Virus record (IMG/VR): IMGVR_UViG_3300042556_001053 | Location: 32,001-96,000 of that record | Strand: one strand, 5' to 3' | Source of the DNA: a virus | DNA: 64,000 nucleotides | Shown: piece by piece, positions 1 to 64,000 of the stretch | How the letters are laid out: each line of letters starts with the position of its first letter | Position numbering within the stretch: position 1 is the stretch's first letter | Position numbers and translations under genes: made by a program | Notes under the pieces: model-generated | Database searches by the model: none | Told to the model about the DNA's origin: nothing | The model's input: the letters and a program-made list of their open reading frames with translations, nothing else

Positions 1-141
1 TCCATTAGCCATGCGTGACTGAGACTCAATTAGTTCTGTTGAAATCTGAATAGGCTCTCTATTATGGTCTGTAATGCTTTGCCAGCTATTATCTGCACCA
101 GTTAAAGAAACCTGTATACCTGCACCAATTGTATATGCCAT
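1..141 (-). CDS. Minor/distal tail protein, N-terminus only (truncated by window edge)
   Basis: ATG overlaps the tape measure stop (TAATG); reads MAYTIGAGIQVSLTG...DHNREPIQISTELIESQSRMANG; position directly after the tape measure gene. Confidence 0.6.
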   Translation of the reverse strand, partial: MAYTIGAGIQVSLTGADNSWQSITDHNREPIQISTELIESQSRMANG

Positions 142-3100
142 TAGATGCTAACCTTGTTAGACTTATTATTCTTATTAATTTCAACCTTTAATCGTCTCAT
201 AACTTCGTTTGCAACACCCTCTGGGCTTGCATTGTTACTTGTAATAGGCATATTTATATTATACACGGTACCGCCAGAATTTGTGCTAATGTCTGCAGTT
301 CCATTATTTACCGCATTCATTGCAGCAACTCCATAGTCCTTAACAGATGATGCCTTTACAACAAACTCTCCATTTGAAACACGAATTGATCCTCCACCTG
401 CATAACCAAGTGTTGCTTTAATTGAATCAGAGCGTCCTGTTCCAGGACCCTTGATAAGGCCCCCATTGGCCTTCTTAGGCAGTTTTGCCTTCTCAACGCT
501 AGTTAGCTTAGACCCATCTTTAATCTCAGTTACTCTTGCTCTTAGAGCATCAATTTCGGCATCCTTTTTTCTTAACTCTGTCTCTTTATTAAATTCCATT
601 TGTACATTTCTTGACTGTTGACCAAGCATTGCTGCCTCTATGTAGTTTCCAGAAATTTTAGCTTGTACTGCCTGACTAGCCAGATCTTGAAGCTTCATCT
701 GTAAATCAATCTGTCTTTGAACTTCTTCGTTTGCTGCTTTTTGTGCATCACGCTTAGCTTCTAGTTTATTAATCTCTTTTTCTAACAACTTAATATACTG
801 TTCTTCCGCAGTTAGCTTATCTTTACCCTTGCCTGTTCCATCATCTGGTGACTGATAATCTTTTACATTTGGTGATGTAGAACCTTTTGTAAGCGCTGCA
901 GCTGCTTTTCTTGCTGCATCTCTTGCAGCATTAAAGCTCTTTATAACCTTTTCAGCATTATAAACTCTTATAGCATCATCTGGACCTGCAACTGTTGTAT
1001 TTTGAAGTATAAGCATTGCTTCAATTGCTCCAGAAAGTGCACCAGTTAATCCTAGAGCTTGGGCCTCCATGATAGCTAACTTATTGCCTGTTCCAGTTAT
1101 TCCTTGTGCAGCTTTTTGTAAGTTAGCTGGAAGCGACTTCATCATTTCATTTAGCAAAATAGTTTGTTCTGGCTTTGGCATTGTTGCAATAGATGATCCA
1201 AGCCTTCCCATTCCTTGAGCGAATTGGTCTGCAGATATAGTTCCATTTTTTAGTTGTCCAGTTAAACCATTAATAAAGCCAGTTGCTGCATCTGCTGCAA
1301 GTTTTACATTTTCTTTAGCTCCCTCAGAAAATTGATTAACAACTTTGTTAACTTGACCTACTCTTTGTGCATAAACCATTGTTTGAGTAATTCCTTGATC
1401 AACCTGATCTAATATAGCGTTAAAGTTTTTGTCAAAGTTTAAAATTCCCATATCAGTTGAAAGATCAACATTAGCAAAGTTAAACTTAAAATCAGTCTTT
1501 CCAGATTCTTCTTGCAAAGCTTTTATAATTAAATCAATTTGTTCTTTGGCAAATCCAGAACCACGAAGCTGAATAGCAATAGAGTCAAAAACTAACTTGG
1601 CTTGCTGATTACTTCCTTTTCTTAAGGACTCAATGTCTTTCTTAAAGTCTTTTTGAAAGTTTTCATTTTCTTGTAATGAATCAATCTGAGATTGTTCTTG
1701 TGAATTTGCACCAGTGTTATCTGTAGCATTATCTCTAGATAAAAAGTCAAGCTTGGTTGGAACCACCCCGAAGAAATCTCCAAGTGTCTTAAGCTTCTTT
1801 TCAGATACTAATGCAGCATCTCCAAGACCTTCAACAGCAAGACGCTCACGCTCTTTTGCTGCATTAAGAAGTTTAACTATGCCGACTGTTGCTGCTAAGC
1901 CTAAAGCTACTAACTTAAATGGTCCTGGTAGAAGAGCTAATACCATCTTTAGTGCTTGGAATCCAAATACCGCTGGCATAATCTTTTGTGCAAGCTCTCC
2001 CATTTTGCCAGGTAGGAATGCTGCTGCTATCATTGCAGAGTTTCCTGCCATACCAACTGCTGCTCCACGTCCTGCAAACTTTGATCCAACCTTACCTGCT
2101 GCACCCTTAGCCTTTGACATTCTAGATTGTTTTTCAGGAGTTGTCATTGGAAGGAATACTGTTCCAGCTGGTGCCACTGGTCCAATACCTGCAGGTCCTT
2201 GTTTTCTTGATGCTTTTCCAGACCTTGTTCCAGAAACAACAGCGTCTCCAAGGGCTTTTCCTGCTTTGTTAGCATCTTTCTTTTTAGACTTTACACCATC
2301 TGCTAAACTTTTTCCTGCATTTGCTCCTGCGTCGCTCATCTCTTTGGATGGAGATGAAATACGAAGAGCTGATCTTGCACCACTAATAAGTGCAGATGTA
2401 GCTGCTTCAACTAAGCTTTTTCCTTTAAGCGCAAAGTCTTTTGCTACCAAAGCTGATATTTGAACTGCGCCTCGTCCACCGTAAGCTGCTTGTCTTTCTC
2501 CTGCTTTTTGATTTAAGAAGCTAACTTTGTTTGAGCTTCTTGGTCTTCCAGTAGCAGTATCTCTAGCAACTCCTCCGCCTGTTCCTGCAGGTGCAACAAC
2601 AAACTCACCAGTTCCTGACTTTATCATAGCTGCTAAATATTTACGCTTTGCTTCTAATATTTGCTTTTCTGTTGTTAGTCCAGACTGCTTAAGTTTTGCT
2701 AGTTCAGTGTCTACTTTTGAAAGTCTTTCATCAGCAATCATTCCTGCTTGCTCTACAGTAATTCTCTTACCGTCAATTTTAATTCTAGCATCTGCCAGCA
2801 ATCCTTCAGTAATTGCTTGCTTAGCGTTTGCTCTCATGTAATCAATTCTTGATTTAGTTGCACCGTTTGAGTCTTGTAGTAAAGCTCTTGCAGTTGCACC
2901 TTCTCTAGATAGCTGCTCAAGCTCTACGGTGTGCTTTTGTGTTGAAACCTTGTTTTCTCTCAGAGCTACAGCTGCTTGATCTCCTGCTTCGGCCAAAGCA
3001 TCTAGTGTAAAAGGCTCTCCCTTAACACCAATTGCATTAAACATTGTATTTCTTGAACCTGTGCCAAGAGTTGTTGTACCACCGAAAGATCTTCCACCAG

Positions 3101-5483
3101 CTAGTACAGCATTGTCATCCTTGACTGAACCAACCAACTCTTCTTGACTCTTTACTAAATCATATCCTTCGCCATCTACTTTGTTTGTAAGCTTAAGGAC
3201 TGTTGTTGAAAATCCTTTAAGCTCATCTCCAACTAGTCTAATTGTTCTTGCAAGTTCACTTGGTGCCGTAACATCAAAGTGAGATGCAACTGCAGATGTA
3301 GAGGTATTTGTAACAAACCTAGATCCCAAACCTTCTGCATATCCAGGTATATTGTCAGCAATCATTCCATTAATAAGGCCAGCGTACTTCTTGCTCATCT
3401 TGGTTGGAATTACTGTTTCTCCTGGCATTAGTAATGCTAGTTCTGAGTCTTGATTTCCTGTACCGCCAACTACCGCAGGCTTACCCTTTGCTCTCTTCTT
3501 AATTGGGCCACGGCCTATAGGCATGGCTGTTGGCATAAAGTTTTTTTGCGCTGCAATTGCTCTAGTGTATGCTCCAGTTAGCTTGTCTACTGATGCTGCT
3601 TCCGCCGTGAATGTTTGTGCAAGATTTCTATGAATTTGATCAAGAGATGCTGCTACTGCTGCTGCATTTCTTTGTTCAAGAGTCATGTACTTAACTTCAG
3701 TGCCAAGAGTTGCAGATGACTGACCAGTTTTATTAAAGAGGGTCTTCATTGCTGTAAAGCCCTTAATTATATTTGCAACACCGTTTGCAAGCAAACCGAA
3801 TGTCATTAATAAGATTGGTCCTAGCCCAGCAATAGCTGTTGTTGCAATAACTATTGCTTTCTTTGTTCCATCTCCAAGATTATTAAATCTATCTAATATG
3901 TTTGAAACAAATTCAGCAATTGGTGTTACTGCCTTCAAAAACTCTTCACCTACTGGAACCAATGAAAGCTTTAGATTTTCAACAGCACCCTTAAATTTAT
4001 TCATAGCCGATTCTGAAGTCATGCCTAATTCTTTTTCAGACAGCGATGCTAGTTCTTGAACAGATGCACCAGCTAGGTCAAGAACACGTGCTGCCTGTGT
4101 ACCATCTTTGGTAACGTTGGCAAAAAGTGTAGATAAACGAGCAAACTGGAACTTACCAAACATTTGCTCAATAACCTGAGCTCTATTTAGTGGATCAAGT
4201 TGATTTAAAGCTGTAGCAAACTCAACAACAGTTGCCTTAAGGTTTCCTCTATTATCTTCTACAATCTTTTTTGCATTGATTCCAAAAGCTAAAAGCATAT
4301 CGTTTGCTTTTCCAGTTGGATTAATTAAAGATCCAAGACCAGACTTTAATGCGTTAGCCCCTTCTGATGCATTAATTCCACCTTCTTTCATTGCAGTCAT
4401 AAAGAATGCTAAATCTTTAAGATCTCCACCAAGTTGTTCAACTACTGGTGCAGCTTTTGGAATTGCAGTTGACATATCATCAAGAGATAGAACAGTCTGG
4501 TTTTCTACTGCGTTAAGAAAATCAATTGATTCTGCAAGCTTTTCAGAAGACATTGAGAAAGCATTTTGTAAAGCAATTGTTGTTTCAAGTGCTTTCTGGC
4601 TATCTACTTGTCCCAGAATAGAAAGTTTGGTTGCTGCAGTTGTCTGTCTTTGAAGATCTAGTCCTTGAAAACCTGCTGCTGCAGCTTCTGCTGCAAGTCC
4701 AACTGTTTGAGAAACGGCAACACCATACTTAGTAAACTGCTTTCCAAGTTCTGTTATTCCTTCTAGTGCTGCTTGGGTTTCTGATGCTGGTGTAAATAAA
4801 TCTCCGTATACCTTCTTAAAACGAATAGCCTGAGTTTCCATATCCATAAATGTTTTTGATGCTGCTGCACCAACACTTATTAATGGAAGTGTAAAACCAA
4901 CCATAAGCTGACGACCAGCCCATTGTGTATTTTTACCAAAGTTAAGTAGGTTTGTAGATCCTTGCTTTAAAAGCTGATTAAGTAATGCTTGCTTTTCAGA
5001 AGCAATCATTGTCTTTGTTGCAAGATCATTCATGTCAAGAGACAGAGGTCTTACAGCAATTGCCTTCATAGCACCGTTTGCATCACGGCCCATCTTAATG
5101 TATTGTGTCTGAAGGTCTTTTACGTTTTCTCTAGCAACCTTGTTTATTGTCTCAAATTCAGACTTAAACAATCTACCAAAAGTTTTTGATGCTCCACCAG
5201 CATACCTAAAGTATTCTCCAAGTGAGAACTTATTCTTCTCTAAAGAATTTGTGAACGACTCAGTGGTTGTTCTGATTGTTTTCATCTGGGCAGAGAACTT
5301 GCCCGTAGCATTAATTGAGTTAATTAAGCCTTGCTGCATTTGAGCAGTAACTGCATTAGCTGCAGCTCCGCCCTTTGCCATTGATGTATGAAAGGCTGAT
5401 ATCTGTCTCTGTAAGTTTTTGATATTCGCCAGTGCTTCAGCAGTATCAATACTTACCTTAATATTGGACTGAGCATCAGCCAT
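141..5483 (-). CDS. Tail tape measure protein
   Basis: 1780 aa, Ala/Gly/Lys-rich and helical; TP901-like core (MKEGGINASEGANALKSGL); C-terminal GPGTGRSDSI...SNGEFVV motif; follows major tail and chaperones. Confidence 0.92.
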   Translation of the reverse strand: MADAQSNIKVSIDTAEALANIKNLQRQISAFHTSMAKGGAAANAVTAQMQQGLINSINATGKFSAQMKTIRTTTESFTNSLEKNKFSLGEYFRYAGGASKTFGRLFKSEFETINKVARENVKDLQTQYIKMGRDANGAMKAIAVRPLSLDMNDLATKTMIASEKQALLNQLLKQGSTNLLNFGKNTQWAGRQLMVGFTLPLISVGAAASKTFMDMETQAIRFKKVYGDLFTPASETQAALEGITELGKQFTKYGVAVSQTVGLAAEAAAAGFQGLDLQRQTTAATKLSILGQVDSQKALETTIALQNAFSMSSEKLAESIDFLNAVENQTVLSLDDMSTAIPKAAPVVEQLGGDLKDLAFFMTAMKEGGINASEGANALKSGLGSLINPTGKANDMLLAFGINAKKIVEDNRGNLKATVVEFATALNQLDPLNRAQVIEQMFGKFQFARLSTLFANVTKDGTQAARVLDLAGASVQELASLSEKELGMTSESAMNKFKGAVENLKLSLVPVGEEFLKAVTPIAEFVSNILDRFNNLGDGTKKAIVIATTAIAGLGPILLMTFGLLANGVANIIKGFTAMKTLFNKTGQSSATLGTEVKYMTLEQRNAAAVAASLDQIHRNLAQTFTAEAASVDKLTGAYTRAIAAQKNFMPTAMPIGRGPIKKRAKGKPAVVGGTGNQDSELALLMPGETVIPTKMSKKYAGLINGMIADNIPGYAEGLGSRFVTNTSTSAVASHFDVTAPSELARTIRLVGDELKGFSTTVLKLTNKVDGEGYDLVKSQEELVGSVKDDNAVLAGGRSFGGTTTLGTGSRNTMFNAIGVKGEPFTLDALAEAGDQAAVALRENKVSTQKHTVELEQLSREGATARALLQDSNGATKSRIDYMRANAKQAITEGLLADARIKIDGKRITVEQAGMIADERLSKVDTELAKLKQSGLTTEKQILEAKRKYLAAMIKSGTGEFVVAPAGTGGGVARDTATGRPRSSNKVSFLNQKAGERQAAYGGRGAVQISALVAKDFALKGKSLVEAATSALISGARSALRISSPSKEMSDAGANAGKSLADGVKSKKKDANKAGKALGDAVVSGTRSGKASRKQGPAGIGPVAPAGTVFLPMTTPEKQSRMSKAKGAAGKVGSKFAGRGAAVGMAGNSAMIAAAFLPGKMGELAQKIMPAVFGFQALKMVLALLPGPFKLVALGLAATVGIVKLLNAAKERERLAVEGLGDAALVSEKKLKTLGDFFGVVPTKLDFLSRDNATDNTGANSQEQSQIDSLQENENFQKDFKKDIESLRKGSNQQAKLVFDSIAIQLRGSGFAKEQIDLIIKALQEESGKTDFKFNFANVDLSTDMGILNFDKNFNAILDQVDQGITQTMVYAQRVGQVNKVVNQFSEGAKENVKLAADAATGFINGLTGQLKNGTISADQFAQGMGRLGSSIATMPKPEQTILLNEMMKSLPANLQKAAQGITGTGNKLAIMEAQALGLTGALSGAIEAMLILQNTTVAGPDDAIRVYNAEKVIKSFNAARDAARKAAAALTKGSTSPNVKDYQSPDDGTGKGKDKLTAEEQYIKLLEKEINKLEAKRDAQKAANEEVQRQIDLQMKLQDLASQAVQAKISGNYIEAAMLGQQSRNVQMEFNKETELRKKDAEIDALRARVTEIKDGSKLTSVEKAKLPKKANGGLIKGPGTGRSDSIKATLGYAGGGSIRVSNGEFVVKASSVKDYGVAAMNAVNNGTADISTNSGGTVYNINMPITSNNASPEGVANEVMRRLKVEINKNNKSNKVSI

Positions 5484-5507
5484 TCATTACACCTCTTTAT
5501 TTAATTA

Positions 5508-5837
5508 TTACTCATCTGCATTGCTGGCAAAGAGTGTTGCTGCTTCAGAAATTGGAACTCCTGATGCTACTTCAACAATCTTATACACAGTAGGCAAATC
5601 AATATTTTCTTCCAGAGCAGCAATATCTGATGCTAGTTCTGGCTTGTATTGCTCCATTGCGATTAGTACACATTCCATTAGTAGATTAATTGACTTCTCA
5701 TTATCATCTACTACCTCTGCAATACCCTCAAACTTTTTCATAAACTTTCGTAAAAGTGAAATCTTAAGCGGTCTTAGAGTAATTTCTGTACCATCAATTA
5801 GCTTAATCTGTTGTGATTCATAAACAGTTGTTGCCAT
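5508..5837 (-). CDS. Tail assembly chaperone (gpG-like, short form)
   Basis: Between major tail and tape measure genes; GGAGG RBS; own TGCTATAAT promoter. Confidence 0.75.
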   Translation of the reverse strand: MATTVYESQQIKLIDGTEITLRPLKISLLRKFMKKFEGIAEVVDDNEKSINLLMECVLIAMEQYKPELASDIAALEENIDLPTVYKIVEVASGVPISEAATLFASNADE

Positions 5838-5886
5838 GTTGATCCCTCCCTAGGTTTGTATCAATTATAGCATAATAAGGCTTATT

Positions 5887-6585
5887 TTATCTAAGATCTT
5901 CGTATTCAAGACCCATGCCAATACCAAACCCTGCCTTCTTAGCATTTTGTCCTTGTAGTGATAAAACGTCACTACTATCATTTGTTGCACCACGACTAAA
6001 GACTCTAGCCTTCATGTTTTCCCATTCTTTTTGGCCACGGTCTGAGTCGGTATTATCCTCTAAGTCAACACCCTGTATTGCTGCAAAGAATTTCTTTTCT
6101 TGATAATCTAAATCTCTTTTGCTAGATATGATTGCTATAATTTCTGATAAAGATAACGACTCTTCTAGTTCAGAATAGTCCTTCCATATACCCAGCAAGA
6201 ATACTTCAGACTCTAACTTAGCTAGATCAAAGTCTTCCCAGGATGGTCCTGGATCTCCCTTTTGTGCTTGTGTCTTTACATCTTCTTCTTGGCTTTCGCC
6301 AATCTTAATGTTTCCAGCTATATCTAATATTTCGTGCACCGTTGGCAAATCAATGTTATCTTCTAACTCTTCTATGCTTTTAGATACTGGTGGATAGTAT
6401 TGCTTCATGGCAATTCTTGTGCATTCAAGTAATACCATCATAGCTTCATCATCATCTTTGGTATACCTAATATCATTAAAGGCATCCATAAACTCTCTAA
6501 GATACTTAATCTTAAGAGGCATTATCTCTATTTCTGTACCGTCAAACAAATAAATATTTTTTGTCTTATATATTGATGTAGCCAT
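5887..6585 (-). CDS. Tail assembly chaperone (gpGT-like long form, N-half paralogous to 5508..5837)
   Basis: Shares DGTEI..PLKI..LR.FM and LE.NIDLPTV motifs with the short chaperone; extra C-terminal domain. Confidence 0.7.
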   Translation of the reverse strand: MATSIYKTKNIYLFDGTEIEIMPLKIKYLREFMDAFNDIRYTKDDDEAMMVLLECTRIAMKQYYPPVSKSIEELEDNIDLPTVHEILDIAGNIKIGESQEEDVKTQAQKGDPGPSWEDFDLAKLESEVFLLGIWKDYSELEESLSLSEIIAIISSKRDLDYQEKKFFAAIQGVDLEDNTDSDRGQKEWENMKARVFSRGATNDSSDVLSLQGQNAKKAGFGIGMGLEYEDLR

Positions 6586-6614
6586 AGTCTATTAAGTTTA
6601 CCATAAAAACAACA

Positions 6615-6641
6615 AAGCCCACCTCGTTATGAGATGGGCTA
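6615..6641 (-). terminator. Intrinsic terminator after major tail gene
   Basis: AGCCCA/TGGGCT hairpin followed by a U-rich run on the minus strand. Confidence 0.6.
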
Positions 6642-6662
6642 AGTCGTATTATTAAGTTGTTA

Positions 6663-7304
6663 TTATGAAGCGTCGCCGAAGGTGCGATCAACGATCTTAC
6701 CGTATGATCCACTATCGTCTGGTAGAAGACGGAATGAAACTTCAAACATTGATGCTTCATCACGCTTTGCAGATACTGTTACATTCTCAATTGATAGTGC
6801 ACGGTATGCTGTATAAACACGCTCTACGGATGCAGAGTCTTCACAGTCGCCAGTTCCTGGACCAATTGCAACGATTCCTCGCTCAACTGGGCATTCACCG
6901 ATATCTCCTGCTGACAAGTCTAATGTCTTGTCTCCATTAAGTGCTGTAGTAAGCTTTGAATCACCATATGCTAGTGCCAAAAGAAGATTTTCTAGTGTGG
7001 CCTCAGCAAAGGCTGTTGCAAGATTGACTTGCATTCCCTGCTTATAAAGCTTAGCAACGTCAAGAATTTGATCAACCTGTACTTCGCCGAAGTCTGGCTG
7101 AAACTGTAGTTCAAGACCGTTCATTGTGTAACCTACGTTAGTGTATGAATTATCGTTTGTTAGAGTATCTCTATATGAGTTTGCATTAACGAAAGCTGCT
7201 TGTGGGTTAGTGCCACCAGCTGGAGTCAATACAGAGTCTGAAACAAAAAGTGCTGCAGCTCCAACGATGATGTTGTTCTTAGTTCCACGTGTGTAGTTTG
7301 CCAT
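6663..7304 (-). CDS. Major tail (tube) protein
   Basis: 213 aa; NIIVGAA..F and VGYT.NGLEL.F.P motifs typical of siphovirus tubes; synteny; strong RBS. Confidence 0.85.
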   Translation of the reverse strand: MANYTRGTKNNIIVGAAALFVSDSVLTPAGGTNPQAAFVNANSYRDTLTNDNSYTNVGYTMNGLELQFQPDFGEVQVDQILDVAKLYKQGMQVNLATAFAEATLENLLLALAYGDSKLTTALNGDKTLDLSAGDIGECPVERGIVAIGPGTGDCEDSASVERVYTAYRALSIENVTVSAKRDEASMFEVSFRLLPDDSGSYGKIVDRTFGDAS

Positions 7305-7380
7305 TTATTCACCTCTTTCTGTAAAAATAGATATTAAATTGTACGGCGTTCTGTTTCCTCAAGTCAATTATAACAGTCTT

Positions 7381-7986
7381 TTATAGGATAATTTTTGTGG
7401 CTAGTTTCTCAGGCTGCCAGTCAGAGTAGCCTACTGAGTCTTTCCCGTCAGAGCCTATGACTGGATTTTGATGATATTCAAAGTCAATTATTATCTTGTT
7501 GCCCCCATAGGTGCGGGCTGTACCAAAGTCAATGATATCCCTTGTTTCTTCAAGCTGATATACCTTGAAGTTGTGGAAGTAGAAAATATTGTCTATTAGG
7601 TCTGGGCTCTGATCTGTGCCTAGATTTATCTGTCTATTAGAGCACCAGTTGTTTACTTCTTCTGCTGTTTCATCAAAACGATCCATAAGTCTAAGCACTG
7701 CTTCTTGGACCTTAACCATGTTTTCTATATTATTATCAGCAGTGGCATAGAAATAGTAAAGGATCTGCTCAGACTTTATGTGTGGAAAACCCTTACGATT
7801 CATCTTAATAAGCCTGTCCCATGTACCCATTACTCCTCCTGCTGGAAAAGATCCTGTAAGATCATCCAATATTGAAGGAGTTGATGGAAAAAATGGAAAT
7901 TCAATATCTGTAATACCAGACACTCTGTCTTGTAAATACTTGTTAATCCAAAGAACTGGTGTATTTAAAAGTGAGTCATTTGCCAT
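7381..7986 (-). CDS. Tail completion/terminator protein (putative)
   Basis: Synteny just upstream of major tail gene; TAATG coupling. Confidence 0.55.
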   Translation of the reverse strand: MANDSLLNTPVLWINKYLQDRVSGITDIEFPFFPSTPSILDDLTGSFPAGGVMGTWDRLIKMNRKGFPHIKSEQILYYFYATADNNIENMVKVQEAVLRLMDRFDETAEEVNNWCSNRQINLGTDQSPDLIDNIFYFHNFKVYQLEETRDIIDFGTARTYGGNKIIIDFEYHQNPVIGSDGKDSVGYSDWQPEKLATKIIL

Positions 7987-8657
7987 TATTTAATCCCCGC
8001 ATTCGCTATCCATCTATAGCCTACTTGGTATCCCTTGATCTTGCCAGAGGATTTGCCTGCTGATAGATTCTTTCTGTATACATCTGCATTATTAAAGTAT
8101 TGATAAATACCACTTGACTTTAGAAATGCCTGAGTAAAATATCTAGTAAAAAATGTATCTACTACTTTTTGGAAAGAGCCAGTTGTTGCTCTTCCTCCAG
8201 GTGACTGTACTACAACCTCGCCTTTAGTAAAGACTGTTTCTCCACCATCTTCAAAAACCAAAACGTCTGATCTTTTTGGTCTTATGGTTACTGGAGTGCC
8301 TTCTTCCATTATTTTTGCCTTGTTATAAAAAGGTACTGATGAGCCATCCTTAATTGATGTTGATTGCTTAAATGTTGACACAAACGAAAGGCCAAGGTTG
8401 CTTATTGTATAGTTTATATCGTATAGACGTGCATCAGGACTTCCCACTTTAGACCATTCATATATATGATGTAGTGCTTCTGGATTTACCCTGGCATTTG
8501 AGTCTATGTATTGTTCCAATAGTTCTTTTGTCATTACTCCAACATTATTTAAAAACTTTATTTTTCCTGCTTGTACGCCTTCTAAGAATCCAATTGAGTA
8601 GTTCATGATATTCTTCATGTCTTTTTTAAAAGCAACGTCATTCATTATAACTTTCAT
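7986..8657 (-). CDS. Neck/tail completion protein (putative)
   Basis: Basic 223-aa ORF in the head-tail connector block. Confidence 0.5.
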   Translation of the reverse strand: MKVIMNDVAFKKDMKNIMNYSIGFLEGVQAGKIKFLNNVGVMTKELLEQYIDSNARVNPEALHHIYEWSKVGSPDARLYDINYTISNLGLSFVSTFKQSTSIKDGSSVPFYNKAKIMEEGTPVTIRPKRSDVLVFEDGGETVFTKGEVVVQSPGGRATTGSFQKVVDTFFTRYFTQAFLKSSGIYQYFNNADVYRKNLSAGKSSGKIKGYQVGYRWIANAGIK

Positions 8658-9103
8658 TATAGGTCACTTGCCTGATTCTCTGATCTTCTCAAGACTACCT
8701 TGTAGTACTCTACACTGCCAAACGGACCAACTATAGCTTCAGTTGATGCTATTTCATATATAGTTGAGCGTCCGTTTCTTGGACCAGAGGTTTCTAGGTA
8801 TACGTCTTCTTGCTGTGGTGTTCTTATATTTGTTACGACTACGTTAGTTACTGAGTTTCTGTTGTTTGATGAGGATACTCTAAGGTCTGTCTTGGTTCTT
8901 CCTAATAATATATTTTCTTTAGTTATGTTAACATTTGGCTTAACATCTTCAGATGCTGATTGACCAGTAGGTGCAAAGTTGCAGGCAATAGATCTGTCAA
9001 GAATCCATTGCTTCTTTACGTTACCGTATGCTCCCTGATCTACTATTGGATAGTAGACATCTGCAAGCATTGGGTATAAAAAGTCTGTTGGCTCGCATTG
9101 CAT
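8657..9103 (-). CDS. Head closure (stopper) protein (putative)
   Basis: 148 aa, beta-rich, follows the adaptor gene. Confidence 0.55.
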   Translation of the reverse strand: MQCEPTDFLYPMLADVYYPIVDQGAYGNVKKQWILDRSIACNFAPTGQSASEDVKPNVNITKENILLGRTKTDLRVSSSNNRNSVTNVVVTNIRTPQQEDVYLETSGPRNGRSTIYEIASTEAIVGPFGSVEYYKVVLRRSENQASDL

Positions 9104-10065
9104 TAAAGAATACCTATTCTTGTTATACTCTTCTTATACTTATCAAGGATCTTATCAACAAGCATATTTCCAGTACCGTCAAGAACTGTTTTGTCAAACT
9201 GAACTCTAAACTGCTCTGTATTGTATGATGTCACATATCTCTTGTAATAGTCTATTTTTCCACACTTGATGTCTTCAATAAGCATTGATGCTGCTTCATA
9301 TATGTCATGTGGAACAACCTTGTATCCCGTTTCAAGTAAGAACAGGTAATCCCATCCTTCTGGGAAATGTGATCCAGTTGAGAATGTATATGCGTTTTCA
9401 CTGTAATCTGTATCATAAACATTAAATGAATCTGATGAAGCAGTACTAATAGTTGAGCTCTTTTGCTCAGATCTATTTCCAATCATTCCTGCTTCTTCTG
9501 TGTTTTTTATTATGGCAGTTTTATCTTTTGTTAATTCGTATACCCATTCACCAAGAACAGGAGATTCTAAACTTGCATCATAAACTAGTAATGAGTTTTC
9601 ATATGCCTTTAAGATCTTGTAAGTTCTGTCCCAAATAGGAAGGTAATCCGTTGCTTGTCCAGTCTTATCAAGCCACTCAATCTTGTAGTAGAATCCACCA
9701 GTAATTGAGTCAATTATGGCTCTTGCAATTCTTTCATACTGTGCATACTCTGCAATCTCAGATGCTGTTGTTGCTAGTCTGGCAGGGTTTACATATGGTC
9801 TTTTTATTTCTAGGTTATCTTCAACAACAATTAAATCTTGATCTACAGATTCCTGGTAAACAACCAGATAGTAGCTATCGTCATACTTAGTAAAATCCCC
9901 AGAAACTTCTATAGCAATCTTTGCGTCTGCAGAAGACTCTACTTCATACTCTGCAAGTATGTCGTTTCTGTCTTTGTCCTTGATATGAACTATATGATCC
10001 GTCTCTGGCTCTGCAACGGTATATGTAACAAGAATAGGATATGGTGGTAGTCTTAAGGCTTCCAT
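9103..10065 (-). CDS. Head-tail adaptor protein (putative)
   Basis: C-terminal GYKVVPHDIYEAASMLI...ILDKY resembles gp6/gp15-type adaptors; synteny. Confidence 0.6.
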   Translation of the reverse strand: MEALRLPPYPILVTYTVAEPETDHIVHIKDKDRNDILAEYEVESSADAKIAIEVSGDFTKYDDSYYLVVYQESVDQDLIVVEDNLEIKRPYVNPARLATTASEIAEYAQYERIARAIIDSITGGFYYKIEWLDKTGQATDYLPIWDRTYKILKAYENSLLVYDASLESPVLGEWVYELTKDKTAIIKNTEEAGMIGNRSEQKSSTISTASSDSFNVYDTDYSENAYTFSTGSHFPEGWDYLFLLETGYKVVPHDIYEAASMLIEDIKCGKIDYYKRYVTSYNTEQFRVQFDKTVLDGTGNMLVDKILDKYKKSITRIGIL

Positions 10066-10068
10066 TGT

Positions 10069-10407
10069 TTACTTACCGTATGCTCTCTTCACTTCTTCTG
10101 GAGAAGCTGTGCGTACAGACTTGTTTGTTATCCATTTATCAGCATCCTCCTTAGTGACTATGTTGTACCCCTTGGTTAACTCACCAACGCCATTCCAGTG
10201 AAGATTGCGAACTGAATAAACTGCTACCTTCTCTTTTGGCTCTTGCTTTTTAACCACTAGCTCTGATGACTCTTTAGGCACAAAGCTAAAAATTACCTCT
10301 AAAATATCATTTTTTGTACTTACCCCAAATAGGTCAATGTTATTTTTCTTTGCGTATGACTTTAGTTCAAAGACAGTCTTACTTTTTAATTCATCTATTA
10401 ATGACAT
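10069..10407 (-). CDS. Small protein with Rho-N/HeH-like N-terminal motif
   Basis: LKSKTVFELKSYAKKNNIDL...KNDILEVI; GGAGG RBS before the ATG at 10407. Confidence 0.55.
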   Translation of the reverse strand: MSLIDELKSKTVFELKSYAKKNNIDLFGVSTKNDILEVIFSFVPKESSELVVKKQEPKEKVAVYSVRNLHWNGVGELTKGYNIVTKEDADKWITNKSVRTASPEEVKRAYGK

Positions 10408-10444
10408 TGTATCCTCCACTGCTATTATATCAGAATATGACTAA

Positions 10445-10470
10445 GGGAGACAGTTTTTACGCTGTCTCCC
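10445..10470 (-). terminator. Terminator-like hairpin after major capsid gene
   Basis: GGGAGACAG...CTGTCTCCC, 9-bp stem. Confidence 0.6.
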
Positions 10471-10489
10471 TCGTCAAGTTAATTTGAGA

Positions 10490-11617
10490 TTATGACTCTA
10501 CTGCAGCATCTGCGTAAGCAACTGCATCAAGCTCTTCCCATTGTAGACCAAAGCGGACGAATACTGTGTATTCAATTGTGTCCTTCTTTGGCTGGTATGT
10601 GCGGTTTACAGTGATATCTCGCTGGAATCCCCATACACGGTTTGAAGGGAATGTAAGATCTACATAGCCTGCTGGGTAGTATGGAACTTCCTGAACGTCA
10701 ACACCAAGAACACGTGTTGTACGTGCTCCACCAAATGTCTGTGCTCCACCATCTAGGTAAGCCTGACGATTAGCCTGTGTTGATCCTGCGATCTGTCCTG
10801 CAAATGCTTCTGCAACTGCATCAGCAAGTGTACCGTTATTCTTAACGATTCCCTGGAATGCATCTGTACCTGCGTAGAACTTTAGATTGTTCTTGATAGC
10901 ACGGTACTTGCGTGGCATTGCTAGGATGATATCCTGCATAACTTCTGGTGTCCATGCGTTATCTGTTACAGTAACGATTGACTCATGTGCGCCACCATCT
11001 GTCTTAACACGGTTTACGAAACCTTCCATGATTGAAAGGAAGTCACCTGTTGAACCATCACCATTAATGGCAAGGTCTTCAATATCGTTTGCAAATGCAT
11101 TGGTCATCAAGCGAACTAGATGATCCTCAAGTGCTGCGCCTTCAATATTGTCTTCTAGTGCTTCTGTTGAAACTTCCCAGTCAAGACGAATCTTCTTGGT
11201 TGTAAGTTCTACCTTAGAGAATGTTGCACCTGCATTTGTAAATGTAGGCTGTGCCTGTGCTGCTGCACGAATGACACGCTCTCCAACGTTGACCTTCTCA
11301 AGTTCCATTGTGTTAGCACGCATTGTAACTCTACGACCATCCTTGGCTAGTACAGTTGCATCCCATACATAATCAATGAAGCGACGAGCCTGCTCTGGTG
11401 CAAGGATACCACCTGGTGTACCAGTTGGGTTTACTGCATTTGGTCCAGATGTTAATCCGTAATTTGCTGTCGCAATATTACCAAGTGAAGCTGCTGGACT
11501 TAGATTTCCATCGGGTCCTTGTGCTACTGCACCACCAATTCCACCTGATACGGCAACGCCATCACCTGTGGGATGATTAAAAGACTTTTGAAGATCTGTG
11601 TTTGTTGTTTCTGACAT
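10490..11617 (-). CDS. Major capsid protein (HK97 fold)
   Basis: GGILAPEQARRFI, VSTEALEDNIEG and DIEDLAINGD motifs; GGAGGTG RBS; synteny. Confidence 0.92.
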   Translation of the reverse strand: MSETTNTDLQKSFNHPTGDGVAVSGGIGGAVAQGPDGNLSPAASLGNIATANYGLTSGPNAVNPTGTPGGILAPEQARRFIDYVWDATVLAKDGRRVTMRANTMELEKVNVGERVIRAAAQAQPTFTNAGATFSKVELTTKKIRLDWEVSTEALEDNIEGAALEDHLVRLMTNAFANDIEDLAINGDGSTGDFLSIMEGFVNRVKTDGGAHESIVTVTDNAWTPEVMQDIILAMPRKYRAIKNNLKFYAGTDAFQGIVKNNGTLADAVAEAFAGQIAGSTQANRQAYLDGGAQTFGGARTTRVLGVDVQEVPYYPAGYVDLTFPSNRVWGFQRDITVNRTYQPKKDTIEYTVFVRFGLQWEELDAVAYADAAVES

Positions 11618-11643
11618 ATTGTTCACCTCCTAGTGATTTTGTT

Positions 11644-12951
11644 TTAGTTAAATAGGTCGGAATTTGTGAGGAAACGTCCGCCCCATAGGGATTTCTGAAT
11701 CACTTTAGGTGATTCCTGTACAATCTCGCCGAGATCGCCAGACTTGCGGAAAGCGGTATCTGCAACTACGGCATCTACGGTCTTTCCAAACTCATTAAAG
11801 CTTCCCTTAACTTCCTTAACTTCCTCTGTTACGGATTCAAGAGACTTTGTAATTGCATCAACGTTGGCTTGCATAGCCTTTACTGTTGCTGCAAGATCGC
11901 TCAAGGCATTAGTTACAGAGTTCTGAATTTCAGAAACTGCCTTGGCAACTTCTGCTGTTGCTGTTGCAACCTCAACGATTGCTTCGTCAGCCTTCTCTGT
12001 TACTTCTTCAATAGAAGGAGCACTAACCTCTTCAACAACTGCATCTGACTTTTCTGCTACAACTTCTTCTGTAACTTCTAGTGACTTTGCAACTGCCTCT
12101 GCAGGAGCCTCTGGAGCAACCTCAACTTCATTAACTACCTCTGCTGCTGGTGCTTCTGGAGCATCAACAACTGCTGTTGTTTCTTCTGTCATAGGATTAT
12201 CCTCCTTTGCTATCTTAATTGTTCTAATGCCTTTTGCACTATCAACTAAGAACTTTATCATTTCTGTTTTTTCTGAATCATTTTTTTCAACAAAACCAAT
12301 GTTTTTCATTTCTTCGCCAGTGACTGGACTTACTTCTGATTCATTTGCTGACAAAGTTACTAGGCCAGACTCTGAATCGTAAAATACATTTTCAACAACT
12401 ACATTAGCTGATGATCCTGTTAGTGTGTCTACTCCGTCAACCTTTTCAACGGATACAATATTTGCAAACTGATTTGCTGGGGAATCTACAAGACTCAACT
12501 CAATCAAATCGTATTCCTTAATAACTCTAATTGTCTTATCTGCTTTTTCATCATATGCATCGTCCCACTTGTTCATTCGTCCCCCAATAGAAAAACCAGT
12601 GTATGTACCATCAAGAACCTTTTCCCAGGCATCCTGTGCGCCCTTTGAAATATAGGCTGAAACAAAAACACCCTTGTAGAACTTCTTTGACTCTGTATCA
12701 AAATACTTTTCTTCTTTAAATGAAACCATCTTGCCTACTGCTGATGGCTGATGCATTTCTCTAATGTTGCCACGGAACTTTGCAAATGCTTCCATTGATG
12801 CTTCTGTTGTAACAATATCATCTTGCTTATCAAGGTTGTCCAAAGATGCAAATCCAGAAACGATGCGCTTCTCTTTGTCTACTTTTGTAAGAGGCATTGA
12901 CAGACGTACATTATCGCCGTCTGTTGACCAATGTGCTTTATTTATATTCAT
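11644..12951 (-). CDS. Prohead protease fused to scaffold-like acidic/coiled-coil tail
   Basis: VSGFAS..DKQDD, REMH, GFSIGG and ELSLVDSPAN motifs; Glu/Ala-rich C-half. Confidence 0.88.
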   Translation of the reverse strand: MNINKAHWSTDGDNVRLSMPLTKVDKEKRIVSGFASLDNLDKQDDIVTTEASMEAFAKFRGNIREMHQPSAVGKMVSFKEEKYFDTESKKFYKGVFVSAYISKGAQDAWEKVLDGTYTGFSIGGRMNKWDDAYDEKADKTIRVIKEYDLIELSLVDSPANQFANIVSVEKVDGVDTLTGSSANVVVENVFYDSESGLVTLSANESEVSPVTGEEMKNIGFVEKNDSEKTEMIKFLVDSAKGIRTIKIAKEDNPMTEETTAVVDAPEAPAAEVVNEVEVAPEAPAEAVAKSLEVTEEVVAEKSDAVVEEVSAPSIEEVTEKADEAIVEVATATAEVAKAVSEIQNSVTNALSDLAATVKAMQANVDAITKSLESVTEEVKEVKGSFNEFGKTVDAVVADTAFRKSGDLGEIVQESPKVIQKSLWGGRFLTNSDLFN

Positions 12952-12991
12952 GACGATTCTATTATACCAAACCTTTTAAACATTTTCTCAA

Positions 12992-14596
12992 CTATTGAGA
13001 CGCTCTGCCTTCACCCTGTGGATTGCGTCCAGTTGTGGTTGCAGGTCCATCAGATTGACTATTGTTTCGTTCAGTATCTCTTGCTCTGTTTCCAGATGCA
13101 TTTGCTCTAGCATCTGTTGCTTGTCTTGGAGACATTTCAAATGGAGTATCTCCGTCTGGATGCTGTGGAAGACCAATTGCTTCACGAGCTTCATTTGGCA
13201 TCATGACCTGAGTCTTGACATATCTTTCCAGAATCTGTGATTGAGTGATTTCATCTGTAAGTGTAAGTTCATTAAACTTTAACTCAAGAACGTCTGTTTT
13301 TTCTTTGATGATTTTGTTGATGACTTTATTAAGGTGCCCTTGAGCAGGACGTGAAACTTGCTCTTTAAATGTTCTGTCTTGTGCAATTGATGCTGCGATT
13401 GCTGCTGAGTCAGTACCGCCAAGTTTTGAAATTGGCACCTGATGAGCAACAAGAATATCGTCACGATTTTGCTTGCGGTACTCCTTAAATGAACCATCCT
13501 GAATACCGTTTTCAATTGGCTCCATTTTAAACTCAACCTTATTCTGATCAGTATCTCCAGGAAGAGGAATATAGAGGGTTCTATGAGACTGTGCTTTAAG
13601 ACCTGTCTGTAAGAAGCGAAACATCTTGTCCTCTGCTTCACCAGAAAGCTTTGCGCCCTTTAGGGTTACGACATATCTTGGAACAGCTTTATTCTCAAAG
13701 TAGTCAATGTTATATTGTGATGCAAGTTGATCACCAATAAGTGAAGGAAGTGCTGCAATAATGTCAGGAATTCCATAGAAAGTGTTTAGTGGAGAATACT
13801 CCTTGATATGAATAATCTCATTTGGTCGTGGATCTTCTGTCACTGGATTAGGATTGGTTGCACCAAAGTTTCTAAAGTAAACAATCTTTTGTGCAATGAT
13901 CTGCATGTATCCATCACGCAAACGGCGTACACGAATTGTTGTTGATGGTATATGACCAACATAGCCAATATCTCCATTTACTGTACGACCTATTTCAAGG
14001 TACCCATTTCCAGTAGACTCAACATCTGTGTAAACCTTTTCCATTGTTTTGGTAAATGAATCATCATCATTAAGGTTTTCTAGCCAGTCACGCATTTCAA
14101 GCTTCATTCTTTCCATACGCTTGCGTGCTTTATCTGTAGCACTTTGCTCTTTACCCTCAAAGGAAAGCATAGTACGATCTGTTGGTTCAAATGAATATCC
14201 AAGGCCAACAATGTTTGCAACCTTTGCATCAATAGCAGCGTGGTTAGCAAAAGATGTATCATAAAAATTTGCAAGTTCATATAGATTGTATGGAGGAGTA
14301 ATTACGTCAAATAGTCCGTAACCATTTCTATATACCGTTCCAGGATTAATCTGCTTTGATGAAGCATCTACTCCTGATGGTGTAACATTTGCAGAATCTA
14401 GATATGCTGCATTATTTACATCTGCAAACTTATTAAGGTTTCTTGCTGTTCTACGACGAAAGTTTTGCTCTAGTCCAGAAAAGTCTTTAAGCATTTCCCA
14501 TGACTTGTTAAATGGGTCCTGGTCTCTAAAAACATTTTCTTTTTCATCTTGCGTGTTTAAACTTGCAGAGATATACTGATACTCGTTATTATCCAT
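12992..14596 (-). CDS. Portal protein (PBSX/HK97-like)
   Basis: TGNGYLEI, EIIH..YSP...YGIP, YFENKAVP and MPNEAREAIGLP motifs. Confidence 0.92.
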   Translation of the reverse strand: MDNNEYQYISASLNTQDEKENVFRDQDPFNKSWEMLKDFSGLEQNFRRRTARNLNKFADVNNAAYLDSANVTPSGVDASSKQINPGTVYRNGYGLFDVITPPYNLYELANFYDTSFANHAAIDAKVANIVGLGYSFEPTDRTMLSFEGKEQSATDKARKRMERMKLEMRDWLENLNDDDSFTKTMEKVYTDVESTGNGYLEIGRTVNGDIGYVGHIPSTTIRVRRLRDGYMQIIAQKIVYFRNFGATNPNPVTEDPRPNEIIHIKEYSPLNTFYGIPDIIAALPSLIGDQLASQYNIDYFENKAVPRYVVTLKGAKLSGEAEDKMFRFLQTGLKAQSHRTLYIPLPGDTDQNKVEFKMEPIENGIQDGSFKEYRKQNRDDILVAHQVPISKLGGTDSAAIAASIAQDRTFKEQVSRPAQGHLNKVINKIIKEKTDVLELKFNELTLTDEITQSQILERYVKTQVMMPNEAREAIGLPQHPDGDTPFEMSPRQATDARANASGNRARDTERNNSQSDGPATTTGRNPQGEGRASQ

Positions 14597-14999
14597 TTTC
14601 GTACGCTTCTCTTCCATGTGTATTGAGTGTATCCTTTGCAGCTTTCCAAGCACCTAGGTCATTTTTAGATGGGATTAAACCATTAACCATACGATCAAGC
14701 TGTTCTGAGTGCTCTTCTTCTGAAATACGTGTAAGTCCAGGAACAAAGATTGCTTCTCCATCTCCTGGATCACCATAGTACTTAGCTGCATTCTTTAGCT
14801 CAGCTATCTTTGAAATATCACTACGCATAGACTCAATATTGAGAACGTTTCCGTTACCGTCAGTGAACCAACGACCATTTGCCTTTTTATAGACATATAG
14901 TCCCCAATCATAGTTTTTCTCAATGACCTTTTTACGAACATTTCCAACAATTGGTAAACCAGTGTTTGGATTGATTAATGGATTATTTGTATTACTCAT
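14589..14999 (-). CDS. Hypothetical protein upstream of portal
   Basis: ORF with a leaderless TGGTATACT promoter; overlaps the portal start. Confidence 0.6.
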   Translation of the reverse strand: MSNTNNPLINPNTGLPIVGNVRKKVIEKNYDWGLYVYKKANGRWFTDGNGNVLNIESMRSDISKIAELKNAAKYYGDPGDGEAIFVPGLTRISEEEHSEQLDRMVNGLIPSKNDLGAWKAAKDTLNTHGREAYENG

Positions 15000-15046
15000 A
15001 ACCATAAGTATACCATAATGATACTAAAGTGAACCAACTGGAACCA

Positions 15047-17080
15047 TTAGTACAGCTTGATTTCACATGCATCAGTTGAGCAATATGCTTCACCTTCTGC
15101 TTCAAGATTTTCTACTCCATCATAAATAGCAGACCAATCAATCTTGCCAATTGTTCCAACGTATGCGTTGTACTCTTCTCTTGATATTTCTGTGTATGGT
15201 TGCTGTGGATAAGTTTTATTTCCCATTGGAAGGAATGACACTGCCTTTAGCTGACCTTCATACATATTAAGTGCTGGAGCCACAAACTGCTTTTCTGTTT
15301 CCTTATCAAATGATAGTGTTACAGAAACACCATTGTCTGACCAGTACTTCTGAGCAGTTGCTGCCAAACCAATCTTCTCAAATAGGCTTACTTGCTTCTC
15401 AGCACGCTTATGCCCTGATGCAACTGGGAAGTATACTACTGAGGTATTTGCTGATACTAGATCTGCTTCAATCTTATACCCTGCAGCTTTGAAAAGGTGA
15501 AGCATTGGATCAGTGTTTCCAAAACGAATTGCACGTAGGTAAAATTCTCCACCAGGTCCCCAGTGAACTCCAGGAGTTGCACCAGAAAGAAGTGAAACAG
15601 ATCCTGATGGCTTAACTGTTGTTACACGAACTGATTCACGAACACAAAGCCATTCTGAGTACTTGTGGTCGTAGTGACGAATCTTGTTGTAGCCTTCGTC
15701 CATCCATTCACGTGTTGTTGGAAGACCATATGTGTCTGCAAATGATGCAATACCTGTCAATGATGTACCAATACGACGATTTCTTTGCATGATACCGTTT
15801 GTTTGCTGCCAATGTGTAGGCATAAGGGTTACAGTCTTTCCATAAAGATATGCAAACTTCAATGTCTTGAGGAAGTCCTCCTTAGATTCATGACGATTTA
15901 GGTGCACTTCTACAAGTGTACAAAGTTCGTATGACTCCAATGGCTGCTCCGCACAAGGATTGAAGCCCATGATGCGAGCATCTTTATAATCAGGTGCGTC
16001 CGCAAGACGGCCATAATCACGAGCAACATCAAGCCAAATAAAACCTGGCTCTCCGTTGTCCGCAATTAAATCTACATAATCTTCGTACTTTGTTCCAATT
16101 GATGCTGAGATAGAGTTGTTTGACATCCATGCCCAGCCTGGTTTTTCTGGATCATATGAGTTACGCTCTGGAAATATTTCTGGATTCTTAAGATTAATAA
16201 AACCATCGTCCTCTGGTGTGCCAAGAGCAAGAGTAGCAGAACGACGAACATTTCCAGAAACAACACATGTGCCAATTAAATTAACAATGTCAACAATTGC
16301 ACGGCTATCCAAGAACTCTCCTGCTCTAGAACCAATTACATTGCGAATGCGTGTATGTAGATCAATGAGTGGTGCTGGACCGCTTGCAACGCCTCCAAAG
16401 CCCTTAATAGGGGCACCTAGTGGACGGATAAGGTCATAGTTGAATAGCTGAATTGATTGATTCTGTCGTAGGAACGAATTAATTAAAAGACGAACTGATT
16501 CAACCCATCCTTCACGAGTGTCAGGGATTTCATAGGTTGATTCTGGCTCTGTAGGTGCATAGATTGCCATCTTCTTGTCTTGTCCAAGAGTATCAAATCC
16601 AACTCCAATGCCAAGCATTAATGCATCCATTACCCAAGCAAATAATGCACCAGGATCATTGCGATCAAGGTCTCTTGTAGAAACCATTGCACAGTTTTGA
16701 AGGGAAGCAGAGTTACGCTTCTCCATAGTCATAGGTGTACCAAATGCCCAAAGACCACGACCTGGAGGTGTCCACTTTAATTCAAACATTCTTTGAAAAG
16801 CTTCTTGTGCAGACTTCTGTGCCTTATTGTCGTTCCATGGTAGACGATTATCCTTGGCATGGTTCTTTTGTACTGAATACATACCCTCAATTACACGACG
16901 ACAAACTTCATGCCAGCGTTCTTTTGTACCATCTTCCTTGACACGAGAGTATGTACGAATAAATGTTATCTCTCCCAACGAATTAGATCCTGCATCTGAG
17001 AATCCAAATGGTGCTGGAATTAGTTGATATTTATTTACAAACTCATCTGACAAACGAAATGAAAATACACTTTCTGACAT
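15047..17080 (-). CDS. nrdJ: Class II (adenosylcobalamin-dependent) ribonucleoside-triphosphate reductase
   Basis: PPGRGLW, LQNCA, VVSGNVRRSA, GFNPCAEQ (catalytic Cys), TTVKPSG and C-terminal CSTDAC. Confidence 0.93.
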   Translation of the reverse strand: MSESVFSFRLSDEFVNKYQLIPAPFGFSDAGSNSLGEITFIRTYSRVKEDGTKERWHEVCRRVIEGMYSVQKNHAKDNRLPWNDNKAQKSAQEAFQRMFELKWTPPGRGLWAFGTPMTMEKRNSASLQNCAMVSTRDLDRNDPGALFAWVMDALMLGIGVGFDTLGQDKKMAIYAPTEPESTYEIPDTREGWVESVRLLINSFLRQNQSIQLFNYDLIRPLGAPIKGFGGVASGPAPLIDLHTRIRNVIGSRAGEFLDSRAIVDIVNLIGTCVVSGNVRRSATLALGTPEDDGFINLKNPEIFPERNSYDPEKPGWAWMSNNSISASIGTKYEDYVDLIADNGEPGFIWLDVARDYGRLADAPDYKDARIMGFNPCAEQPLESYELCTLVEVHLNRHESKEDFLKTLKFAYLYGKTVTLMPTHWQQTNGIMQRNRRIGTSLTGIASFADTYGLPTTREWMDEGYNKIRHYDHKYSEWLCVRESVRVTTVKPSGSVSLLSGATPGVHWGPGGEFYLRAIRFGNTDPMLHLFKAAGYKIEADLVSANTSVVYFPVASGHKRAEKQVSLFEKIGLAATAQKYWSDNGVSVTLSFDKETEKQFVAPALNMYEGQLKAVSFLPMGNKTYPQQPYTEISREEYNAYVGTIGKIDWSAIYDGVENLEAEGEAYCSTDACEIKLY

Positions 17081-17165
17081 TTTATATACCTTTCAAAGTA
17101 AAATTATATGAGTACTTCATGTTTTCTGAAGTAGTACTCAAGTATAACACACTTTAAAAAGAAAA

Positions 17166-17187
17166 ACACGCTCACTAGGAGCGTGTT
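17166..17187 (-). terminator. Terminator between fibre gene and nrdJ
   Basis: AACACGCTC/GAGCGTGTT hairpin with U-tract on the minus strand. Confidence 0.6.
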
Positions 17188-17228
17188 AATCTATAGTATA
17201 GAGTTAGCACTCTATTTTTTTATAAGTG

Positions 17229-20200
17229 CTATGCTGAAAGATCTCCAACAACAACCCAAGTGTCTGGATTTGCACGCTTAATAAGCGTTGCACTAGACCA
17301 TTGTGCTCTTAGCTTTAGTCCTGGAGTTCCGTTAATTGTAACTCCTGCGCCTGCAGTAACTGTTGTTTGTCCAGCACCTACTTGTAGGATATCAATCTGA
17401 GTTCCTACTGGGAAAGAAACTGTTGAGTTTGGCTGAACCGTAATGGTGTTTGCACCAGCAACGTTCATTTCAACCATCTTTCCTCTATCAGCAGCAACTA
17501 TTAAATAAGATGCATTTTGTGGACTTGTTGCAAGTTCAGAGAGAACGATGTTTCCTGTTCCAATTTCATCTGTAAGCATTGAAGCAAGGTTAGCAGATGA
17601 TGGAGTTGCAAGGAATGTTGCCACTCCTGATCCAAGTCCTGAGATACCAGTTGCTACTGGAAGACCAGTTGCATTTGTAAGTGTTGCAGATGCTGGTGTT
17701 CCAAGTGCTGCACCGTTAGGAATTGTTACTGTTCCAGTAAATGTAGGTGAAGCAAGAGGAGCACGTGTTGTATCGCTAGCATGTACGTGGTCTGCACGAG
17801 CATACTTTAATGATGTTCCAACTGCAGCTGTTCCATTCATTGCTGGTGTAGCTGCTGATGCCTGACCAACAACGTATGCTGTAGTTGCTACCTGAGTTGT
17901 GTTAGTGTCTGCAGCAGCTGTTGGTGAAGTAGGTGTTCCAGTTAATGCTGGAGAAGCTAAAGGAGCTTTGTTTCCAAGAGCTGTTGTTATTGTAGCTGCA
18001 TAGTTTGCGTCATCTCCAAGTGCTGCAGCAAGTTCATCAAGAGTGTTTAGCGCTGCTGGTGCTCCAGTTGTTAGAACAGCAAGTTCTTGTTGTACGAAGC
18101 TTGTTGTTGCAACTTGTGTTGTATTAGTACCAGTTGCTGCTAGTGGAGCAGTTGGAGTGCCAGTAAGTGCTGGAGAAGCAAGAGGTGCCTTATTATTTAA
18201 CTGTGTCTGAATTGCTGAAGTAACTCCATCAAGGTATCCTGCTTCTGTTTCAGATATTGTTGAAGATATTGCAAGCTTTGTCCAGTCAATTGCTGCTGAT
18301 GCGTTAATGTCAGCATTTACAATTGTACCGTCAAGAATCTTAGCTGATGTAACTGCACCATCTGCCAAGTCACCAGCAACGATAGTTCCATCAAGAATCA
18401 TTCCAGATGTGACAGTTCCTGTTGGAAGAGTAACTGTTCCTGTAAATGTTGGTGAAGCAAGTGAAGCCTTAAGATCAAGAGCTGTTTGGGTTGCTGTTGA
18501 TACTGGCTTATTAGCATCTGATGTATTATCTACAGATCCCAATCCTACCATTGACTTAGTGATACCTGAAACAGTACCTGTGAATGTTGGGTTTGCTAGT
18601 GGAGCCTTAAGATCCAAAGCTACCTGTGTATCATCAGAGATTGGCTTGTCAGCGTCTGATGTATTATCAACGTTACCCAAGCCTACCATTGACTTTGTTA
18701 CACCAGCTACTGTACCTGTAAAGGTTGGTGAATCAATTGGTGCATATGTATCTTCTGCATCTAAAATATCAAGCTTTAGGTTTAGCTCTTCTTGAGTAGC
18801 ACTTGAAACTGGCTTATTAATATCTGATGTATTATCAACATTTGCAAGTCCAACCATGCTCTTTGTTATACCTGCCACTGTTCCAGTAAATGTAGGAGAA
18901 GCAATTGGTGCATAAGTTGTAGCAGCAGTTGATGAGTTAAGCTTAGCATCTAAAGCAGTTTGAGTTAGTGTAGATATTGGCTTGTTAGCATCTGAAGTAT
19001 TGTCAACCTGTGATAATCCAACCATTCCCTTTGTAATACCAGAAACTGTTCCAGTAAATGTAGGTGAAGCTAGAGGAGCCTTAAGATCAAGAGCATTTTG
19101 AGTAGCTGTAGATATTGCCTTATCAGCATCGCTTGTATTTGCAACGTTTCCAAGTCCTACCATTGCCTTTGTTATACCAGCAACTGTTCCTGTGAAAGTT
19201 GGAGAATCAAGTGGTGCCTTAAGATCTAAAGCAGTTTGTGCAGCAGTTGAAATTATCTTATCTAAATCTGATGTATTATCTACAGATCCTAGACCAACCA
19301 TGGCTTTTGTTACACCAGAGACTGTCCCTGTGAAGGTTGGGTTTGCTAGTGGTGCCTTTAAGTCTAATGCAGCTTGTGTTGCAGTTGATGTTGGCTTGTT
19401 AGCATCTGTTGTGTTGTCAACATTGCCTAGTCCAACCATAGCTTTGGTTATACCAGACACTGTGCCTGTAAAGGTTGGTGCTGATAGTGGGGCATAGGTA
19501 TTGCTTGCTAATGTTGCTCCAAGCTTTGAATCAAGCTGACTCTGAACTGGTGCTGTTACACCATTAAGATACTGAAGCTCTGTGTTTGAAACGTCTCCAA
19601 TTGTTGCAGAAGATGCTGTAAATCCAGCTACCGCTAAATCGTCTAGTGAGCCTTGTGTAAAGTCTACTGTTGTTGTTGGCTCTGTTGTAACACCCTTGAA
19701 CAACTTCCACTTAGCATCAGATACGTCTCTTACAAGACCTGAGTGCTTTGCTGAACCATCGTTGTATCCAACTACAAGACCAAGGTCAACTGTATTTGCT
19801 GCATTTTGATGAGCAAGCTGAACCATGTTATCTTCAATTGTTATAGATGTTGCTGATGCTGCAAAATTGGTTCCGTTAACTGTAAGGTCTCCCTCTACAG
19901 TAACATTTCCAGTTGCTATGAGGTCAGGTACTGTTACTTCTCCTGTAAATGTAGGTGAAGCCAAAGGAGACTTTAGGTCAAGTGCTGACTGAGTAGCTGT
20001 TGAAATTGGCTTATCAGCATCTGAAGTATTTTGTGCATTACCAAGTCCTACCATTGCCTTCGTTACACCTGAGACTGTGCCTGTAAATGTAGGTGAAGCA
20101 ATAGGTGCCTTAAGGTCTAAAGCAGCTTGTGTTGCAGTTGAAATCATCTTATCAGAATCTGATGTGTTATCTACAGAACCTAGACCAACCATAGACTTGG

Positions 20201-21230
20201 TTATACCAGAAACTGTTCCTGTAAAGGTTGGGTCTGCTAAAGGAGCTTTTAGATCAAGCTCTGTTTGTGTAGCATCTGAAATTGGCTTGTTAGCGTCTGA
20301 TGTATTATCTACGTTTTCTAGCCCTACCATTGACTTAGTAATACCTGATACAGTACCTGTGAATGTTGGTGCATCTAGTCTTGCAATAGTTGAGTTAACA
20401 GCAAACTGCTCATTATCTATGTCCCACTCTAATCCATCTCCCGCAAGGAGTGGATAATCTCCTGTTGAGTTTGCAATTTGATCATTAACATAGTCTTGTG
20501 TAGCAAGATCTTGTGTATCTGCAATACCGTGTACGTTTGTTGTTTCATCATTGTGTGTTGATACCGCAGAATCTGCGTAAGATTTTGTTGCTACTGTTGA
20601 ATCAATATCAAGGGTAATTGTGTTGGCTATATCGTCATAAGCTTTATCAAGTCCTACTCCAGCTACAATTGCTGTATTTACGGCATCCTGTGCTAGTTCT
20701 GTAATTGCAGATGCATCTGCCTTAAGATTAAGAGCTGTCTGTGTAGCGGTTGAGATAGGCTTGTTAGCGTCTGAAGTATTGTCTACGTTTCCAAGACCAA
20801 CATCTCCCTTTACTATTCCTGATGGAGAAGTAATAGTTTTGTTAGTTAAAGTTTGTGTACCAGTTGTTGTAACAAGAATGCTTGTATCTGCAATACCGTG
20901 AATATTTGTTGTATCTGATTGGTGGTTTGAAAGGTTTGTGGCAATTGTAGTAAAAAATTCGGGATCATCATTAATAGCAGCTGCTAACTCATTAAGGGTA
21001 TTAAGTGCACCAGGGGCACCGTCAATAAGCGCTGTAATTTCTGCAAGAGCACCTTCTCCATCTATGAAGTAGTTGAGGTTAACCCAATGATTAACTCCAT
21101 CACCAATCTTAAACTTATTAGTGTCTAGTTCATATCCAATTTCTCCAGCATTTAGGACTGGTCCTTGGCCTGAGTTAGTAGAAATCCATTGTGCAGCGGT
21201 TCCTTTACGCTGTTGCATTCTTGTTGCCAT
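17229..21230 (-). CDS. Long tail fibre with Mtd/hyaluronidase-like N-terminal domain and 46-aa repeats
   Basis: QQRKGTAAQW...GEIGYELDTNKFKIGDG N-terminus; about 11 copies of KAPLASPTFTGTVSGITKSMVGLGNVDNTSD; APAALNTLDELAAAL motifs; C-terminal WVVVGDL. Confidence 0.85.
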   Translation of the reverse strand: MATRMQQRKGTAAQWISTNSGQGPVLNAGEIGYELDTNKFKIGDGVNHWVNLNYFIDGEGALAEITALIDGAPGALNTLNELAAAINDDPEFFTTIATNLSNHQSDTTNIHGIADTSILVTTTGTQTLTNKTITSPSGIVKGDVGLGNVDNTSDANKPISTATQTALNLKADASAITELAQDAVNTAIVAGVGLDKAYDDIANTITLDIDSTVATKSYADSAVSTHNDETTNVHGIADTQDLATQDYVNDQIANSTGDYPLLAGDGLEWDIDNEQFAVNSTIARLDAPTFTGTVSGITKSMVGLENVDNTSDANKPISDATQTELDLKAPLADPTFTGTVSGITKSMVGLGSVDNTSDSDKMISTATQAALDLKAPIASPTFTGTVSGVTKAMVGLGNAQNTSDADKPISTATQSALDLKSPLASPTFTGEVTVPDLIATGNVTVEGDLTVNGTNFAASATSITIEDNMVQLAHQNAANTVDLGLVVGYNDGSAKHSGLVRDVSDAKWKLFKGVTTEPTTTVDFTQGSLDDLAVAGFTASSATIGDVSNTELQYLNGVTAPVQSQLDSKLGATLASNTYAPLSAPTFTGTVSGITKAMVGLGNVDNTTDANKPTSTATQAALDLKAPLANPTFTGTVSGVTKAMVGLGSVDNTSDLDKIISTAAQTALDLKAPLDSPTFTGTVAGITKAMVGLGNVANTSDADKAISTATQNALDLKAPLASPTFTGTVSGITKGMVGLSQVDNTSDANKPISTLTQTALDAKLNSSTAATTYAPIASPTFTGTVAGITKSMVGLANVDNTSDINKPVSSATQEELNLKLDILDAEDTYAPIDSPTFTGTVAGVTKSMVGLGNVDNTSDADKPISDDTQVALDLKAPLANPTFTGTVSGITKSMVGLGSVDNTSDANKPVSTATQTALDLKASLASPTFTGTVTLPTGTVTSGMILDGTIVAGDLADGAVTSAKILDGTIVNADINASAAIDWTKLAISSTISETEAGYLDGVTSAIQTQLNNKAPLASPALTGTPTAPLAATGTNTTQVATTSFVQQELAVLTTGAPAALNTLDELAAALGDDANYAATITTALGNKAPLASPALTGTPTSPTAAADTNTTQVATTAYVVGQASAATPAMNGTAAVGTSLKYARADHVHASDTTRAPLASPTFTGTVTIPNGAALGTPASATLTNATGLPVATGISGLGSGVATFLATPSSANLASMLTDEIGTGNIVLSELATSPQNASYLIVAADRGKMVEMNVAGANTITVQPNSTVSFPVGTQIDILQVGAGQTTVTAGAGVTINGTPGLKLRAQWSSATLIKRANPDTWVVVGDLSA

Positions 21231-21275
21231 TTATTGCTCTCCCTTGGTGGTATGTAATAGTATTATAACAGATAA

Positions 21276-21734
21276 TTAGTTAAAGTTATCTGTTGCCGTT
21301 CCTCCATCCCAGGTGTATTCCCAGGATGTTGTGTTATAGCTTCCTGCACTTACTAAAACTCCTGGCTCATCATAAGATCCGCCAGAAATAAAAGTACTAA
21401 CAATTAATCCATTTCCATCAATTGAAGTGTCATGGATGTGATCTTGAAGAACTTCTGCATCTTCAAGAGTTGCAATTGCTAACCATTGACCGTCATAATA
21501 GACATGAACTCTTTGTGTTACATTGTCAAACCACAAATTACCATTTAAAGGAGATTGTGGAGGAGTATCTGAAACTGGAATAGATGGTGCTCCAGCTAGG
21601 TTATCAACATATTGCTTTGTTACCGCATGGCTTGGGCTTGTTGGTGTTCCTACAGTTACTGTTCCACCAAAGGATCCACCAAGGCCAACGATTAGCCCAT
21701 TTTTGACTTTAAAATCTTTGCTATTCGTTGACAC
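21276..21734 (-). CDS. Small tail-fibre-associated protein
   Basis: FKVKNGL start shared with the next gene; PQSPLNGNLWFD motif. Confidence 0.6.
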   Translation of the reverse strand: MSTNSKDFKVKNGLIVGLGGSFGGTVTVGTPTSPSHAVTKQYVDNLAGAPSIPVSDTPPQSPLNGNLWFDNVTQRVHVYYDGQWLAIATLEDAEVLQDHIHDTSIDGNGLIVSTFISGGSYDEPGVLVSAGSYNTTSWEYTWDGGTATDNFN

Positions 21735-21754
21735 TTGGTTTCTCCTCTGTTAGA

Positions 21755-23434
21755 TTAAGCTACTAGTGTTCCTACAACAGTAACTGTTGAATCATTGTAC
21801 TCTGTGTCTACTAACAGCTGTACATTGCTTCCTGATACTGTTGCAGAGATTGCTGATAGTGAACCGTTAGTTCCTACAATGCCGTACTCTGTGACTGAAA
21901 TATTATCTGAAGAATCAAGTGTTAGAAGAACCTTTGAAATTTCAGTGTGTGTTGAGTAAGCAACCTTTACAAGGTATTCTGCTGAACGATATTCAGCCTT
22001 TGCAAAAGCGTGTGCTATCTGAACTCCTGCTGTTGGTGCTGATAGAGTTGCTGCAACCTGCTTAGCAACTGAGTTTAACTCAACTGCTGTAAAGTTTGGA
22101 ACAACTGCTTCAAGAGCATCTACTGCACGAGTGTTTGTGAAGTAAAGGTTTGTTGTACCTTCATCAAGATCATCAGTATCAGAATCTGCTACACCGTTTT
22201 CTGCGGTGATAGTAAGTCCTTCACCTGTTCCTGTAATTGTAATATTTGTAAGTGAAGCACCAGTCAAAAGTGATGCTGCTGAAGACTTAGCACGAGCATC
22301 TGTGAAGTACTGTGCTGAACCTTCTGCAATATCATCTGTGTCAAGTGCGTCTGCGTGATCAATTGCTGCTTGCTGTGCAAGACCAATTTCTGTGCCTGTC
22401 TTATATGCTGACCAAACCTCTGTTGAAGAAGATGATGCATCATTGATCAAGTCATCTGCGTAGTCCTTAGCGTCTTGCTCTGCTGTGTCAGCATATGACT
22501 GGTAAGCAGTTGTAATTGCTGTCTCACGGCCATCTGTGTAAGAGTTTGCTGATGTTACTGCATCTGATTCTGCTGCATCTACATACTGCTTAGTTGCTGC
22601 TCCAAGGTTTGCTGATGGATCTGCTGAAAGGACAAGAAGTCCAGTCATTGTATCGCCAGACTTAGCTACCTTTTCACCAATTGATGTTCCAATTGTTGAA
22701 GCAAACGAAGCATCATCATTTATTGCTGCTGCAAGTTCGTTAAGTGTATCAAGAAGTTCTGGAGCACCATTTACAAGGTCTGACACCTTTTGATCAGCAT
22801 AAGCTTTAGCATCTACCTCTGCTTGATCTGCGTATGCCTCGTAAGCAGTTGTGATTGCTGTCTCACGAGTATCTGTGTAAGCCTTAGCGTCTACTTCTGC
22901 CTGATCAGCGTATGCTTCGTAAGCAGTTGTAATTGCACCTTCACGGGTGTCTGTGTATGCCTTGGCATCTACTTCTGCTTGATCTGCATATGCTTCGTAA
23001 GCATTTGTGATTGCTGTTTCTCTGCCATCAGTGTAATCATTTGCTGCTTCTTCAGCTGCTGCTGCTGCACCAATTGTATCCCAAAGACCAGTGTTAGCAG
23101 TTACTGCACGTTGATTTGTAAAGTAAAGGTTTGTACCTTCTGCAAGATCGCCTGTGTCGTGGTTTGAAATGTCTGATACTGTACCAGTTACGTTACCTGT
23201 TACGTTACCGCTTAGATTTGCTGTAATTGTTCCTGCAGCAAAGTTTCCTGAACCGTCACGCTTTACAACTGTGTCCGCTGTATTAGCAGATGTGGCTGTT
23301 CCGCCAATAAGACTAACAATGTAGTCTTGGTCTGCTTGCTTCTTTGTAAGAACATCAAATCCGCCAACGGTAGCTGTTGCACCATCAACGACAAGACCAT
23401 TCTTTACTTTAAAGTTTTTATTTACTGTTGCCAT
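21755..23434 (-). CDS. Tail fibre / virion structural protein with 26-aa coiled-coil repeats
   Basis: YTDTRETAITTAYEAYADQAEVDAKA repeats; EGTNLYFT and APELLDTLNELAAAI fibre motifs. Confidence 0.75.
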   Translation of the reverse strand: MATVNKNFKVKNGLVVDGATATVGGFDVLTKKQADQDYIVSLIGGTATSANTADTVVKRDGSGNFAAGTITANLSGNVTGNVTGTVSDISNHDTGDLAEGTNLYFTNQRAVTANTGLWDTIGAAAAAEEAANDYTDGRETAITNAYEAYADQAEVDAKAYTDTREGAITTAYEAYADQAEVDAKAYTDTRETAITTAYEAYADQAEVDAKAYADQKVSDLVNGAPELLDTLNELAAAINDDASFASTIGTSIGEKVAKSGDTMTGLLVLSADPSANLGAATKQYVDAAESDAVTSANSYTDGRETAITTAYQSYADTAEQDAKDYADDLINDASSSSTEVWSAYKTGTEIGLAQQAAIDHADALDTDDIAEGSAQYFTDARAKSSAASLLTGASLTNITITGTGEGLTITAENGVADSDTDDLDEGTTNLYFTNTRAVDALEAVVPNFTAVELNSVAKQVAATLSAPTAGVQIAHAFAKAEYRSAEYLVKVAYSTHTEISKVLLTLDSSDNISVTEYGIVGTNGSLSAISATVSGSNVQLLVDTEYNDSTVTVVGTLVA

Positions 23435-23452
23435 TTTTTATCTCCTTGTTGG

Positions 23453-23899
23453 TTATGCCTTTAAACCCATACGAGCAAATCGTACGGTTATAGGCGTAAT
23501 ACCCACTGCTGGCGTTACAGAAAGATTTACTGTATTCGCCACCCTAGAGACGCTAATGGTGCCAATATTCCCATCATTGTCTATTGTTCCATATTCGCTG
23601 ACTGATACATCTGTACCGTCAACCAAAATTGTCATTTCTGTTGCGTAGAACTTATTATCTCCAGCAGTTGTCTTTTTGATGGAGATTATGTATTTGACCA
23701 TGCGCCATGCAGTAGCATCAAAATTATCAATTACCGTTGCTGATTCAATACCGTTAACAGTATTTTCATTATTACCTGCAGAACCTAAGTCTGTTGATTG
23801 AGCAGCCGTAGTATCAATTAGGTTTTCATAATCTGTCTGTGTAGGACGATCACCTGTTTGAAATGTTGACTTTATTGTGCTTATTGGGAGCTTAGCCAT
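23453..23899 (-). CDS. Virion protein, C-terminal domain paralogous to 21755..23434
   Basis: FQTGDRPTQTDYENLID start; VSVSEYG motif shared; leaderless promoter. Confidence 0.6.
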   Translation of the reverse strand: MAKLPISTIKSTFQTGDRPTQTDYENLIDTTAAQSTDLGSAGNNENTVNGIESATVIDNFDATAWRMVKYIISIKKTTAGDNKFYATEMTILVDGTDVSVSEYGTIDNDGNIGTISVSRVANTVNLSVTPAVGITPITVRFARMGLKA

Positions 23900-23922
23900 G
23901 TCCTAATTATAGCATATTTATA

Positions 23923-24147
23923 TTAAAGTATATAATTACTGTAGCCAATGATTTGAAGCGGAATTGGAGGAACAGCGCTTGCTCCGCCTGCTTCAATGCG
24001 AATTGCTGTTAGTCTAATTCTAAACGGTAGTGTAGAGTTTATAACTACATTTTTGCTTGGAGCGCTAATGCTTGTTCTAATTGCAAAATCTTGTTCAATT
24101 CTTTTTGTAAATACTGGCCTGTCTTCATAAATCTTAACAGTAGCCAT
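23923..24147 (-). CDS. Hypothetical small virion-cluster protein
   Basis: TAATG-coupled ORF. Confidence 0.5.
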   Translation of the reverse strand: MATVKIYEDRPVFTKRIEQDFAIRTSISAPSKNVVINSTLPFRIRLTAIRIEAGGASAVPPIPLQIIGYSNYIL

Positions 24148-24560
24148 TATGCAGTTACATCCTCAAGGACAATGAGTCTGCCTTGAGCTACCGTCCAAAC
24201 TATTGCATCTCCTCCAAGTGAAACTTCAATATCAAAAATATCATTGGTTTGAAGAGTTGCAGTTTGACTTGCTGACAGAGAAACTGTAAATTCTCCAACA
24301 AGATCGTCTGCATCTTGAATTGGTGTTAAAGTTAAAAGCAAAGTTGCTGTATCTGTTATTTCTCCAGGAACTACTGGGCTTGTAGTAGGACGCTTTATCT
24401 GCATAGAAATATTCCAGTCAGGGATAACTAAAGGTACTTTAGCGTCATCAGTTAAATAAACCTTAAATGCTGCTGTATCGCCCTTGACAAAAGTCCAATT
24501 TACGAATGGTGGTCTTTCACCAATATCATATGTAGATGCTTGTCCTCTGAATGTAGCCAT
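24147..24560 (-). CDS. Putative baseplate/adaptor-like beta protein (similar to 36816..37217)
   Basis: WTFVKGDTAAF versus WTVVRGDSSSL in the second copy; leaderless TGGTATAAT promoter. Confidence 0.5.
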   Translation of the reverse strand: MATFRGQASTYDIGERPPFVNWTFVKGDTAAFKVYLTDDAKVPLVIPDWNISMQIKRPTTSPVVPGEITDTATLLLTLTPIQDADDLVGEFTVSLSASQTATLQTNDIFDIEVSLGGDAIVWTVAQGRLIVLEDVTA

Positions 24561-24702
24561 TTTTATATTATACCACGATGAAAACAACAAATAAAATAAT
24601 TTAAAAAAATATTACAAAAGGTTGCCTTTTGGGTCAATTTCATGTTATACTTAGATAGTGCTACCAACAGGTAGCATCTTTAGTCTCTAGGAGGTTATTA
24701 TT

Positions 24703-25275
24703 ATGAGAAGAGATAAAAAGATTTGGATTGGAATCCTTGCTGCACTTGGGCTTATTGCACCACTAAGTAATGCAGCTAATGCTTTAAGTACTGAAAATAA
24801 CTTGAGTAAACCAGCCATTGCTGAACCTTCAACCGCCAAGGCGGTTTTTTTGGTTTCTAAGCCTAAAAGTCTGGTAGCAGTAAAAAAGAACCTAAATGTT
24901 CTACATAAGTATCAGGATGCTGTTAGTCTTACAGACCGTCAGTTAAAGGAGCTTTTGCATGCCGTTGGTTTTCGTGGCCAAGGCCTAGTAAAGGCTTGGG
25001 CGGTAGCTAAGAAAGAGTCTAATGGCCGTCCACTAGCTTTTAATGGCAATGTTAAGACTGGTGACAACTCTTACGGTATATTTCAAATCAATATGCTTGG
25101 AATGCTAAAAGAAGGTCGTCAAGATAAGTTTGGCCTAAACTTTAATAGTGAGCTCTTAAACCCTGTTATCAATGCACAGGTTGCATATCACATGAGTAAT
25201 GGTGGAAAGAACTGGTCTGCTTGGAAAGGCATGACTCCAAGAACCAAGTCCTGGATGGCTAAGTTCCCTTACTAA
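24703..25275 (+). CDS. Secreted lysozyme-like/lytic transglycosylase (SLT/Rpf-like)
   Basis: Signal-peptide-like N-terminus; AWAVAKKES catalytic Glu; SYGIFQIN; NWSAW; GGAGG RBS. Confidence 0.8.
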   Translation: MRRDKKIWIGILAALGLIAPLSNAANALSTENNLSKPAIAEPSTAKAVFLVSKPKSLVAVKKNLNVLHKYQDAVSLTDRQLKELLHAVGFRGQGLVKAWAVAKKESNGRPLAFNGNVKTGDNSYGIFQINMLGMLKEGRQDKFGLNFNSELLNPVINAQVAYHMSNGGKNWSAWKGMTPRTKSWMAKFPY

Positions 25276-25850
25276 AAAGGCAAATTTTTATTAAGAACTG
25301 TTGGGTGCTCATCATTACCTCTCATAAATATTGTTGAGAAGTATCTAGGCGAATCATCTAAAACTGGAAGAGATCCATGCATAACTTCTCCTCCATGAAG
25401 TAGGGCTGAGCCAGCTTTTGGTTTAATAGTTATTCCTAATTCTGGGTAGTCAAGCTCTCCACCAAGATAGTTATCATTATAATATATTACAAGGCCATAG
25501 CCTAAATAATATCCTTCAGGGGTTGTATCATTATCACGATGTTGCTTTATTTGATCGCCTTTTTTAAACCTAGAAATCTTTAATTCTTGTTCACAAAAAA
25601 AATATGATGGGAATATGTAGTCAACCTTATCAAAAACCAAGCTTCTACACAAATCTTTATGATCATAAAGGAACAAACTTTTATCGTGCCATAAACTATA
25701 TTCATCTGAAATTTCATTAAGATCAGTCCAGCCATCTTGTTTTTTATCAGAAAGTATATTTAAAATTAAAGACAGTTCTTCTTGATTTAAAAAGTTTTCA
25801 ATTTCATAAACATCCTCTGCAAGTTTGTTAATTTTAAAATTGTATTTCAT
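25272..25850 (-). CDS. 2OG-Fe(II) oxygenase, prolyl-4-hydroxylase-like
   Basis: HRD...YYNDNYLGGEL...HG...R. Confidence 0.85.
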   Translation of the reverse strand: MKYNFKINKLAEDVYEIENFLNQEELSLILNILSDKKQDGWTDLNEISDEYSLWHDKSLFLYDHKDLCRSLVFDKVDYIFPSYFFCEQELKISRFKKGDQIKQHRDNDTTPEGYYLGYGLVIYYNDNYLGGELDYPELGITIKPKAGSALLHGGEVMHGSLPVLDDSPRYFSTIFMRGNDEHPTVLNKNLPF

Positions 25851-26519
25851 TTAACCAAACTTACTACTACCTATATGGTTCATTTCAATATGATTAATAT
25901 TAAAATGACTTGGAAGATCTGATACCCACCTAATAGACTCTGCAAGATCTTCAGCAGTCAAGGCTATTTCACGTCTTTCTGTTTGTGTATCAATAGTTCC
26001 TGGGCATATTTCAGTAACCTTAATGCCGTAAGCAGGAAACTCTAAACGCATAGTATCAACTAGTGCCATCATTCCTCTTTTAGCGTTTATATAGTTACCA
26101 CCACTACGGTATGGAACCTTTCCACCCAAGGAACTTATAAATATAATAGTTGGAGACTTAGACCTTTGCATGCATGGAACAAAAAGCTGTGAAAGGTACA
26201 TAGGTCCAGAGACATTTATTTCGTAGGCAATTCTAAAATTATCCATTGTTTCATTTATAAGCATTGTTGGACCTGATCCACCACCAGCATTATTAACTAG
26301 AAGGTCAAGTGTGATATCTTTGTATTTTTCAAAAAAAGACTTAATCTCTTCAGGATTAGTTATGTCCATCTTGTATGTTTCAACATTGTCAGATACAAGC
26401 TCATTGACCTTAGAAAGGTTTCTAGAGACAGCTATAACCTTGTAGCCACTCTCAGACAGAAGTTTTACTGTAGCATAGCCAACGCCCTTGCTAGCCCCTG
26501 TAACTATGGCTGTTTTCAT
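25851..26519 (-). CDS. Short-chain dehydrogenase/reductase
   Basis: TGASKGVG, NNAG, YINAK (YxxxK) and PG motifs. Confidence 0.9.
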   Translation of the reverse strand: MKTAIVTGASKGVGYATVKLLSESGYKVIAVSRNLSKVNELVSDNVETYKMDITNPEEIKSFFEKYKDITLDLLVNNAGGGSGPTMLINETMDNFRIAYEINVSGPMYLSQLFVPCMQRSKSPTIIFISSLGGKVPYRSGGNYINAKRGMMALVDTMRLEFPAYGIKVTEICPGTIDTQTERREIALTAEDLAESIRWVSDLPSHFNINHIEMNHIGSSKFG

Positions 26520-27220
26520 CTGTTGTCCGTAGGCTGTGTACCGCCAGATAAGTCGTTATACCAGTGCATAGGTATCATATATTTAAAACCACTTTTTACA
26601 AGGTGAGCTGTATGATGATAAGGAGGAGAAGATGGGAATATAATTACGCTTCCAGCTTCTGGTTTAATTCCTATTGTTATTCTGTCAGAATCCTTGGACA
26701 AAGAGTAGTCTTCTGATGGCTTTCCATTAATAATAGGGGCATCTGGGGACTCTATGGTAAAAGATAATTCGCCACCTTCGTAGTCATCATTTAAATAAAA
26801 CACTAAAGAGTATCTTAACCTAGTGTCCCCTTCTTGTTGATCAAAGTGTGCACCCATAAAGGTTCCAGCGCTATATTTTTTAATATCAAAGGCTGGTAGA
26901 ATCATTGGCTCTTCCATGTCTCCTTTTGATACTGCATAGTCTTTGCAGACATTATAGAATAAATCAGTTATTGTGTTATATATGTAACTAACAGGGCTAG
27001 CATCTTTATCTGCTATTTTTTCAGAATCAGATGGCTGAACAGTTTTTTGAGATCCATACAAATACATCTCTCCACTGCAGGCTGTCCACTCATTCCATTT
27101 AGTCAAGGATGTGCCATAGTCTTTGCTCTCAGTGGCTTCAATCATTTCTATAAACTTTTTTGGATCTGCTATTGCATTTTTATAGTAATATATGTTTTCT
27201 TCAAGTATTTCTCTTTGCAT
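26516..27220 (-). CDS. 2OG-Fe(II) oxygenase, P4H-like
   Basis: HFD...YLNDDYEGGE...HHT...K. Confidence 0.85.
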   Translation of the reverse strand: MQREILEENIYYYKNAIADPKKFIEMIEATESKDYGTSLTKWNEWTACSGEMYLYGSQKTVQPSDSEKIADKDASPVSYIYNTITDLFYNVCKDYAVSKGDMEEPMILPAFDIKKYSAGTFMGAHFDQQEGDTRLRYSLVFYLNDDYEGGELSFTIESPDAPIINGKPSEDYSLSKDSDRITIGIKPEAGSVIIFPSSPPYHHTAHLVKSGFKYMIPMHWYNDLSGGTQPTDNR

Positions 27221-27963
27221 TACATTATCCCCTTATTTGATTGTTGAGGATACATGCTCATGTTGTTGTGTATCCAATGACCTGGAACCATATACTTAAA
27301 TCCAGACTTTACTGTATGTGCTATATGAAAATATGGTGCTTTTGCAGGAAAAATTATTACGCTATTTGCTTTTGGCTTTATTCCAAAGTCTATTGATTTG
27401 CTTGCCTTGGCTATTTCATAATCTAGGTCTACACCTGGTGCTCCATGAACCCAGCCTTCGGAGCTATTCCATCCACCATCATAGTCTTTAAGCTGAAATG
27501 AAATTTCTCCGCCTTCACAGTCATCATTTAAATACATGACTAAAGAATATCTTAGTGTTTCATCTCCATCTAGTTGATCAAAGTGTGCTCCCATAGATCT
27601 TCCAGTATTATACTTTTTAATATTAAATGTTGGAAACAGATTTGGCTCATCGTAGTCTCCAAGAGATAAAGCATAATCTTTACATACATTATGAAACGTT
27701 TTCATAACAGCATCATAAATATACTTGGTTTTTTCTCCAACCTCGTCTTTTAATTTATTAATTGAATCTAAATTAAAGGTTTTGGTTTCACCATAGATAA
27801 AAGACTTATCGTTAGAAGATGTCCAAGGCTCCCAAACATTTACGTTATGTTCACTTGATGCGTCCAATGCGTCCAGCTCTTTTAAAATTTTCTGAAAAGT
27901 ATCAAAATTTTCTATTGCATCAGTATAATAATAAACCTTTGGATCTAAAATTTCTTTATTCAT
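27220..27963 (-). CDS. 2OG-Fe(II) oxygenase, P4H-like
   Basis: HFD...YLNDDCEGGE...H...K; close paralogue of the previous gene. Confidence 0.85.
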   Translation of the reverse strand: MNKEILDPKVYYYTDAIENFDTFQKILKELDALDASSEHNVNVWEPWTSSNDKSFIYGETKTFNLDSINKLKDEVGEKTKYIYDAVMKTFHNVCKDYALSLGDYDEPNLFPTFNIKKYNTGRSMGAHFDQLDGDETLRYSLVMYLNDDCEGGEISFQLKDYDGGWNSSEGWVHGAPGVDLDYEIAKASKSIDFGIKPKANSVIIFPAKAPYFHIAHTVKSGFKYMVPGHWIHNNMSMYPQQSNKGIM

Positions 27964-27972
27964 TCTGTCTCC

Positions 27973-28632
27973 TTAATATTTATTATTTTCATAGAAGTTT
28001 TTTTCTTTTATAAAACCAACTAGAACATATCTAATTGGTCCCTCACCAACTGGAATTACTCCGTGATGAAAATCGCTAGTTCCTGGGAAAATAAGAAGTG
28101 ATCCCTTTTTAGGTTTTATTTTTAAATCTAAGTTTTTAAAAAACAATTCTCCATCAGCATACTCATCATTAAGATATAAAATGGTTGCATAACGAATTGA
28201 GGGATCTGTGTCTTGATCTGTATGAGCCTTTAGTTCAACTCCAGGCTGCATCCTTTGCAATGTAGCTAGTCCACTTAGCTCTAAATTACTTCCTTCATTA
28301 ACTACGGCTTTATTTAGTCTTTGATATACAGTGTGATAGATTGGATATGCCCTTATTACCAGATTCTTGTCTTCCCAGTTTCTGGTGATCTCAAACTTTC
28401 CTTCAGCAACAAGATTGTCAACGTCATCTCTACCAAATTTTTCCATACAGAATCTTTTAAGGTTGGAAGTATATTCTATAAACCAATCCTCGTCTGGTGT
28501 ATTGTTGATAATCTCTAAATAGTCGTCTATTTCTTCTTGAGAAATAAAATCTTCTAATAAAAGTAGATCTTTTGATATTTCTTCAAATTTTATTCCTAGA
28601 TCAGTTAGCTCTTTTGTAAGATATGCAGACAT
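27973..28632 (-). CDS. 2OG-Fe(II) oxygenase, P4H-like
   Basis: HTD...YLNDEYADGE...HGV...R. Confidence 0.85.
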   Translation of the reverse strand: MSAYLTKELTDLGIKFEEISKDLLLLEDFISQEEIDDYLEIINNTPDEDWFIEYTSNLKRFCMEKFGRDDVDNLVAEGKFEITRNWEDKNLVIRAYPIYHTVYQRLNKAVVNEGSNLELSGLATLQRMQPGVELKAHTDQDTDPSIRYATILYLNDEYADGELFFKNLDLKIKPKKGSLLIFPGTSDFHHGVIPVGEGPIRYVLVGFIKEKNFYENNKY

Positions 28633-28633
28633 A

Positions 28634-29383
28634 CTAGATTACCTCCTCTGGCTTATATTTATTTCCATCTTTATCTAGCTTCCACCCTTGCTTAAGTAGC
28701 TCTTGCCACTCTGCTCTTTCAATCTCTTGCTTTGCTCTTGTTTCTTTCATTTCTTCGGCCCATGCATCTCTTACCTCTTGTGGGTAGGCATCTTCTTCAC
28801 GGTCATCCCAGAAAGATCCTATGGTATATCTTACACCTTTAGTAATTAACGATACTTCGTGCATATTATTAAATCCACCGTCAAATACGGCAAGCATTCC
28901 AACCTTTGGCTGAATTTCTATGTTTTGATCTGGAAATCTTAAAAGACCACCTTCAAAATCATCGTTTAAGTACAGGAATCCTGCATATCTACTTCTTGTA
29001 AATGCTCCAGAATTGCCCTTCTCATCTGTATTATCAGAGTGTACTCTTGCATAAGCACCTGGCTCCCACTTTTGAGTATGATATCCAATTTTAGAAATTA
29101 TTTTTGGGTCTAAGTCATGTACTGATGCAATTGCTTCTGGCATCTTACTTTCAATATCTGAAAAAATAGTTGGAGATAGCCCAGCGTCAATTACCTCTTG
29201 ATCATTGTCTTGTGGTAGCACTGAAGAATATGACTCATAAAATGATATAGGCATCCAAGTTAGTCCGCCGTTATTTGCTTGTGCATCAAGTGCATTAATC
29301 ATCTTTTTGCACTCATCTTCACTAACAAAGTTTTCAAAAATAACAATATCCTTTGTAAGTCTTATCTTATTGTTTAGGTTCAT
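28634..29383 (-). CDS. 2OG-Fe(II) oxygenase, P4H-like
   Basis: HSD...YLNDDFEGG...HEV...R. Confidence 0.85.
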   Translation of the reverse strand: MNLNNKIRLTKDIVIFENFVSEDECKKMINALDAQANNGGLTWMPISFYESYSSVLPQDNDQEVIDAGLSPTIFSDIESKMPEAIASVHDLDPKIISKIGYHTQKWEPGAYARVHSDNTDEKGNSGAFTRSRYAGFLYLNDDFEGGLLRFPDQNIEIQPKVGMLAVFDGGFNNMHEVSLITKGVRYTIGSFWDDREEDAYPQEVRDAWAEEMKETRAKQEIERAEWQELLKQGWKLDKDGNKYKPEEVI

Positions 29384-30261
29384 TTTATTCTCACAGCTCC
29401 TTCTATTTCGTTTCTTTGTGGATGATCTTTTCTAAACTGTTCATGTATTTCTGGTTGCATGCTTGCCCATACATGCTTACCAAACTCTTTTTCTTTTTCA
29501 TACCATTCATCAGACCCTTTTTCATACTTTTGCCAATACATTCTTGACAAAAACTTATTTTTATTGTAAGAAGGCATTACTCCATGTAAGTATGGATCAC
29601 CATTTTCTGTTAAATAATCGGGATGCCCTGATGGAAAAACAAGTAGGTCTCCTGCTTGTGGCTTATATTTAACAAGCTTATCTCCCATTGCAAAGTCAAC
29701 CTCTCCGCCTTCATAGTCGTCATTAAAATAAATAGTGCATGTTATTACAAACTTGTATCCTGGAGCATCTGCCATCTCTCTCTGATAGTCTGAATGATAT
29801 CTCATCCCTACCTTTTCTTCATCAGTGCTTACATGATACTTTCCAACTGTTCCACCAGCCCACTTCCAGGTTGGAACAGTCTGACCACTTTCATCTACAG
29901 ACAAGTCATCTAAATCTACTTCTACCCCATACTTTTTAATATAGTGCTCTGTAGCCAAATAAAAGTTTTCCAACATCTCTATTGCAAAGAGTCGCTGGTC
30001 TTCCTGAGACTGTGTTGTTGTTTTGATATCTTTTAAACCGCCGTACTTATCGTACATAATCAGATTAGGTATTATTGGGCTTAAGTATTCTCCAAAAATA
30101 GACCATTGTGTCCAAGGGCTAAAAAGTCTATCTTCTGAGTTATCCAAAGAATCATTTAAAACTTTGTAAGATTTTGAAATATCTTTAAACATATTTTTAT
30201 AAACTACAATATTTGGGTATATTTCTTCAAACACAATACCATTTTCTTGGGTGTTGTTCAT
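29380..30261 (-). CDS. 2OG-Fe(II) oxygenase, P4H-like
   Basis: HSD...YFNDDYEGGE...HGV...K. Confidence 0.85.
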   Translation of the reverse strand: MNNTQENGIVFEEIYPNIVVYKNMFKDISKSYKVLNDSLDNSEDRLFSPWTQWSIFGEYLSPIIPNLIMYDKYGGLKDIKTTTQSQEDQRLFAIEMLENFYLATEHYIKKYGVEVDLDDLSVDESGQTVPTWKWAGGTVGKYHVSTDEEKVGMRYHSDYQREMADAPGYKFVITCTIYFNDDYEGGEVDFAMGDKLVKYKPQAGDLLVFPSGHPDYLTENGDPYLHGVMPSYNKNKFLSRMYWQKYEKGSDEWYEKEKEFGKHVWASMQPEIHEQFRKDHPQRNEIEGAVRIK

Positions 30262-31145
30262 CTTAATCTAACCCCATTATCTATTGTAATTCTTTGTAGG
30301 TTTTCTTTTTCATATTGACCCTGAATCTTATTCATCTCTGACTGCCAAGAGTCACCAAAAATTAGACTTTTTTCTTTCCACTCATCAGATGAGTCTTCAT
30401 ATACTGTCCAAAACATCCTTATAAAATATTTTTCATTTTCTTTACAAATTTCTGCAGCATGTAGATATACCTCACCATCTTCTGTGGAATATTCTGGATG
30501 TCCTGAAGGAAAAACAACAAAATCTCCAGCTTTTGGTTTATAGTTTATTAGCTTATTGCCAACTGCAAAGTCAATTCCGCCTCCTGAATAATTATCATTT
30601 AGGTATATGGTTGTAGTCAAAACAAACTTATATCCTGGGCCCTTTATAGCTTCTCTAACATAGTCGCTGTGATATCTCATTGCTAATCTTTCAGAGTCTG
30701 GCCCAGCAGCGGTAGAACCAACATAATATTTACACAAAGATGGTCCAGTCCAGTTCCACTTTTGATATTTTTTTCCATCTGATTGAACAGTATCTTTTTC
30801 TTCTTTGTGTATTGGGAAGTTGTGTTTTTCAATATAGTGGTTATTAGCCAAATGAAATGCTTTAATTAATTCAATCATAAAATATCTTTGATCTTCTTGA
30901 ACCTTGCTAGTAGGTTCTATGTCAAAGTTAATTTTAAGATCTGAGACATTTTTATCAAAAGATATTCCAAAGTTTTCTATTTTTTCACCTATAGAGTACC
31001 AGTCATTCCACTTGTCCCATATAGCATCTTCATAATTATTTATTGAATCTTTTGCAATCTGATACATTCTTTCTGGGTCTTCAAATATGTTATTGTAAAC
31101 AACAATATTTGGATAAATTTCTTCAAATGTAAGTTCTGTAGTCAT
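30258..31145 (-). CDS. 2OG-Fe(II) oxygenase, P4H-like
   Basis: HSD...YLNDNYSGG...H...K; paralogue of 29380..30261; start reassigned to MTTELTF. Confidence 0.83.
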   Translation of the reverse strand: MTTELTFEEIYPNIVVYNNIFEDPERMYQIAKDSINNYEDAIWDKWNDWYSIGEKIENFGISFDKNVSDLKINFDIEPTSKVQEDQRYFMIELIKAFHLANNHYIEKHNFPIHKEEKDTVQSDGKKYQKWNWTGPSLCKYYVGSTAAGPDSERLAMRYHSDYVREAIKGPGYKFVLTTTIYLNDNYSGGGIDFAVGNKLINYKPKAGDFVVFPSGHPEYSTEDGEVYLHAAEICKENEKYFIRMFWTVYEDSSDEWKEKSLIFGDSWQSEMNKIQGQYEKENLQRITIDNGVRLR

Positions 31146-31146
31146 A

Positions 31147-31821
31147 TTACGGCTTTCTGTCTCCAGTATGTTCCGTAATTTCCCAAAAAAATGGACATGT
31201 AAATCTAAGCCCACTTTTTATTTCTGTGACCCCATGTATATAGTTCATATCTCCAGGGAAAAAATATGCTGCTCCTTTTTTAGGTTTAAATTGAACTCCT
31301 TGATTTGGAAAGTATAGCTCTCCGCCTTCGTAGTCTTCATTTAAATAAAACAAACTGGAAAGATCATAGTTTGGAAAATCATTTGGCAGTCCTGCGTCTG
31401 GCCCGTCGTGCAGTTCTTTATCAGCGTGTGGTTTTTGGAATTGTCCTGGAAGCCACTTGACAATTGTTGTTCCTGTAGGAATTACTTTTACTTTATAAAA
31501 TTCTTCTACTATTGGTTGCAATCTTTGAAATAGGCCAGCAATGACTGGAGATATCTTTGGATCGTTTTTGTCTAAACTTGGCTGTGTTGCAACTCTATCT
31601 TTCCAATAATCTGAATCGTATACTACTGTACCGTTTTCATTTACATGGCTTTCTGTTACATCCCAAATTGTTAAAGATTTTGCAGCCTTTTCTAAAAACT
31701 CTATTTCTTCTTGTGTCATAAAGTTTTCTAGCTCAACAATCATTTCTTTGCCACTACCAAACCAGCCAGAAGGTGTTATTGATGGCTTTCTAACCACAAC
31801 AGAAGCTTTTATATTATCCAT
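31147..31821 (-). CDS. 2OG-Fe(II) oxygenase, P4H-like
   Basis: HAD...YLNEDYEGGE...HGV...R; leaderless promoter. Confidence 0.85.
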   Translation of the reverse strand: MDNIKASVVVRKPSITPSGWFGSGKEMIVELENFMTQEEIEFLEKAAKSLTIWDVTESHVNENGTVVYDSDYWKDRVATQPSLDKNDPKISPVIAGLFQRLQPIVEEFYKVKVIPTGTTIVKWLPGQFQKPHADKELHDGPDAGLPNDFPNYDLSSLFYLNEDYEGGELYFPNQGVQFKPKKGAAYFFPGDMNYIHGVTEIKSGLRFTCPFFWEITEHTGDRKP

Positions 31822-31823
31822 AA

Positions 31824-32552
31824 TTAGATTATACCATTTCCTTTGCTTGCTGTATTGTCCGTAACAGAAAGACGGATAACCTTTGTTTCGTGAGAGCCTT
31901 TACTTTCACCCTTTTCATTAATTGCATCTCTATACCAATCGGTCCATTCACCAGATTGATTAATTTTTTGTGCAGCTTCTCCATATGACTGATGAGCTTT
32001 TTCTCTACTACGATCTGGATCTGAATAATCAAATATTTGAATTGATGTATTGTCCATTGCTGTCAAAGAGATTGGTACTATAGTTGCAAGAGGTGTACCT
32101 GCTTTTATAGTAATTTCTTTATTCGCAGATCTTGCTTTAATTGCTAATGGGAAACCAGTATCTAGCCAAGATGTACTGATTAAAGAAGACATGGTTTCAA
32201 AGTCTTCACTAAAATAGTTTACTGGGTTAATAGTGAACATGCTTACGTTTTGTTCAGATCTAAAGGTGAGCCCTGTATGTATACTTACTGTAGATTGTCC
32301 CCTGCCAGTATAAGTAAACCCTTCTCCCTCTATAACTTTAACATTTTCTGAACTTGTATCGTTTATTCCATTCCATATAAACTTGATATCCTCTTTAGCT
32401 GAAAGATTCCACCCAACCATGTTTGCTTGGGTTACTGGAAAACATCTGTATGCATGCTTTTCTGGAGTAAGATCCATCCAGTCTCTTTTTATTGACATTG
32501 GAGAAATTATAATTTTTGAATCTGGAAATCTTTCAACAGAGATATTTAACAT
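31824..32552 (-). CDS. DUF6065-like protein
   Basis: RDWMD..PEKHAYRCFPVTQANMVGW signature; IKAGTPL C-terminal motif. Confidence 0.65.
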   Translation of the reverse strand: MLNISVERFPDSKIIISPMSIKRDWMDLTPEKHAYRCFPVTQANMVGWNLSAKEDIKFIWNGINDTSSENVKVIEGEGFTYTGRGQSTVSIHTGLTFRSEQNVSMFTINPVNYFSEDFETMSSLISTSWLDTGFPLAIKARSANKEITIKAGTPLATIVPISLTAMDNTSIQIFDYSDPDRSREKAHQSYGEAAQKINQSGEWTDWYRDAINEKGESKGSHETKVIRLSVTDNTASKGNGII

Positions 32553-33229
32553 TACATTTTATCCTGAGTAAACATATCTGGAGTATGGAACTTTTTGTTA
32601 TAATCCAACATAGTAACAATAGAGTATTTTGTTCCAGATTCTACTGGCATAGCTTGATGAGGATACATGTAGTTTGATGGGAAGATATACAGATCTCCAG
32701 CCTTTGGCTTAATCTTTAAATCTTGCAATCTAAAGTACAACTCGCCACCTTCATAGTCATCATTGATGTATGCAACAAGAGAGACTGTACAATTATAAGA
32801 ATACCCATGGTCATGGTGCTCCATAAAGTGTTGTCCTGGACCATACTTTATAAAGTTAAAGGCTTCCCAATATTTAAGATCCATAATGTTGTAATCTTTT
32901 CTGTAATCTTCAACTGCCTGGAACTGAGCATCATATACATCTTGCCAAAGAGATTGTAGCTTTAAAGATGTTTCGCTTTTATCTAGCTCTATATCTGTTT
33001 TCTTAAACTTAAAATCAACACAGTCTCTGTAGTCTGGAATAAGTTGCTGGTACCCAACGTATGCTGGCATCCAGTGGTATCTGTTACCTTCTGGAGATAA
33101 TTCTCCGTATCCAGCTACTGACCCTAAATTTTCTTCAAGTCTTTCTATTACATTGAAGTCTTTTTTTATTACATCTCTGTAACATACAATTCCATTACCA
33201 AGATTTATTTTTTCTGTCCATGTTTGCAT
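32552..33229 (-). CDS. 2OG-Fe(II) oxygenase, P4H-like
   Basis: HHD...YINDDYEGGE...FPSNYMYPH...K. Confidence 0.87.
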   Translation of the reverse strand: MQTWTEKINLGNGIVCYRDVIKKDFNVIERLEENLGSVAGYGELSPEGNRYHWMPAYVGYQQLIPDYRDCVDFKFKKTDIELDKSETSLKLQSLWQDVYDAQFQAVEDYRKDYNIMDLKYWEAFNFIKYGPGQHFMEHHDHGYSYNCTVSLVAYINDDYEGGELYFRLQDLKIKPKAGDLYIFPSNYMYPHQAMPVESGTKYSIVTMLDYNKKFHTPDMFTQDKM

Positions 33230-33238
33230 AGTTTCCCC

Positions 33239-34015
33239 CTATTTATATTCTCTTCTTGTCCAAACCTTATTTTTATAAACGCCACCATCTGGTTGTCTAT
33301 AAAAATTTGCATTACTCATCATTTTAGCATAAATTTCTGTTGAGCCTATAAAGTTTATTTCATGACTCCAGTCTTCTCTTTTAAAAGGCAGTATCTGTAC
33401 ATATGGTGTTCCTGCTGGAAGCGTTCCTTCCCAACCTTCTGTAATAAAAAATGGAAAAGTACCTAGAAGATGAACACTATCATTGTCAACAACTCCAGTG
33501 GTATTTATAAATGGCAAATCAAAACGATTCATTGGGGTCATGAATAATGCACTGTATCCTTCTGGCAATTCTAGGCCCCAGTCTGGGTACCAGGCAAAAT
33601 GCTCTCTATAATATCCTTTTGGTTGCTCAAATTGTGGCATTGCCATTCTTTTGCTGCAAAAATCTTGATGTCGTGTATCTTCTATTTTTACATCTATAGA
33701 ACCGCTTGCTGTTTTAAAAAAAGTAATATCACAAGGAGTTTTTAATACATATCCTGTTGTAAATGCATCCATGATTGCTGGACATGCTTTCCATGTAGGA
33801 ATCTTTCCATAGTCATCTTTTGTTCCTTCTTTAGGAAATGGACAAATCTGCGGTGTGGCTTTGTAGTATTCACCAATAGGATCTTTGGCAAACCTATCTG
33901 CATCTTTGTACCATTGTGGAATTACTGCTTGTGTTGGTGATGGAACAGAGGGACTATCCTTTGTAACCCATGGCCTATAAGCTGTAAACTTTGCAATATT
34001 TTCTTTTAATGTCAT
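33239..34015 (-). CDS. DUF6065-related protein
   Basis: IPQWYK, TWKACPAIMDAFTTGY, TTGVVDND and PAGTPYVQILPFKREDW motifs. Confidence 0.55.
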   Translation of the reverse strand: MTLKENIAKFTAYRPWVTKDSPSVPSPTQAVIPQWYKDADRFAKDPIGEYYKATPQICPFPKEGTKDDYGKIPTWKACPAIMDAFTTGYVLKTPCDITFFKTASGSIDVKIEDTRHQDFCSKRMAMPQFEQPKGYYREHFAWYPDWGLELPEGYSALFMTPMNRFDLPFINTTGVVDNDSVHLLGTFPFFITEGWEGTLPAGTPYVQILPFKREDWSHEINFIGSTEIYAKMMSNANFYRQPDGGVYKNKVWTRREYK

Positions 34016-34728
34016 TACTTATGACCTAGCTCATTTATATCTGTCATGACTACGACACAATACTTTGTACCGCTCTTCATTGGCAGAGATGCATGCTCAT
34101 ATATGTAGTTTGATGGAAACACTGCAATGTCTCCTACCTTTGGAGTAAGAGTGTAGCCATCTAATCTTGGAAATTGAATCTCTCCGCCTTCATAATCATC
34201 GTTAATATAGATAACTGCAGATACTGTAGCATTATATGCTGGTCCGTGATCAGCATGAATATTAAAGTGTTTTCCTTCGCCTTCATATTTGACAAAGTTG
34301 AATGCTTCATAATAAACAACATTAATTCCCCAGTATCTTGCATAATCATCTATACAAAGCTTTAGCTTTTCGTATATCTCCTGATGTAAATCAATGAGCT
34401 CACTATTGAAAGGATCTCTTGGTCCCAAATTTTCCTGCTTGTATTTAAAGTCAACGCAATCTCTTGCTCGTTTAATTGGTGTAGCAGAGTTTGTAACTGT
34501 TGCTTCAGACCATCTAAACTTTTTTGTTCCGTCTAAGTTAGATTCAAGTGTGTTTATATATCTTTTTGAATCTTCTAAAGAAAACACATTTCTATATATG
34601 TTCAAACCAAGACCTGGGTTCTCTATTACAATATTGTGCTCAGGTATAGCCCTATCAACCTTGTTTGTTATTGTCTCTGATCTGTCCTTGGTAAACCATG
34701 GGTTTTCATTTTCATCATAAATTTCCAT
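34015..34728 (-). CDS. 2OG-Fe(II) oxygenase, P4H-like
   Basis: HAD...YINDDYEGGE...FPSNYIYEH...K; paralogue of 32552..33229. Confidence 0.87.
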   Translation of the reverse strand: MEIYDENENPWFTKDRSETITNKVDRAIPEHNIVIENPGLGLNIYRNVFSLEDSKRYINTLESNLDGTKKFRWSEATVTNSATPIKRARDCVDFKYKQENLGPRDPFNSELIDLHQEIYEKLKLCIDDYARYWGINVVYYEAFNFVKYEGEGKHFNIHADHGPAYNATVSAVIYINDDYEGGEIQFPRLDGYTLTPKVGDIAVFPSNYIYEHASLPMKSGTKYCVVVMTDINELGHK

Positions 34729-34883
34729 ATATATCCCCTTTTTATTTTATTATACACTATCTTTATTTTTTTGTAAAACAATTTAAATATTATTGCAAAC
34801 CTTTTGCAACATATAAGATCTAGCACTCATAAAAACACAAAAGGCCAAACAATGTTGGCCAATTGTATTACTGCTTTTTTATT

Positions 34884-35960
34884 TTATACTACACCTGGTA
34901 GTGTGAAGTATGGGAAGAACGGTCCAACTCCAAACCCTGGGAAGAACGGTGGGAAGAATGGGAAGAACGGGAAGAATGGGAAGAACGGTGGGAAGAACGG
35001 GAAGAATGGGAAGAACGGGAAGAACGGTGGGAAGAATGGGAAGAACGGGAAGAATGGGAAGAACGGTGGGAAGAATGGGAAGAACGGGAAGAATGGGAAG
35101 AACGGTGGGAAGAACGGGAAGAATGGGAAGAACGGGAAGAAAGGTGGGAAGAATGGAGGGAAGAATGGGAAGAAAGGAGGGAAGAATGGAGGGAAGAACG
35201 GTGGGAAGAATGGGAAGAACGGTGGGAAAAATGGCGGGAAGAATGGAGGAAAGAATGGGAAGAACGGAGGAAAGAACGGTGGGAAAAATGGAGGGAAGAA
35301 AGGAAAGAATGGAAAGAATGGTGGAAAGAATGGTCCTAATGTAACAACAACAGAGTTAGAGTTTGAAGATACTGGAGATGATCCATTTGCATTTGTTGCA
35401 ATAACTGTATATGTATATGTTCCTGCTGTTGTTTCTGTAATAGTAAGTGGGGTTCCTGTGCCAGTTGCTGTTTTTCCAGAAGTAGAAGTGACTGTATAGT
35501 TTGGAGTAGTTAAAGCTGAGTTTCCAATTTGTGCAGATGTAAGGTTTGTAAAAGGAATAGTTACAATTCCAGTTGTTCCATTAACTGATGCTGTTCCAAT
35601 TGTTACCTGAGCTGGCTTAGATGTTGGGACTACAGCATTACTTGCTGAAGAAGCTGCAGAAACTCCGATTGCATTTGTTGCGGTAACGGTAAAAGTATAA
35701 TTTGCTGGAGTTCCACTTGTTGACAAACCTGTTATAACTATTGGAGAAGATGATCCAGTTCCTGTATGTCCACCAGATGAGGTTACTGTATATCCTGTAA
35801 TAGGCATCTTGCCATTATAAGAAGGGGCTGAAAAAGATACAGAAACCTGACCGCTATTAAATGTGCGTCCTGATCCTTGGTCTGTAGCTGTGCCAATTAC
35901 TGGTGCGTTTGGAACTGACTTCTTTGATGAATCTGTTGTACCAGTATTTTTTGGGCTCAT
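34884..35960 (-). CDS. Two fibronectin type III-like domains plus a 132-aa Pro/Phe-only C-terminal tract
   Basis: PNAP...VSFSAP..NG..PITGYTVT...YTFTVTATN FN3 pattern twice; TGGTACAAT promoter 7 nt before the ATG. Confidence 0.85.
   Translation of the reverse strand: MSPKNTGTTDSSKKSVPNAPVIGTATDQGSGRTFNSGQVSVSFSAPSYNGKMPITGYTVTSSGGHTGTGSSSPIVITGLSTSGTPANYTFTVTATNAIGVSAASSASNAVVPTSKPAQVTIGTASVNGTTGIVTIPFTNLTSAQIGNSALTTPNYTVTSTSGKTATGTGTPLTITETTAGTYTYTVIATNANGSSPVSSNSNSVVVTLGPFFPPFFPFFPFFPPFFPPFFPPFFPFFPPFFPPFFPPFFPFFPPFFPPFFPPFFPFFPPFFPPFFPFFPFFPFFPPFFPFFPFFPFFPPFFPFFPFFPFFPPFFPFFPFFPFFPPFFPFFPFFPFFPPFFPGFGVGPFFPYFTLPGVV
34938..35333 (-). repeat. Tandem repeat encoding 38 PFF/PPFF units, with 39-nt higher-order units in the distal part
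   Basis: Plus strand shows repeated GGGAAGAAY/GGTGGGAAGAAY units. Confidence 0.95.
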
Positions 35961-36000
35961 AGCAGTAATTGTACCATAAGATTATACAGTTTTTGATATT

Positions 36001-36720
36001 TTATCTAACAGATATATAAATAGATTTAGCAACCATTGAGGCATCATTATCTGTCAATATTTGTGGTAGTCCGCCATAGTTTCTAACCATGTCATTTTCT
36101 ATAAAAAAGGTGTGCTCTAATGACATGTCATATGAAAACTGATACTTTAGGTTTGCAGCAAAGGTAGTAGGCCAAAAGTCAGACTCTGGTATGTAAGTTC
36201 TAAACCAAACTTCAGTGTTGTTGGTAAGGGTAGTCAAAATAATATCATAACGGACTGTTACAATTGAGCCAACCTTTAGTGCTTTAAGGTTTATTTTTTG
36301 TGATTGTGAGTTATATAATGAAACGTTATTTTCTGGTAAATAAAGCTCGTTATTTTTACCCCTACAGTCAAAGCTAAAGCTAACCCAGCCGTCATTTCCT
36401 TTTGTAGCACCAAGAGTAATATTTTTTTGATCTTTGTTTGTATAAAGAGCCCAACCAGTTCTTTGACCTGATGGAGACAAACTGCTTTCTCCTGCTATTC
36501 CATCCCTACCGTTTTTTCCATCTTTACCAGGTTTTCCAGGTTCTCCCTGTGGTCCTTGTTTGCCTTCTGGTCCAGAATCGCCTTTATCACCCTTTGGGCC
36601 CTGTTCTCCTTGTGGTCCAGGAACAGCTATGAAAGAAACTGATTGCTCAAGTTGATAAGAGTTGTTTACATTGTCTGAATATTTTTTAGACTTCCCTGGA
36701 AAATCCATGCTAGTTGACAT
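36001..36720 (-). CDS. Collagen-like (Gly-X-Y) repeat virion protein
   Basis: GPQGEQGPKGDKGDSGPEGKQGPQGEPGKPGKDGKNGRDGIAG followed by a globular domain. Confidence 0.8.
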   Translation of the reverse strand: MSTSMDFPGKSKKYSDNVNNSYQLEQSVSFIAVPGPQGEQGPKGDKGDSGPEGKQGPQGEPGKPGKDGKNGRDGIAGESSLSPSGQRTGWALYTNKDQKNITLGATKGNDGWVSFSFDCRGKNNELYLPENNVSLYNSQSQKINLKALKVGSIVTVRYDIILTTLTNNTEVWFRTYIPESDFWPTTFAANLKYQFSYDMSLEHTFFIENDMVRNYGGLPQILTDNDASMVAKSIYISVR

Positions 36721-36729
36721 GAATTGAAT

Positions 36730-36816
36730 CTATTTCTTTACCTTAAAAACCTTTTTTCCAATTTTAATAACTGGTGGAAGGTTTACTTGAGATACCTCAA
36801 CTTTAATTACAGGCAT
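36730..36816 (-). CDS. 28-aa basic micro-ORF (MPVIKVEVSQVNLPPVIKIGKKVFKVKK)
   Basis: TAATG-coupled to the upstream gene with a GGAGG RBS; fills the gap between genes. Confidence 0.5.
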   Translation of the reverse strand: MPVIKVEVSQVNLPPVIKIGKKVFKVKK

Positions 36817-37217
36817 TATAAACCTCCAGGAGTTATGTCACCTAGAACACAAATTGTTCCAAGTACTGGAGTCCAAACAGTTGGCTCTATATCATCTTCT
36901 CCAGCAGGTATTGTTGCCTGTAGGTCAAATGGAAGTTCAGAAACTATTGATGTATATTTTGTTCCCCAGTTTTTTGTTAAATCTGCTGATGCAAAAATTG
37001 TTGCTGTATGACCAGAAACTGTAACTGTTAACTCATCAAGAAAATCACCAGACACGTCATAGGCCGTTGCTGCAAAGTCCCAATCCTCTATATCCCAGCC
37101 AGTGGCTTCATCATCTTCAAGAAATTGAACTGCTAGGCTTGACGAATCTCCACGAACAACGGTCCACTGGATGTGAGCTGGAGTTGCTCCTAATTTTTCT
37201 ATTGCTGGGGTACACAT
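36816..37217 (-). CDS. Putative baseplate/adaptor-like beta protein
   Basis: Similar to 24147..24560; leaderless promoter. Confidence 0.5.
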   Translation of the reverse strand: MCTPAIEKLGATPAHIQWTVVRGDSSSLAVQFLEDDEATGWDIEDWDFAATAYDVSGDFLDELTVTVSGHTATIFASADLTKNWGTKYTSIVSELPFDLQATIPAGEDDIEPTVWTPVLGTICVLGDITPGGL

Positions 37218-37241
37218 GTAACTGATTATACCATTAAATAA

Positions 37242-37289
37242 AGCTAGTACTCAGACGCAGTGGGGTGGGTTAGAATCTGAGTACTAGCA
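37242..37289. other. 13-bp perfect inverted repeat (hairpin)
   Basis: GCTAGTACTCAGA...TCTGAGTACTAGC. Confidence 0.7.
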
Positions 37290-37537
37290 GGCTTAAAGTA
37301 TAACATTATTTATTTAAGTATATACAATTTGGACATTTCAGACATAAAAATTTTATAAAGCCAGGGTATTTGGAATTGTTACCAAAAAGTTATAATTACT
37401 AATATACCAAATGTCCGAATTATGCCTATTCAATAAATTAATTATGGTGTATACTTAAAATATATAAAGAAAAGAACTATATCTAAACAAGGTTTTTAAA
37501 AGATATATTTTATATAAAGGAAAATAGGAAAATTAGG

Positions 37538-37804
37538 TTAGTTGTCAGTCTTAGCGATATGCTTAATTAATATTCTGTACATCTCATCAAGCTTTGACTC
37601 TTGACGATTTCTAGATTCAATAGAATCCATTCTTTGCTCGTCTAAAGCAGCCTCTAGTCTATTAACCTGGTCTCTTAAGCTTGATCCAGAATTCGGCTTA
37701 AGCTCGCTTAGGTAATGTTTTACAAGCCATCTTACAGCTAAACCAAATGATGAGACAATTGTAAGAATTGCTACAATCAACGAAGCCCAATCTTGAATTG
37801 TCAT
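37538..37804 (-). CDS. Small membrane protein (holin-like, actinophage type)
   Basis: One N-terminal transmembrane helix, then LKPNSGSSLRDQVNRLE coiled coil. Confidence 0.55.
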   Translation of the reverse strand: MTIQDWASLIVAILTIVSSFGLAVRWLVKHYLSELKPNSGSSLRDQVNRLEAALDEQRMDSIESRNRQESKLDEMYRILIKHIAKTDN

Positions 37805-37900
37805 AATAAGATAATTATATCATTATTTAAAATTAAGTTCGGCGGGTGGATATAAAAAATCAAAGTGCTGCCTTTAAGTTTCGCCAGTAAATGAATTGCA

Positions 37901-37936
37901 TTAAAGTCGTCGCCGAAATAGAGATATCAAACCATC
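37901..37936 (+). repeat. Left copy of 36-bp long-range inverted repeat
   Basis: 31/36 identical to the reverse complement of 51837..51872. Confidence 0.8.
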
Positions 37937-37991
37937 ACACAGACAACATAGGATTGACACAATCCAAGCATGTCTGATACAATGGAATTCT

Positions 37992-38597
37992 ATGCATGAT
38001 GAATTAAAAAATACTTTAATAGGTGGTTTGCTAGGAAAGCTGGCAATCCATCATTCGGTATATCGTTTACCGTGTACAAGTGAATATCTAGAAGAACTTG
38101 TATCTGATGTGCTAAACGAAAACGGTATGCCAAATGACTGGAAGCCTGATAGAAGCCATAGCGTCAGCATAGACATGACATTAGAGTCAGGTGAGAGTAT
38201 TAGTGTCAAGTCAGGAAGATATGACCCAGAGAAGGCTACATTGGTTATATCTGGGTCTAGGCTGGGCAAACACGAGACATTAGAGAAGATGGTAGAGTCT
38301 GTTGCTTCTACACATGCTGATTACTATGTGTGTTTAGCCAAAGCAGACCAGGATTGGTCTCATATCCCGTCAAAAAATGAGATCAAGACATATCATTTAT
38401 TTGTCTTTGAAGCATCAAAATTAGATTATGGTTTTGAGCATTGGTCAAGAAAAGAATCTAAGCATGGCAAAGGTTATAAGTACGTAATGGATATACCAGG
38501 TATGTCAGCTACTATACGTCCTACTATGTCTCATCAGTTGTGGACTACGGTATCTTGTGATATCATTGGTATACCAACAAAATTGGAGATACTGTGA
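37992..38597 (+). CDS. PD-(D/E)xK restriction-endonuclease-like protein
   Basis: EYLEE...SIDM...ISVKSG; TTGACA-type promoter upstream. Confidence 0.55.
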   Translation: MHDELKNTLIGGLLGKLAIHHSVYRLPCTSEYLEELVSDVLNENGMPNDWKPDRSHSVSIDMTLESGESISVKSGRYDPEKATLVISGSRLGKHETLEKMVESVASTHADYYVCLAKADQDWSHIPSKNEIKTYHLFVFEASKLDYGFEHWSRKESKHGKGYKYVMDIPGMSATIRPTMSHQLWTTVSCDIIGIPTKLEIL

Positions 38598-38791
38598 GCG
38601 ACGATGTTCGTCCTTGGGATCTGTTTAACGGATCTCCTAGGAGCCCAGAAGAGCTTGCAGCATACCGTCTACAAATTTGTACTGGATGTGAATTCTTTCG
38701 TAAAAGAACACAGACATGCAGAAAGTGTGGATGTTTTATGAAACTTAAGACGACACTGGAACACGCCAAGTGTCCTATACAGAAATGGTGA
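38594..38791 (+). CDS. Small Cys-rich protein (DUF6171-like)
   Basis: RLQICTGC...CRKCGCFM..K....AKCPIQKW. Confidence 0.6.
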   Translation: MSDDVRPWDLFNGSPRSPEELAAYRLQICTGCEFFRKRTQTCRKCGCFMKLKTTLEHAKCPIQKW

Positions 38792-38797
38792 TACAAT

Positions 38798-38983
38798 ATG
38801 AATGATCAAGAAATAGTTGCGTTTATGGTTGATAGTCTCAATGCAGACAATCGTGCTATATGTCAAAACAATGGAATGGATCCAGCAGAGATTGAGAAAT
38901 CAATTGAGCAAAGCCAACAGTCACTCGTCTTCATGATGGGTAACTTATACGTCAAGATGAAGGAGAAAAACCTAATTGCTTAA
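38798..38983 (+). CDS. Hypothetical protein
   Basis: ORF following a TGATACAAT promoter. Confidence 0.5.
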   Translation: MNDQEIVAFMVDSLNADNRAICQNNGMDPAEIEKSIEQSQQSLVFMMGNLYVKMKEKNLIA

Positions 38984-39155
38984 ATATTATTTTACTCCAA
39001 CTGCAGAAGCAATTGCTGAAACTAAGCTAGATATTTCTGGCAATGAGGATACAATTTATTTTGTTGTTCGTGCAGAATCAAGAGAAGAAGCTCAAGAGTT
39101 TGCAATATCTATAATTAATATGAACAACTGGGAGCTAAGTCACTCAGAAGAGTAA
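38976..39155 (+). CDS. Hypothetical 59-aa protein, paralogue of 53038..53244
   Basis: TTG start with AAGGAG RBS; VVRAESREEA...MNNWEL versus IVEADTEDEA...INMWKL. Confidence 0.45.
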   Translation: MLKYYFTPTAEAIAETKLDISGNEDTIYFVVRAESREEAQEFAISIINMNNWELSHSEE

Positions 39156-39312
39156 TCTTCCCAAAACTTGTCTCTGCCCATATTGTCTCTATTAGGCATA
39201 TGGGTAGATTCTTTTTCGGAGCAATTTATGCATACCGTTTCTGAAAAAATTTTTGTTTGCAAGTTGTCATCTTCAAAATTAATAGATGCTTCAAGATTAT
39301 CTAGTATACCCA

Positions 39313-39918
39313 TTATTTCACCTTTTCATAGTAGCGCTCATATAGCTTGTCTATATTTGCTTGAATAGCGTCAATGTCTTCTTTATAGTTATTTAAAAAC
39401 ATTTGTTCTACTTCTTCTTTTTCTTTTGCACTTTCTCTTGGAAAATTGCTTAAATAGGGATTTGCCAACTCTGGCTTTTCACCAATCTTTTCTATAATTT
39501 GTTCAGCAGTTAATATTTGGTTTACGCTGTATTTGTATGTTCTGCCAATAACCTTTATCACTGCATTATGGTCTTTAGTAAACTCATGAAATGGTGCTAT
39601 GAATAGATCTTCGTTATCTAGTAGATATTGTGTATAATCTTTATACCTCTGCAACACAACTTCTGTATCAGCATATAGTCCAGTGTTATGTTTATTCAAA
39701 CCATTTGCAATTGCATAATCCTTATATATTTTTCCAGATACTAGTGATGGCAGAGCATCTCTTAGTGGCACTACAAATGGATAATCTAAGTTTCTGTTTT
39801 CTAGTGCTTCTATTTTATGTGACCATAAAGGTACAGCTTGAATACATAGTGTGTAACCTATTGCCCCAGCTAGAAATGTATTTCCTGATCTCTCTAGTCC
39901 GTCTATGTAGATTTTCAT
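39313..39918 (-). CDS. Sulfotransferase-like protein
   Basis: IDGLERSGNTFL (5'-PSB-like loop) and VPLRDALPSLVS; paralogue of 56568..57218. Confidence 0.6.
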   Translation of the reverse strand: MKIYIDGLERSGNTFLAGAIGYTLCIQAVPLWSHKIEALENRNLDYPFVVPLRDALPSLVSGKIYKDYAIANGLNKHNTGLYADTEVVLQRYKDYTQYLLDNEDLFIAPFHEFTKDHNAVIKVIGRTYKYSVNQILTAEQIIEKIGEKPELANPYLSNFPRESAKEKEEVEQMFLNNYKEDIDAIQANIDKLYERYYEKVK

Positions 39919-40012
39919 ATTATTAGTATACCGCAAAATCTGAAAAAGTTTTTGTTTTCTGATAGGCAAAAAGAATCTTGCGCTTTGCAGATACAGTATA
40001 TTTAGATCAGTA

Positions 40013-40105
40013 TTAGTCTTGAGGCTTAGAGCTGTGTGGCTCAGTGCATGTGCACCCAGCGCAGCAGAATCGGTCTCTTGGCATGACTACGGTTGTTTCT
40101 TCCAT
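40013..40105 (-). CDS. 30-aa Cys-rich micropeptide (CCAGCTC)
   Basis: TGCTATAAT promoter 6 nt before the ATG (leaderless). Confidence 0.45.
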   Translation of the reverse strand: MEETTVVMPRDRFCCAGCTCTEPHSSKPQD

Positions 40106-40759
40106 GGATTTATTATAGCACAGAATATCGTAAATTCACTTTGCCAAAAATCTGAATATTTTGTAGCTTTGTATGATACACGTATACAGGAAAAAAATAC
40201 AAAAAAAATAGTGAGCACACTGTTGTATGCCCACCATCTTAATTATTTACACTTACAGGGGTCTATGCGTGTTGTGTTGCCATCAAATAGAATGATGCCT
40301 GTGTCTCCACATGTCTCGCATGTGTGTGCGTAGAGTGCTGATGTCATTTAGTAGCCTTTCGTACTGTATAGAATTTATACCCTGCAATAATAACTGCGCT
40401 AGTCAATAGCATTGCCCATGATAGGGATAGATAGATGAAGTCACCTGCATCAAGCATGAAGCCATAGTCATTGAGTTCAATAGTCATTGCTTACTTACCT
40501 GCCTCAATCTTTTGAATGTTAGCGGTGAACTTCTTGACCTTGCCTAGGTCGCTATCGTTTAGTGATGCGATGAGGTGGTCAATAGCCTTGACCTCATGTG
40601 CGATGTTGTCAATGCTTAGTAGTTTAGAGCCCTGCCAAATTGAGTAAGTGATTGTCATTGTCATTGTCTGTTCTTCTTTCTTTAGTTAGTTTGTTATAGT
40701 GATAATACTAGTAGGGATAGGGGTAAAAGTCAAGCCTTTAGCGTGTGGTGTTGGTCACA

Positions 40760-40933
40760 CTACCAGCCAAGCACACGCTTGCGGTAGGCTTCTACCTCAG
40801 CAATCTGCTCTGGTGTAGCGTTGCGGTATGCCTGAACGCTCTCTCTAATCCAAGGGGACTTAGCCATAGCCGCCTCATGCTGTACCGCATAGCGTGCTTG
40901 CTGTTCTGCTCTTACTCTGTTTAGTGTATCCAT
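40760..40933 (-). CDS. Hypothetical early protein
   Basis: AAAGGTG RBS and TGTCAG-N10-TAGTAT promoter; N-terminus similar to 41417..41563. Confidence 0.55.
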   Translation of the reverse strand: MDTLNRVRAEQQARYAVQHEAAMAKSPWIRESVQAYRNATPEQIAEVEAYRKRVLGW

Positions 40934-41186
40934 TTGATGAACACCTTTCTTTAGTTTGTTATAGTAGAATACTATCACACTACCCTGACAAATGCAAGTC
41001 CAAACACGGCGTGTCGCATGTGATGTGTACCACATCGCCTCGGGCCCCCTGTGGTGTAGGTCACATGTGTTCTACGTCACAATGTCCTAAATGTCCGTTT
41101 TGTACCCCCCAATTTGTCAGACCCCCCTGTTATACTTACTAGTATAAAGAAAGTTAAAAAGGTTTTAACTAAGAAAGGAAAACAAA

Positions 41187-41411
41187 ATGTTTTCACTAAA
41201 ATACAAAGTAGAGTATAACTCTAATCCTAACTACCCTCTATCAAAAGAGTTTGGTAATGTTTCTCTAACAGTACCTAGCGAGGTCTACGCTAATGAATAC
41301 TTAGACCTAGTATCTCAAAGAGGTACTATCCTAGAAGTTTCTCTAACAGAGTTAGAAAACTACACACCTAGCAATCGTCAGGTGTACGCTACTACTAGAA
41401 GTTGGGAGTAA
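41187..41411 (+). CDS. Hypothetical early protein
   Basis: GAAAGGA RBS. Confidence 0.6.
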   Translation: MFSLKYKVEYNSNPNYPLSKEFGNVSLTVPSEVYANEYLDLVSQRGTILEVSLTELENYTPSNRQVYATTRSWE

Positions 41412-41416
41412 TCGTA

Positions 41417-41563
41417 ATGGATACTTATAACAGAATTCTTAAAGAGCAACAAGAAAAAAGACTTGCTCAATTAGAAAAAAATAAGGCTAGCATAGAGGCT
41501 ATGTTCTCTAGCAATAGTCGCCCTCTAAATAATAATCATGAATTAAAGAAAGTAGAAAACTAA
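41417..41563 (+). CDS. Hypothetical early protein (MDTYNRILKEQQ...)
   Basis: GGGAG RBS; similar to 40760..40933. Confidence 0.5.
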   Translation: MDTYNRILKEQQEKRLAQLEKNKASIEAMFSSNSRPLNNNHELKKVEN

Positions 41564-42041
41564 TGAGTCACTATGTAAATGTTAAATCAGTTTGTGGAAA
41601 CGCAACTGCTGCAATTGACATGTATGATTTAGAACTAAACAACGAAATTGTTTGTTGTGACAATTGCAAATCAATTTTGATTTGTCGTAATGCTTGGAAC
41701 GAATTGTATAAGGAGAATAAATAAATGTTAGTTGTAATGATTGCAATGTTGGTGTTTGGTTTTCTTTACTACCATAGTAATTTATAAACATGCAACGCAC
41801 TGCATAAAAAAGCTCGGGGCTTCTGTGGTGTAGATCACATTTAAGTTACGGCGTGTCGCCTTGACTTTTTGACTTTTATCGTGTAGTATTCTACTTATAC
41901 AATTAAATAAAGATAAATCAGGCAGTGAGCCTAGCAAATAAGTGTGATGCAAATCACAATGAGCCTAGCGAATAAATGCCCTAATTTGTCAGTACCCCCT
42001 GATAGGATAGTCTTATCAATTAAACGAAAGGAAGTCACTCA

Positions 42042-42227
42042 ATGACTTACACTGTAACACTAGAAACCTTTAATGGTTCAGTAAAGAAAATCGCTCTACC
42101 TTCACGAGGTGCTGTTGCTCAATTTATTTCACAGTATCCTAACACTCTACCTGTTGGCGTATCTGTCAAGGTCGCTTGCGACTCTCTTGCAATTTCTGGA
42201 ACACTACGAGGAAAGGCTTCACTATAA
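42042..42227 (+). CDS. Hypothetical early protein
   Basis: GAAAGGA RBS downstream of a TGTCAG promoter. Confidence 0.55.
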   Translation: MTYTVTLETFNGSVKKIALPSRGAVAQFISQYPNTLPVGVSVKVACDSLAISGTLRGKASL

Positions 42228-42430
42228 TGAAAATTGAACACAATCTAAAGTTTGTCACAGAGTTTGCAGAGGGCCATCCTGTAACAATGCAGATGAGTGC
42301 ACTACCTGAAACACTACGCATTCAAATGCTTGAGTCAATGCTAAAAGAGTTAATCGCTCCAAAGTTAGGACCTATCCTTGATGAAATTAACGCAGGCGGG
42401 TCCTATGCAATTCTAAAGGTGGTTCAGTAA
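42227..42430 (+). CDS. Hypothetical early protein
   Basis: TAATG coupling. Confidence 0.55.
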   Translation: MKIEHNLKFVTEFAEGHPVTMQMSALPETLRIQMLESMLKELIAPKLGPILDEINAGGSYAILKVVQ

Positions 42431-42645
42431 TGATGACACGCAAAGACTATGTAGCAACTGCAGAAATTTTAAATAAGTTTGCTGACAGAATTGATTCACA
42501 TGAATTCAATGATTTAGTTTTTGAATTTGGTGAAATGTTTTTAGCGGACAATCAAAGATTTGTTGTAGAAAAATTTGAAAGTGCTTGCTATGAAAATACA
42601 ATGTCACACATTCAACAATCAACAAGATACAATCCTAACTTGTAA
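42430..42645 (+). CDS. Hypothetical early protein (MMTRKDYVATAEIL...)
   Basis: TAATG coupling. Confidence 0.6.
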   Translation: MMTRKDYVATAEILNKFADRIDSHEFNDLVFEFGEMFLADNQRFVVEKFESACYENTMSHIQQSTRYNPNL

Positions 42646-42650
42646 AATAA

Positions 42651-42678
42651 AAAACCTAAGCAAGTTTTAAAACTGCTT
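42651..42678 (+). ncRNA. Small H-type pseudoknot motif, copy 1
   Basis: AAAAC-CTAAGCAA-GTTTT-AAAAC-TGCTT. Confidence 0.55.
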
Positions 42679-42706
42679 GATCTTTTCAAATAAAAAAGCT
42701 CGGGGG

Positions 42707-42727
42707 TTTTCCACAGGCTGTGGATAA
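42707..42727. promoter_or_regulatory. Inverted DnaA-box pair with 3-bp spacer
   Basis: TTTTCCACA-GGC-TGTGGATAA. Confidence 0.6.
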
Positions 42728-42869
42728 GTTTACGTGGTTGTGATTTTTCTCACATTTATTGAGCGTCTCACTATTTAAGACTACTTGCTAGTAATTAGAT
42801 TTTTGTCAGTAGGTAATGATAGGATTACAGAGTAATAAAGTAATTAAACAAAAAGAAAGAGGTTGCCAC

Positions 42870-43079
42870 ATGGCTACTAAACTATACACAATAGAAAACC
42901 TACTTGTAGGAAAAACTTATCGCTCACGAAACCGCCACTTTGAGGGTGTAATCACACACGCAGAAAAGCGTGAAGGAATTTGGTATGGAGAAAATACTGA
43001 GGCGTATGTCGTACAGATTGACACGCCTTCCTATTTGTCAGACCGCTATGCTACTGTTGCAGTAAAGATTGGAGAATAA
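42870..43079 (+). CDS. Hypothetical early protein
   Basis: AGAGGT RBS. Confidence 0.55.
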   Translation: MATKLYTIENLLVGKTYRSRNRHFEGVITHAEKREGIWYGENTEAYVVQIDTPSYLSDRYATVAVKIGE

Positions 43080-43257
43080 TAATGAACACATGGAATTGCA
43101 TGGATTGCTATGATGAGGGCGTACTCTTTTGGGGTAGCACTAATGGCGAATACGATACAGAATTTTGTGAGTGTAACAAGGGTGTTATGCTTTACAACGA
43201 ATACACCGCATGGTACGCTAGTAATGAATTAAACGAATACACATTGGAGAACGCATA

Positions 43258-43476
43258 ATGAACGAATACCTATACTCTGTCACCGCTACCTATGACTCTG
43301 CCTCTGCACCTGTTTGGATTGGTCGTTATAGTGATGCTTTATCTGCCGTTGAAACTTTCCAGCAATTTGTTGATAGTGGAGATGCTAAAGAATACGCAAC
43401 AATTAACCTGTCTGAACCTTCAGGCAAGATGCACACAAAAACTTTCTACACTACAGGATTGGTGGTAACACGATAA
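43258..43476 (+). CDS. Hypothetical early protein
   Basis: GGAG RBS, TAATG coupling. Confidence 0.55.
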   Translation: MNEYLYSVTATYDSASAPVWIGRYSDALSAVETFQQFVDSGDAKEYATINLSEPSGKMHTKTFYTTGLVVTR

Positions 43477-43796
43477 TGGGAAGCAATTTCGCAACAGACC
43501 TATCAGAAAACATTGACATAAGCCTTGAACAGGCTATTGGTTATCACTTACAGGGTAATCACTATCCACCAGTACCGCTAAGCATGGTGCCAGTATGCAT
43601 ACAGGCTATTGACTTTGCTCATGAGGATAAGTGGGACGAGACTATTGAGATGCCTGATGGTATTTCTTATAAGGGCTTAACTGCTGCACCAGTTTGGGCT
43701 ATTATTGAGCAACACCACTTGCACGCATGGCTACCAGAAAACGTTGAAGATTTTAACGAAGACTTAGGATTTGAATTAGGATTGGGGTTAGAATAA
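43476..43796 (+). CDS. Hypothetical protein (HLQGNHYPPVP motif)
   Basis: TAATG coupling. Confidence 0.6.
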   Translation: MGSNFATDLSENIDISLEQAIGYHLQGNHYPPVPLSMVPVCIQAIDFAHEDKWDETIEMPDGISYKGLTAAPVWAIIEQHHLHAWLPENVEDFNEDLGFELGLGLE

Positions 43797-44029
43797 TGAG
43801 TGATACAATAATTGACATGGAACTTGTAAAAGCTGATGCATTGAAAGTAGATGCATTGCAGATTGGCGATCTAATCAGTTACAATGATGAGATTGTTGAA
43901 ATAACTTTTATTGAATGCGATTCAACAGGAGATAACTATGACATTGAAATCAGAAATGATTTTGGTGAAACAGAAGTTGTTCAGTTTGCATTTGATGAAG
44001 AAGTTGATTGGTACGTCTACTTAGACTAA
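43796..44029 (+). CDS. Hypothetical acidic SH3-like small protein
   Basis: TAATG coupling; LQIGDLI motif. Confidence 0.55.
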   Translation: MSDTIIDMELVKADALKVDALQIGDLISYNDEIVEITFIECDSTGDNYDIEIRNDFGETEVVQFAFDEEVDWYVYLD

Positions 44030-44105
44030 AAGGGGCCGAGGCCCTGTGATCTACGCCACAATTACGTAAGTTGATATTTTCTCCCATTTCTGGTAAGATT
44101 ATTAC

Positions 44106-44246
44106 ATGAAGAAAAATGCTGAGGAATTAAGACGATTAATGGAATTACGTCGTTCTAATGCAGCCTCCGCTGTTCCAAATAAAAAGAAATACAATAGAAA
44201 AAAATGTCAGTCCCAAATGCTAAAATTAAGTAAAGAAAGCGAGTAG
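44106..44246 (+). CDS. Basic 46-aa protein (ELRRSNAA...KKKYNR)
   Basis: TTGATA-N17-TAAGAT promoter, leaderless. Confidence 0.5.
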   Translation: MKKNAEELRRLMELRRSNAASAVPNKKKYNRKKCQSQMLKLSKESE

Positions 44247-44251
44247 CCACC

Positions 44252-44974
44252 ATGACTAAATTACTCAGAAGCAAAGATAGGAAAGTAGCAAATGCCGTCA
44301 CCCCTAATGGAAAACAAGCAAGTATCGCCAACACGTTTGGTCTCCCCGCAGGAAAGGCGTACTCATGCCCTGGAGCGACTAGCGTATGCGAGAGTGTTTG
44401 TTATGCTGGCAAATTGGAAAAGGTATTCCCAACAGTAAAGAAAAACCTATTGCACAATTGGGAATTAGTTAAAGACGCTGATCACGATACTATTGAAGCA
44501 TTGCTTGAAGAGATGATTAAAGATTTTAAGGCTGATTGTGTAAAGCGTGAAGCGCCTATGCTATTTCGTATTCACTGGGACGGCGATTTCTTTAATGATA
44601 CTTATACATTCGCATGGAAGCATGTCATCCTTAATAATCCTGATATTCAGTTCTGGGTATACACACGTGTGAAGAGTGCAGCGGTAATGCTTAAGGATAT
44701 CCCTAACCTTAGTCTTTATTACTCTACAGATAGTGAGAATAAGTCTATTGGCGTTACCCTGAAAAAAGATCATGGTATAAAGCTTGCATACCTTGCTAAG
44801 AATTTCTTAGTAGGACAGGCAGACATGAAAGAGATGATTGGCAAGGTAGGCGCTAAGTGTCCTGAGAATAAGAAAGCCATTCCCCTAATCTCAACAAATG
44901 GAAGCGCTTGCGTTTCTTGCTCATTGTGTGTATACTCTAAGAGCGACATAGTATTCTCGTCAAGCAAGAAATGA
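44252..44974 (+). CDS. Gp88-like protein (actinophage gene product 88 family, Fe-S/radical-SAM-like)
   Basis: FGLPAG..SCPGATSVCESVCYA, FRIHWDGDF, FWVYTR and C-terminal C..C..C. Confidence 0.75.
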   Translation: MTKLLRSKDRKVANAVTPNGKQASIANTFGLPAGKAYSCPGATSVCESVCYAGKLEKVFPTVKKNLLHNWELVKDADHDTIEALLEEMIKDFKADCVKREAPMLFRIHWDGDFFNDTYTFAWKHVILNNPDIQFWVYTRVKSAAVMLKDIPNLSLYYSTDSENKSIGVTLKKDHGIKLAYLAKNFLVGQADMKEMIGKVGAKCPENKKAIPLISTNGSACVSCSLCVYSKSDIVFSSSKK

Positions 44975-45163
44975 GGAGATAAATGGAAAGTCTAGTTATC
45001 CTATCACTAATAGGGTTGTTAGTCTTGCTAATCAACCAATAATGTGACATAAATCACACCCGCAAGCGTCTCAAATAGTGAGAAATACAAGAAATGGAGT
45101 TGAAAAATGTCAGTAGGAAATGTTATACTTAATACATACAACAAACTAACAAGGAGAAAAAAC

Positions 45164-45331
45164 ATGACAGTAGCAACAAACACATACAAGGTAGGCGACC
45201 TCTACACATCTCAGAAGTCAAAGGTAACAGGAACAATTCTTGAAATCTCACCTACTGCTAAGGACACAGTTCGTGTGAAGTTAGATGTAAATGGCAACAC
45301 ACGCTGGACAACATGGAAGGCTAATGCGTAA
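45164..45331 (+). CDS. Hypothetical SH3-like small protein
   Basis: AAGGAG RBS. Confidence 0.55.
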   Translation: MTVATNTYKVGDLYTSQKSKVTGTILEISPTAKDTVRVKLDVNGNTRWTTWKANA

Positions 45332-45345
45332 TTAGTTAGTTCTAT

Positions 45346-45371
45346 GTCCTGAGCATGACTCTAAACTGCTC
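45346..45371 (+). ncRNA. Small H-type pseudoknot motif, copy 2
   Basis: GTC-CTGAGCAT-GAC-TCTAAAC-TGCTC. Confidence 0.55.
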
Positions 45372-45435
45372 ACACTAAAAATGTCAGACCTACCCCCTAT
45401 ACTATAAATAAACCACCAAAGAAAAGAGAAACCAC

Positions 45436-45858
45436 ATGGCAAGAAGCAAAGCAATCTCAGTAAAGATAGCAACACCAAAAGTAATCAAGGCACTAGAAAC
45501 TCGTCTAGCAAAGTTACAATCAGACTATGCCTCACAAGAAGCAAACGAAGCAAAGTTTGAGAAGGCAAGAGAAAAGTGGCAGAAGGAAGTAGCAAAGTTT
45601 GCTATGACTCATTTTGCTAAAGCAGAAAACCTACGCACAAACTATCGCTCATGGAATAAGACACTTAATGTTGATTTTGATTTAACAGTTAGTGAGTCAG
45701 ACTTTCCTAAAGAGCCTGAGAAGGACTACGAAGTTCTACACCGCCACTCATACAATGAGATGAAAGAGGAACTAGAAAACGCAATTCGTATCCTCAAGAT
45801 GACAGATGAGGAAACAGTTAGCACTAGCACATACAACGCTATTGCTCGTTATCTCTAA
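45436..45858 (+). CDS. Hypothetical coiled-coil protein
   Basis: 140-aa ORF downstream of a TGTCAG promoter. Confidence 0.65.
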   Translation: MARSKAISVKIATPKVIKALETRLAKLQSDYASQEANEAKFEKAREKWQKEVAKFAMTHFAKAENLRTNYRSWNKTLNVDFDLTVSESDFPKEPEKDYEVLHRHSYNEMKEELENAIRILKMTDEETVSTSTYNAIARYL

Positions 45859-45946
45859 TTAGATTGAGAGATGGGGGAGGGTATTTGACTCCCCCGTCAA
45901 AATCTAGTACAATTAAATTAACCAAACAAACAGAAAGCAGGCCCCC

Positions 45947-46366
45947 ATGGACCAGGTAACAAAAGTAGATAACCATTTCATGACACGAGAATTTCTTGAG
46001 TCACAATTAGTAGCAAACAAAGAGCGTATTGCTCAATTAGAAAAGCACATCCAAGAAGTAACTCAGCGCTCATATGGTGAGGCTGCAGAACGTAACCGCA
46101 TGCGTAATGAAATGCATGAGTGGACCTTAGAACAAGTTAACGATTCAGTTATCTCAGAAGATACTGCACAAGAGATTGCAGACATTTGTGGCTTTGAGTT
46201 AACACAAGAATTTGAATTGGAAGTTTCAGTTCAGTATTCAGTTACAGTTAATGCACGTAATGAAGAAGAGGCAATGAACCTAATGTATGACATTGATTTT
46301 GATTCAGTGTCACATCCTGACGGCGTAACTTATTTGTCATCAACAGTTGACAGAGTGGATATTTAG
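45947..46366 (+). CDS. Hypothetical protein
   Basis: 139-aa ORF with a TTGACT...TACAAT promoter. Confidence 0.6.
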   Translation: MDQVTKVDNHFMTREFLESQLVANKERIAQLEKHIQEVTQRSYGEAAERNRMRNEMHEWTLEQVNDSVISEDTAQEIADICGFELTQEFELEVSVQYSVTVNARNEEEAMNLMYDIDFDSVSHPDGVTYLSSTVDRVDI

Positions 46367-46382
46367 TAGGGGGTCTACTAAT

Positions 46383-46409
46383 AAACCTGAGCATGTTTTA
46401 AAACTGCTC
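46383..46409 (+). ncRNA. Small H-type pseudoknot motif, copy 3
   Basis: AAAC-CTGAGCAT-GTTT-TAAAAC-TGCTC. Confidence 0.55.
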
Positions 46410-46575
46410 CTTCAATTCCCTTGAAAAAATGCTCGGGCCCTGTGAGCTAGATCACACTATGATTTACGACACATTAAAAAAATGTCCATTTTCTCCCATT
46501 TTTAACTATCCTGATTTGCATTTGTCAGTGGCCTTGTGTATACTTAAATTATCAACAACAAAAAGGAGAAAACTC

Positions 46576-47592
46576 ATGGCACATGAACTAGAGACACAAA
46601 ATGGCGTAGCAAGTTTTGCATCATTTCGTGAACCCGCTTGGCATGGATTGGGTACCGTATTTACAGAAGAAAAAAACACAGCAGAGATGTTGCAAGCAGC
46701 AAATCTCAATGGGTGGAATGTTCGTCTGGAAGATTTGGAAACCCCATCACATTTAACAAGCGACAAAAACTATCAGTACGTTTTGCGTACTAATCCTACA
46801 GACAACTCACAGACAGACATTCTTGGTGTCGTAGGTGAGCGCTACCATGTTATGCAGAATGAAGATTTGTTTTCATTTGGTGATAACATTCTAGATGGTG
46901 GTGGACGTTGGGAGACCGCTGGCTCAATCAAGGGTGGACGTGTTGTATTTGGTGCACTAGCACTAGAGCGTGAAACTGTTCTTGACCCTAACGGTGTCGC
47001 AGATAAGGTAAAGACTTATTTACTTATCAACACATCACATGATGGCTCAATCGCTATTCAAGCAAGCATTACACCTGTTCGTGTTGTGTGCGCTAACACT
47101 CTTAACCTTGCATTGAATACAACTAAGCGCAAGGGTGGCGTAAAGCAATCTTTCAAGATTCGTCACACACAGACAGCACAAGGTAAGGTCGCTATTGCAC
47201 GCCAGACATTGGGCATGGCTAACGCTTACATGGATTCATTTGACATCATGGCTAAGGCAATGATTGAAAAAGAAATCAATGCTAAGCAATTTAACGACAT
47301 CATTCTTGCTGCATACCCTCAGCCTGACAAGGACACTAAGGGCGCACTAAAGAAGTGGGAAAACAAGGTTGATGTTATCAATGACATCTACACAGGCCAG
47401 TTTAATGGTATGATTGCTGGTAACGCATGGGGTGCTTTCAATGCACTAACAGAGCGTTTAGATTGGTACCGTTCTGCTCGTGGTGGTTCTAACGAATCTA
47501 TCCTTGCATCTGCAAGTGGTTTTGACCCTGCTATCAATGCAGAAAAAAATCGTTTGCTAAAAGTTGTACAGAATGTTATGCAACTAGCATAA
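46576..47592 (+). CDS. DUF932 / phage-plasmid TIGR03299-family protein
   Basis: MAHELE...PAWHGLG, WETAGSIKGGRVVF, NTSHDGS, TPVRVVCANTL and IRHT; AAGGAG RBS. Confidence 0.85.
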   Translation: MAHELETQNGVASFASFREPAWHGLGTVFTEEKNTAEMLQAANLNGWNVRLEDLETPSHLTSDKNYQYVLRTNPTDNSQTDILGVVGERYHVMQNEDLFSFGDNILDGGGRWETAGSIKGGRVVFGALALERETVLDPNGVADKVKTYLLINTSHDGSIAIQASITPVRVVCANTLNLALNTTKRKGGVKQSFKIRHTQTAQGKVAIARQTLGMANAYMDSFDIMAKAMIEKEINAKQFNDIILAAYPQPDKDTKGALKKWENKVDVINDIYTGQFNGMIAGNAWGAFNALTERLDWYRSARGGSNESILASASGFDPAINAEKNRLLKVVQNVMQLA

Positions 47593-47598
47593 TAAAAA

Positions 47599-47624
47599 AT
47601 CCTGAGCATGATGTAAAACTGCTC
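47599..47624 (+). ncRNA. Small H-type pseudoknot motif, copy 4 (3 nt before tRNA-Asp)
   Basis: ATC-CTGAGCAT-GAT-GTAAAAC-TGCTC. Confidence 0.55.
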
Positions 47625-47627
47625 AAT

Positions 47628-47701
47628 GGTCTGTTAGCTCAGTTGGTTAGAGCGCTACCCTGTCACGGTAGAGGTCGTGGGTTCAAGTCCCATACAGATC
47701 G
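47628..47701 (+). tRNA. tRNA-Asp (GTC)
   Basis: Cloverleaf: GGTCTGT/ACAGATC acceptor, CTACC-CTGTCAC-GGTAG anticodon arm, GTTCAAGTC T-loop; no encoded CCA. Confidence 0.92.
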
Positions 47702-47822
47702 CAAGAATTTAGGCCGAGGCAATTTGGACAAAACGGACATTTTAAGAAGCTATATAATTAATCTCAGAAATTTTAATTAAGAGGACTTGCTTTTTTTCGC
47801 AGATTCCTGTAAAATTAATATC

Positions 47823-47975
47823 ATGAACACCATAAACGAATTAATAAATGAAATCTATGATGACAACTACTCTCACCTAGAGTTTGAGGAAAACATGGGC
47901 GGTATTGATTGTGACTGCCATATCCACACTACACTAAACACTATTGCTAGATATGCAGGAATTGAGGTAGGGTAA
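47823..47975 (+). CDS. Hypothetical small protein (CDCHIH)
   Basis: Leaderless TGTAAAAT promoter. Confidence 0.45.
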   Translation: MNTINELINEIYDDNYSHLEFEENMGGIDCDCHIHTTLNTIARYAGIEVG

Positions 47976-48132
47976 TGTTAGGATATTGTAAAGAAGATCT
48001 AGATGAAATGATTAGCGCTGTTCAATCTGCTTTAACTACTGTTAATCCTGATGATGACCCATGGCTACATGATAACTTATTTAAAGTAACAGAGTTTATG
48101 AATGGCTTATGGGCAGAGGGGTACTTTGACTA

Positions 48133-48324
48133 ATGTGGACTAAGTATAGTTATGTTTGTACTAACTGTGATGCTCTTATTGAGATCACTACCCTGGCAAT
48201 TCCTGAAGACAATGCCTCTTGCACCTGTATGCGTGGAGCTTGGGTAACACGTACTGCAGTAGAGGCTGTGACTAACATCACACCACCAAAAGTTGTAAAA
48301 ATCAACACCAACCCTTATAATTAA
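48133..48324 (+). CDS. Small zinc-ribbon-like protein
   Basis: CTNC...CTC. Confidence 0.5.
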   Translation: MWTKYSYVCTNCDALIEITTLAIPEDNASCTCMRGAWVTRTAVEAVTNITPPKVVKINTNPYN

Positions 48325-48496
48325 TATATGGACATGAACACACTAAGCGAGTATCTAAAGATTCACAAGATAAGTATTGAGCAAGACATGGAGCAAGCCC
48401 TACAAGGTGATGACCCTGGAGAGGGATTCCATTGGGAGTCAGATGACTACTACCTAGGAGCACTAGACGCATACGACTATGTATTGGAGTTAATTA

Positions 48497-48772
48497 GTGA
48501 GTAAGGATTATCCTTTCATACCGCCACACCTAGAGAAGGGCTTAGAGGATATCTCTATCCCTTTGATTGACCTTATGCATGGGCACCTCAAGGTAGAAAT
48601 GCTGGACTGTGAAGAACAATTAAATAATCTATCAGAGACTCAGGATGTGCCTATGTATAACTATGTGCAGGGATACATGGAGGCCTTGACAAACCTATAC
48701 TGCTTGACGTATAATTTAAGTATAGACCGCCAACAAATAGAAAGAGACCACCATGCCAAACTGGGTATATAA
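48497..48772 (+). CDS. Hypothetical protein
   Basis: GTG start with GGAG RBS. Confidence 0.5.
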   Translation: MSKDYPFIPPHLEKGLEDISIPLIDLMHGHLKVEMLDCEEQLNNLSETQDVPMYNYVQGYMEALTNLYCLTYNLSIDRQQIERDHHAKLGI

Positions 48773-49448
48773 CGGACTGACCATTGAAGGTAGCCCTGAC
48801 TCTGTAAAGAAGTTAATGGAGCAGATGAATACACCATTCGTTCGTGTCCATGACCAATGGAATGTAAAGACACAGCAAATGGAAAAGCAACAGGTTACAT
48901 ATCCAAACCCTGTCTTTGCATTCTGGAATATAATTAAACCAACTGACATGGAAGCATACGACGGTCCTCAACCTAAGAATGACAACTTTGAAGAGGCCAT
49001 GAAGTTTAAGTCAGACCACTGGTACGATTGGAATGTTCGCAACTGGGGAACTAAGTGGGATGTAGCCGTCTCATCTCTTGAAACTAATCCTGATACATAC
49101 ATGGAAGAAACAGCCAATGGTGAGAACCATGTTGTCTACTATAACTTTGAGACTGCATGGTCTCGTCCTATGAGTGCTTTAACTAAGTTATCTGAACAGT
49201 ACCCTGATTTATTATTTACTTTGTCATATGAGGAAGAGACTGGCTGGGGTGGCGAATGTGAACTGCTTCGTGGTAAAGTTATCTCAGAGTCACAGTATGA
49301 CAACATGTGCCGTAATTGCGACGGTACCTACCTAGATAATGAAATCGTAGGTTGTGATGACTGTGGAGACTATCCATGCCCTCTATGTGGCTGGAGCAAT
49401 GACATGTGTGAAGCACACCAAACTAGATATGAGGACCAACATGCCTAA
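48753..49448 (+). CDS. DUF1281/YubB (Api92-like) ferredoxin-like domain protein with C-terminal Cys cluster
   Basis: MPNWVYNGLTI, WYDWNVRNWGTKWD and FETAWS.P motifs. Confidence 0.8.
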   Translation: MPNWVYNGLTIEGSPDSVKKLMEQMNTPFVRVHDQWNVKTQQMEKQQVTYPNPVFAFWNIIKPTDMEAYDGPQPKNDNFEEAMKFKSDHWYDWNVRNWGTKWDVAVSSLETNPDTYMEETANGENHVVYYNFETAWSRPMSALTKLSEQYPDLLFTLSYEEETGWGGECELLRGKVISESQYDNMCRNCDGTYLDNEIVGCDDCGDYPCPLCGWSNDMCEAHQTRYEDQHA

Positions 49449-49683
49449 GACTACTTATCTTATTGAACTAGCCGTTGATGAAGAATGGTTTCATGCAATT
49501 AGTGAACTGACTGCAGATGTACACGAGGGTGAAATATGCGAATGGGTCAGGGTACAGGCAGAGACTGAGACTGATGATCAAGACTGTGAGAACTGCGAAA
49601 GCAATCCTAAAGAGCACCCTGAAGGCAAGTGGTGCACATCATGCAGGGATGAATTTAAAGAGTCTGAGGAGGACGACGAATGA
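49441..49683 (+). CDS. Hypothetical acidic Zn-finger-like protein
   Basis: CENC...CTSC; GAGGA RBS. Confidence 0.5.
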   Translation: MPKTTYLIELAVDEEWFHAISELTADVHEGEICEWVRVQAETETDDQDCENCESNPKEHPEGKWCTSCRDEFKESEEDDE

Positions 49684-49744
49684 ACTGGACACAGCCATCG
49701 TTATTTGATACAATTGAAGAACACACTACAGATAAGGAACAAGA

Positions 49745-49942
49745 ATGCACAAAGAGTCACTACTAGAAGTTGTTAACTTTATTGAAGCCATCATTGATGA
49801 ACTGGAATGTGAACTTATTCCTCTTGATGAGGTTGCAGACACACCAGAAGAACTAACAGCAATGATTGCACTACAAACCAAAATTGATACTCTGTCAGAA
49901 CTAATCCTTGACATGATGTCATTTGATTGGGAGGAGAAGTAA
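49745..49942 (+). CDS. Hypothetical acidic protein
   Basis: AAGGA RBS. Confidence 0.5.
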   Translation: MHKESLLEVVNFIEAIIDELECELIPLDEVADTPEELTAMIALQTKIDTLSELILDMMSFDWEEK

Positions 49943-50292
49943 TGGGAGCTCGTATAAACTTTGTATTTAAGGATGACCTTGATTCAGCAGTGGTCCTATA
50001 CAGTCACTGGGGCCAGACAGAATGGCAGCGGGATATAGCAATGGCGCTAAATCATGCTAAGCCTAGATGGACAGACTCATCATATGCCACACGTATGATG
50101 ATTAGTTACCTTATTCAAGATAGCGTCCTGGAAGAAACAGGTTTTGGTATCTACTCTATCACTGGTACCAACTATGATTTAGGGGAGCAGACAGTAGTTA
50201 TTGATTTAATTAATCATACAGTCACTGATATCCATCCTGTCAAATGGGATAACTTTATCCAAGCATATTTACCTGAGCACGCAGCGGTATAA
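49942..50292 (+). CDS. Hypothetical protein (MGAR...LYSHWG)
   Basis: GGAGGAG RBS, TAATG coupling. Confidence 0.6.
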   Translation: MGARINFVFKDDLDSAVVLYSHWGQTEWQRDIAMALNHAKPRWTDSSYATRMMISYLIQDSVLEETGFGIYSITGTNYDLGEQTVVIDLINHTVTDIHPVKWDNFIQAYLPEHAAV

Positions 50293-50307
50293 AGCAGACG
50301 CTGCAAC

Positions 50308-50350
50308 GGGGGAGTGCGATTTGTGGTGGGTTGCGCTCCCCCCTTATTTT
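50308..50350 (+). terminator. Intrinsic terminator
   Basis: GGGGGAGTGCGA...TTGCGCTCCCCC followed by TTATTTT. Confidence 0.65.
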
Positions 50351-50375
50351 TGATACAATGAACTGAGGGAGAACC

Positions 50376-50588
50376 ATGAGACGAAAACTAATAACCAAAG
50401 AAGAAAAGATAGCAATCCAACTATCCAATGTCTTAGCAGACCTACGCCTTGACCTTGACCTAGTGGGACATCATCTTGCCCAATCATCTCCCAACGTAAT
50501 CTACAATCGTTTAATTACTATTGCAGACTCAGCGGAAGCAACTAAGCAAGAGCAATACAATCACTACAACAACTACAAACTATTCTAG
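50376..50588 (+). CDS. Hypothetical protein
   Basis: GAGGGAG RBS. Confidence 0.55.
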   Translation: MRRKLITKEEKIAIQLSNVLADLRLDLDLVGHHLAQSSPNVIYNRLITIADSAEATKQEQYNHYNNYKLF

Positions 50589-50619
50589 AAAGGCTGCAGC
50601 GGTGGGCTTGACAAAAGCC

Positions 50620-51440
50620 TGCCGTTGTGCCCGAGGTGGTCAAACCACTTCTTCAAACCTTATTACGATCAAACCATTTTTTTCCCATTTTCGGACATTA
50701 CGACAGCTCAAAAAAATTCTCCTAATTTTAGACATTACGAACGATCAAAAAATTTTCCAGATTGTAGCATATCAAACCTTTCTTTGTCAAACCATGTTAT
50801 AATGGTTTTATGCCAAGAGATCATTTTTCTCAAATGAGTAAGAACTCATCTCATCGCCATGATCAACCACATGATATAGAAACCTTCAATAAAGACTTTG
50901 GTGCTATATGTGGTATGTTGTATAGTGTTATAACTCTTAAGTGTTTCTTTCCTAAGTCCCCCGCCCAAAGCGTGACTAATAATCCTGTCACTCATTCTGC
51001 GGGACGGTATATACAAGAACAACTACCATTCTAAATCCCTATAGTATATAAGACATTACGATATCAAACCTTTTCTCCTGGTTTTTGATATATTTTTAAA
51101 TATTATCAAACCTTTCTATTATATTTCTGGACATTTTGGGCAATTTTGTATAGGGTTTTATATAAGGTTTGTAAGGTTTGATACTTGACAAATGTGAGGT
51201 TTGGGTATATAATCCAGGCAAGATGTAAGGTTTGAAGGTTTGGTATGTGAGGTTTGAAAGCCGTTGACATTACGGCCCCATCTGTATAAATGCTCAATAA
51301 CCCACTAGACATATCCAAACCAGATGTAAACCATATATAAAAAATATCAGTAAGATTTATATGTGGATAACTTGTGGATAACTATGTGTAAAACCACTAA
51401 TTTGAGCTATCTAAATTATCGTTTAGCCTGTGGATATCTT
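50620..51440. other. Candidate replication origin: TCAAACC and GACATTACG iterons, AT-rich core, DnaA boxes
   Basis: Many (T)CAAACC/GGTTTG copies in opposed orientation; GACATTACG four times; TGTGGATAA at 51362 and 51373. Confidence 0.5.
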
Positions 51441-51595
51441 TTAAAAAACGGTACAGTCTTTTGGCTATAGGGCATATGGGCATATGCTGATGTCTTATTA
51501 CATAGGTTATTTACTATAGGGATTCTGGTGTCTTTCTTGACTTCCCCCGTTTTTTCTGAGACAATTGTATCAAGATACTATTGAAAGGTTTGACA

Positions 51596-51811
51596 ATGAA
51601 AGGTTCACTTTGTGCTTATAAGCGTGGAGAGCGTTACTTTACTAGTTATCACTGGTGTAATGAGTGTCCTCCTGTTTCTGAGTACCGTGCAATGGAGCGA
51701 CAGCAAAAGCTTGACTGGACAAATGCAAATAAGATGAGAAATGAAAAGTGGAAGATCAAGAATGAGCGACGTATCAAGCACGATAAGAGTTTAGCGGATA
51801 AAGGGTTCTAA
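51596..51811 (+). CDS. Hypothetical basic protein
   Basis: GAAAGGT RBS. Confidence 0.45.
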   Translation: MKGSLCAYKRGERYFTSYHWCNECPPVSEYRAMERQQKLDWTNANKMRNEKWKIKNERRIKHDKSLADKGF

Positions 51812-51836
51812 CCAATAGTGCCCCTGTGGGGCATAG

Positions 51837-51872
51837 GATGGTTTGATACCTCTATTTCGCCGCCGAACTTAA
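51837..51872 (-). repeat. Right copy of 36-bp long-range inverted repeat
   Basis: Reverse complement matches 37901..37936 at 31/36. Confidence 0.8.
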
Positions 51873-51880
51873 AAGATTAA

Positions 51881-52693
51881 TTACTTCTGGTATGCCCAGA
51901 TTCCTCTAAATTCTCTATCGGCGGAGTTAAAACCGCCCGTCACAGCATGGGCGCACTTGAATAGATCTGGTATAACAATATCGCCCTGTTGCCATTTATG
52001 AACGATTCTAATATCTTCATTGTCCATAATTATCTTCTCTATTTTTCGTATTAATGAGTAAAAATAATCTAAAGATTCTTGAGATGGAGATTCATTTTTA
52101 TAAGAGACCAAAGGAACTATATGAGGTTCTGGTAGTATCATAAATCTAATAATTGGCTTATTAGTCAGCCAGTGATTGTCAATGATAGGGTGCTGGTCTG
52201 ACAAATTTGTGCTTGCACTAAGATATCCAGACTTTACCTGAGAATCTTTAATAAAATCTGGTTCAGTTATTATACTATCAAGAAGAAACTGCTGCTCATG
52301 CTCTGTTAACATATCAAAGACAAGGCCTGTATCTACAAAGTATGTCTTGCCATTGTTGTTATCTGTCTTAAAGTTATACATATTCCACGTTGCTGCAACG
52401 ATTGGATTTATATAGTAAGTGTGCTCAATATGCCACTCTACTATCACATCATCTGGTCCAGATTCAATGTGAGACTTACGTTCATGATTTTCAACATACT
52501 CGCTTGTATCATCAGCATGTTTCCATCCCATAAGGCTGCCAAGCCTAGCTCCAAATTCAAACTGCTCTTCTTGGGTTAGGTTAGCATTTCTAAAACATAT
52601 TACAGAGTCATTAATAAACTTGTTCTTGTAATACTCTATATTATCAAGTACAGATTCAATACCAGGAAACTCTATAGGCTCTACACTTATCAC
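51881..52693 (-). CDS. TauD/TfdA-family 2OG-Fe(II) dioxygenase
   Basis: VICFRN, WHIEH, GKTYFVD and HKWQQGDIVIPD...AHA...R. Confidence 0.8.
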   Translation of the reverse strand: MISVEPIEFPGIESVLDNIEYYKNKFINDSVICFRNANLTQEEQFEFGARLGSLMGWKHADDTSEYVENHERKSHIESGPDDVIVEWHIEHTYYINPIVAATWNMYNFKTDNNNGKTYFVDTGLVFDMLTEHEQQFLLDSIITEPDFIKDSQVKSGYLSASTNLSDQHPIIDNHWLTNKPIIRFMILPEPHIVPLVSYKNESPSQESLDYFYSLIRKIEKIIMDNEDIRIVHKWQQGDIVIPDLFKCAHAVTGGFNSADREFRGIWAYQK

Positions 52694-52968
52694 TCTGATG
52701 CCTCATCAACATATTGTGGTGCAATACATGGCTCATTGACTGCATGTGCTACATATTTGCCACAAGGACATCTTCCTGTAGCACATTGGCACTTCTTTTC
52801 AGGATCTTCTCTTCCGTATGGGTGTGTTGGGAATGGTAGGCTATCCCTATTTTCTTCTGTGACTACAACAAATATTGCCTTTTCTTGACATATTGTGCAG
52901 GCTTGAGCCTCTCCTTCCTCACATTGCATATTCATGCCACATCTTAAACATCTATAGTCTATTCTCAT
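52690..52968 (-). CDS. Cys-rich small protein (zinc-ribbon-like)
   Basis: CLRC...CTIC...CQC..GRCPC; leaderless promoter. Confidence 0.55.
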   Translation of the reverse strand: MRIDYRCLRCGMNMQCEEGEAQACTICQEKAIFVVVTEENRDSLPFPTHPYGREDPEKKCQCATGRCPCGKYVAHAVNEPCIAPQYVDEASE

Positions 52969-53037
52969 GATTTTAGTATACCATATTTGACATTCCCCGT
53001 TTTTTGTGAGACAATAGGTATTGAAAAGGAGAATAAC

Positions 53038-53244
53038 ATGAAATACATTTATGCTGTTGATTTAGAGAGAATGGAAGAGCTTTATTTTAGTAACACTCAG
53101 ACTAATTTCTTTGCTGATGATGAAGAAAGAAGTAAGTTTAATGCTAAGCTTATAGTTGAAGCAGATACTGAAGATGAAGCTTTAAGAATGAGGATGGGTA
53201 TGACAGATATAAATATGTGGAAACTTATAGATACAGAGCAATAA
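53038..53244 (+). CDS. Hypothetical protein
   Basis: AAGGAG RBS. Confidence 0.55.
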   Translation: MKYIYAVDLERMEELYFSNTQTNFFADDEERSKFNAKLIVEADTEDEALRMRMGMTDINMWKLIDTEQ

Positions 53245-53246
53245 AA

Positions 53247-53834
53247 CTATTCTGTTGGCCAATCTTTTATTATTAGATTAGAGTTGACAACACCACGATA
53301 TGGGTGCTCAGCTGGTGTTGTAATAGAATGAAAATGTCTACCATCTACAATAAATGCTGCACCTCTTTTAGGGCTAATCCTTTTGTTTACTGTCACTGAA
53401 GGTGTAGCAAAACCAGCCTTATGTCTCTCATTGTATATGACTGTATCTCCATCAGAATCACTTGGGTAGTATAAAAATATATAGTGTGGCTCGTTGTAGT
53501 CTATGTGTGGGTACAAGGTCTTTTGTGTACCTTCTACTGTTGGTGTCATTATGTTCAGTTTTAATCGTTTAAAGCCATCAAACTCAATACCGTGTTTTTC
53601 TGTGAACTTTTTAACAATGTCAAAGAATACTTGTGCTGATGGATCATCATTTTGTAGGTTGACAGTAAAATATGAAACATCTCCAACCTTAGTATCAACT
53701 ACTCCAGTATTGCCTTCTATAGTTGGGGATGCATTCTTACCAAAGCTAAACTGTATATCTTTGTGCCAGAACTGTTGTTCTGCTGCTTCTATTTCTTCTT
53801 CTGTTAGGAAGCTATCGTCATAAATAAAGAACAT
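53247..53834 (-). CDS. 2OG-Fe(II) oxygenase
   Basis: PHID...LYY..DSDGDT...H...R; AAGGGG RBS. Confidence 0.8.
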   Translation of the reverse strand: MFFIYDDSFLTEEEIEAAEQQFWHKDIQFSFGKNASPTIEGNTGVVDTKVGDVSYFTVNLQNDDPSAQVFFDIVKKFTEKHGIEFDGFKRLKLNIMTPTVEGTQKTLYPHIDYNEPHYIFLYYPSDSDGDTVIYNERHKAGFATPSVTVNKRISPKRGAAFIVDGRHFHSITTPAEHPYRGVVNSNLIIKDWPTE

Positions 53835-54012
53835 TTTATCCCCTTTTCTCTCAATTATAGCATAATGAGATGTGGTATGATATATGTATGAACCCTGGAA
53901 AATGTTTTTATTGTGATAAGGACGCATCATATTTTGATGTCATCATGGATGACGACAACTATCTGATTGCTGATGTATGCATTGATCATCTTAAGATGGG
54001 TCTATCTTCGTA

Positions 54013-54681
54013 ATGATACCAGTTCTATCAATACCAGTTTTAAATAGGTATGATCTGTTGGATAAAAATCTAGAGCTGATTGATTTTCCTATTAAAGAAA
54101 TATTAATTATTAATAATGGAAAAGAAGATTATCATCCAAAAAGAAAAGATTTAAATGTAAGAGTTTTAAATCTACCATCTAATTTGGGCATGGCTGGGTC
54201 TTGGAATTTAACAATAAAGCTTTACCCTCATGAAAAGTTTTGGCTATTCTCTTCAGCAGACACACACTGGATTCCTGGTGCACTAGAAAAATTTTATAAG
54301 TTAAGTAGCCCATCCAAAATGATAGCATCAACTGAAGGGTTTAGTTGTTTTTCTCTTGGAGAAGACATTGTAAGGAAAGCTGGATTGTTTGATGAATATT
54401 TTTATCCTTACATGTGGGAAGACAGCGAGTATGCTGAAAGATTTGAATCTATAAAAAAGAAAAATAATTATAATAATTTAGGCATGGATTTTCATGTAAT
54501 CAAAGTTAATACACCAGAAGGACCAGCTCAAAGTATTAACAGTGATCCAAAATTATTTGAGAAGTATACAGAAACAGCCTATAAAAATGAAGAATATTTA
54601 AAATTAAAAAGATCTCAAGACTTTCAAATAATGGGTAGTTGGGACATAGATAGAAGAAGAGATCAAGAATGGCTACTATAG
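54013..54681 (+). CDS. Glycosyltransferase family 2-like
   Basis: IPVLNRYDLL, IINNG, NLGMAGSWN and GLFDEYFYP..WEDSEY. Confidence 0.75.
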   Translation: MIPVLSIPVLNRYDLLDKNLELIDFPIKEILIINNGKEDYHPKRKDLNVRVLNLPSNLGMAGSWNLTIKLYPHEKFWLFSSADTHWIPGALEKFYKLSSPSKMIASTEGFSCFSLGEDIVRKAGLFDEYFYPYMWEDSEYAERFESIKKKNNYNNLGMDFHVIKVNTPEGPAQSINSDPKLFEKYTETAYKNEEYLKLKRSQDFQIMGSWDIDRRRDQEWLL

Positions 54682-55331
54682 GAATTCTTCCAGCATCTGG
54701 AAAAGCATTAAGAATAGGTGGCATACCAAAGTTTTCTTTGCCTATATCAGATGAAAAGTCTTTATTACAGTGGCATGTAGATCAAATGTTAGAAGTTTGT
54801 GATGAGGTCAGGGTATCTACTAAATCAGAATGGATACCAATCATTCAAAACATGAACATGAATATTAAACTTATTGCTCTTGAGCCATCAACAATGTCTC
54901 ATGCAGTAAAGTTTTTAGTTGGAGATTATAACGATACAGTTTTAGTTGGCATGCCAGATACATATATACACAATACAGATAAAAACATATACAAACAAAT
55001 GATGAGTGTTGCTGGTGATTTAGTTCTTGGAACATGGGAATGTGACAATAATCTTAAGGGCAGTGTTGGTCAGGTTTTATTATCTGGAAACAAAGTAATT
55101 GCTTCTACTGACAAATCATCTGATTGTGAATACCCACATATGTGGGGAACAATGATGTTTAGAAAAAACCTGGTAAGATATATAGACCCAGACCTAGAGC
55201 ATCCAGGAAAGCAAATACAGGAATGGATAGACATGAATCTAGATATAAGATCCTCAAGTTCAGGTGGTAAGTATATGGACATAGGAACATTCTCAGGTTT
55301 AAAACAACTATATAAAGAAATGGATAAATAA
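54669..55331 (+). CDS. Sugar-phosphate nucleotidyltransferase-like
   Basis: GILPASGKALRIGGIPKF, GMPD and YMDIGT. Confidence 0.75.
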   Translation: MATIGILPASGKALRIGGIPKFSLPISDEKSLLQWHVDQMLEVCDEVRVSTKSEWIPIIQNMNMNIKLIALEPSTMSHAVKFLVGDYNDTVLVGMPDTYIHNTDKNIYKQMMSVAGDLVLGTWECDNNLKGSVGQVLLSGNKVIASTDKSSDCEYPHMWGTMMFRKNLVRYIDPDLEHPGKQIQEWIDMNLDIRSSSSGGKYMDIGTFSGLKQLYKEMDK

Positions 55332-55335
55332 TAAA

Positions 55336-56115
55336 ATGTATAATGCCAAACTAAACAATGAGGCTTTTTTTGAAACAGATTTAGATAAACTTTCGGAAAT
55401 CTGGGAACCAAGAAAAGAATATATAGACAAAGATTTATGGGTTATTAGAAACTTTTTGATACCGCCTGAATTAGAATGGCTAAACAATGAAGCAAATGAT
55501 CCAGATGGCTGGTACACAACTATGAGATCTCCTTATGGTGGAAATATAAAAAATAAATTTTTAGGGTATATACCAGATTATGATGAAAATGGAAACATGC
55601 TTGTTCCTACAGAGCATTCAAAATGGAGGGAAAGAGATCATATTAATTATATAGAAAAAAGAATAGAGTCTGTTGTACCTAAATATTTTGGTGGAGCTGG
55701 TGCTCTTCAGTCTTTCTTTGAAGTTTCTGATGAACAAATTTTTCAAGAAACTGGAAGAACAGATATTGATTATGCAATGGGATGGCATTATGAAAGAGAT
55801 GATAGTGACTCAGAAAACCAACAAACAACTATTGTAGAAAACTCAAAAACACAAGGTAAAAGAATTAATAGTCAAGGGAAAATATCAGGATCTTTTAATG
55901 TTTACATTAATGATAATTTTGATGGTGGAATCTTAGAGTTTAGAAATAAAGATTATGTTGTTAAGCCAGAGGTTGGAATGCTGGTGAATATTCCTTTGTA
56001 TAAAGAGTTTGAGCACAGAGTAACAAAGGTTACAAATGGAAATAGACACACGATCTATGGAAGATCTTGGGATATTCAGGATGGAAAATATTTCTCTACT
56101 AACGAAGACTGCTAG
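55336..56115 (+). CDS. 2OG-Fe(II) oxygenase (HxE variant)
   Basis: WHYE...YINDNFDGG...HRV..VTNGNR. Confidence 0.75.
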   Translation: MYNAKLNNEAFFETDLDKLSEIWEPRKEYIDKDLWVIRNFLIPPELEWLNNEANDPDGWYTTMRSPYGGNIKNKFLGYIPDYDENGNMLVPTEHSKWRERDHINYIEKRIESVVPKYFGGAGALQSFFEVSDEQIFQETGRTDIDYAMGWHYERDDSDSENQQTTIVENSKTQGKRINSQGKISGSFNVYINDNFDGGILEFRNKDYVVKPEVGMLVNIPLYKEFEHRVTKVTNGNRHTIYGRSWDIQDGKYFSTNEDC

Positions 56116-56238
56116 ACTTGACTTTAGCTTTCTTGTGGGTTATAATTAATGTATGACTACTAGTTGTATAGAGTGTAATAAGATTGATACAGATGAAGAC
56201 TTTTATGAGACTCATCAGTACATGTCTAACAATAGGTT

Positions 56239-56571
56239 ATGGTGTGTAAATGCCAAAAGAGCCTAGAATTATGCAGATGGACTGGAAAGCTTTGGGATAT
56301 GAGAGGGAGTATAAAGATGGCAAACTCAGATGGATTCCTCAAGAGTTCAAAGAAAATAAACAGGACAAGGATACTTCCTCTTAGATGGATTGGTAATATC
56401 TGTAGTAATATTGCTACTAGGAGTTTGCTTAAAGCTTTTTATTTAGATGAGCAGGGCAATTATGGATACCGTTTCAAATTCCACAGCAAGGTTTGGGTTA
56501 CACTTAATAAACCATATGAGCGTTGGGGTACATACTATACAATTGATACAAGCAAGTGGAATAAAAAATGA
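56239..56571 (+). CDS. Hypothetical basic protein (start uncertain)
   Basis: ORF overlapping the next start (ATGA). Confidence 0.4.
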   Translation: MVCKCQKSLELCRWTGKLWDMRGSIKMANSDGFLKSSKKINRTRILPLRWIGNICSNIATRSLLKAFYLDEQGNYGYRFKFHSKVWVTLNKPYERWGTYYTIDTSKWNKK

Positions 56572-57218
56572 GACAGCCTATTCACGGTGCATTTGAATCA
56601 TATCTGCAACCAGATAGTGGTACATGGAACTGGAATGAATCGTTACAGGCTTGGGAAGAATTAGATAATTATAAGCTACAAGAAGCTTTAACTATTTCTG
56701 GATATCCAAGAAGTGGAAACACATTTATTAATCATGCATTTTTTAAGATGTATGATTTTGCTCACATTAACTTCAATCGTCATACTGTAAAGAGTATTGC
56801 AGAAAGAGATCACACTTTTGTTCCCTTTAGACACCCGCTTGAAGCAATAAGTTCTTGGCACATATATCAGCAGGTACATTTTTTAGATGTAAGGTTTATT
56901 GAAAACGATATCAAATTCTACAATAGGTTTCATGAACAAGCATTAGCAATGAAAGATAAGATAACTTTTCTTGACTTTGATCTATTTAAAAATAACACAA
57001 AATATTTAGAGGATAAGGTTTCTCATATATACAATGTTTCTGCAATGCCAGTAGAGGCTATTGAGGTAAAAGAATTCATGGCTCATAGAAGACTGACTCT
57101 AAATATCCCACGTAATGATGATGAAACTAAGCAAGAGGTAATGTATTTTGTAGAGAAGCAAGAATTGTACAAAATATCTTTAGATCTTTACAATCAAATC
57201 AAGGAATTATCTAATTAG
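56568..57218 (+). CDS. Sulfotransferase-like protein
   Basis: ISGYPRSGNTF (5'-PSB) and PFRHPLEAISSW (3'-PB) motifs. Confidence 0.65.
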   Translation: MRQPIHGAFESYLQPDSGTWNWNESLQAWEELDNYKLQEALTISGYPRSGNTFINHAFFKMYDFAHINFNRHTVKSIAERDHTFVPFRHPLEAISSWHIYQQVHFLDVRFIENDIKFYNRFHEQALAMKDKITFLDFDLFKNNTKYLEDKVSHIYNVSAMPVEAIEVKEFMAHRRLTLNIPRNDDETKQEVMYFVEKQELYKISLDLYNQIKELSN

Positions 57219-58343
57219 CTATAAGCGATTTATCTGCCTATTTACAAACTCTAAGAACTTTCCTGTTAGTAAAGTAAAACCTAGCTCTGGTTTAGAATTA
57301 ACACACTCTGCACTAACCAAATACTTTGCCCACTCCTTAACTGCAGCCTTATTCTTGCCAGAAGTGTCTGCCAGAAGGTAGGATACAATACCTAGAGGGT
57401 ATGCTCCAGGTTCTTTGGTTGCATAGTCGTATGTAAGTATGTTGTTTGAGTCAACTGATGCTTCTCCTAAGAAGGCTGACACATTTGCACTGTCTGGTGC
57501 TACGAAATTACCAGATGCATTTCCTATGTTTGCCACCTTAAGATTAAAGAACTTAGCAAATGATACCTCTGCATATGTAATAGAATACTTAGTCTTTGAT
57601 GCAAGTGTTGCTACACCCTGTGACTGATTTGCTCCAACAACTCTTCCCATGTTATTAATATCATTAATGCTCTTTGGGAATGATGTTGAGAATGAATCAG
57701 ATACAGCTTTTGTCCAAACCTCTGGAGAGTTTGCCTTCATAAATCTAACAAAGTTATTTGTTGTTCCAGAGTTATCAAGTCTAAAGACTACCTTTATCTT
57801 TTGGTTTGGTAGTGTGTAAACAATGCTTTTGGTAGCAGTTCTTAGTATTACTGGATTTCCAGACTTATCCTTAACTAGATTACCAGCCTTATCTTTTCTA
57901 TATATAACTTCTTTAATCTTTCTATTGTTATCAGCCTTAATAGCAGGATCATTCCACATTGTTATTTCTCCCGCAAAAATCTTAGCTACTGTAGTTGATG
58001 ATAAATATAGCTGTCTGTTTCCTGGGATATTGTGCATCACTGCGATAGGTGCTGCAACAACTGGAATGTGGATTACTGATGGCTTCTTTGTTGATGCTGT
58101 GTGTGCAGAGTCTGAGAACCAGAAATCTCCAATGCCCTTATCAGATGAAGTCTTACCAGCACCAGATCCGTTTGCTGAATATGTAACAATGTTTCCTGTT
58201 GACTTGGCATAAGATGATCTGCATTCATCAATAAGGTTTGCTGGAAAAGATGCTCCATTACCAACAATATTTTCTGCTGCAAAAGCAGGGGTAGAAATAG
58301 ATAGAGCAGCAACGACTGCTATTAGGATAAGTTTAATTCTCAT
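57219..58343 (-). CDS. pstS: Phosphate ABC transporter substrate-binding protein
   Basis: Signal peptide; GNGASFP, YSANGSGAG, IFAGEITMWNDPAI, R.DNSGTTNNF and AYPL motifs. Confidence 0.88.
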   Translation of the reverse strand: MRIKLILIAVVAALSISTPAFAAENIVGNGASFPANLIDECRSSYAKSTGNIVTYSANGSGAGKTSSDKGIGDFWFSDSAHTASTKKPSVIHIPVVAAPIAVMHNIPGNRQLYLSSTTVAKIFAGEITMWNDPAIKADNNRKIKEVIYRKDKAGNLVKDKSGNPVILRTATKSIVYTLPNQKIKVVFRLDNSGTTNNFVRFMKANSPEVWTKAVSDSFSTSFPKSINDINNMGRVVGANQSQGVATLASKTKYSITYAEVSFAKFFNLKVANIGNASGNFVAPDSANVSAFLGEASVDSNNILTYDYATKEPGAYPLGIVSYLLADTSGKNKAAVKEWAKYLVSAECVNSKPELGFTLLTGKFLEFVNRQINRL

Positions 58344-58392
58344 AATAATAGTATATAGTAAATAAACTATATTATGGCAAATAATAGGCTCA

Positions 58393-58425
58393 TTTAACCA
58401 AGTGTTCACCTGATGTTCTACTTGA
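58393..58425. promoter_or_regulatory. PHO-box-like 11-bp direct repeats upstream of pstS
   Basis: TTTAACCAAGT GTTCACCTGAT GTTCTACTTGA. Confidence 0.5.
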
Positions 58426-58456
58426 CTTGAACATAGATAAAGTGTATACTTGGTAT

Positions 58457-58693
58457 ATGAGCAAAGACAAAAGAATACTTAAAGATGGATCAGAAGTTGA
58501 TTCATTTGATAGGCCAGTTGATTTAATTATACATACCAAGGCCCCAGAAAAATGGAAATTAGTTGACATGGAAACAGGCGAAGAATACCTTGGCTCTGAA
58601 ATAGGTACTGACTTTGCAGAAATATTAAGAGAAAAGGTTAAAGCAAATAAAATAGGCACTTGGGTAAAAACCAAGGGCAAGCAGCTTGACTAA
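58457..58693 (+). CDS. Hypothetical protein (HTKAPEKWKLVDMETG)
   Basis: Leaderless TATACT promoter. Confidence 0.55.
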   Translation: MSKDKRILKDGSEVDSFDRPVDLIIHTKAPEKWKLVDMETGEEYLGSEIGTDFAEILREKVKANKIGTWVKTKGKQLD

Positions 58694-58720
58694 ACGACTA
58701 TCTTAGGGTATACTGAATAT

Positions 58721-59005
58721 ATGAACCAATTTATGGAAAACTATGCCTCATGGGTGCTTGCCGTCATAGGGGTCTTAGGTATATTTTTTGTTGGCCGTAA
58801 AAATTTTCTTGGCTGGTACATTCTTTTATTCAATGAAACTTTGTGGATAGTTTATGCTGTTGCTACTAAACAGTATGGGTTTATATTTTCTGCTCTCGCA
58901 TATGCAGCAGTATATGTTCAATCACATAGACACTGGAAGGCTTTAGATTCAGAAAAGTTATCTTGGAGGAGTTTTGCCAAGTTGGTCTGGGACCGCAATG
59001 ATTAA
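58721..59005 (+). CDS. PnuC-like small membrane protein
   Basis: Three hydrophobic segments; GRK..GW...NE.LW..Y pattern. Confidence 0.5.
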   Translation: MNQFMENYASWVLAVIGVLGIFFVGRKNFLGWYILLFNETLWIVYAVATKQYGFIFSALAYAAVYVQSHRHWKALDSEKLSWRSFAKLVWDRND

Positions 59006-59204
59006 CATGGAGATTCCTGATCCATTCCAAACCTTTGTAGCCAAGAAGTATGCCAACGCTAAGGGATATGTGCATGACTTCTTTACTGGAGAGTGGTCTT
59101 ACAAGTGTTTAACTTGTAAAGATGATCTTTATGCTCCATCCCGCAAAATTATGACAAAGATTCGTTTATACCATACAAGAAATGAGTGCACAGGTGGATA
59201 CTGA
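58998..59204 (+). CDS. Small C2H2-like zinc-binding protein
   Basis: CLTC...HTRNEC. Confidence 0.45.
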   Translation: MINMEIPDPFQTFVAKKYANAKGYVHDFFTGEWSYKCLTCKDDLYAPSRKIMTKIRLYHTRNECTGGY

Positions 59205-59407
59205 AGAAGAGTTTGACTTAGAGTTTACTGTTGAAGAAATGATTAATATTTATGGTATTAATAGTCTTGAAGATTTAGATAGGATTAACTAATGTCATTA
59301 TGTATGCTAGCAATACTTTTAACAGTACCGTCTTTTTTATTGGGATACTTTATATCGTACCTAGTAATGACTGTTGGAATTAAGCAAGACAAAGAATAGT
59401 GGTATTA

Positions 59408-59481
59408 GCTCCAGTAGCTCAGTTGGTTAGAGCCCCAAACTCATAATTTGGTCGTCGTAGGTTCAAGTCCTACCTGGTGCA
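59408..59481 (+). tRNA. tRNA with CAT anticodon (elongator Met or Ile2)
   Basis: CCAAA-CTCATAA-TTTGG anticodon arm; lacks the initiator GGG/CCC; one T-T mismatch in the acceptor stem. Confidence 0.85.
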
Positions 59482-59519
59482 CGAGATCTTTTATAGATCT
59501 ACTTATATAAGGAGAATAA

Positions 59520-60056
59520 ATGAAAACTGTAGGAGAAAAACTTGGTAACTTTGCCGTTACTGGAGTTAAGCCTGGGGCATTGTCTTATGATGATTCCTCA
59601 TTTGAAGTACTAACGCAAGATTCTTTTCCAGGCAAATGGAAGATCATTGTGTTTTATCCAAAGGACTTTACATTCGTATGTCCGACAGAAATTGTTGCAT
59701 ACGATGCACTTGTAAATGATTTCAATGATCGTGATGCAGTATTGATGACTGGATCAGTTGATAATGAATTCTGTAAGGTTGCATGGAGAAATGCACACGA
59801 TGACCTAAAGAAGACAAACTCATGGGCATTTGCAGATACAGCACATCAGTTGGCTGGAGATCTAGGCGTTCATCATTCATCTGGTGTTACATATCGTGCA
59901 ACATTTATTGTTGATCCAGAGAATACCATTCAGCACATTACGGTAAATAACCTTGATGTTGGTCGTAATGCAGATGAGGCACTTCGTGTGCTTGATGCAC
60001 TACAAACAGGAGAGCTTTGTGCATGCAACAGACCTCTTGGAGGAGAGACTCTATAA
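59520..60056 (+). CDS. ahpC: Peroxiredoxin (alkyl hydroperoxide reductase C)
   Basis: FYPKDFTFVCPTEI, GRNADEALRVLDALQ and LCACN. Confidence 0.93.
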   Translation: MKTVGEKLGNFAVTGVKPGALSYDDSSFEVLTQDSFPGKWKIIVFYPKDFTFVCPTEIVAYDALVNDFNDRDAVLMTGSVDNEFCKVAWRNAHDDLKKTNSWAFADTAHQLAGDLGVHHSSGVTYRATFIVDPENTIQHITVNNLDVGRNADEALRVLDALQTGELCACNRPLGGETL

Positions 60057-60568
60057 TGTCTTGGGTTGATCAGCTTAAGGACAATCTTCCAGAGTATGCA
60101 AAAGACATTAAGTTAAACCTTGATGCAGTAATTAATAGATCATCTATTGATTCTGAGCATGCCACATATCTTGCTCTTGCAGCTGCCTTTTCAACTGGAA
60201 ACGGTAAGCTTGTTGCTTTCATTACAGCAAGTGCAACTGATGAGGTAGAAAGAAATGCTGCATTGACTGCTGGTGCAATCATGGCACAAAACAATGTTTG
60301 GTATCCATATTTAGAAATGGCAGATGATGCTAATCTTACTGGATTACCAGCACAACTTCGTATGAATGCAATTGCATCTCATGGTGGTACAACAAAGGGA
60401 AAGTTTGAGGCATACTCTCTTGCTTCATCTATTGTTGGTAAGTGCCACTTCTGTGTTAAAGCACACTATGAAACATTGAAAGAAGAAGGCTATACTATTG
60501 AGCAGTTGCGTGATATCGGAAGAATTGCAGCAACAGTTAATGCATTAGCAAAGATACTTTCAGCTTAG
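60056..60568 (+). CDS. ahpD: Alkyl hydroperoxide reductase D
   Basis: LPEYAKDIKLNL, MAQNNVWY and CHFCVKAH; TAATG-coupled to ahpC. Confidence 0.9.
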   Translation: MSWVDQLKDNLPEYAKDIKLNLDAVINRSSIDSEHATYLALAAAFSTGNGKLVAFITASATDEVERNAALTAGAIMAQNNVWYPYLEMADDANLTGLPAQLRMNAIASHGGTTKGKFEAYSLASSIVGKCHFCVKAHYETLKEEGYTIEQLRDIGRIAATVNALAKILSA

Positions 60569-60572
60569 AAAA

Positions 60573-60598
60573 AGTCCTGGGTATGACTAAAACTGCCC
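60573..60598 (+). ncRNA. Small H-type pseudoknot motif, copy 5
   Basis: AGTC-CTGGGTAT-GACT-AAAAC-TGCCC (compensatory changes in stem 2). Confidence 0.55.
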
Positions 60599-60640
60599 AA
60601 CATAAGATACTAAAGATTTGTATAGAAAAGGAAAAAGTAA

Positions 60641-61690
60641 TTGAAAGATTCTATTTTTATAGCTATAGCTGCTTGTAATGAAAGATTTATAGAGCAAACA
60701 GTTAGAAGCGCATTAACTAATGCAGAGAATCCAGACAATATATTTTTTGGAATATTTAACAATATTACTGATCCTAAAAAATCATTATTATCAAATGACT
60801 ATATTACAAAAAACAAACATATTTTTTATGCAGAAATCATAACTCCATGTCCTATGGGTATAGGCTTCGGCAGATTAAATGCTTCATTGTTACAGTTTAA
60901 AAAATTTGATTATATGTTTCAGATAGATGCACATACTCTTTTTCCAAAGAATTGGGACAAAAGCATTATAAGTAGCTTCAACTTAATAAAAAATGAAAAT
61001 GATATTGATGAAAACAAAATTATTGTATCATCTTCATCACCAATTATATGGTATAACTTTAAAGAAGATCCCTATAAAATTATGATTAATAAGACTAATA
61101 AATCTTCTAGTGATTTTATTGAAATAGATCCTTATAACTTAGAAGAGTATTTTTCAAAAGATATAGAGTCTGGAGCAATAAAAGTAAAAATGTTCTATGA
61201 TGGAAAACAAGGAGATGTTCTTCTTGAAGGAAATTTAGGATTTCCAATGGTATATGGTGAAAGAAAGATAAAAGAAGGATTACAGTATGAAGAAACAAAT
61301 GGCGTTCATGCTTCCTTTATGTTTTCAAAAGCTAATCTTAATAGAGATTTATTACACGACCCAGAGGATACTTTTGATGGAGATCAAACTAACTACAGCA
61401 TAAGATTATTGAGTAGAGGCTATCGCATATTTTCTACTAAGTATCCAGTAATAGCATGCTTAAACAAGCAAGAGGAGCATAAGATCTATGATCCAGAGTA
61501 TAATCATAGAGCTGCTGAATATTCTAATGAAACTCCTGCAGCAAACTATCTTTCTTATAAGCATAACGATGACAGAGATTTTTTTAAAGACATTATTTCT
61601 GGTAAGTATTTTGGATATTGGGGAGCACCAGATATGGAGTCTCTTAATCTTGCTAAAAAACAAATTCAATATCCAGAATTTAAAGGTTAG
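60641..61690 (+). CDS. GT60 / Skp1-hydroxyproline GlcNAc-transferase-like glycosyltransferase
   Basis: SIFIAIAA...A.NPDNIFFGI...G...GR...YMFQIDAH..F.KNWD...F.FS...GDQ...SIRL..RGY.IF. Confidence 0.7.
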   Translation: MKDSIFIAIAACNERFIEQTVRSALTNAENPDNIFFGIFNNITDPKKSLLSNDYITKNKHIFYAEIITPCPMGIGFGRLNASLLQFKKFDYMFQIDAHTLFPKNWDKSIISSFNLIKNENDIDENKIIVSSSSPIIWYNFKEDPYKIMINKTNKSSSDFIEIDPYNLEEYFSKDIESGAIKVKMFYDGKQGDVLLEGNLGFPMVYGERKIKEGLQYEETNGVHASFMFSKANLNRDLLHDPEDTFDGDQTNYSIRLLSRGYRIFSTKYPVIACLNKQEEHKIYDPEYNHRAAEYSNETPAANYLSYKHNDDRDFFKDIISGKYFGYWGAPDMESLNLAKKQIQYPEFKG

Positions 61691-61701
61691 AAAAAGTACA
61701 A

Positions 61702-61775
61702 GCACCAGTAGCCAAGTTGGTTAAGGCATCAGTCTTATATACTGAAGATCGTAGGTTCAAGTCCTGCCTGGTGTA
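61702..61775 (+). tRNA. tRNA-Ile (TAT)
   Basis: GCACCAG/CTGGTGT acceptor; TCAGT-CTTATAT-ACTGA anticodon arm; GTTCAAGTC T-loop. Confidence 0.88.
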
Positions 61776-61890
61776 CGTGTGATATACTTAATATTATGAA
61801 AAATATTATATTAAATTTTCAATATTATATTGAAAAAATATATAGATTTGTTTTTAGAAAAAACAAAAAAAGGAAAGAATATATATACTA

Positions 61891-62823
61891 ATGAAAGATA
61901 TTGAAAACATTATAGATAAAAAAAAATTATTTTCATCAACAAAACAAAACGCACCATTTGACAATATAACTCAAAACTTACTAATGTTTCAAGATGTTGT
62001 TGCTTGGCCTGATCCAGATGAAAGCATAGATTTTTATAACCTAGATAATCATGAATATGTTTATAACGGTTGGTCAGACTATTTAGTTAACAGACTTTAT
62101 ATGAGGTCTCCAAAATTTAATAAAAGCAATAGTATACTAACTAGCGGATGCTCACATAGCTGGGGAGTTGGCATTAAAGATACACTAACATGGTCAAACC
62201 TTGTTGCAGAAAACTATAAATTAGGCTATTCAAATGTTGCTCTTCCTGGGTCATCAGTTATGCTTCAAGTATTAAATATATTTCAATATTGTAATACCTT
62301 TGGTAATCCAAAAATTATACTATGTATGTTCCCAAATTTTGAAAGAATAAGAGTTTTTGTTGAAAATAATATTTTAGAAGGAGATACATTAACAAAATAT
62401 AATTTTGGTCCTGCAAATGCATTTACAAATAGAATAATAAACAAGCCAAAGATCACCAAACTACCAGCCAACAAAGACATTCTGGTATCTGAAAATCATG
62501 CTTTTTACAATAGTGTGTGCTTTATTATGATGTTAGAAAAATATTGTAAGTCAAATAATATAAAACTTGCATGGTCTTCTTGGGAACATGAAAAATATAA
62601 TGATCCATTTAATAACATTTTTGAAAATTACATAAACAATAGTGCTGGATTAAATGCACAGAATATATCTAACTGTAAGAGTCACCAAGATTTAAGAGAT
62701 GCATTCCCTGATATTTATGATGAAGCAGCTGATGTTCCAAAAGGACACTTTGGTATTCATTGGCACAAGCATGTATCAGAGCTTTTTATTAATGAAATCA
62801 ATCAGAAAAATCTATTATCTTAA
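61891..62823 (+). CDS. SGNH/GDSL-hydrolase-like protein
   Basis: TSGCSHSWGVG, NVALPGSS and D...GHFGIHWH. Confidence 0.6.
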   Translation: MKDIENIIDKKKLFSSTKQNAPFDNITQNLLMFQDVVAWPDPDESIDFYNLDNHEYVYNGWSDYLVNRLYMRSPKFNKSNSILTSGCSHSWGVGIKDTLTWSNLVAENYKLGYSNVALPGSSVMLQVLNIFQYCNTFGNPKIILCMFPNFERIRVFVENNILEGDTLTKYNFGPANAFTNRIINKPKITKLPANKDILVSENHAFYNSVCFIMMLEKYCKSNNIKLAWSSWEHEKYNDPFNNIFENYINNSAGLNAQNISNCKSHQDLRDAFPDIYDEAADVPKGHFGIHWHKHVSELFINEINQKNLLS

Positions 62824-64000
62824 AATGTTTTTAGAATAGTTTGCTTCCCACTGTCTTATATCTTCTTCATCGTTTAAAAGTGGCTGACCTTTTATGTTAA
62901 GGCTAGTGTTTAATAAAATTGGTATGCCAGTCTCTAAATAAAACTTATTCAATACCCTGTACAAGCCTCTATGCTGCTCTCTGTTTACAGTTTGAACTCT
63001 AGATGTACCGTCAGCGTGTACCACAGAAGGTATCTTATCTGGCTGAAGACACTTAACGGTATACTGCATGTAAGGGCTTGTAAAGTCCATATCAAACCAC
63101 TTAGAGGCACACTCCTCAAGAACTACTGGAGCAAAAGGTCTAAATAGCTCTCTCTGTTTGATTAAATTAACTTTGTCTTTAATTAGTGGATCTCTTGGGT
63201 CAGCAAGAATACTTCTATTGCCTAATGCTCTTGGACCGTATTCTGCCCTACCTGATGCTACTGCTACGATTCCATCTTTTAATATACCGTCAACAATTTT
63301 CTGAACTGGATATTCTCCACCAATGTCATAGCCAAGATAGGGTGTCTTCCAATTAATGTGTTTTCCGTATAAGGCTGCTGCTGCTCCTAAAGAACTCCCA
63401 GCATCTCCTGGATTTGGCATAATCCATACATCTTTAAAGATATTCCATAGCAGTGTATTTGCTGAAGAATTAAGGGCACATCCACCCATAAACACTAGAT
63501 TGTTTTTTCCAGTAATTGAGTATGCCATATGCATAAACTCATTCAGTCTTTGCTGATAAACCATTTGTACTGCTGCTGCAATATCAAATTTATCTTGTTC
63601 TGACTGAATCAAACCCCAATCATTAATTCCTTTATGAAAGTTATATTTTTGTTTATAATATGAAGGAAAATAGTCATCAACCTTTTTATAATACTTTGTC
63701 CAGTCTCCATATGCAGCCATACCCATCATAATATATTCTTCTTGATTAGGCATTAGACCAATTAGTTGAGTGAAAGCAGAGTAGAACAGTCCAAAACTAA
63801 CTGGATAGTTTTGCTTATACTTGAGGCTAATCTTTTCGCCTTCTCCAACCCAGATAGTTGATGTGTTATATTCTCCAATTGCATCAAGTACTACTATGAC
63901 AGCATCACTAAACTTACTAGTATAGTATCCAGCAGCAGCATGTGAGTAGTGATGGCTGAATGATTTTCTTGGTATCCCGTCAATTTTAAGCCTTGGCTTC
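62815..64000 (-). CDS. Carbamoyltransferase (NodU/CmcH family), 5' end beyond the window
   Basis: Frame stays open to the edge with HHYSHAAAG and DAIGE; GGCALN, PGDAGSSLGAA, GPRALGNRSILADPR, RPFAP and LNTSLN. Confidence 0.9.
   Translation of the reverse strand, partial: KPRLKIDGIPRKSFSHHYSHAAAGYYTSKFSDAVIVVLDAIGEYNTSTIWVGEGEKISLKYKQNYPVSFGLFYSAFTQLIGLMPNQEEYIMMGMAAYGDWTKYYKKVDDYFPSYYKQKYNFHKGINDWGLIQSEQDKFDIAAAVQMVYQQRLNEFMHMAYSITGKNNLVFMGGCALNSSANTLLWNIFKDVWIMPNPGDAGSSLGAAAALYGKHINWKTPYLGYDIGGEYPVQKIVDGILKDGIVAVASGRAEYGPRALGNRSILADPRDPLIKDKVNLIKQRELFRPFAPVVLEECASKWFDMDFTSPYMQYTVKCLQPDKIPSVVHADGTSRVQTVNREQHRGLYRVLNKFYLETGIPILLNTSLNIKGQPLLNDEEDIRQWEANYSKNILR

Follow-up and report, generated by a model that had tools for sequence, protein, structure and literature searches.

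One of the closest described counterparts of the locus reported here is found in Synechococcus phage Syn9, where an array of about ten tandem 2OG dioxygenases (gp41-gp54), with no known substrate, lies directly behind the fibre genes; metabolite biosynthesis was suggested for these ten tandem dioxygenases and their dUTPase-fold protein with a conserved Cys (Iyer, Abhiman, de Souza and Aravind 2010, PMC2938197). Chlorovirus PBCV-1 combines a virus-encoded P4H-type 2OG oxygenase (vCPH, PDB 5c5t) and proline-rich repeat proteins in one genome, and the enzyme has been linked to Pro-rich repeat peptides that the virus itself encodes (Eriksson et al. 1999, as cited in PMC7019647); the virion carries the P4H, yet hydroxyproline (Hyp) was not detected in virions (PMC7019647). 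Repetitive Pro-rich structural proteins are also acted on by P4H-type enzymes in the collagen and plant (extensin/AGP) systems, where Hyp O-glycosylation follows, and a comparable case is the Skp1 PhyA/Gnt1 (GT60) system.

The DNA analysed (the window) is a stretch of 64,000 nucleotides from an uncultured actinobacterial phage from a lake, a siphovirus that encodes WhiB and a tape measure. Genes for a collagen-repeat protein and for an FN3-FN3-(Pro/Phe) protein, and then 13 packed genes, follow one another on the minus strand, in the order and at the positions that a sequence-only reading had proposed, and all genes and signals of the locus given below are on that strand. The block leading to the tract gene begins with a gene for a 133-residue protein of unknown function (36816-37217; phrog_1084), which has a paralogue at 24147-24590 and precedes the tract gene in many of the related loci. 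It is followed by the collagen-repeat gene (36001-36720; 239 residues; Pfam Collagen PF01391, E-value 1.4e-8; tail-fibre PHROGs), whose product has 15 G-X-Y triplets with Pro at the Y position in just two, and then by the tract gene itself (34884-35960), encoding 358 residues. The fn3 match of this protein is below threshold (E-value 1.9e-4), and the assignment rests on significant PF00041 matches in hundreds of its homologues. Residues 210-341 (34938-35333) form a tract of 132 residues composed exclusively of Phe (76) and Pro (56), arranged as 21 PFF and 17 PPFF units, and the protein ends 17 residues beyond it with no further C-terminal domain. Codon use within the tract is atypical, with TTC accounting for 91 % of Phe codons (19 % in other genes) and CCG for 30 % of Pro codons (<1 % in other genes). 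A plus-strand ORF with GKN repeats (34804-35499) was rejected as a gene, since it merely reads the tract in antisense. A second Pro/Phe tract, of 82 residues, is located about 45 kb from the array within a 1561-residue distal tail protein, and was found solely in array-bearing genomes.

The 13 genes (34728-25272), most of which share 1-4 nt with their neighbours, encode ten PF13640 oxygenases, two DUF6065-like proteins and one short-chain dehydrogenase/reductase (SDR). All ten oxygenases score above the PF13640 gathering cut-off (29.5-57.7 bits against 27), and in all ten the HxD...H iron triad is intact and is followed about 10 residues on by a Lys or Arg for the 2OG C5 carboxylate. In order of transcription these are oxygenase 1 (34015-34728; 237 residues; E-value 3.6e-11), 2 (32552-33229; 225 residues; 2.5e-15), 3 (31147-31821; 224 residues; 3.2e-9), 4 (30258-31214; up to 318 residues, with a true start probably later than the listed GTG; 1.5e-6), 5 (29380-30261; 293 residues; 9e-9), 6 (28634-29383; 249 residues; 6.4e-9), 7 (27973-28632; 219 residues; 9.4e-13), 8 (27220-27963; 247 residues; 5.5e-9), 9 (26516-27220; 234 residues; 3.7e-11) and 10 (25272-25850; 192 residues; 1.2e-6). 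The closest PDB sequences to oxygenase 2 are Bacillus anthracis P4H and the collagen lysyl hydroxylase LH3, and the PDB sequence matches of oxygenase 7 are to P4Hs, including a weak one to PBCV-1 vCPH. Oxygenase 1 is the most conserved member, with 72-95 % identity across loci in which the FN3 parts are just 40-50 % identical, and H158, D160, H212 and K222 are invariant in an alignment of 41 orthologues. It is also the one of the ten that was modelled, and its predicted structure (pLDDT 69) is a double-stranded beta-helix closest in Foldseek to prolyl hydroxylases, with matches (E-values 1e-8 to 1e-6, TM about 0.5) to human C-P4H-II, B. anthracis P4H, vCPH, Cr-P4H, PHD2 and P3H1; PolD, a small-molecule enzyme, and PDB entries 5v7y and 4iw3 are among its fold matches as well. 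Sequence and fold thus bear out the proposal that the oxygenases are prolyl-hydroxylase-like, placing them in the prolyl/lysyl-hydroxylase clade.

The two DUF6065-like genes are each apparently coupled to the oxygenase gene that precedes them. The start of the first (33239-34015; 258 residues; phrog_7084, E-value 3.8e-34) shares 1 nt with the stop of oxygenase 1, and that of the second (31824-32552; 242 residues; PF19541, E-value 6.5e-30, 104.8 bits against a cut-off of 26.6; also phrog_7084) shares 1 nt with the stop of oxygenase 2. Protein 1 has no Pfam match and aligns with protein 2, and A77-C78, G88 and N163 are invariant in the alignment of the family. Modelling shows a predicted dUTPase-like fold for these proteins: the model of protein 1 (pLDDT 87), which has the invariant Cys78, gives VIA Z-scores of 9.7-5.8 to its top 22 chains, all of them dUTPases or dCTP deaminases, followed by unrelated chains at 5.4 (TLP20) and 3.9, and Foldseek matches it to the dUTPase superfamily with an E-value of about 1e-3. 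Of the five catalytic dUTPase motifs, inspection of the alignment by eye gave only a G-[IV]-V-D-x-D similar to motif III and a Q-I-L reminiscent of motif IV, and the P-loop-like motif V of the C-terminus was not noticed. The SDR gene (25851-26519; 222 residues; adh_short, E-value 5.9e-41) is near the end of every complete array among the related loci. One DUF6065-like gene is kept in the array-less relative G019, and the family is therefore not tied to the oxygenases.

The resemblance to Syn9 extends to this partner, since Syn9 gp43 matches the profile of the DUF6065-like proteins with an E-value of 4.8e-15. The oxygenases themselves are less alike, with just gp51 and gp53 matching the profile of the window's ten, and weakly so (E-value about 1e-6). 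Syn9 further encodes two tryptophan halogenases and a JmjC/MINA member, whereas none of the 13 proteins of the window matches these families in Pfam at E-values up to 0.01, and its carrier is a T4-like cyanobacterial myovirus rather than a siphovirus. The Syn9 fibre-region genes contain no Pro/Phe tract, with no more than 20 % Pro in any window of 30 residues. At this long range, therefore, an array with its dUTPase-fold partner does occur independently of a tract, an occurrence that the sequence-only reading had counted as evidence against itself and that is found in part. The comparison with PBCV-1 also goes only so far, although vCPH belongs to the top matches obtained for the oxygenase 1 fold: that virus has one enzyme against ten conserved paralogues, two dUTPase-fold proteins and an SDR here, its substrates are charged Pro-rich repeat peptides as opposed to a pure Pro/Phe polymer, and its host is a eukaryotic alga and not a bacterium.

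The association of the tract gene with the oxygenase array extends far beyond the window's genome and across unrelated phages, as the proposal of a precursor next to its modifying enzymes had led one to expect. When loci in IMG/VR were found through the FN3-tract protein, 75 of 79 have oxygenases after the tract gene on the same strand, and the other four involve contig ends or a rearrangement; the array order is conserved as ox1-DUF-ox2-DUF-ox3-(ox5)-ox6-ox7-ox8/9-SDR. The reverse search, in which loci were picked through oxygenase 1 alone, gave a tract ORF no more than 2.5 kb upstream in 67 of 73 evaluable loci, with four further loci of the type tract-tract-ox7-ox7-ox2-DUF-ox1. L269 and L249 have an array and no adjacent tract gene. 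Five long tracts were found in a survey of 185,579 species genomes, and every one of them is beside oxygenase or DUF genes. The module of G009 has a (PP[FY]F)n..FK tract on a different N-terminal domain, followed by ox3-like, ox2-like and DUF genes, in a genome of 46 % G+C (against 37.5 % for the window's phage) that has no capsid, portal, terminase or tape-measure gene in common with it. The further expectation that the tract would track the number of oxygenases was disappointed (tract length, rho 0.28, p 0.14, n 29).

Among close relatives, taken to be contigs whose capsid protein shows 77 % identity or more, two (G014 and G026) have the array and two tracts each, while in six others (G016, G017, G019, G020, G021 and G022) the expected place is covered and neither array nor tract is present. 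Related phages thus carry both or neither, in counts that are small and phylogenetically non-independent. The homologous FN3 protein of G019 and G027 has a Gly-rich tail, and that of G021 ends in a Pro-poor (TPFGF)n tract and a Hint domain.

Because the enzymes lie directly behind the tract, and because related phages carry both or neither, no other substrate seems as likely for these orphan phage oxygenases as the tract, and the predicted link between the two is strongly supported genetically. That both Pro/Phe tracts, the 132-residue tail of the FN3-FN3 protein and the 82-residue one of the distal tail protein, are substrates of the prolyl-hydroxylase-like battery is for us a somewhat better than even proposition. 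Soluble enzymes would hydroxylate the tract prolines in the host cytoplasm, prior to virion assembly, and the paralogues may divide among them the available contexts (the P in PFF, the first or the second P in PPFF) or the ring positions, and some might even act on the Phe beta-carbon. A polymer that is otherwise very hydrophobic could be made soluble by hydroxylation and fixed in an extended shape, as a rod of polyproline-II type on the tail or fibre. Some of the new hydroxyl groups may then be oxidized by the SDR, and the dUTPase-fold Cys proteins, translationally coupled as they appear to be, may act as non-catalytic partners or assembly factors. We note, however, that no particular substrate follows from a fold class, and that the SDR and the dUTPase-fold proteins would suit an activity on nucleotides or small molecules no less well.

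An array devoted to a small-molecule pathway (a secondary metabolite, a free amino acid or a nucleotide), with the tract gene a mere neighbour in the fibre region, would agree with the proposal made for Syn9 (Iyer et al. 2010, PMC2938197) and with the homology of Syn9 gp43 to the DUF6065-like proteins, as well as with the dUTPase/dCTP-deaminase fold and motif-III-like sequence of the latter, the SDR as a conserved array member and PolD among the fold matches of oxygenase 1. We nevertheless think it unlikely, as Pfam gave neither a halogenase, NRPS, ATP-grasp or transporter gene nor any other gene for building a scaffold in the 13-gene cluster, and the top matches in sequence and in fold are enzymes that hydroxylate proteins. 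Such a pathway would also leave unexplained why the array is present with Pro-rich FN3 or fibre tracts and absent with Gly-rich or Pro-poor tails, and why an unlinked second tract co-occurs with it. The enzymes could instead modify other proteins, either a collagen-like or other fibre or a host protein such as EF-Tu or a ribosomal protein, with the Pro/Phe cassette co-travelling in a mobile fibre-region module. Collagen-like genes adjoin both the tract gene here and the G009 module, the Syn9 array is likewise behind fibre genes, EF-Tu is hydroxylated by bacterial P4H-type enzymes (5v7y and 4iw3 being among the fold matches), and the window's array has its own predicted promoter. Against these points, collagen-like ORFs accompany the array in just 31 of 158 related loci and the window's copy is poor in Pro at Y, a role in host takeover gives no reason for the array to disappear where the FN3 tail becomes Gly-rich, and 8 to 10 conserved, non-redundant paralogues are many for a single host target; other proteins thus seem improbable targets.

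The tract might also be a partner of the enzymes and not their substrate, acting as a scaffold or decoy of polyproline type to which the hydroxylases bind and by which they are recruited, packaged or regulated, perhaps so as to be carried on the virion. Tight binding of polyproline by P4H-type enzymes is established for C-P4H, and the co-occurrence data fit binding equally well. The PBCV-1 virion, with its P4H and no detected Hyp (PMC7019647), would be in keeping with such a role. We consider it very improbable, however, given the full catalytic triads and 2OG-binding residue in all ten enzymes, their strong conservation and the lack of any sign that they are virion proteins.

Two narrower versions of the substrate reading fare less well. 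The sequence-only reading had offered a RiPP-like multi-core precursor as an option, which is disfavoured by the two folded FN3 domains of the 358-residue protein and by the position of the second tract inside the 1561-residue tail protein; Pfam and PHROGs searches of the 13 genes gave no protease, exporter/transporter or RRE. It had also envisaged an extensin-like coat. In the collagen, extensin and Skp1 systems the context differs from that of the window's tract, which is without Gly, Ser or Lys; the X-Pro-Gly context of G-X-Y repeats was considered and set aside, since a tract of P and F only has no Gly and therefore is not a canonical collagen P4H site. A gene for a GT60-type GlcNAc transferase (PF11397) is present at 60641-61690, 25 kb away, but glycosylation as an addition to the scheme is not borne out by its distribution: it does not co-occur with arrays, being present in G000, G002 and G029, missing from G001, G028 and G031, which are complete and have the array, and present in two copies in G020, which has none.

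The sequence-only reading also placed the tract gene directly upstream of the array. The packing and common strand hold, but the genes do not form one uninterrupted unit, as the 155 bp that separate the tract gene from oxygenase 1 contain a terminator-like hairpin with a T-run directly after the tract gene stop codon (34843-34860), kept in the close relatives L001-L010, and a strong sigma-70-like promoter, TTTACA-17-TATAAT (34749-34777; 11 of 12 positions), which is the best such site in 19 kb. Because of these intervening signals the tract gene and array are probably transcribed separately in the window. Several other lineages have just 17-38 bp between the tract gene and the first oxygenase.

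A last feature concerns the end of the tract protein. The window's version is without a Hint domain and in this differs from many of its relatives, which resemble variable proteins with bacterial intein-like (BIL/Hint) domains at their C-terminus. In these relatives the domain is right after the tract, begins with Cys and often ends in HN, and a profile made from it matches the BIL domain of PDB entry 2lwy with an E-value of 1.4e-10.

All of the elements listed in the sequence-only reading were found, on the minus strand of the window: a collagen-repeat gene (36720-36001), a gene for a protein with two FN3 domains and a pure Pro/Phe tract (35960-34884), and an array of 13 genes (34728-25272) encoding ten PF13640 oxygenases, a DUF6065 protein, a DUF6065-like protein and an SDR, with the second DUF6065-like protein assigned through phrog_7084 and alignment. 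The HxD...H motif is intact in all ten oxygenases, with a lysine or arginine about ten residues past the distal histidine. Most of the 13 array genes overlap their neighbours by 1-4 nt, and each DUF gene (DUF1, 33239-34015; DUF2, 31824-32552) starts at the final base of the preceding oxygenase's stop codon, which suggests that the two are translationally coupled to these oxygenases and that their products perhaps form 1:1 complexes. The model of DUF1 (pLDDT 87) has a dUTPase or dCTP-deaminase fold (VIA Z 9.7-5.8 for the top 22 chains, the next values being 5.4, for TLP20, and 3.9), and alignment reveals an invariant cysteine in both DUF paralogues. The tract gene had been described as lying directly ahead of the oxygenases, and this adjacency holds, although the two do not form a single uninterrupted unit: the gap of 155 bp between them contains a hairpin and T-run (34860-34843) and a sigma-70-like site (34777-34749) that is the best within 19 kb, so that the tract gene and the array are probably transcribed separately in this phage. 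The hairpin and promoter layout is kept in the closest relatives, and the gap is just 17-38 bp in several other lineages.

The tract occupies residues 210-341 of the 358 aa protein and consists of 76 Phe and 56 Pro residues and nothing else, with 21 PFF and 17 PPFF units. As a protein material, a polymer built of Pro and Phe alone and 50 to more than 300 residues long is unusual, and open-access full-text searches with four tract strings found no paper. When 5.8 billion proteins were searched with the tract protein, 887 matches were obtained, and at least 70 of the best 120 of these have the same architecture, in which a conserved N-terminal peptide is followed by one to four FN3 domains, a P[FY]F / PP[FY]F tract (40 to >130 residues) and a variable end; some members end without any such addition, and others continue into a Cys-rich knot or into a domain of some 150 aa that has cysteine as its first residue and frequently HN as its last. 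The profile of the latter domain, which the window's protein does not have, matches the bacterial intein-like (Hint) domain 2lwy (E 1.4e-10) and many mini-inteins. The length of the tract varies even between relatives with 96 % identity, at 371 and 345 aa compared with 358 aa here. A second type of carrier protein, whose N-terminal domain is unrelated, also bears a tract, here strictly (PP[FY]F)n, and ends in ..FK. Especially long tracts (260 to about 340 residues) are seen in an 839 aa ORF starting at position 3043 of the related locus L142 and in a 548 aa ORF of locus L145, and one of these long-tract relatives continues into (APTE)n repeats and then a Hint domain.

The DNA of the tract is itself repetitive (TRF period 78, 82 % matches). 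We note that its Phe codons (34938-35333, minus strand) are TTC in 91 % of cases versus 19 % in 18 other window genes, and that its Pro codons are CCG in 30 % versus less than 1 %; this bias could possibly reflect pressure to avoid long T runs, selection for translation, or the amplification of a small number of units of 39-78 nt. Neither a tRNA-Phe nor a tRNA-Pro that might supply the tract is among the phage's five tRNAs.

The same genome encodes a second tract, outside the window, in a protein of 1561 aa (L080:4681-9366, corresponding to G000:C1:18683-23365, minus strand, where G000 is the whole record, the window being G000:C1:32001-96000, and L080 its extracted locus). This tract of 82 residues is of the (PPFF)n type, in three blocks split by SAS and GAT, and sits just ahead of a C-terminal FN3 domain (fn3 E 8e-7). 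Since the gene follows those for the tape measure and the minor tail proteins, its product is by position a distal tail or fibre protein, which argues that Pro/Phe tracts are parts of virion-region proteins and not free peptides. The earlier suggestion that the tract might be a RiPP-like precursor was not borne out, as the cluster shows no features of RiPP systems.

When co-occurrence was checked, as the sequence-only reading had proposed, tract genes and oxygenase arrays were found together whichever of the two was used to pick the loci. With the tract protein as the query, 75 of 79 loci have same-strand oxygenases downstream, in the conserved order ox1-DUF1-ox2-DUF2-ox3-(ox4/5)-ox6-ox7-(ox8 or ox9)-SDR-(ox10); because the order is conserved and orthologues are recognisable, the paralogues are evidently old and individually maintained. 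Oxygenase 1 is 72-95 % identical among loci in which the FN3 parts are merely 40-50 % identical, and the system is abundant, this enzyme alone being present on at least 576 IMG/VR contigs. Among the 73 evaluable loci of the best 80 of these contigs, picked by oxygenase 1 alone, a tract ORF lies at most 2.5 kb upstream in 67, and four more have two short tract genes at the head of the array. The true exceptions are L269 and L249, in which the array is present without an adjacent tract gene; in L269 (3089-5101) the upstream genes resemble, on inspection by eye, those for a GT4-type glycosyltransferase and a P-loop sulfotransferase. Searching for the (PPFF)n DNA pattern yielded 79 further loci, 58 of them with oxygenase or DUF genes in view and the remainder mostly short loci, contig ends or large fibre proteins. 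In a search that covered prokaryotes with one genome for each species, the five long tracts found all adjoin oxygenase or DUF genes, and the other hits are short and probably non-coding. Among 50,697 records of cultured phages no match was found either by megablast of the region or by tblastn of the tract protein, nor did DUF2 match phage records by tblastn; DUF1 matches only haloarchaeal tailed viruses among cultured phages, as a lone gene beside RNR. Tract length did not follow the number of oxygenases (Spearman rho 0.28, p 0.14, n=29), and tract Tyr content showed no clear pattern with the presence of ox5, ox8 or ox9.

Inherited gene order is not the sole explanation of this pairing, as judged by an unrelated phage and by close relatives. 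The unrelated phage, G009 (105 kb, GC 46 %), carries a second type of module, in which the tract is accompanied by two ox3-like genes, an ox2-like gene and a single DUF gene. Apart from this module, G009 and G000 have in common only RNR, collagen-like repeats and a handful of small genes; none of their capsid, portal, terminase or tape-measure genes is shared. The T4-like capsid family PF07068 gave no match in the type-B carriers, but the control was equally silent. The close relatives comprise 14 large contigs with a capsid protein at least 77 % identical to that of G000. Two of these, G014 and G026, have the array, the adjacent tract and a second distant tract, and six (G016, G017, G019, G020, G021 and G022) that span the expected array site, as judged from capsid position and the G000 gene order, have neither array nor tract. 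No discordant genome was seen, although the numbers are low and the genomes are not independent of one another in phylogeny. In close relatives, the candidate substrate encoded next to the array is lost together with it. G019 is collinear with G000, and at its homologous site there are FN3 proteins with Gly-rich tails and fibre-like genes, with no oxygenase; the tails of two of these FN3 proteins (L378-L382, about 7406-12344) are long and rich in Gly, Ser, Ala and Asn. Since one DUF6065-like gene persists among the fibre-like genes of G019, the family with the dUTPase fold may go with the fibre region and not with the oxygenases. A Gly-rich tail is also found on the FN3 protein of G027, and G021 (L384, G021:C1:49432-53004), which is without an array, encodes an FN3 protein in which a short, Pro-poor (TPFGF)n tract (about 45 residues) leads directly into a Hint domain (Cys...HNK).

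In the best-supported explanation, towards which we lean, the oxygenase battery hydroxylates the Pro/Phe tracts carried by fibre-region proteins. The modification would be prolyl hydroxylation, the paralogues might divide the work by sequence context or position, and the product would be a soluble, stiff polyproline-II-like rod. The nearest solved sequences to oxygenases 2 and 7 are Bacillus anthracis P4H, collagen lysyl hydroxylase LH3, mimivirus L230, P3H1 and PBCV-1 vCPH, in weak matches with E-values from 2.5e-4 upward, and the AlphaFold model of oxygenase 1 (pLDDT 69) matches the folds of human C-P4H-II, B. anthracis P4H, vCPH, an algal P4H, PHD2, Pseudomonas PPHD and P3H1 (Foldseek E 1e-8 to 1e-6). 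Were the tract hydroxylated, bacterial viruses would have in this system a counterpart to the maturation of collagen and extensin. Among known cases, the nearest is the prolyl 4-hydroxylase of PBCV-1 together with that virus's own Pro-rich repeats, and hydroxyproline was not found in PBCV-1 virions (PMC7019647). No description of a system with both tract and array was found in the literature on phage prolyl hydroxylases with fibres.

The model of oxygenase 1 also matches PiuC and PolD, the latter a small-molecule enzyme. A small-molecule pathway has been proposed for the array of cyanophage Syn9; such a pathway seems unlikely here. The DUF family is the one treated by Iyer et al. in Syn9 (Iyer et al., 2010; PMC2938197), and Syn9 gp43 matches the DUF profile built here (E 4.8e-15). 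Syn9 resembles the present phage in that its array lies directly behind fibre genes, but its fibre-region proteins have at most 20 % Pro in any 30-residue window and no Pro/Phe tract, and thus arrays do exist without such tracts at long evolutionary range. Independence of arrays from tract genes, which would count against the pairing, is accordingly seen in part in this distant comparison. That the oxygenases of the battery act on other proteins of the phage or its host is similarly doubtful, and a role of the tract in binding or as a scaffold, with its own modification no part of the system, we think very improbable. Hydroxylation of the tract could also be one step of something more elaborate, which we put forward tentatively and do not expect to hold in full: the tract would become an enzymatically tailored viral polymer of a new kind on the tail, on which eight to ten regio- and context-specific oxygenases, two dUTPase-fold partners and the SDR install several oxidations (3- and 4-hydroxyproline, beta-hydroxy-Phe, keto groups or cross-links on the Pro/Phe backbone), and which in relatives the Hint domain then cleaves or ligates to another molecule. 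If this is true, the orphan dioxygenase arrays found in aquatic phages would for the first time have a substrate and a role; to our knowledge, such tandem 2OG-oxygenase arrays have been reported since about 2010 without a substrate.

Several other candidates were set aside. Collagen is ruled out as the leading idea for the main substrate, with collagen-like ORFs in only 31 of 158 loci. A GT60-type glycosyltransferase gene (60641-61690, plus strand; PF11397 'GlcNAc', E 1.3e-19) belongs to the family that includes the Skp1 hydroxyproline GlcNAc transferase, and this family match is real, but a Hyp-GlcNAc pathway was rejected because co-occurrence with the array fails, the gene being absent from complete array-bearing genomes and present in two copies in one array-less genome. 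For DNA modification of the TET/JBP type, PF12851 gave only sub-threshold matches, on two paralogues.

The G000 record (IMG/VR, 114,443 bp) is rated 100 % complete and has the genes of a tailed phage, including a tape measure (1780 aa), a portal, a prohead protease and a capsid protein with about 44 % identity to their counterparts in large Streptomyces siphoviruses. It also carries a WhiB-family gene (G000:C1:103170-103343, minus strand; PF02467, E 2.4e-12), a marker for phages infecting Actinobacteria, and the carriers are therefore probably phages of freshwater Actinobacteria; together with the GC content of 37.5 %, this gene points to a low-GC freshwater actinobacterium as the host of G000. 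There are 13 PF13640 matches in the genome, ten of them in the stretch treated here. The block from the collagen gene to oxygenase 10 is bracketed by phrog_1084 paralogues (24147-24590 and 36816-37217, both minus strand), and flanking copies are often seen in related loci too. The sole plus-strand gene of the region (24703-25275), whose SLT/lysozyme-like product (SLT_3, E 5.8e-17) looks secreted, overlaps the convergent oxygenase 10 gene by 4 nt.

Follow-up and report, generated by a model that had tools for sequence, protein, structure and literature searches.

The window, that is the whole stretch of 64,000 nucleotides analysed here (positions 32,001 to 96,000 of IMG/VR record IMGVR_UViG_3300042556_001053), carries on its minus strand a gene for a protein with a long run of proline and phenylalanine, lying between a collagen-repeat gene and an array of oxygenase genes. 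The features are, from upstream to downstream:

36001..36720, minus strand: collagen-repeat tail-fibre-like gene, 40 nt upstream of the tract gene (Pfam Collagen E 1.4e-8; PHROG tail-fibre families)
34884..35960 including the stop codon, minus strand: gene of the Fn3-Fn3-(Pro/Phe)132 protein, 358 aa (ORF list and translation)
35334..35960, minus strand: conserved N-terminal peptide plus two beta-sandwich domains of the Fn3 type, 209 residues in all
34938..35333, minus strand: Pro/Phe tract of 132 residues, residues 210-341 (translation)
35136..35333 (198 nt), minus strand: proximal tract, 66 residues; 3-4-3, three PFF-PPFF-PPFF-PPFF 15-mers, 3-4-4
34941..35135, minus strand: distal tract, an array of 39-nt units, five in number, all of them (PFF)3-PPFF
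34887..34937, minus strand: C-terminal tail of 17 residues, GFGVGPFFPYFTLPGVV (translation)
34843..34860, minus strand: hairpin resembling a terminator, its tail T-rich, 24 nt past the stop codon (consensus scan)
34749..34777, minus strand: promoter-like site TTTACA-17-TATAAT before the first oxygenase gene (consensus match only, 11/12)
25272..34728, minus strand: 13-gene array of ten PF13640 2OG-Fe(II) oxygenases, two DUF6065 proteins (dUTPase-fold) and one SDR (Pfam)

The start of the tract gene matches that of its homologues in the alignment; 922 homologues of the 358-residue protein were found, and homologues carry PF00041. Its N-terminal portion is assigned to the Fn3 beta-sandwich both by profile, with a Pfam fn3 match (22 bits, E 1.9e-4) slightly below the 25-bit cut-off, and by fold, as AlphaFold2 predicts an all-beta structure at pLDDT above 90 with strands spanning residues 21 to 206. 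Foldseek searches of BFVD matched the Fn3 part to uncultured-phage 'Fibronectin type III' proteins (E 1e-17) and to actinophage minor tail proteins (E about 1e-8), the latter being tandem-Fn3 proteins of Microbacterium, Arthrobacter, Rhodococcus and Streptomyces phages with similar predicted folds. When the whole protein was compared by tblastn, with the low-complexity filter on, with 50,697 records of cultured or deposited phages, there was no match at E <=1e-3, and megablast of the 5-kb region found none among cultured phages. The tract itself is modelled as a low-confidence coil (pLDDT 43-61) with no DSSP element, and residues 200-358 had no usable match among ESM Atlas look-alikes. The protein stops 17 residues past the tract, with no Hint domain following. 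Similar tails close the homologues L124 and L125 (...FFPYFTLPGV[VW]) and P0020 (...FFPYFTIPGAV).

The earlier note had described the tract as a pure two-letter sequence, and its count is exact: 76 Phe and 56 Pro residues form 38 FF dyads, 21 of them in PFF and 17 in PPFF units. From the N to the C terminus the unit lengths run 3-4-3, three 15-mers (3-4-4-4), 3-4-4, five 13-mers (3-3-3-4) and a last P; over this span the periods given by Tandem Repeats Finder are 9, 12, 21 and 78. The proximal 198 nt are an irregular mixture of CCA/CCG/CCT and TTC/TTT codons, and the distal 39-nt units come in two versions with three synonymous differences, in the order A B B A B. Glycine is absent from the tract, and with it the Gly-X-Y repeat of collagen; nor are there Ser-Pro(3-5) or similar hydrophilic repeats of the extensin/HRGP type, the tract being built of Pro and Phe only with proline runs of at most two. 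Since Pro and Phe each make up about 4% of residues genome-wide, a chance origin of such a 132-residue run is impossible. Codon usage in the tract is inverted relative to the genome: TTC accounts for 69 of the 76 Phe codons (91%, against 19% genome-wide; p = 5e-39) and CCG for 17 of the 56 Pro codons (30%, against 2%; p = 2e-13), CCC being unused. The choice of codons avoids T and C runs, which reach at most 5 and 3 nucleotides, respectively. The phage encodes no tRNA-Pro or tRNA-Phe that could explain this bias.

Variation within the tract is entirely synonymous and relatives differ chiefly at third codon positions, which bears out the earlier suggestion of selection at the protein level. Codon positions were counted in DNA alignments not conditioned on the protein, for four relatives. 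Against L124, the tract and tail differ at 4, 7 and 28 sites of codon positions 1, 2 and 3, compared with 50 differences at positions 1 and 2 together and 51 at position 3 in the Fn3 part; the contrast between the two parts is significant by Fisher's test for L124 (p = 0.024) and L125 (p = 2e-4), and not significant for L130, one of the four comparisons (p = 0.36). Homologous tracts, which the earlier note had singled out for a comparison of synonymous with non-synonymous change, display the third-position excess and no frameshifting gap, every indel being a multiple of 3. Taken from these alignments, the pattern indicates that purifying selection maintains the pure Pro/Phe sequence. In the Gly-Lys-Asn frame of the opposite strand, the same base variation alters residues (N/K). 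The Pro/Phe reading is the translated one, as it continues the frame of the two Fn3 domains, whose fold is predicted with confidence.

The earlier note's further claim of recent expansion is also supported, as expansion or contraction: among strains with 99% identity over the Fn3 part, the number of distal 13-mers is 4, 5 or 6. L122 and L123, whose Fn3 DNA is 99.2-99.5% identical to the gene here, have tracts of 119 residues with four distal 13-mers and of 145 residues with six, respectively, against five here, a copy number taken from a short-read metagenome assembly, so that the exact figure of 4, 5 or 6 is provisional. Tract length changes by 13-15 residues at a time, always a whole unit. 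In such a record one might suspect that the tract is a product of the assembly, or else a simple repeat that is non-coding or read in the wrong frame: near-identical 39-nt units could be miscounted, and on the opposite strand neither of the two other frames is interrupted over the repeat. This explanation is largely refuted. Independent assemblies from other samples repeat the gene, with one and three differing bases over the proximal 198 nt in L122 and L123 and with a synonymous pattern of its own in the distal units of each; the frame is kept in at least 175 distinct ORFs, again with indels in multiples of 3 only, and in L002 an internal tract has domains on either side that share its frame. 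The tract is real, strongly conserved and translated.

We define the family as proteins in which a folded N-terminal domain is continued, in the same frame, by at least four consecutive P{1,2}-x-F units; the 358-residue protein, with 38 units after its two Fn3 domains, is one of them. A degenerate DNA pattern matched at least 119 viral contigs, and the P-P-x-F family amounts to at least 175 distinct viral-contig ORFs with 2961 units in tracts of 14-147 residues, 17 of these ORFs having tracts of 100 residues or more. The last position of the unit is Phe in 98.5% of cases and x is mostly Phe or Tyr. Some relatives have pure period-4 PPFF or PPYF tracts; the 13- and 15-residue super-periods are kept in the diverged relatives L124 and L125. 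Among the matches listed, 67 of 120 Fn3 homologues have a tract beginning near residue 200. The C-terminal ends vary between a short tail, a Cys-rich knot and a Hint domain, with weak Hint_2, Intein_splicing or PT-HINT matches, below cut-off, after the tract in L032, L063 and L116. The same genome holds a second tract gene (G000:C1, ~18.7-20.5 kb; L002 1224..3086) with 78 residues of (PPFF)n blocks flanked in frame by folded domains, about 48 kb away from the oxygenase array. The tract was also considered as a feature of cellular genomes and dropped as such: the pattern gave 13 matches in 185,579 prokaryote genomes, about seven of them short chance or other-frame stretches and the approximately six genuine ones on phage-like MAG contigs that carry the same enzymes close by. 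Our search of papers and databases turned up no account of a natural protein with a stretch of more than 100 residues of only Pro and Phe, and a literature search for PPFF in phages returned nothing relevant, only unrelated peptide reviews.

The source is evidently an uncultured freshwater (lake) siphophage of actinobacteria: its portal shares 47% identity with those of Streptomyces siphophages, and the genome carries a WhiB gene. The freshwater actinophage papers that we consulted do not mention oxygenases, Fn3 or proline. The upstream gene at 36001-36720 has the Gly-X-Y repeat of collagen. As a constant upstream partner of the tract gene, the collagen-like gene was dropped, being present at only 21 of 95 loci.

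Downstream of the tract gene, the first oxygenase starts 155 nt past the stop codon on the same strand, and its closest solved chains are the Bacillus anthracis prolyl 4-hydroxylase 3ITQ/5HV0 (E 4e-4), LH3 and P3H1. The locus thus has the P4H-type oxygenase directly downstream on the same strand that was looked for across the family. One of the two DUF6065 genes, at 33239-34015, is blank in Pfam and was identified by PHROG, our own HMM and alignment. The DUF6065 model has a dUTPase fold by VIA-align (Z 8-9.4), a Foldseek search of the PDB with it gave nothing at E <=0.001, Cys78 is invariant in DUF6065, and no paper on DUF6065 was found. The DUF6065 relatives of haloarchaeal viruses have genes for tail fibres and adhesins in their neighbourhood. 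Between the tract gene and the array stand the terminator-like hairpin (RNA fold -20.5 kcal/mol, z -2.15) and the promoter-like site, and because of these two elements we speak of adjacency of the tract gene and the oxygenases, not of co-transcription. By Pfam, the 13-gene array holds only PF13640-type oxygenases, DUF6065 and the SDR, with no tryptophan halogenase and no protease, cyclase, leader-recognition or export gene.

HMMs built from the array enzymes found an oxygenase at 85 and DUF6065 at 64 of 119 loci in the set of at least 119. A P4H-type oxygenase lies within 2.5 kb downstream in 64 of the 70 C-terminal-tract genes with enough downstream DNA, compared with 0 of 50 upstream (p = 2e-27). 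It is found there with Fn3, small-domain or contig-end-cut N-termini, and also after Hint-capped C-termini. DUF6065 genes occur on 494 viral contigs. In the reverse check, 71 of 78 loci fetched through DUF6065 have an upstream same-strand tract ORF, and in the remaining seven the match lies within ~1.5 kb of the contig start. Near internal-tract genes, an oxygenase is present in four of nine cases. The gene order, with the tract gene followed by P4H-type oxygenases and DUF6065, is a fixed one; part of this synteny may be inherited gene order, because most loci come from related lake phages.

A tandem dioxygenase array of this kind is known from the Synechococcus phage Syn9 (gp41-gp54; Iyer, Abhiman, de Souza and Aravind 2010, PMC2938197). 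In that paper the suggested role is the synthesis of small molecules, and no protein is named as a substrate. The array here is a relative of the Syn9 array. Both contain many tandem classical 2OG-Fe(II) dioxygenases along with a dUTPase-fold protein bearing a conserved cysteine, DUF6065 and gp43 of Syn9 being homologues (hhalign probability 96%, E 2.4e-9), and both follow directly after low-complexity fibre-type genes, Gly-rich in Syn9. Syn9 differs in that it encodes tryptophan halogenases as well as a JmjC enzyme and lacks a gene with a Pro/Phe tract, whereas here the Pro/Phe polymer gene heads the array, an SDR is included and no halogenase is found by Pfam.

Another virus with a related pairing is PBCV-1, which, in the work of Eriksson et al. 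from 1999 (J Biol Chem), reportedly encodes a prolyl 4-hydroxylase and its own Pro-rich repeats, e.g. (Pro-Ala-Pro-Lys)n, whose hydroxylation is said to have been shown biochemically. PBCV-1 and the present phage each combine a P4H-type enzyme (ten PF13640 proteins of the P4H family here) with proline-rich repeat proteins, which in the phage are candidate substrates; one enzyme with charged, hydrophilic repeats in a eukaryotic virus stands against ten enzymes with a purely Pro/Phe sequence here. In plant extensins/HRGPs and mussel foot protein 1, proline-rich tandem repeats form extended polyproline-II rods that become functional via prolyl hydroxylation; mussel foot protein 1 has a Pro-Pro pair flanked by aromatic residues. 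Long proline-rich tandem repeats are common to these proteins and ours, and by analogy an extended rod and hydroxylation may be proposed here. Extensins are built on Ser-Pro4 and mussel protein 1 on a Lys/Tyr-rich decapeptide, neither being a two-letter Pro/Phe polymer or homologous in sequence, and the glycosyltransferase and tyrosinase of those systems were not seen here. The self-assembly data that the earlier note invoked do exist for Pro-Phe-Phe as well as for Hyp-Phe-Phe, which have their three-residue chemistry in common with the tract, and proline hydroxylation alters the assembly properties, but they concern free synthetic tripeptides with charged termini and helical-like crystals (PMC8113556), whereas the phage tract is a covalent PFF/PPFF polymer.

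What could be the role of the tract and of the enzymes encoded next to it? We are highly confident of the reading frame, the family, the purifying selection, the codon choice, the length change by whole units and the fixed gene order. The best overall explanation, to which we give a probability of roughly 0.55, is that the tract is the C-terminal part of a virion-appendage protein, serving as a rod and as an oxygenase substrate. The protein would belong to the minor-tail or fibre region, with the conserved N-terminal peptide and the Fn3 domains anchoring the chain on the virion and the tract pointing outward. A chain of 42% Pro may form an extended, proline-stiffened, polyproline-II-like rod, up to ~40 nm long at 0.31 nm per residue. 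The oxygenases would then hydroxylate prolines of the tract, and possibly other carbons, so that an aromatic polymer that would otherwise be insoluble becomes a stalk made stiff or sticky by its hydroxyl groups. P4Hs act likewise on plant extensins, collagen and the Pro-rich repeats of the chlorovirus PBCV-1. The earlier idea that the tract needs modification gains from its gene context, P4H-type oxygenases following such genes in nearly all related contigs. Because oxygenase genes follow in 64 of 70 related fragments, the polymer is their likeliest candidate substrate; that it is the substrate of the array oxygenases we consider an even proposition. From the variable C-terminal ends of relatives and the changes in length between strains, the tract may act where the appendage touches the host, and so may bear on host recognition in phages of abundant lake actinobacteria.

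Several observations run against the substrate role: ten paralogous enzymes exceed the obvious need of a two-letter substrate, the related Syn9 array lacks a Pro/Phe gene and the second tract gene is distant from the array. The tract might instead be an unmodified spacer, i.e. a proline-stiffened linker like Pro-Thr or TonB-type linkers, or a hydrophobic anchor, a greasy tail sticking the protein to the virion, the host envelope or particles, with the oxygenases acting on the collagen-like fibre, other virion proteins, host proteins or a small molecule. The second tract gene and other large fibre proteins, where a linker-like tract stands between domains with no adjacent enzymes, agree with a spacer, as do the hairpin and promoter-like site that split the tract gene from the array, the existence of the Syn9 array with no Pro/Phe gene and the secondary-metabolite roles proposed for such arrays by Iyer et al. 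(PMC2938197). A collagen-repeat gene, the classical type of P4H substrate, also lies directly upstream, but its presence at only 21 of the 95 loci means that collagen is not the constant partner. The order of tract and oxygenase, by contrast, recurs in 64 of 70 genes across N-terminal architectures and in 71 of 78 loci in reverse, and a water-exposed, unmodified 132-residue Pro/Phe chain would be physically awkward. On balance we regard a spacer or anchor as rather unlikely.

Alternatively, the tract could be a self-assembling fibre core, with Phe-Phe aromatic zippers holding together a rigid multimeric rod or amyloid-like fibre and with hydroxylation optional, the oxygenases only tuning stiffness. 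Phage fibres are usually multimers, the super-periods are kept in L124 and L125 and fibril moduli of 60-90 GPa have been measured (PMC8113556); however, the tripeptide data are not transferable to a polymer whose prolines have no amide hydrogens, the period-4 PPFF/PPYF tracts of relatives mean that no single super-period is required and the monomer model gives the tract no confident structure, which makes a fibre core improbable. More doubtful by far is a precursor of small, RiPP- or orbitide-like Pro-Phe peptides, excised from the repeat, tailored by the oxygenases and, in relatives, released as a polymer by the Hint domains. Cyclolinopeptide A and cyclic peptides akin to it do contain PPFF (PMC9266943), clusters with several oxygenases are a typical feature of peptide natural products and a Hint/intein-like domain directly follows the tract in some relatives. 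Against it, the units follow each other with no spacer or recognition residues as a multi-core precursor would have, the array is devoid of the protease, cyclase, leader-recognition and export genes mentioned above (Pfam), two Fn3 domains with minor-tail-like folds are unlike a leader peptide and the tract also occurs within large fibre proteins. With the processing enzymes absent, the parallel to antamanide and cyclolinopeptide drawn in the earlier note is a coincidence of sequence.

Returning to the outward-pointing, enzymatically modified rod, we tentatively hypothesize, at somewhat less than even odds, that these phages make an undescribed biopolymer, a Pro/Phe chain of up to ~150 residues oxidised by as many as about a dozen dedicated 2OG oxygenases into a stiff or adhesive hydroxylated stalk at the appendage tip, each enzyme perhaps acting on a separate position or carbon. 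Of the unexplained gene sets of aquatic phages, tandem 2OG-Fe(II) oxygenase arrays belong to the commonest, and a constant, adjacent and chemically extreme candidate substrate, its Pro/Phe purity under selection in hundreds of phages, makes the question of their function testable. If true, the proposal would supply the first protein substrate for phage tandem oxygenase arrays, which have been enigmatic since Syn9, and would place a new hydroxyproline-based structural material beside collagen, extensin and mussel glue.

The IMG/VR virus record that holds the window is 114 kb long and is rated as complete. Its portal shares 47% identity with the portals of Streptomyces siphophages of 130 kb, a WhiB protein is encoded, and the most likely source is a phage infecting freshwater actinobacteria of low GC content. 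Translation of the tract gene reproduces every count made for the tract in the earlier note: 76 Phe and 56 Pro make up the 132 residues, with nothing else, in 21 PFF and 17 PPFF units.

34884-35960, minus strand: tract gene, a 358-codon open reading frame
34938-35333, minus strand: Pro/Phe tract in its translation, residues 210-341

Written from the N- to the C-terminus, with 3 for PFF and 4 for PPFF, the units run 3-4-3, three 15-mers (3-4-4-4), 3-4-4, five 13-mers (3-3-3-4) and one closing Pro. Over the proximal 198 nt, CCA, CCG and CCT are mixed irregularly with TTC and TTT; the distal 195 nt consist of five units of 39 nt in two versions, with three synonymous differences between them, arranged A B B A B. 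Tandem Repeats Finder gives periods of 9, 12, 21 and 78 on this array.

The strand opposite the repeat is also open, in Gly-Lys-Asn and Met-Gly-Arg-Thr frames, and the plus-strand reading frames with these repeats at 34804-35499 and 34910-35344 are shadows of the tract that gene callers risk annotating wrongly. The Pro/Phe frame is the translated one, because it runs unbroken from some 200 N-terminal residues predicted by AlphaFold2 as two Fn3-type beta sandwiches (pLDDT above 90), a region with matches to Fn3 proteins of viruses and to minor tail proteins of actinophages; because base variation within the tract is silent in it but switches Asn and Lys in the Gly-Lys-Asn frame; because every indel relative to homologues is a multiple of three; and because a second gene of the same genome has (PPFF)n blocks between folded domains.

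G000:C1 (source genome contig) about 18680-20540, or 1224-3086 of the fetched locus L002, minus strand: second Pro/Phe gene, some 12.8 kb ahead of the window

This second gene lies 48 kb from the tract gene and has no oxygenase adjoining. Its product is fibre-like and at least 620 aa long; 78 of its residues make up three (PPFF)n blocks, with 4, 5 and 10 FF pairs, SAS and GAT standing between the blocks, and a last, Fn3-like domain follows.

Tract and tail were aligned as DNA with no conditioning on the protein. They differ from those of the viral locus L124, which is 85% identical in Fn3 DNA, at 4, 7 and 28 sites in codon positions 1, 2 and 3, and from those of L125 at 3, 7 and 32, whereas in the Fn3 part positions 1 and 2 together contribute 50 differences against 51 at position 3 (L124) and 85 against 67 (L125). 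The contrast is significant for both (Fisher p = 0.024 and 2e-4) but not for the more distant L130. The tract is thus more tightly constrained at the protein level than the folded domains. Two close relatives, L122 and L123, come from other samples; their Fn3 DNA is 99.2-99.5% identical to that of the tract gene, and 1-3 of the 198 bases in the proximal part of the tract differ. They have four and six distal 13-mers (tracts of 119 and 145 residues) against five in the window, each with its own pattern of CCA/CCG swaps. The diverged L124 and L125 share the layout, with fewer 15-mers and with three and two 13-mers respectively, all these copy numbers of 39-nt units coming from short-read assemblies, which can miscount them. 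Silent variation, third-position bias and the 4, 5 and 6 copies among 99%-identical strains uphold the earlier proposal of selection on the protein combined with recent expansion.

Codon use within the tract is the inverse of that elsewhere in the genome, TTC accounting for 91% of Phe codons against 19% and CCG for 30% of Pro codons against 2%; CCC never occurs. Tract reading frames family-wide behave similarly (TTC 87%, CCC 1.4%). Runs of T reach at most 5 and runs of C at most 3, and we infer that the codon choice avoids slippery homopolymers, the T6 and C6 runs that would otherwise arise. The phage genome encodes no tRNA-Pro and no tRNA-Phe.

A degenerate DNA pattern for PFF-(PPFF)3 matches at least 119 viral contigs, and all fetched loci together hold 175 distinct tract-bearing reading frames with 2961 units, in tracts of 14 to 147 residues. 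The units end in Phe in 98.5% of cases; the penultimate residue is Phe in 81%, Tyr in 11%, then Ser, Val, His or Arg. Retrieval of part of the set with a Phe-only pattern inflates the Phe share. PP-type units outnumber P-type ones two to one. In the commonest architecture, which the tract gene shares, a conserved peptide at the N-terminus and two Fn3 domains precede a tract that begins at about residue 200; further members have a small unrelated N-terminal domain. What follows the tract varies, from a few residues with Phe-Lys at the end, through a tail like that of the tract gene, to a small Cys-rich knot, a Hint-like domain or more Fn3. The Hint/intein-like cap has as its first residue a Cys immediately behind the tract and closes with His-Asn, its Pfam matches being weak and below the cut-off; if it self-cleaves, the tract would be left as a free or ligated C-terminus.

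L032, 6071-7390: Hint/intein-like-capped relative
L063, 8066-9304: Hint/intein-like-capped relative
L116, 2603-3907: Hint/intein-like-capped relative
L008, L042, L083 and L099: further loci with such relatives

In six loci (L017, L023, L028, L050, L096, L110) and three homologous proteins (P0004, P0037, P0039) a module of about 25-60 residues with many Cys follows the tract, and may form a disulfide knot at the distal tip.

Among 185,579 prokaryote genomes the pattern gave 13 matches, about six of them genuine and on MAG contigs with array-type enzymes close by. Six MAG loci (L204, L207, L209, L210, L211, L215), labelled Verrucomicrobiales, Gammaproteobacteria, Acidibacter and Cyclobacteriaceae, encode small proteins, about 90-170 aa long, that combine a conserved '...IDYT..S' domain with a tract and end in PPxFK; oxygenases lie nearby in four (L204, L207, L210, L215), three of which also have DUF6065. 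Probably these are contigs of phages that were binned with bacterial MAGs, which makes the labels weak evidence of host. The tract module is essentially viral. No relative of the tract protein is detectable in deposited phage genomes, and no paper in the literature searched mentions such a protein.

A collagen-repeat tail-fibre-like gene lies 40 nt upstream of the tract gene on the same strand, and an extended -10-like TGTATAAT can be read 21 nt ahead of the start codon. Downstream, a 155-nt spacer leads to 13 tightly packed same-strand genes: ten PF13640 2OG-Fe(II) oxygenases, two DUF6065 genes and one SDR.

34749-34860, minus strand: spacer signals, a terminator-like hairpin and then a promoter-like site
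33239-34015, minus strand: DUF6065 gene, alternating with oxygenases
31824-32552, minus strand: DUF6065 gene, alternating with oxygenases

The hairpin (GGCCAA-loop-TTGGCC with a T-rich tail) and the near-consensus TTTACA-17-TATAAT, which ends 21 nt before the oxygenase ATG, suggest that the tract gene and the enzymes may be separate transcription units; one might speculate that the structural-gene message is the stronger and the enzyme message the weaker. For the first oxygenase, the nearest relatives with a solved structure are Bacillus anthracis prolyl 4-hydroxylase, the collagen lysyl hydroxylase LH3 and prolyl 3-hydroxylase 1, at weak E values from 4e-4. A few kb downstream of the array, a 1333-aa protein (17229-21230, minus strand) has many repeated stretches matching 40 PHROG tail-fibre, minor-tail and collagen-like families, and is a giant repeat-rich fibre.

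HMMs built from the ten oxygenases and two DUF6065 proteins were searched on the 119 pattern-derived loci (986 kb). The former gave 312 matches, in 85 of the loci, and the latter hit 64. For C-terminal-tract genes flanked by 2.5 kb or more, the 2.5 kb that follow the gene hold an oxygenase in 64 of 70 cases (28/29 with an Fn3-type N-terminus, 15/17 with a small N-terminal domain, 4/5 Hint-capped, 17/19 cut at the 5' end) against 0 of 50 upstream (p = 2e-27). In the reverse direction, DUF6065 relatives are encoded on 494 viral stretches, and of the best 80, 78 were new to the set and were examined: 71 of these have a tract reading frame upstream on the same strand, the match in the other seven lying no more than about 1.5 kb from where the contig begins. 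Internal-tract genes, like the second Pro/Phe gene, have a nearby oxygenase in only 4 of 9; the enzymes are elsewhere on three of five such contigs, the other two being fragments rated 26-31% complete. Part of the synteny is inherited, since many loci are from related lake phages, but the pairing survives changes of N-terminal domain and C-terminal cap, which argues for a functional link between tract and enzymes.

How might such a tract work? With 42% Pro, and each Phe-Phe pair followed by Pro, helices or sheets would hardly be possible, and the tract would be an extended polyproline-II-like rod, rising by about 0.31 nm per residue to a length of at most some 40 nm. A polyproline-II-like conformation is what P4H-type enzymes bind in P4H-peptide complexes. 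The conserved N-terminal peptide and Fn3 domains would tie the protein to the tail region, with the variable C-terminal end directed outward, as it is in phage fibres in general. The neighbouring enzymes would hydroxylate the prolines, placing hydrogen-bonding groups on an extremely hydrophobic polymer, in parallel with extensins, collagen, mussel foot protein and the Pro-rich repeats of PBCV-1. The need for modification put forward in the earlier note has contextual support, from the downstream oxygenases.

We put the odds that the tract is a substrate of these oxygenases at about even, the main reason for holding them there being cyanophage Syn9. The AlphaFold2 model of DUF6065 has a dUTPase fold (11 dUTPases at Z 7.9-9.4 over 108-123 aligned residues), and its alignment, with one invariant cysteine, is homologous to Syn9 gp43 (probability 96%, E 2.4e-9), a 'dUTPase-fold protein with conserved cysteine' (Iyer et al. 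2010, PMC2938197); the array is thus related to a known, unexplained phage gene set. Unlike the tract-gene locus, Syn9 lacks a Pro/Phe gene; fibre genes rich in Gly precede its array, which has halogenases among its members, and small-molecule synthesis was proposed for it (PMC2938197). The Syn9 genes just before the array (gp36, gp38 and gp39; L202, NC_008296.2 28855-32327) are extremely Gly-rich and fibre-like, and within the annotated gp39 the N-terminal part recurs as a near-duplicate. In deposited phage genomes, relatives of the array's DUF6065 protein at E <=1e-5 occur only in haloarchaeal tailed viruses (49 records, for example Haloarcula virus HCTV-8, L200, MZ334507.1 27143-27976), as a lone gene near tail-fibre and adhesin genes and adjoining ribonucleotide reductase.

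That the tract is a linker or greasy anchor, left unmodified by neighbours that have nothing to do with it, would suit the Syn9 array, which has enzymes but no tract, and the second Pro/Phe gene, which has a tract but no adjoining oxygenase; set against the conserved pairing, it is a possible but rather unlikely reading. That the tract is the self-assembling core of an aromatic-zipper fibre, packed through its Phe-Phe pairs, appears improbable. A peptide precursor, to which a self-cleaving cap would lend some colour and the tail-type Fn3 architecture none, is very improbable, and an artefact or a wrong frame, for all that the opposite strand is open, more so still.

As a candidate substrate of the oxygenases, the tract falls within a known kind, the proline-rich structural repeat accompanied by virus-encoded hydroxylases, and as far as our searches of literature and databases reach its Pro/Phe-only composition is unprecedented. 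It gives a direct test of what phage oxygenase arrays do.

What the first reader, a model, noticed from the sequence alone, without database searches (positions are those of the whole stretch)
42651..60598. Five copies of a compact RNA pseudoknot with covariation in both stems, each just after a stop codon
Seen: copies at 42651, 45346, 46383, 47599 and 60573 fit S1-CT[S2](A/T)-S1'-..AAAC-[S2']. Stem 1 varies as AAAAC/GTTTT, GTC/GAC, AAAC/GTTT, ATC/GAT and AGTC/GACT. Stem 2 varies as AAGCA/TGCTT, GAGCA/TGCTC and GGGTA/TGCCC. All are on the sense strand 4-16 nt after a stop codon, and one ends 3 nt before tRNA-Asp. Compensatory changes point to RNA structure rather than a DNA site. Possible roles (inference): 3' exonuclease block, processing or termination signal, readthrough stimulator, or decoy for a type III toxin (ToxI-like antitoxins are pseudoknots of similar size).
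Basis: partly seen in the sequence, partly recalled or inferred. Interest (0 to 1): 0.75.

Follow-up and report, generated by a model that had tools for sequence, protein, structure and literature searches.

The report
Stop-codon-anchored RNA pseudoknot in phages
The five repeats are real copies of a tiny (about 27-base) knotted RNA fold that this phage, and many unrelated phages, place a few bases after the end of a gene. It is in no RNA catalogue I could search and probably acts as a protective end-cap or roadblock on the message, but its function is untested.

Summary
All five copies exist, all on the + strand, and there are no others in the 114-kb phage genome.

The fold is an H-type pseudoknot: S1 of 3-5 bp closed by C-G, L1 CU, S2 of 5 bp, L2 A/U, L3 ..AAAC. 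Both stems covary across more than 300 copies in other viral and prokaryotic contigs. Rfam 15 has no match, even at E<=10.

New here:
- The knot is anchored to the upstream stop codon. The gap to the closing C has a sharp minimum of 8 nt, which is just outside a terminating ribosome. It is not anchored to the next start codon.
- tRNA genes recur 3-13 nt downstream of the knot and never immediately upstream. In 79 of 80 relatives the cassette DUF932-knot-tRNA-Asp is kept.
- In this phage, copies 1-3 lie upstream of the next gene's promoter-like site.
- No hairpin follows the knot, there is no recoding context, and no ToxN was found.
- Five host genomes with knot-bearing loci lack RNase J.

Best reading (about 0.4): a 3'-boundary cap that protects the upstream cistron after downstream cleavage. 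The main rival is a 5'-to-3' roadblock like the plant-virus coremin element, which it resembles but does not fully match.

This scan's earlier notes include many reports of coremin-like phage pseudoknots on other DNA.

The parts
42651..42678 (+). Pseudoknot copy 1: S1 AAAAC (42651-55), L1 CT, S2 AAGCA (42658-62), L2 A, S1' GTTTT (42664-68), L3 AAAAC, S2' TGCTT (42674-78)
   Evidence: model R1 37.1 bits. S1 starts 5 nt after the TAA stop of ORF 42430-42645. S2 carries a compensatory A-U in place of G-C.
45346..45371 (+). Pseudoknot copy 2: S1 GTC, CT, S2 GAGCA, T, S1' GAC, L3 TCTAAAC, S2' TGCTC
   Evidence: 43.7 bits. It lies 14 nt after the stop of ORF 45107-45331 and 10 nt before the promoter-like site at 45382-45403.
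46383..46409 (+). Pseudoknot copy 3: S1 AAAC, CT, S2 GAGCA, T, S1' GTTT, L3 TAAAAC, S2' TGCTC
   Evidence: 46.6 bits. It lies 16 nt after the stop of ORF 45947-46366. All 17 sequences aligned from this position (window plus 16 relatives) carry it.
47599..47624 (+). Pseudoknot copy 4: S1 ATC, CT, S2 GAGCA, T, S1' GAT, L3 GTAAAAC, S2' TGCTC
   Evidence: 46.2 bits. There are 8 nt between the DUF932 stop (47590-92, followed by a second in-frame TAA) and the closing C. It ends 3 nt before tRNA-Asp. The cassette is kept in 79 of 80 relatives.
60573..60598 (+). Pseudoknot copy 5: S1 AGTC, CT, S2 GGGTA, T, S1' GACT, L3 AAAAC, S2' TGCCC
   Evidence: 33.5 bits. S1 starts 4 nt after the TAG stop of ORF 60017-60568 (CMD domain). 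S2 has one compensatory G-C and one U-G wobble.
46429..47592 (+). DUF932 gene flanked by copies 3 and 4. The longest ORF starts at 46429; the alignment places a conserved start ATG at about 46577, which I did not check further.
   Evidence: Pfam PF06067 4.7e-47. 428 relatives in IMG/VR, the best 80 at 89-97% identity. A DUF932 gene is the ORF upstream of the knot in 18 of 150 sampled copies.
47628..47702 (+). tRNA-Asp(GTC), co-oriented, 3 nt after copy 4
   Evidence: ARAGORN and Rfam tRNA 69 bits. Knot-then-tRNA at 3-13 nt occurs 22 times among 344 copies.
42430..42645 (+). Upstream ORF of copy 1 (71 aa, no family match)
45107..45331 (+). Upstream ORF of copy 2. The frame also holds the promoter-like site 45108-45129, so the true start is probably later.
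45947..46366 (+). Upstream ORF of copy 3 (139 aa, no family match)
60017..60568 (+). Upstream ORF of copy 5 (183 aa, CMD/carboxymuconolactone-decarboxylase-like domain)
45382..45403 (+). Promoter-like TGTCAG-N10-TATACT, 10 nt after copy 2. Sites of the same type lie at 42804-42825 (125 nt after copy 1) and 46523-46544 (113 nt after copy 3).
   Evidence: 13 matches in the window against 1.17 expected. The site before DUF932 is conserved in the aligned relatives.

Best explanation
The element is a self-folding, roughly 27-nt H-type RNA pseudoknot that marks the 3' boundary of a cistron. It is transcribed as part of the upstream gene's message. It sits just beyond the footprint of a ribosome terminating at that gene's stop codon, so translation never melts it.

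The inferred function is as follows. When the long phage transcript is cut downstream, either by RNase P at an adjoining tRNA or by an endonuclease in the G-poor unstructured linker that follows the knot, the knot becomes the 3'-terminal structure of the upstream message. There it stalls 3'-to-5' exonucleases. The result is a stable mRNA that is still fully translatable and still ends in a normal stop codon.

Shown: the fold, its strand, its anchoring to stop codons, and its position before tRNAs and promoter-like sites. Inferred: the cleavage events and the resistance to exonucleases.
For: The fold is proven by covariation in both stems.

Anchoring to the stop codon: among 198 copies, the gap from the stop codon to the closing C of S1 has a sharp floor. 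There are 40 copies at 8 nt, 27 at 9 nt and only 5 below 8. With the stop in the A site (+4 to +6), the first obligatory S1 pair then falls at about +13. From my own knowledge, not checked here, that is just outside the ribosome's mRNA-entry/helicase point at about +11 (Takyar et al. 2005). The distance to the next start codon is broad by comparison.

Asymmetry around tRNAs: 22 of 344 copies are followed by a same-strand tRNA gene at 3-13 nt, and none has a tRNA closer than 28 nt upstream. In 80 loci chosen only by DUF932 homology, 80 of 80 have the knot after the stop and 79 of 80 then have tRNA-Asp. RNase P cleavage there would leave the knot plus a 3-13-nt tail as the mRNA 3' end.

Position relative to promoters: in this phage copies 1-3 lie upstream of the next gene's promoter-like site. 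They therefore belong to the upstream transcript.

Downstream flank: the 28 nt after the knot are less structured than control flanks, and G is only 2-10% at +2 to +7.

Host range: validated copies occur in (pro)phage loci from many bacterial phyla and from Methanobrevibacter. That argues for an intrinsic property or a near-universal enzyme class.
Against: There is no transcript-end data and no nuclease assay for this or any phage copy.

A plain GC-rich hairpin could do the same job. That leaves the invariant CCU and AAAC and the fixed geometry unexplained unless a special tertiary fold is needed.

The nearest characterised look-alike, coremin, blocks enzymes coming from the 5' side, not the 3' side (PMC6546385, PMC10321173).

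The sharp spacing could also reflect genome compaction combined with a rule to stay out of the ribosome.

The tRNA adjacency is dominated by one lineage, the DUF932-tRNA-Asp cassette. Only about five cases (tRNA-Arg, tRNA-Ser) lie outside that cassette.
Confidence: 0.4

Rival explanations
1. A 5'-to-3' mechanical roadblock that works like the coremin / xrRNA_WCC element. The knot would stop something travelling down the RNA (a ribosome that missed or has finished the stop, RNase J, 5'-end-dependent RNase E scanning, or Rho). It would thereby insulate or shield the downstream cistron.
For: The architecture is close to coremin and its Watson-Crick variant: a 3-bp S1 closed by C-G, a loop that starts with C, an ..AAACU spacer, and loop-to-spacer pairing (searches compared). 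In the papers' assays coremin stalls Xrn1 and scanning ribosomes, and it stimulated frameshifting in rabbit reticulocyte lysate and in a screen run in E. coli (PMC10321173, PMC10520033). The knot sits exactly at the leading edge of the terminating ribosome.
Against: The hairpin hp2, which coremin needs for Xrn1 resistance, is not enriched after the phage knot. No RNase J above the family cut-off was found in five host genomes that carry knot-bearing loci, including one complete chromosome. Placing the knot 3-13 nt before a tRNA that RNase P will cut out, or upstream of the next gene's own promoter, gives a 5'-side barrier little to protect. No tRNA-then-knot arrangement is seen.
Confidence: 0.25
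2. A binding site for a conserved protein: a host factor that binds 3' ends or A-rich RNA, a ribosomal component, or a phage protein. Binding would regulate the decay or translation of the flanking genes.
For: The loop residues (CCU, AAAC) are invariant while the stems covary. Copies are enriched in early-gene modules next to DUF932, ArdA and HSP20 genes. ORFs followed by a knot prefer TAA (75% against 53%) and avoid TGA.
Against: The carriers span many bacterial phyla and an archaeon, and no protein family is shared by the upstream genes. The invariant loop bases are equally well explained by tertiary contacts, as is proposed for coremin.
Confidence: 0.12
3. A transcription pause or a factor-dependent termination or attenuation signal sitting in the 'terminator slot' between a stop codon and the next promoter.
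For: Copies 1-3 lie between a stop codon and the next promoter-like site with no other terminator there. The flank after the knot is G-poor and rich in C and U.
Against: There is no U-tract. tRNA genes 3-13 nt downstream have no room for a promoter of their own, so polymerase must read through. The phage uses a canonical intrinsic terminator elsewhere, at 50308-50342.
Confidence: 0.07
4. A recoding signal (stop-codon readthrough or -1 frameshift) or a small ligand-sensing riboswitch similar to preQ1-I.
For: The spacing from stop codon to knot equals that of recoding pseudoknots. Size, H-type topology and an A-rich L3 recall preQ1-I (my own knowledge, not tested beyond the Rfam search).
Against: Extensions past the stop have medians of 8, 8 and 4 codons in the 0, -1 and +1 frames, and 0 of 165 copies have an X XXY YYZ heptamer. 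One copy runs straight into a tRNA. No Rfam riboswitch family matches even at E<=10. There are several copies per genome behind unrelated genes and no expression platform.
Confidence: 0.04
5. A decoy or antitoxin RNA for a type III toxin (ToxI-like).
For: It is a pseudoknot of similar size, and it is carried by phages.
Against: The copies are single and 1-13 kb apart, not a tandem array. No ToxN family hit was found in the genome, although the control genomes were also silent, so that negative is weak. The anchoring to stop codons is not explained.
Confidence: 0.02

Closest known systems
Coremin motif (xrRNA-C) and its Watson-Crick variant xrRNA_WCC, from beny-, cucumo- and picorna-like RNA viruses (PMC6546385, PMC10321173, PMC10520033)
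   Same: A short S1 (3-4 bp) closed by an essential C-G pair. The first loop base is C. The spacer is N-U-U/A-A-A-A-C-U with essential A's proposed to dock in the S1 minor groove. In xrRNA_WCC the loop pairs antiparallel with the sequence after the A-run (GAG/CUC there, GAGCA/UGCUC here). The core is tiny and portable, and sometimes lies in intergenic regions.
   Different: The phage loop is 8 nt and S2 is 5 bp (sometimes 6), against a 4-6-nt loop and 3 bp. The C of AAAC is unpaired here but forms an S2 pair in xrRNA_WCC. The 3' hairpin hp2 that coremin needs for Xrn1 resistance is not enriched. The carriers are DNA phages of bacteria and archaea. The phage element is anchored to stop codons. 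Common descent is not shown.
Viral recoding pseudoknots. The luteovirus (BWYV) and MuLV comparisons rest on my own knowledge; the SRV-1 frameshift signal is from PMC10321173.
   Same: Compact H-type fold with a 1-2-nt L1, a 0-1-nt junction and an A-rich L3. The 5-8-nt spacing from the A-site codon is the same.
   Different: There is no slippery heptamer and no downstream open frame, and the A-site codon here is a stop. Membership test not met.
preQ1-I riboswitch aptamer (Rfam RF00522)
   Same: About 30-nt H-type pseudoknot with an A-rich L3 ending in AAAC(U).
   Different: No match at E<=10. It lies after genes rather than in 5' leaders. No link to queuosine genes was seen among the upstream ORFs, and there is no expression platform.
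Bacterial 3' stabiliser stem-loops (REP elements, terminator hairpins), from my own knowledge
   Same: The same proposed job and the same position, immediately 3' of a cistron.
   Different: Those are plain GC-rich hairpins without a conserved sequence. This is a sequence-constrained pseudoknot shared across phyla.

Membership tests
Coremin / xrRNA-C | hp1: a 3-4-bp stem with a C-G loop-closing pair (G-C abolishes function) | tested here: met
   The closing pair is C-G in 116/116 and 82/82. Rare G-C variants were seen in L076.
Coremin / xrRNA-C | Loop 1 consensus YGAD (4 nt) or YGNNAD (6 nt) | tested here: inconclusive
   The phage loop is 8 nt, CUGAGCAW. It starts with Y and ends with A-D, but the length and interior differ.
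Coremin / xrRNA-C | Conserved 10-nt spacer GUUAAACUAC, with A16-A20 essential | tested here: inconclusive
   AAAC is invariant and the following U nearly so, but the next base is G rather than A and the 3' part forms S2.
Coremin / xrRNA-C | A second hairpin (hp2, at least 4 bp) directly 3' of the spacer, required for Xrn1 resistance | tested here: not met
   A hairpin of 4 bp or more at offset 0-4 occurs in 36% of copies, against 38% of shuffles and 43-47% of control flanks. The downstream 28 nt are the least structured flank.
Coremin / xrRNA-C | Stalls a 5'-to-3' exoribonuclease | not testable with these tools
   This needs an enzyme assay. Five host genomes show no RNase J above the cut-off.
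xrRNA_WCC | Antiparallel Watson-Crick S2 between the loop and the sequence after the A-run, proven by compensatory changes | tested here: met
   302 of 338 hits have 5/5 S2 pairs. Compensatory types include AAGCA/TGCTT, GGACA/TGTCC, GGGTA/TACCC, GGCCA/TGGCC and GGGCG/CGCCC. The register differs by one base from the published S2.
-1 PRF or readthrough pseudoknot | A slippery heptamer or leaky stop, plus a long open frame beyond it | tested here: not met
   0 of 165 copies have a heptamer. Median extension is 8, 8 and 4 codons.
preQ1-I riboswitch (RF00522) and every other Rfam 15 family | A covariance-model match | tested here: not met
   Only tRNAs match, both at gathering threshold and at E<=10 over 45300-47720.
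Type III antitoxin (ToxI-like) | A tandem array of repeats next to a ToxN-type endoribonuclease gene | tested here: not met
   The copies are dispersed singles. PF13958 was not found in the genome, but the control was also silent, so that negative is weak.
Intrinsic terminator | A GC-rich hairpin followed by a U-tract, ending transcription | tested here: not met
   The terminator scan hits none of the five copies. tRNA genes lie 3-13 nt downstream.

The most novel reading that the evidence does not exclude
The same minimal knot design (short C-G-closed S1, A-rich strand docked in its groove, loop-to-tail S2) is a general nuclease- and ribosome-proof RNA plug used by viruses of bacteria, archaea and eukaryotes. 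The phage version would be the first natural pseudoknot whose role is to cap the 3' end of a cistron: it would resist 3'-to-5' exonucleases while standing exactly one ribosome footprint from the stop codon. That would define a new, portable class of mRNA boundary element.
Probability: 0.25. Interest if true: 0.85.

Novelty: new variant of a known kind. Interest (0 to 1): 0.66.

Why it matters
If the knot controls where phage messages end and how long each cistron survives, it is a widespread layer of phage gene regulation that no paper I could search describes. At 27 nt it would also be host-independent, which would make it a useful synthetic-biology part for stabilising or insulating genes in operons. 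Its likeness to the coremin element of eukaryotic RNA viruses raises a further question. Either one RNA fold has been invented or exchanged across virus realms, or small pseudoknots can block exonucleases from the 3' side. Mycobacterium phage Labelle, a Patiencevirus with host M. smegmatis, carries a canonical copy 8 nt after the gp85 stop. That makes the question directly testable.

Tried and rejected
- Rfam at gathering threshold and at E<=10: only tRNAs.
- Megablast and blastn of the region against cultured phages: nothing, or only weak DUF932-gene hits to Streptomyces phages.
- Literature searches by motif sequence and by topic: no description of a phage element. The 10,006-candidate phage RNA survey does not discuss it.
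- tRNA-like 3' end: I suspected this because some copies are followed by ACCA. Only 16 of 188 are, and those are mostly the start of an adjoining tRNA-Asp gene. Rejected.
- A coremin-type hp2 hairpin after the knot: not enriched.
- Recoding: rejected.
- ToxIN: no ToxN found, but the negative is weak.
- RNase J as the universal target: no match above the cut-off in five host genomes.
- Pseudomonas and Thalassarchaeaceae hits from the genome scan are chance matches inside long ORFs, so I did not count them as hosts. 82 of 122 genome hits pass the filter (S1 of 3 bp or more, not inside a long ORF).
- The Erwinia-phage hit has only a 2-bp S1. The Vibrio-phage hit has L1 CC and lies opposite tiny annotated ORFs. 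Both are doubtful.
- The Patience genome paper holds no transcript-end data.
- A sixth S2 pair (L1 U with the A at +1, 62% A and 66%) is possible but not supported by covariation.

Full report
WHAT IS THERE. The window is bases 32001-96000 of a 114,443-bp IMG/VR phage genome. It encodes a portal, an HK97-type capsid protein, a prohead protease and a class II ribonucleotide reductase. The five reported elements are present exactly as described. A structural scan of the whole genome and a covariance model each find these five, all on the + strand, and no others.

Each copy reads: S1 (3-5 nt, ending in C), CU, S2 (RRGYA), A/U, S1' (starting with G), 1-3 variable nt, AAAC, S2' (UGCYY). ViennaRNA, which cannot draw pseudoknots, folds each copy into the S2 helix at about -6 to -7 kcal/mol.

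IS IT REAL? In an alignment of 116 copies (A1) the two inner variable S1 pairs are paired in 116 of 116 copies, using all four Watson-Crick types. The closing pair is always C-G. None of 500 shuffles reaches the observed covariation score, and sliding the partner by 1-3 columns lowers pairing from 98% to 25-39%.

To test S2 without bias I built model R1 with S1 as the only structure. Its extra hits in the fetched loci carry S2 variants that are compensatory. A regex scan that ignores S2 pairing gave a bimodal result: 302 of 338 hits have 5/5 pairs, 6 have 4/5, and 30 have 3 or fewer, which is close to my rough estimate of about 21 chance hits. Compensatory types occur at all five S2 positions: AAGCA/TGCTT, GGACA/TGTCC, GGGTA/TACCC, GAGTA/TACTC, GGCCA/TGGCC, GGGCG/CGCCC and AGGCA/TGCCT. 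Numerous G-U pairs would be A-C on the opposite strand. In 80 loci chosen only by a neighbouring protein, all 258 model hits lie on the gene strand, and S1 covaries again in that set. The element is therefore an RNA H-type pseudoknot. Rfam 15 has nothing for it.

WHERE IT SITS. Most copies fall between co-oriented ORFs. The distance from the upstream stop codon to the closing C of S1 has a sharp floor: 40 copies at 8 nt, 27 at 9, then a decaying tail, and only 5 of 198 below 8. The window's copies sit at 9, 16, 19, 8 and 7 nt. With the stop codon in the A site (+4 to +6), an 8-nt gap puts the first obligatory S1 pair at about +13. From my own knowledge, not checked here, that is just outside the ribosome's mRNA entrance and helicase point at about +11. 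This is also the spacing used by recoding pseudoknots.

The distance to the next start codon is broad by contrast, at 18-40 nt with many copies above 60. So the knot is tied to the end of the upstream gene. No copy uses the knot's own UGA or UAA as the stop codon.

The flanks are A-rich upstream. Downstream they are G-poor (2-10% G at +2 to +7) and less structured than control flanks.

tRNA AND PROMOTER CONTEXT (new here). Across 344 copies, 22 are followed by a same-strand tRNA gene at 3-13 nt (Asp, Arg, Ser). None has a tRNA closer than 28 nt upstream. I then fetched 80 loci using only the window's DUF932 protein (89-97% identity). All 80 have the knot right after the DUF932 stop, and 79 then have tRNA-Asp. 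These knots carry compensatory changes in S1 (AAATC/GATTT, AATTC/GAATT, CCAC/GTGG, ATATC/GATAT and others) and in S2. A tRNA gene 3-13 nt downstream has no room for its own promoter, so RNA polymerase must read through the knot. RNase P cleavage would then leave the knot plus a short tail as the 3' end of the DUF932 message.

In this phage, copies 1, 2 and 3 also lie 125, 10 and 113 nt upstream of TGTCAG-N10-TAnnnT sites. That pattern occurs 13 times in the window against 1.17 expected. The site before DUF932 is conserved in the aligned relatives. From my own knowledge it resembles the actinobacterial RecA-NDp/PafBC promoter. The knot therefore belongs to the upstream transcription unit or to read-through RNA, not to the primary transcript of the next gene. 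The phage uses an ordinary intrinsic terminator elsewhere, at 50308-50342.

WHO CARRIES IT. Upstream ORFs are mostly small and unannotated. Recurrent families are DUF932 (18 of 150), DUF7249 (6), HSP20 (4) and ArdA (2), which looks like an early or accessory-gene flavour. Of 122 genome hits, 82 pass the filter (S1 of 3 bp or more, not inside a long ORF). Cross-referencing the filtered loci with the titles that one search listed, they come from Saccharibacteria and other Patescibacteria, Firmicutes, Bacteroidota, Cyanobacteria, Verrucomicrobiota, Desulfobacterota, Alpha- and Betaproteobacteria, Spirochaetota, Omnitrophota, Chloroflexota and Methanobrevibacter. The Pseudomonas and Thalassarchaeaceae hits are chance matches in coding sequence.

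Short-query BLAST hits to cultured phages include Mycobacterium phage Labelle, cyanophages S-RIM4 and S-EIVl, and Paracoccus, Lentibacter and Lak phages. I checked only the Labelle, Erwinia and Vibrio hits with the model. Labelle has a canonical copy 8 nt after the gp85 stop; the Erwinia and Vibrio hits are doubtful.

MECHANISM. I favour a 3'-boundary cap (about 0.4). The knot stays folded because the terminating ribosome stops just short of it. After downstream cleavage it becomes the 3' end and blocks 3'-to-5' exonucleases. The upstream cistron is left stable and still ends in a normal stop codon. The anchoring, the one-sided tRNA adjacency, the position before promoter-like sites, the unstructured G-poor flank and the host-independent spread all fit this reading. 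None of them proves it.

The main rival (about 0.25) is a 5'-side roadblock like coremin. Earlier notes of this scan pointed me to coremin, and I read the primary papers. The phage knot shares coremin's C-G-closed 3-bp S1, the loop-initial C, the AAACU spacer and, with xrRNA_WCC, the loop-to-spacer S2. It lacks the hp2 hairpin that coremin needs for Xrn1 resistance, and its loop and S2 are longer. Five host genomes with knot-bearing loci show no RNase J above the family cut-off. Four of these are metagenome-assembled genomes and may be incomplete; one is a complete chromosome. A barrier just before a tRNA or a promoter would also protect little.

The remaining readings fit less well. A protein-binding site (0.12) has no shared partner protein across the carriers. 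A pause or termination signal (0.07) conflicts with the read-through into tRNA genes. Recoding or a riboswitch (0.04) fails. A ToxI-like decoy (0.02) fails on copy arrangement, whose negative is weak because the control was silent. As a side observation, ORFs followed by a knot use TAA in 75% and TGA in 8% of cases, against 53% and 30% for other ORFs on the same strand. That comparison is not corrected for relatedness.

NOVELTY. The element is not in Rfam 15, and I found no paper describing it in phages. This scan's earlier notes include many reports of coremin-like phage pseudoknots on other DNA: a word search returned 90 notes in at least 74 genomes, of which I saw only the top entries. So this is a re-discovery within the scan. 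I class it as a new variant of a known kind: small viral H-type pseudoknots that act as mechanical blocks.

Noticed in passing
window 41115-46544 (+): 41115, 41987, 42804, 43036, 44205, 45108, 45382, 46523: TGTCAG-N10-TAnnnT occurs 13 times in the window against 1.17 expected. Eight are on the + strand ahead of early genes, and the one before DUF932 is conserved in the aligned relatives. It looks like the actinobacterial RecA-NDp/PafBC promoter, which hints at an actinobacterial host and often leaderless genes.
   Followed up: partly
window 42708-42731; relatives in alignment A4, columns about 75-100: After knot copy 1 there is an inverted pair of DnaA-box-like sequences (TTTTCCACA / TGTGGATAA). 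Several relatives carry tandem TTATCCACA boxes at the equivalent place before DUF932.
   Followed up: no
window 41030, 41808, 42694, 46427: A recurring GCTCGGG motif followed by TGTG..CACA palindromes (for example TGTGAGCTAGATCACA at about 46441-46456), lying between knots and promoters. It may be an operator.
   Followed up: no
window 46429-47702 and loci L246-L325: The DUF932 protein is 89-97% identical across 80 contigs of very different sizes, and 428 relatives were found. The tRNA-Asp that follows it varies much more in sequence. The cassette DUF932-knot-tRNA-Asp is nearly invariant (79 of 80).
   Followed up: partly
window 47590-47595: DUF932 ends in tandem in-frame stops (TAA TAA). ORFs followed by a knot prefer TAA and avoid TGA overall.
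   Followed up: partly
window 50308-50342 (+): A strong canonical intrinsic terminator (16-bp stem, T-run) after ORF 49927-50292. The phage has ordinary terminators as well as the knots.
   Followed up: no
L054:3083-3143 (-), L048:6626-6671 (+): Knot variants with a 15-35-nt hairpin inserted between L2 and S1', which shows that this junction tolerates insertions. A sub-type with L3+S2' = AAAAAGGCTC (4-bp S2) recurs in L007, L028, L044, L049 and L056.
   Followed up: no
window 57219-58409 (-) and 59520-60568 (+): Auxiliary genes: a PstS-like phosphate-binding protein, an AhpC/TSA peroxiredoxin and a CMD-domain protein. tRNA-Met and tRNA-Ile are nearby without knots.
   Followed up: no
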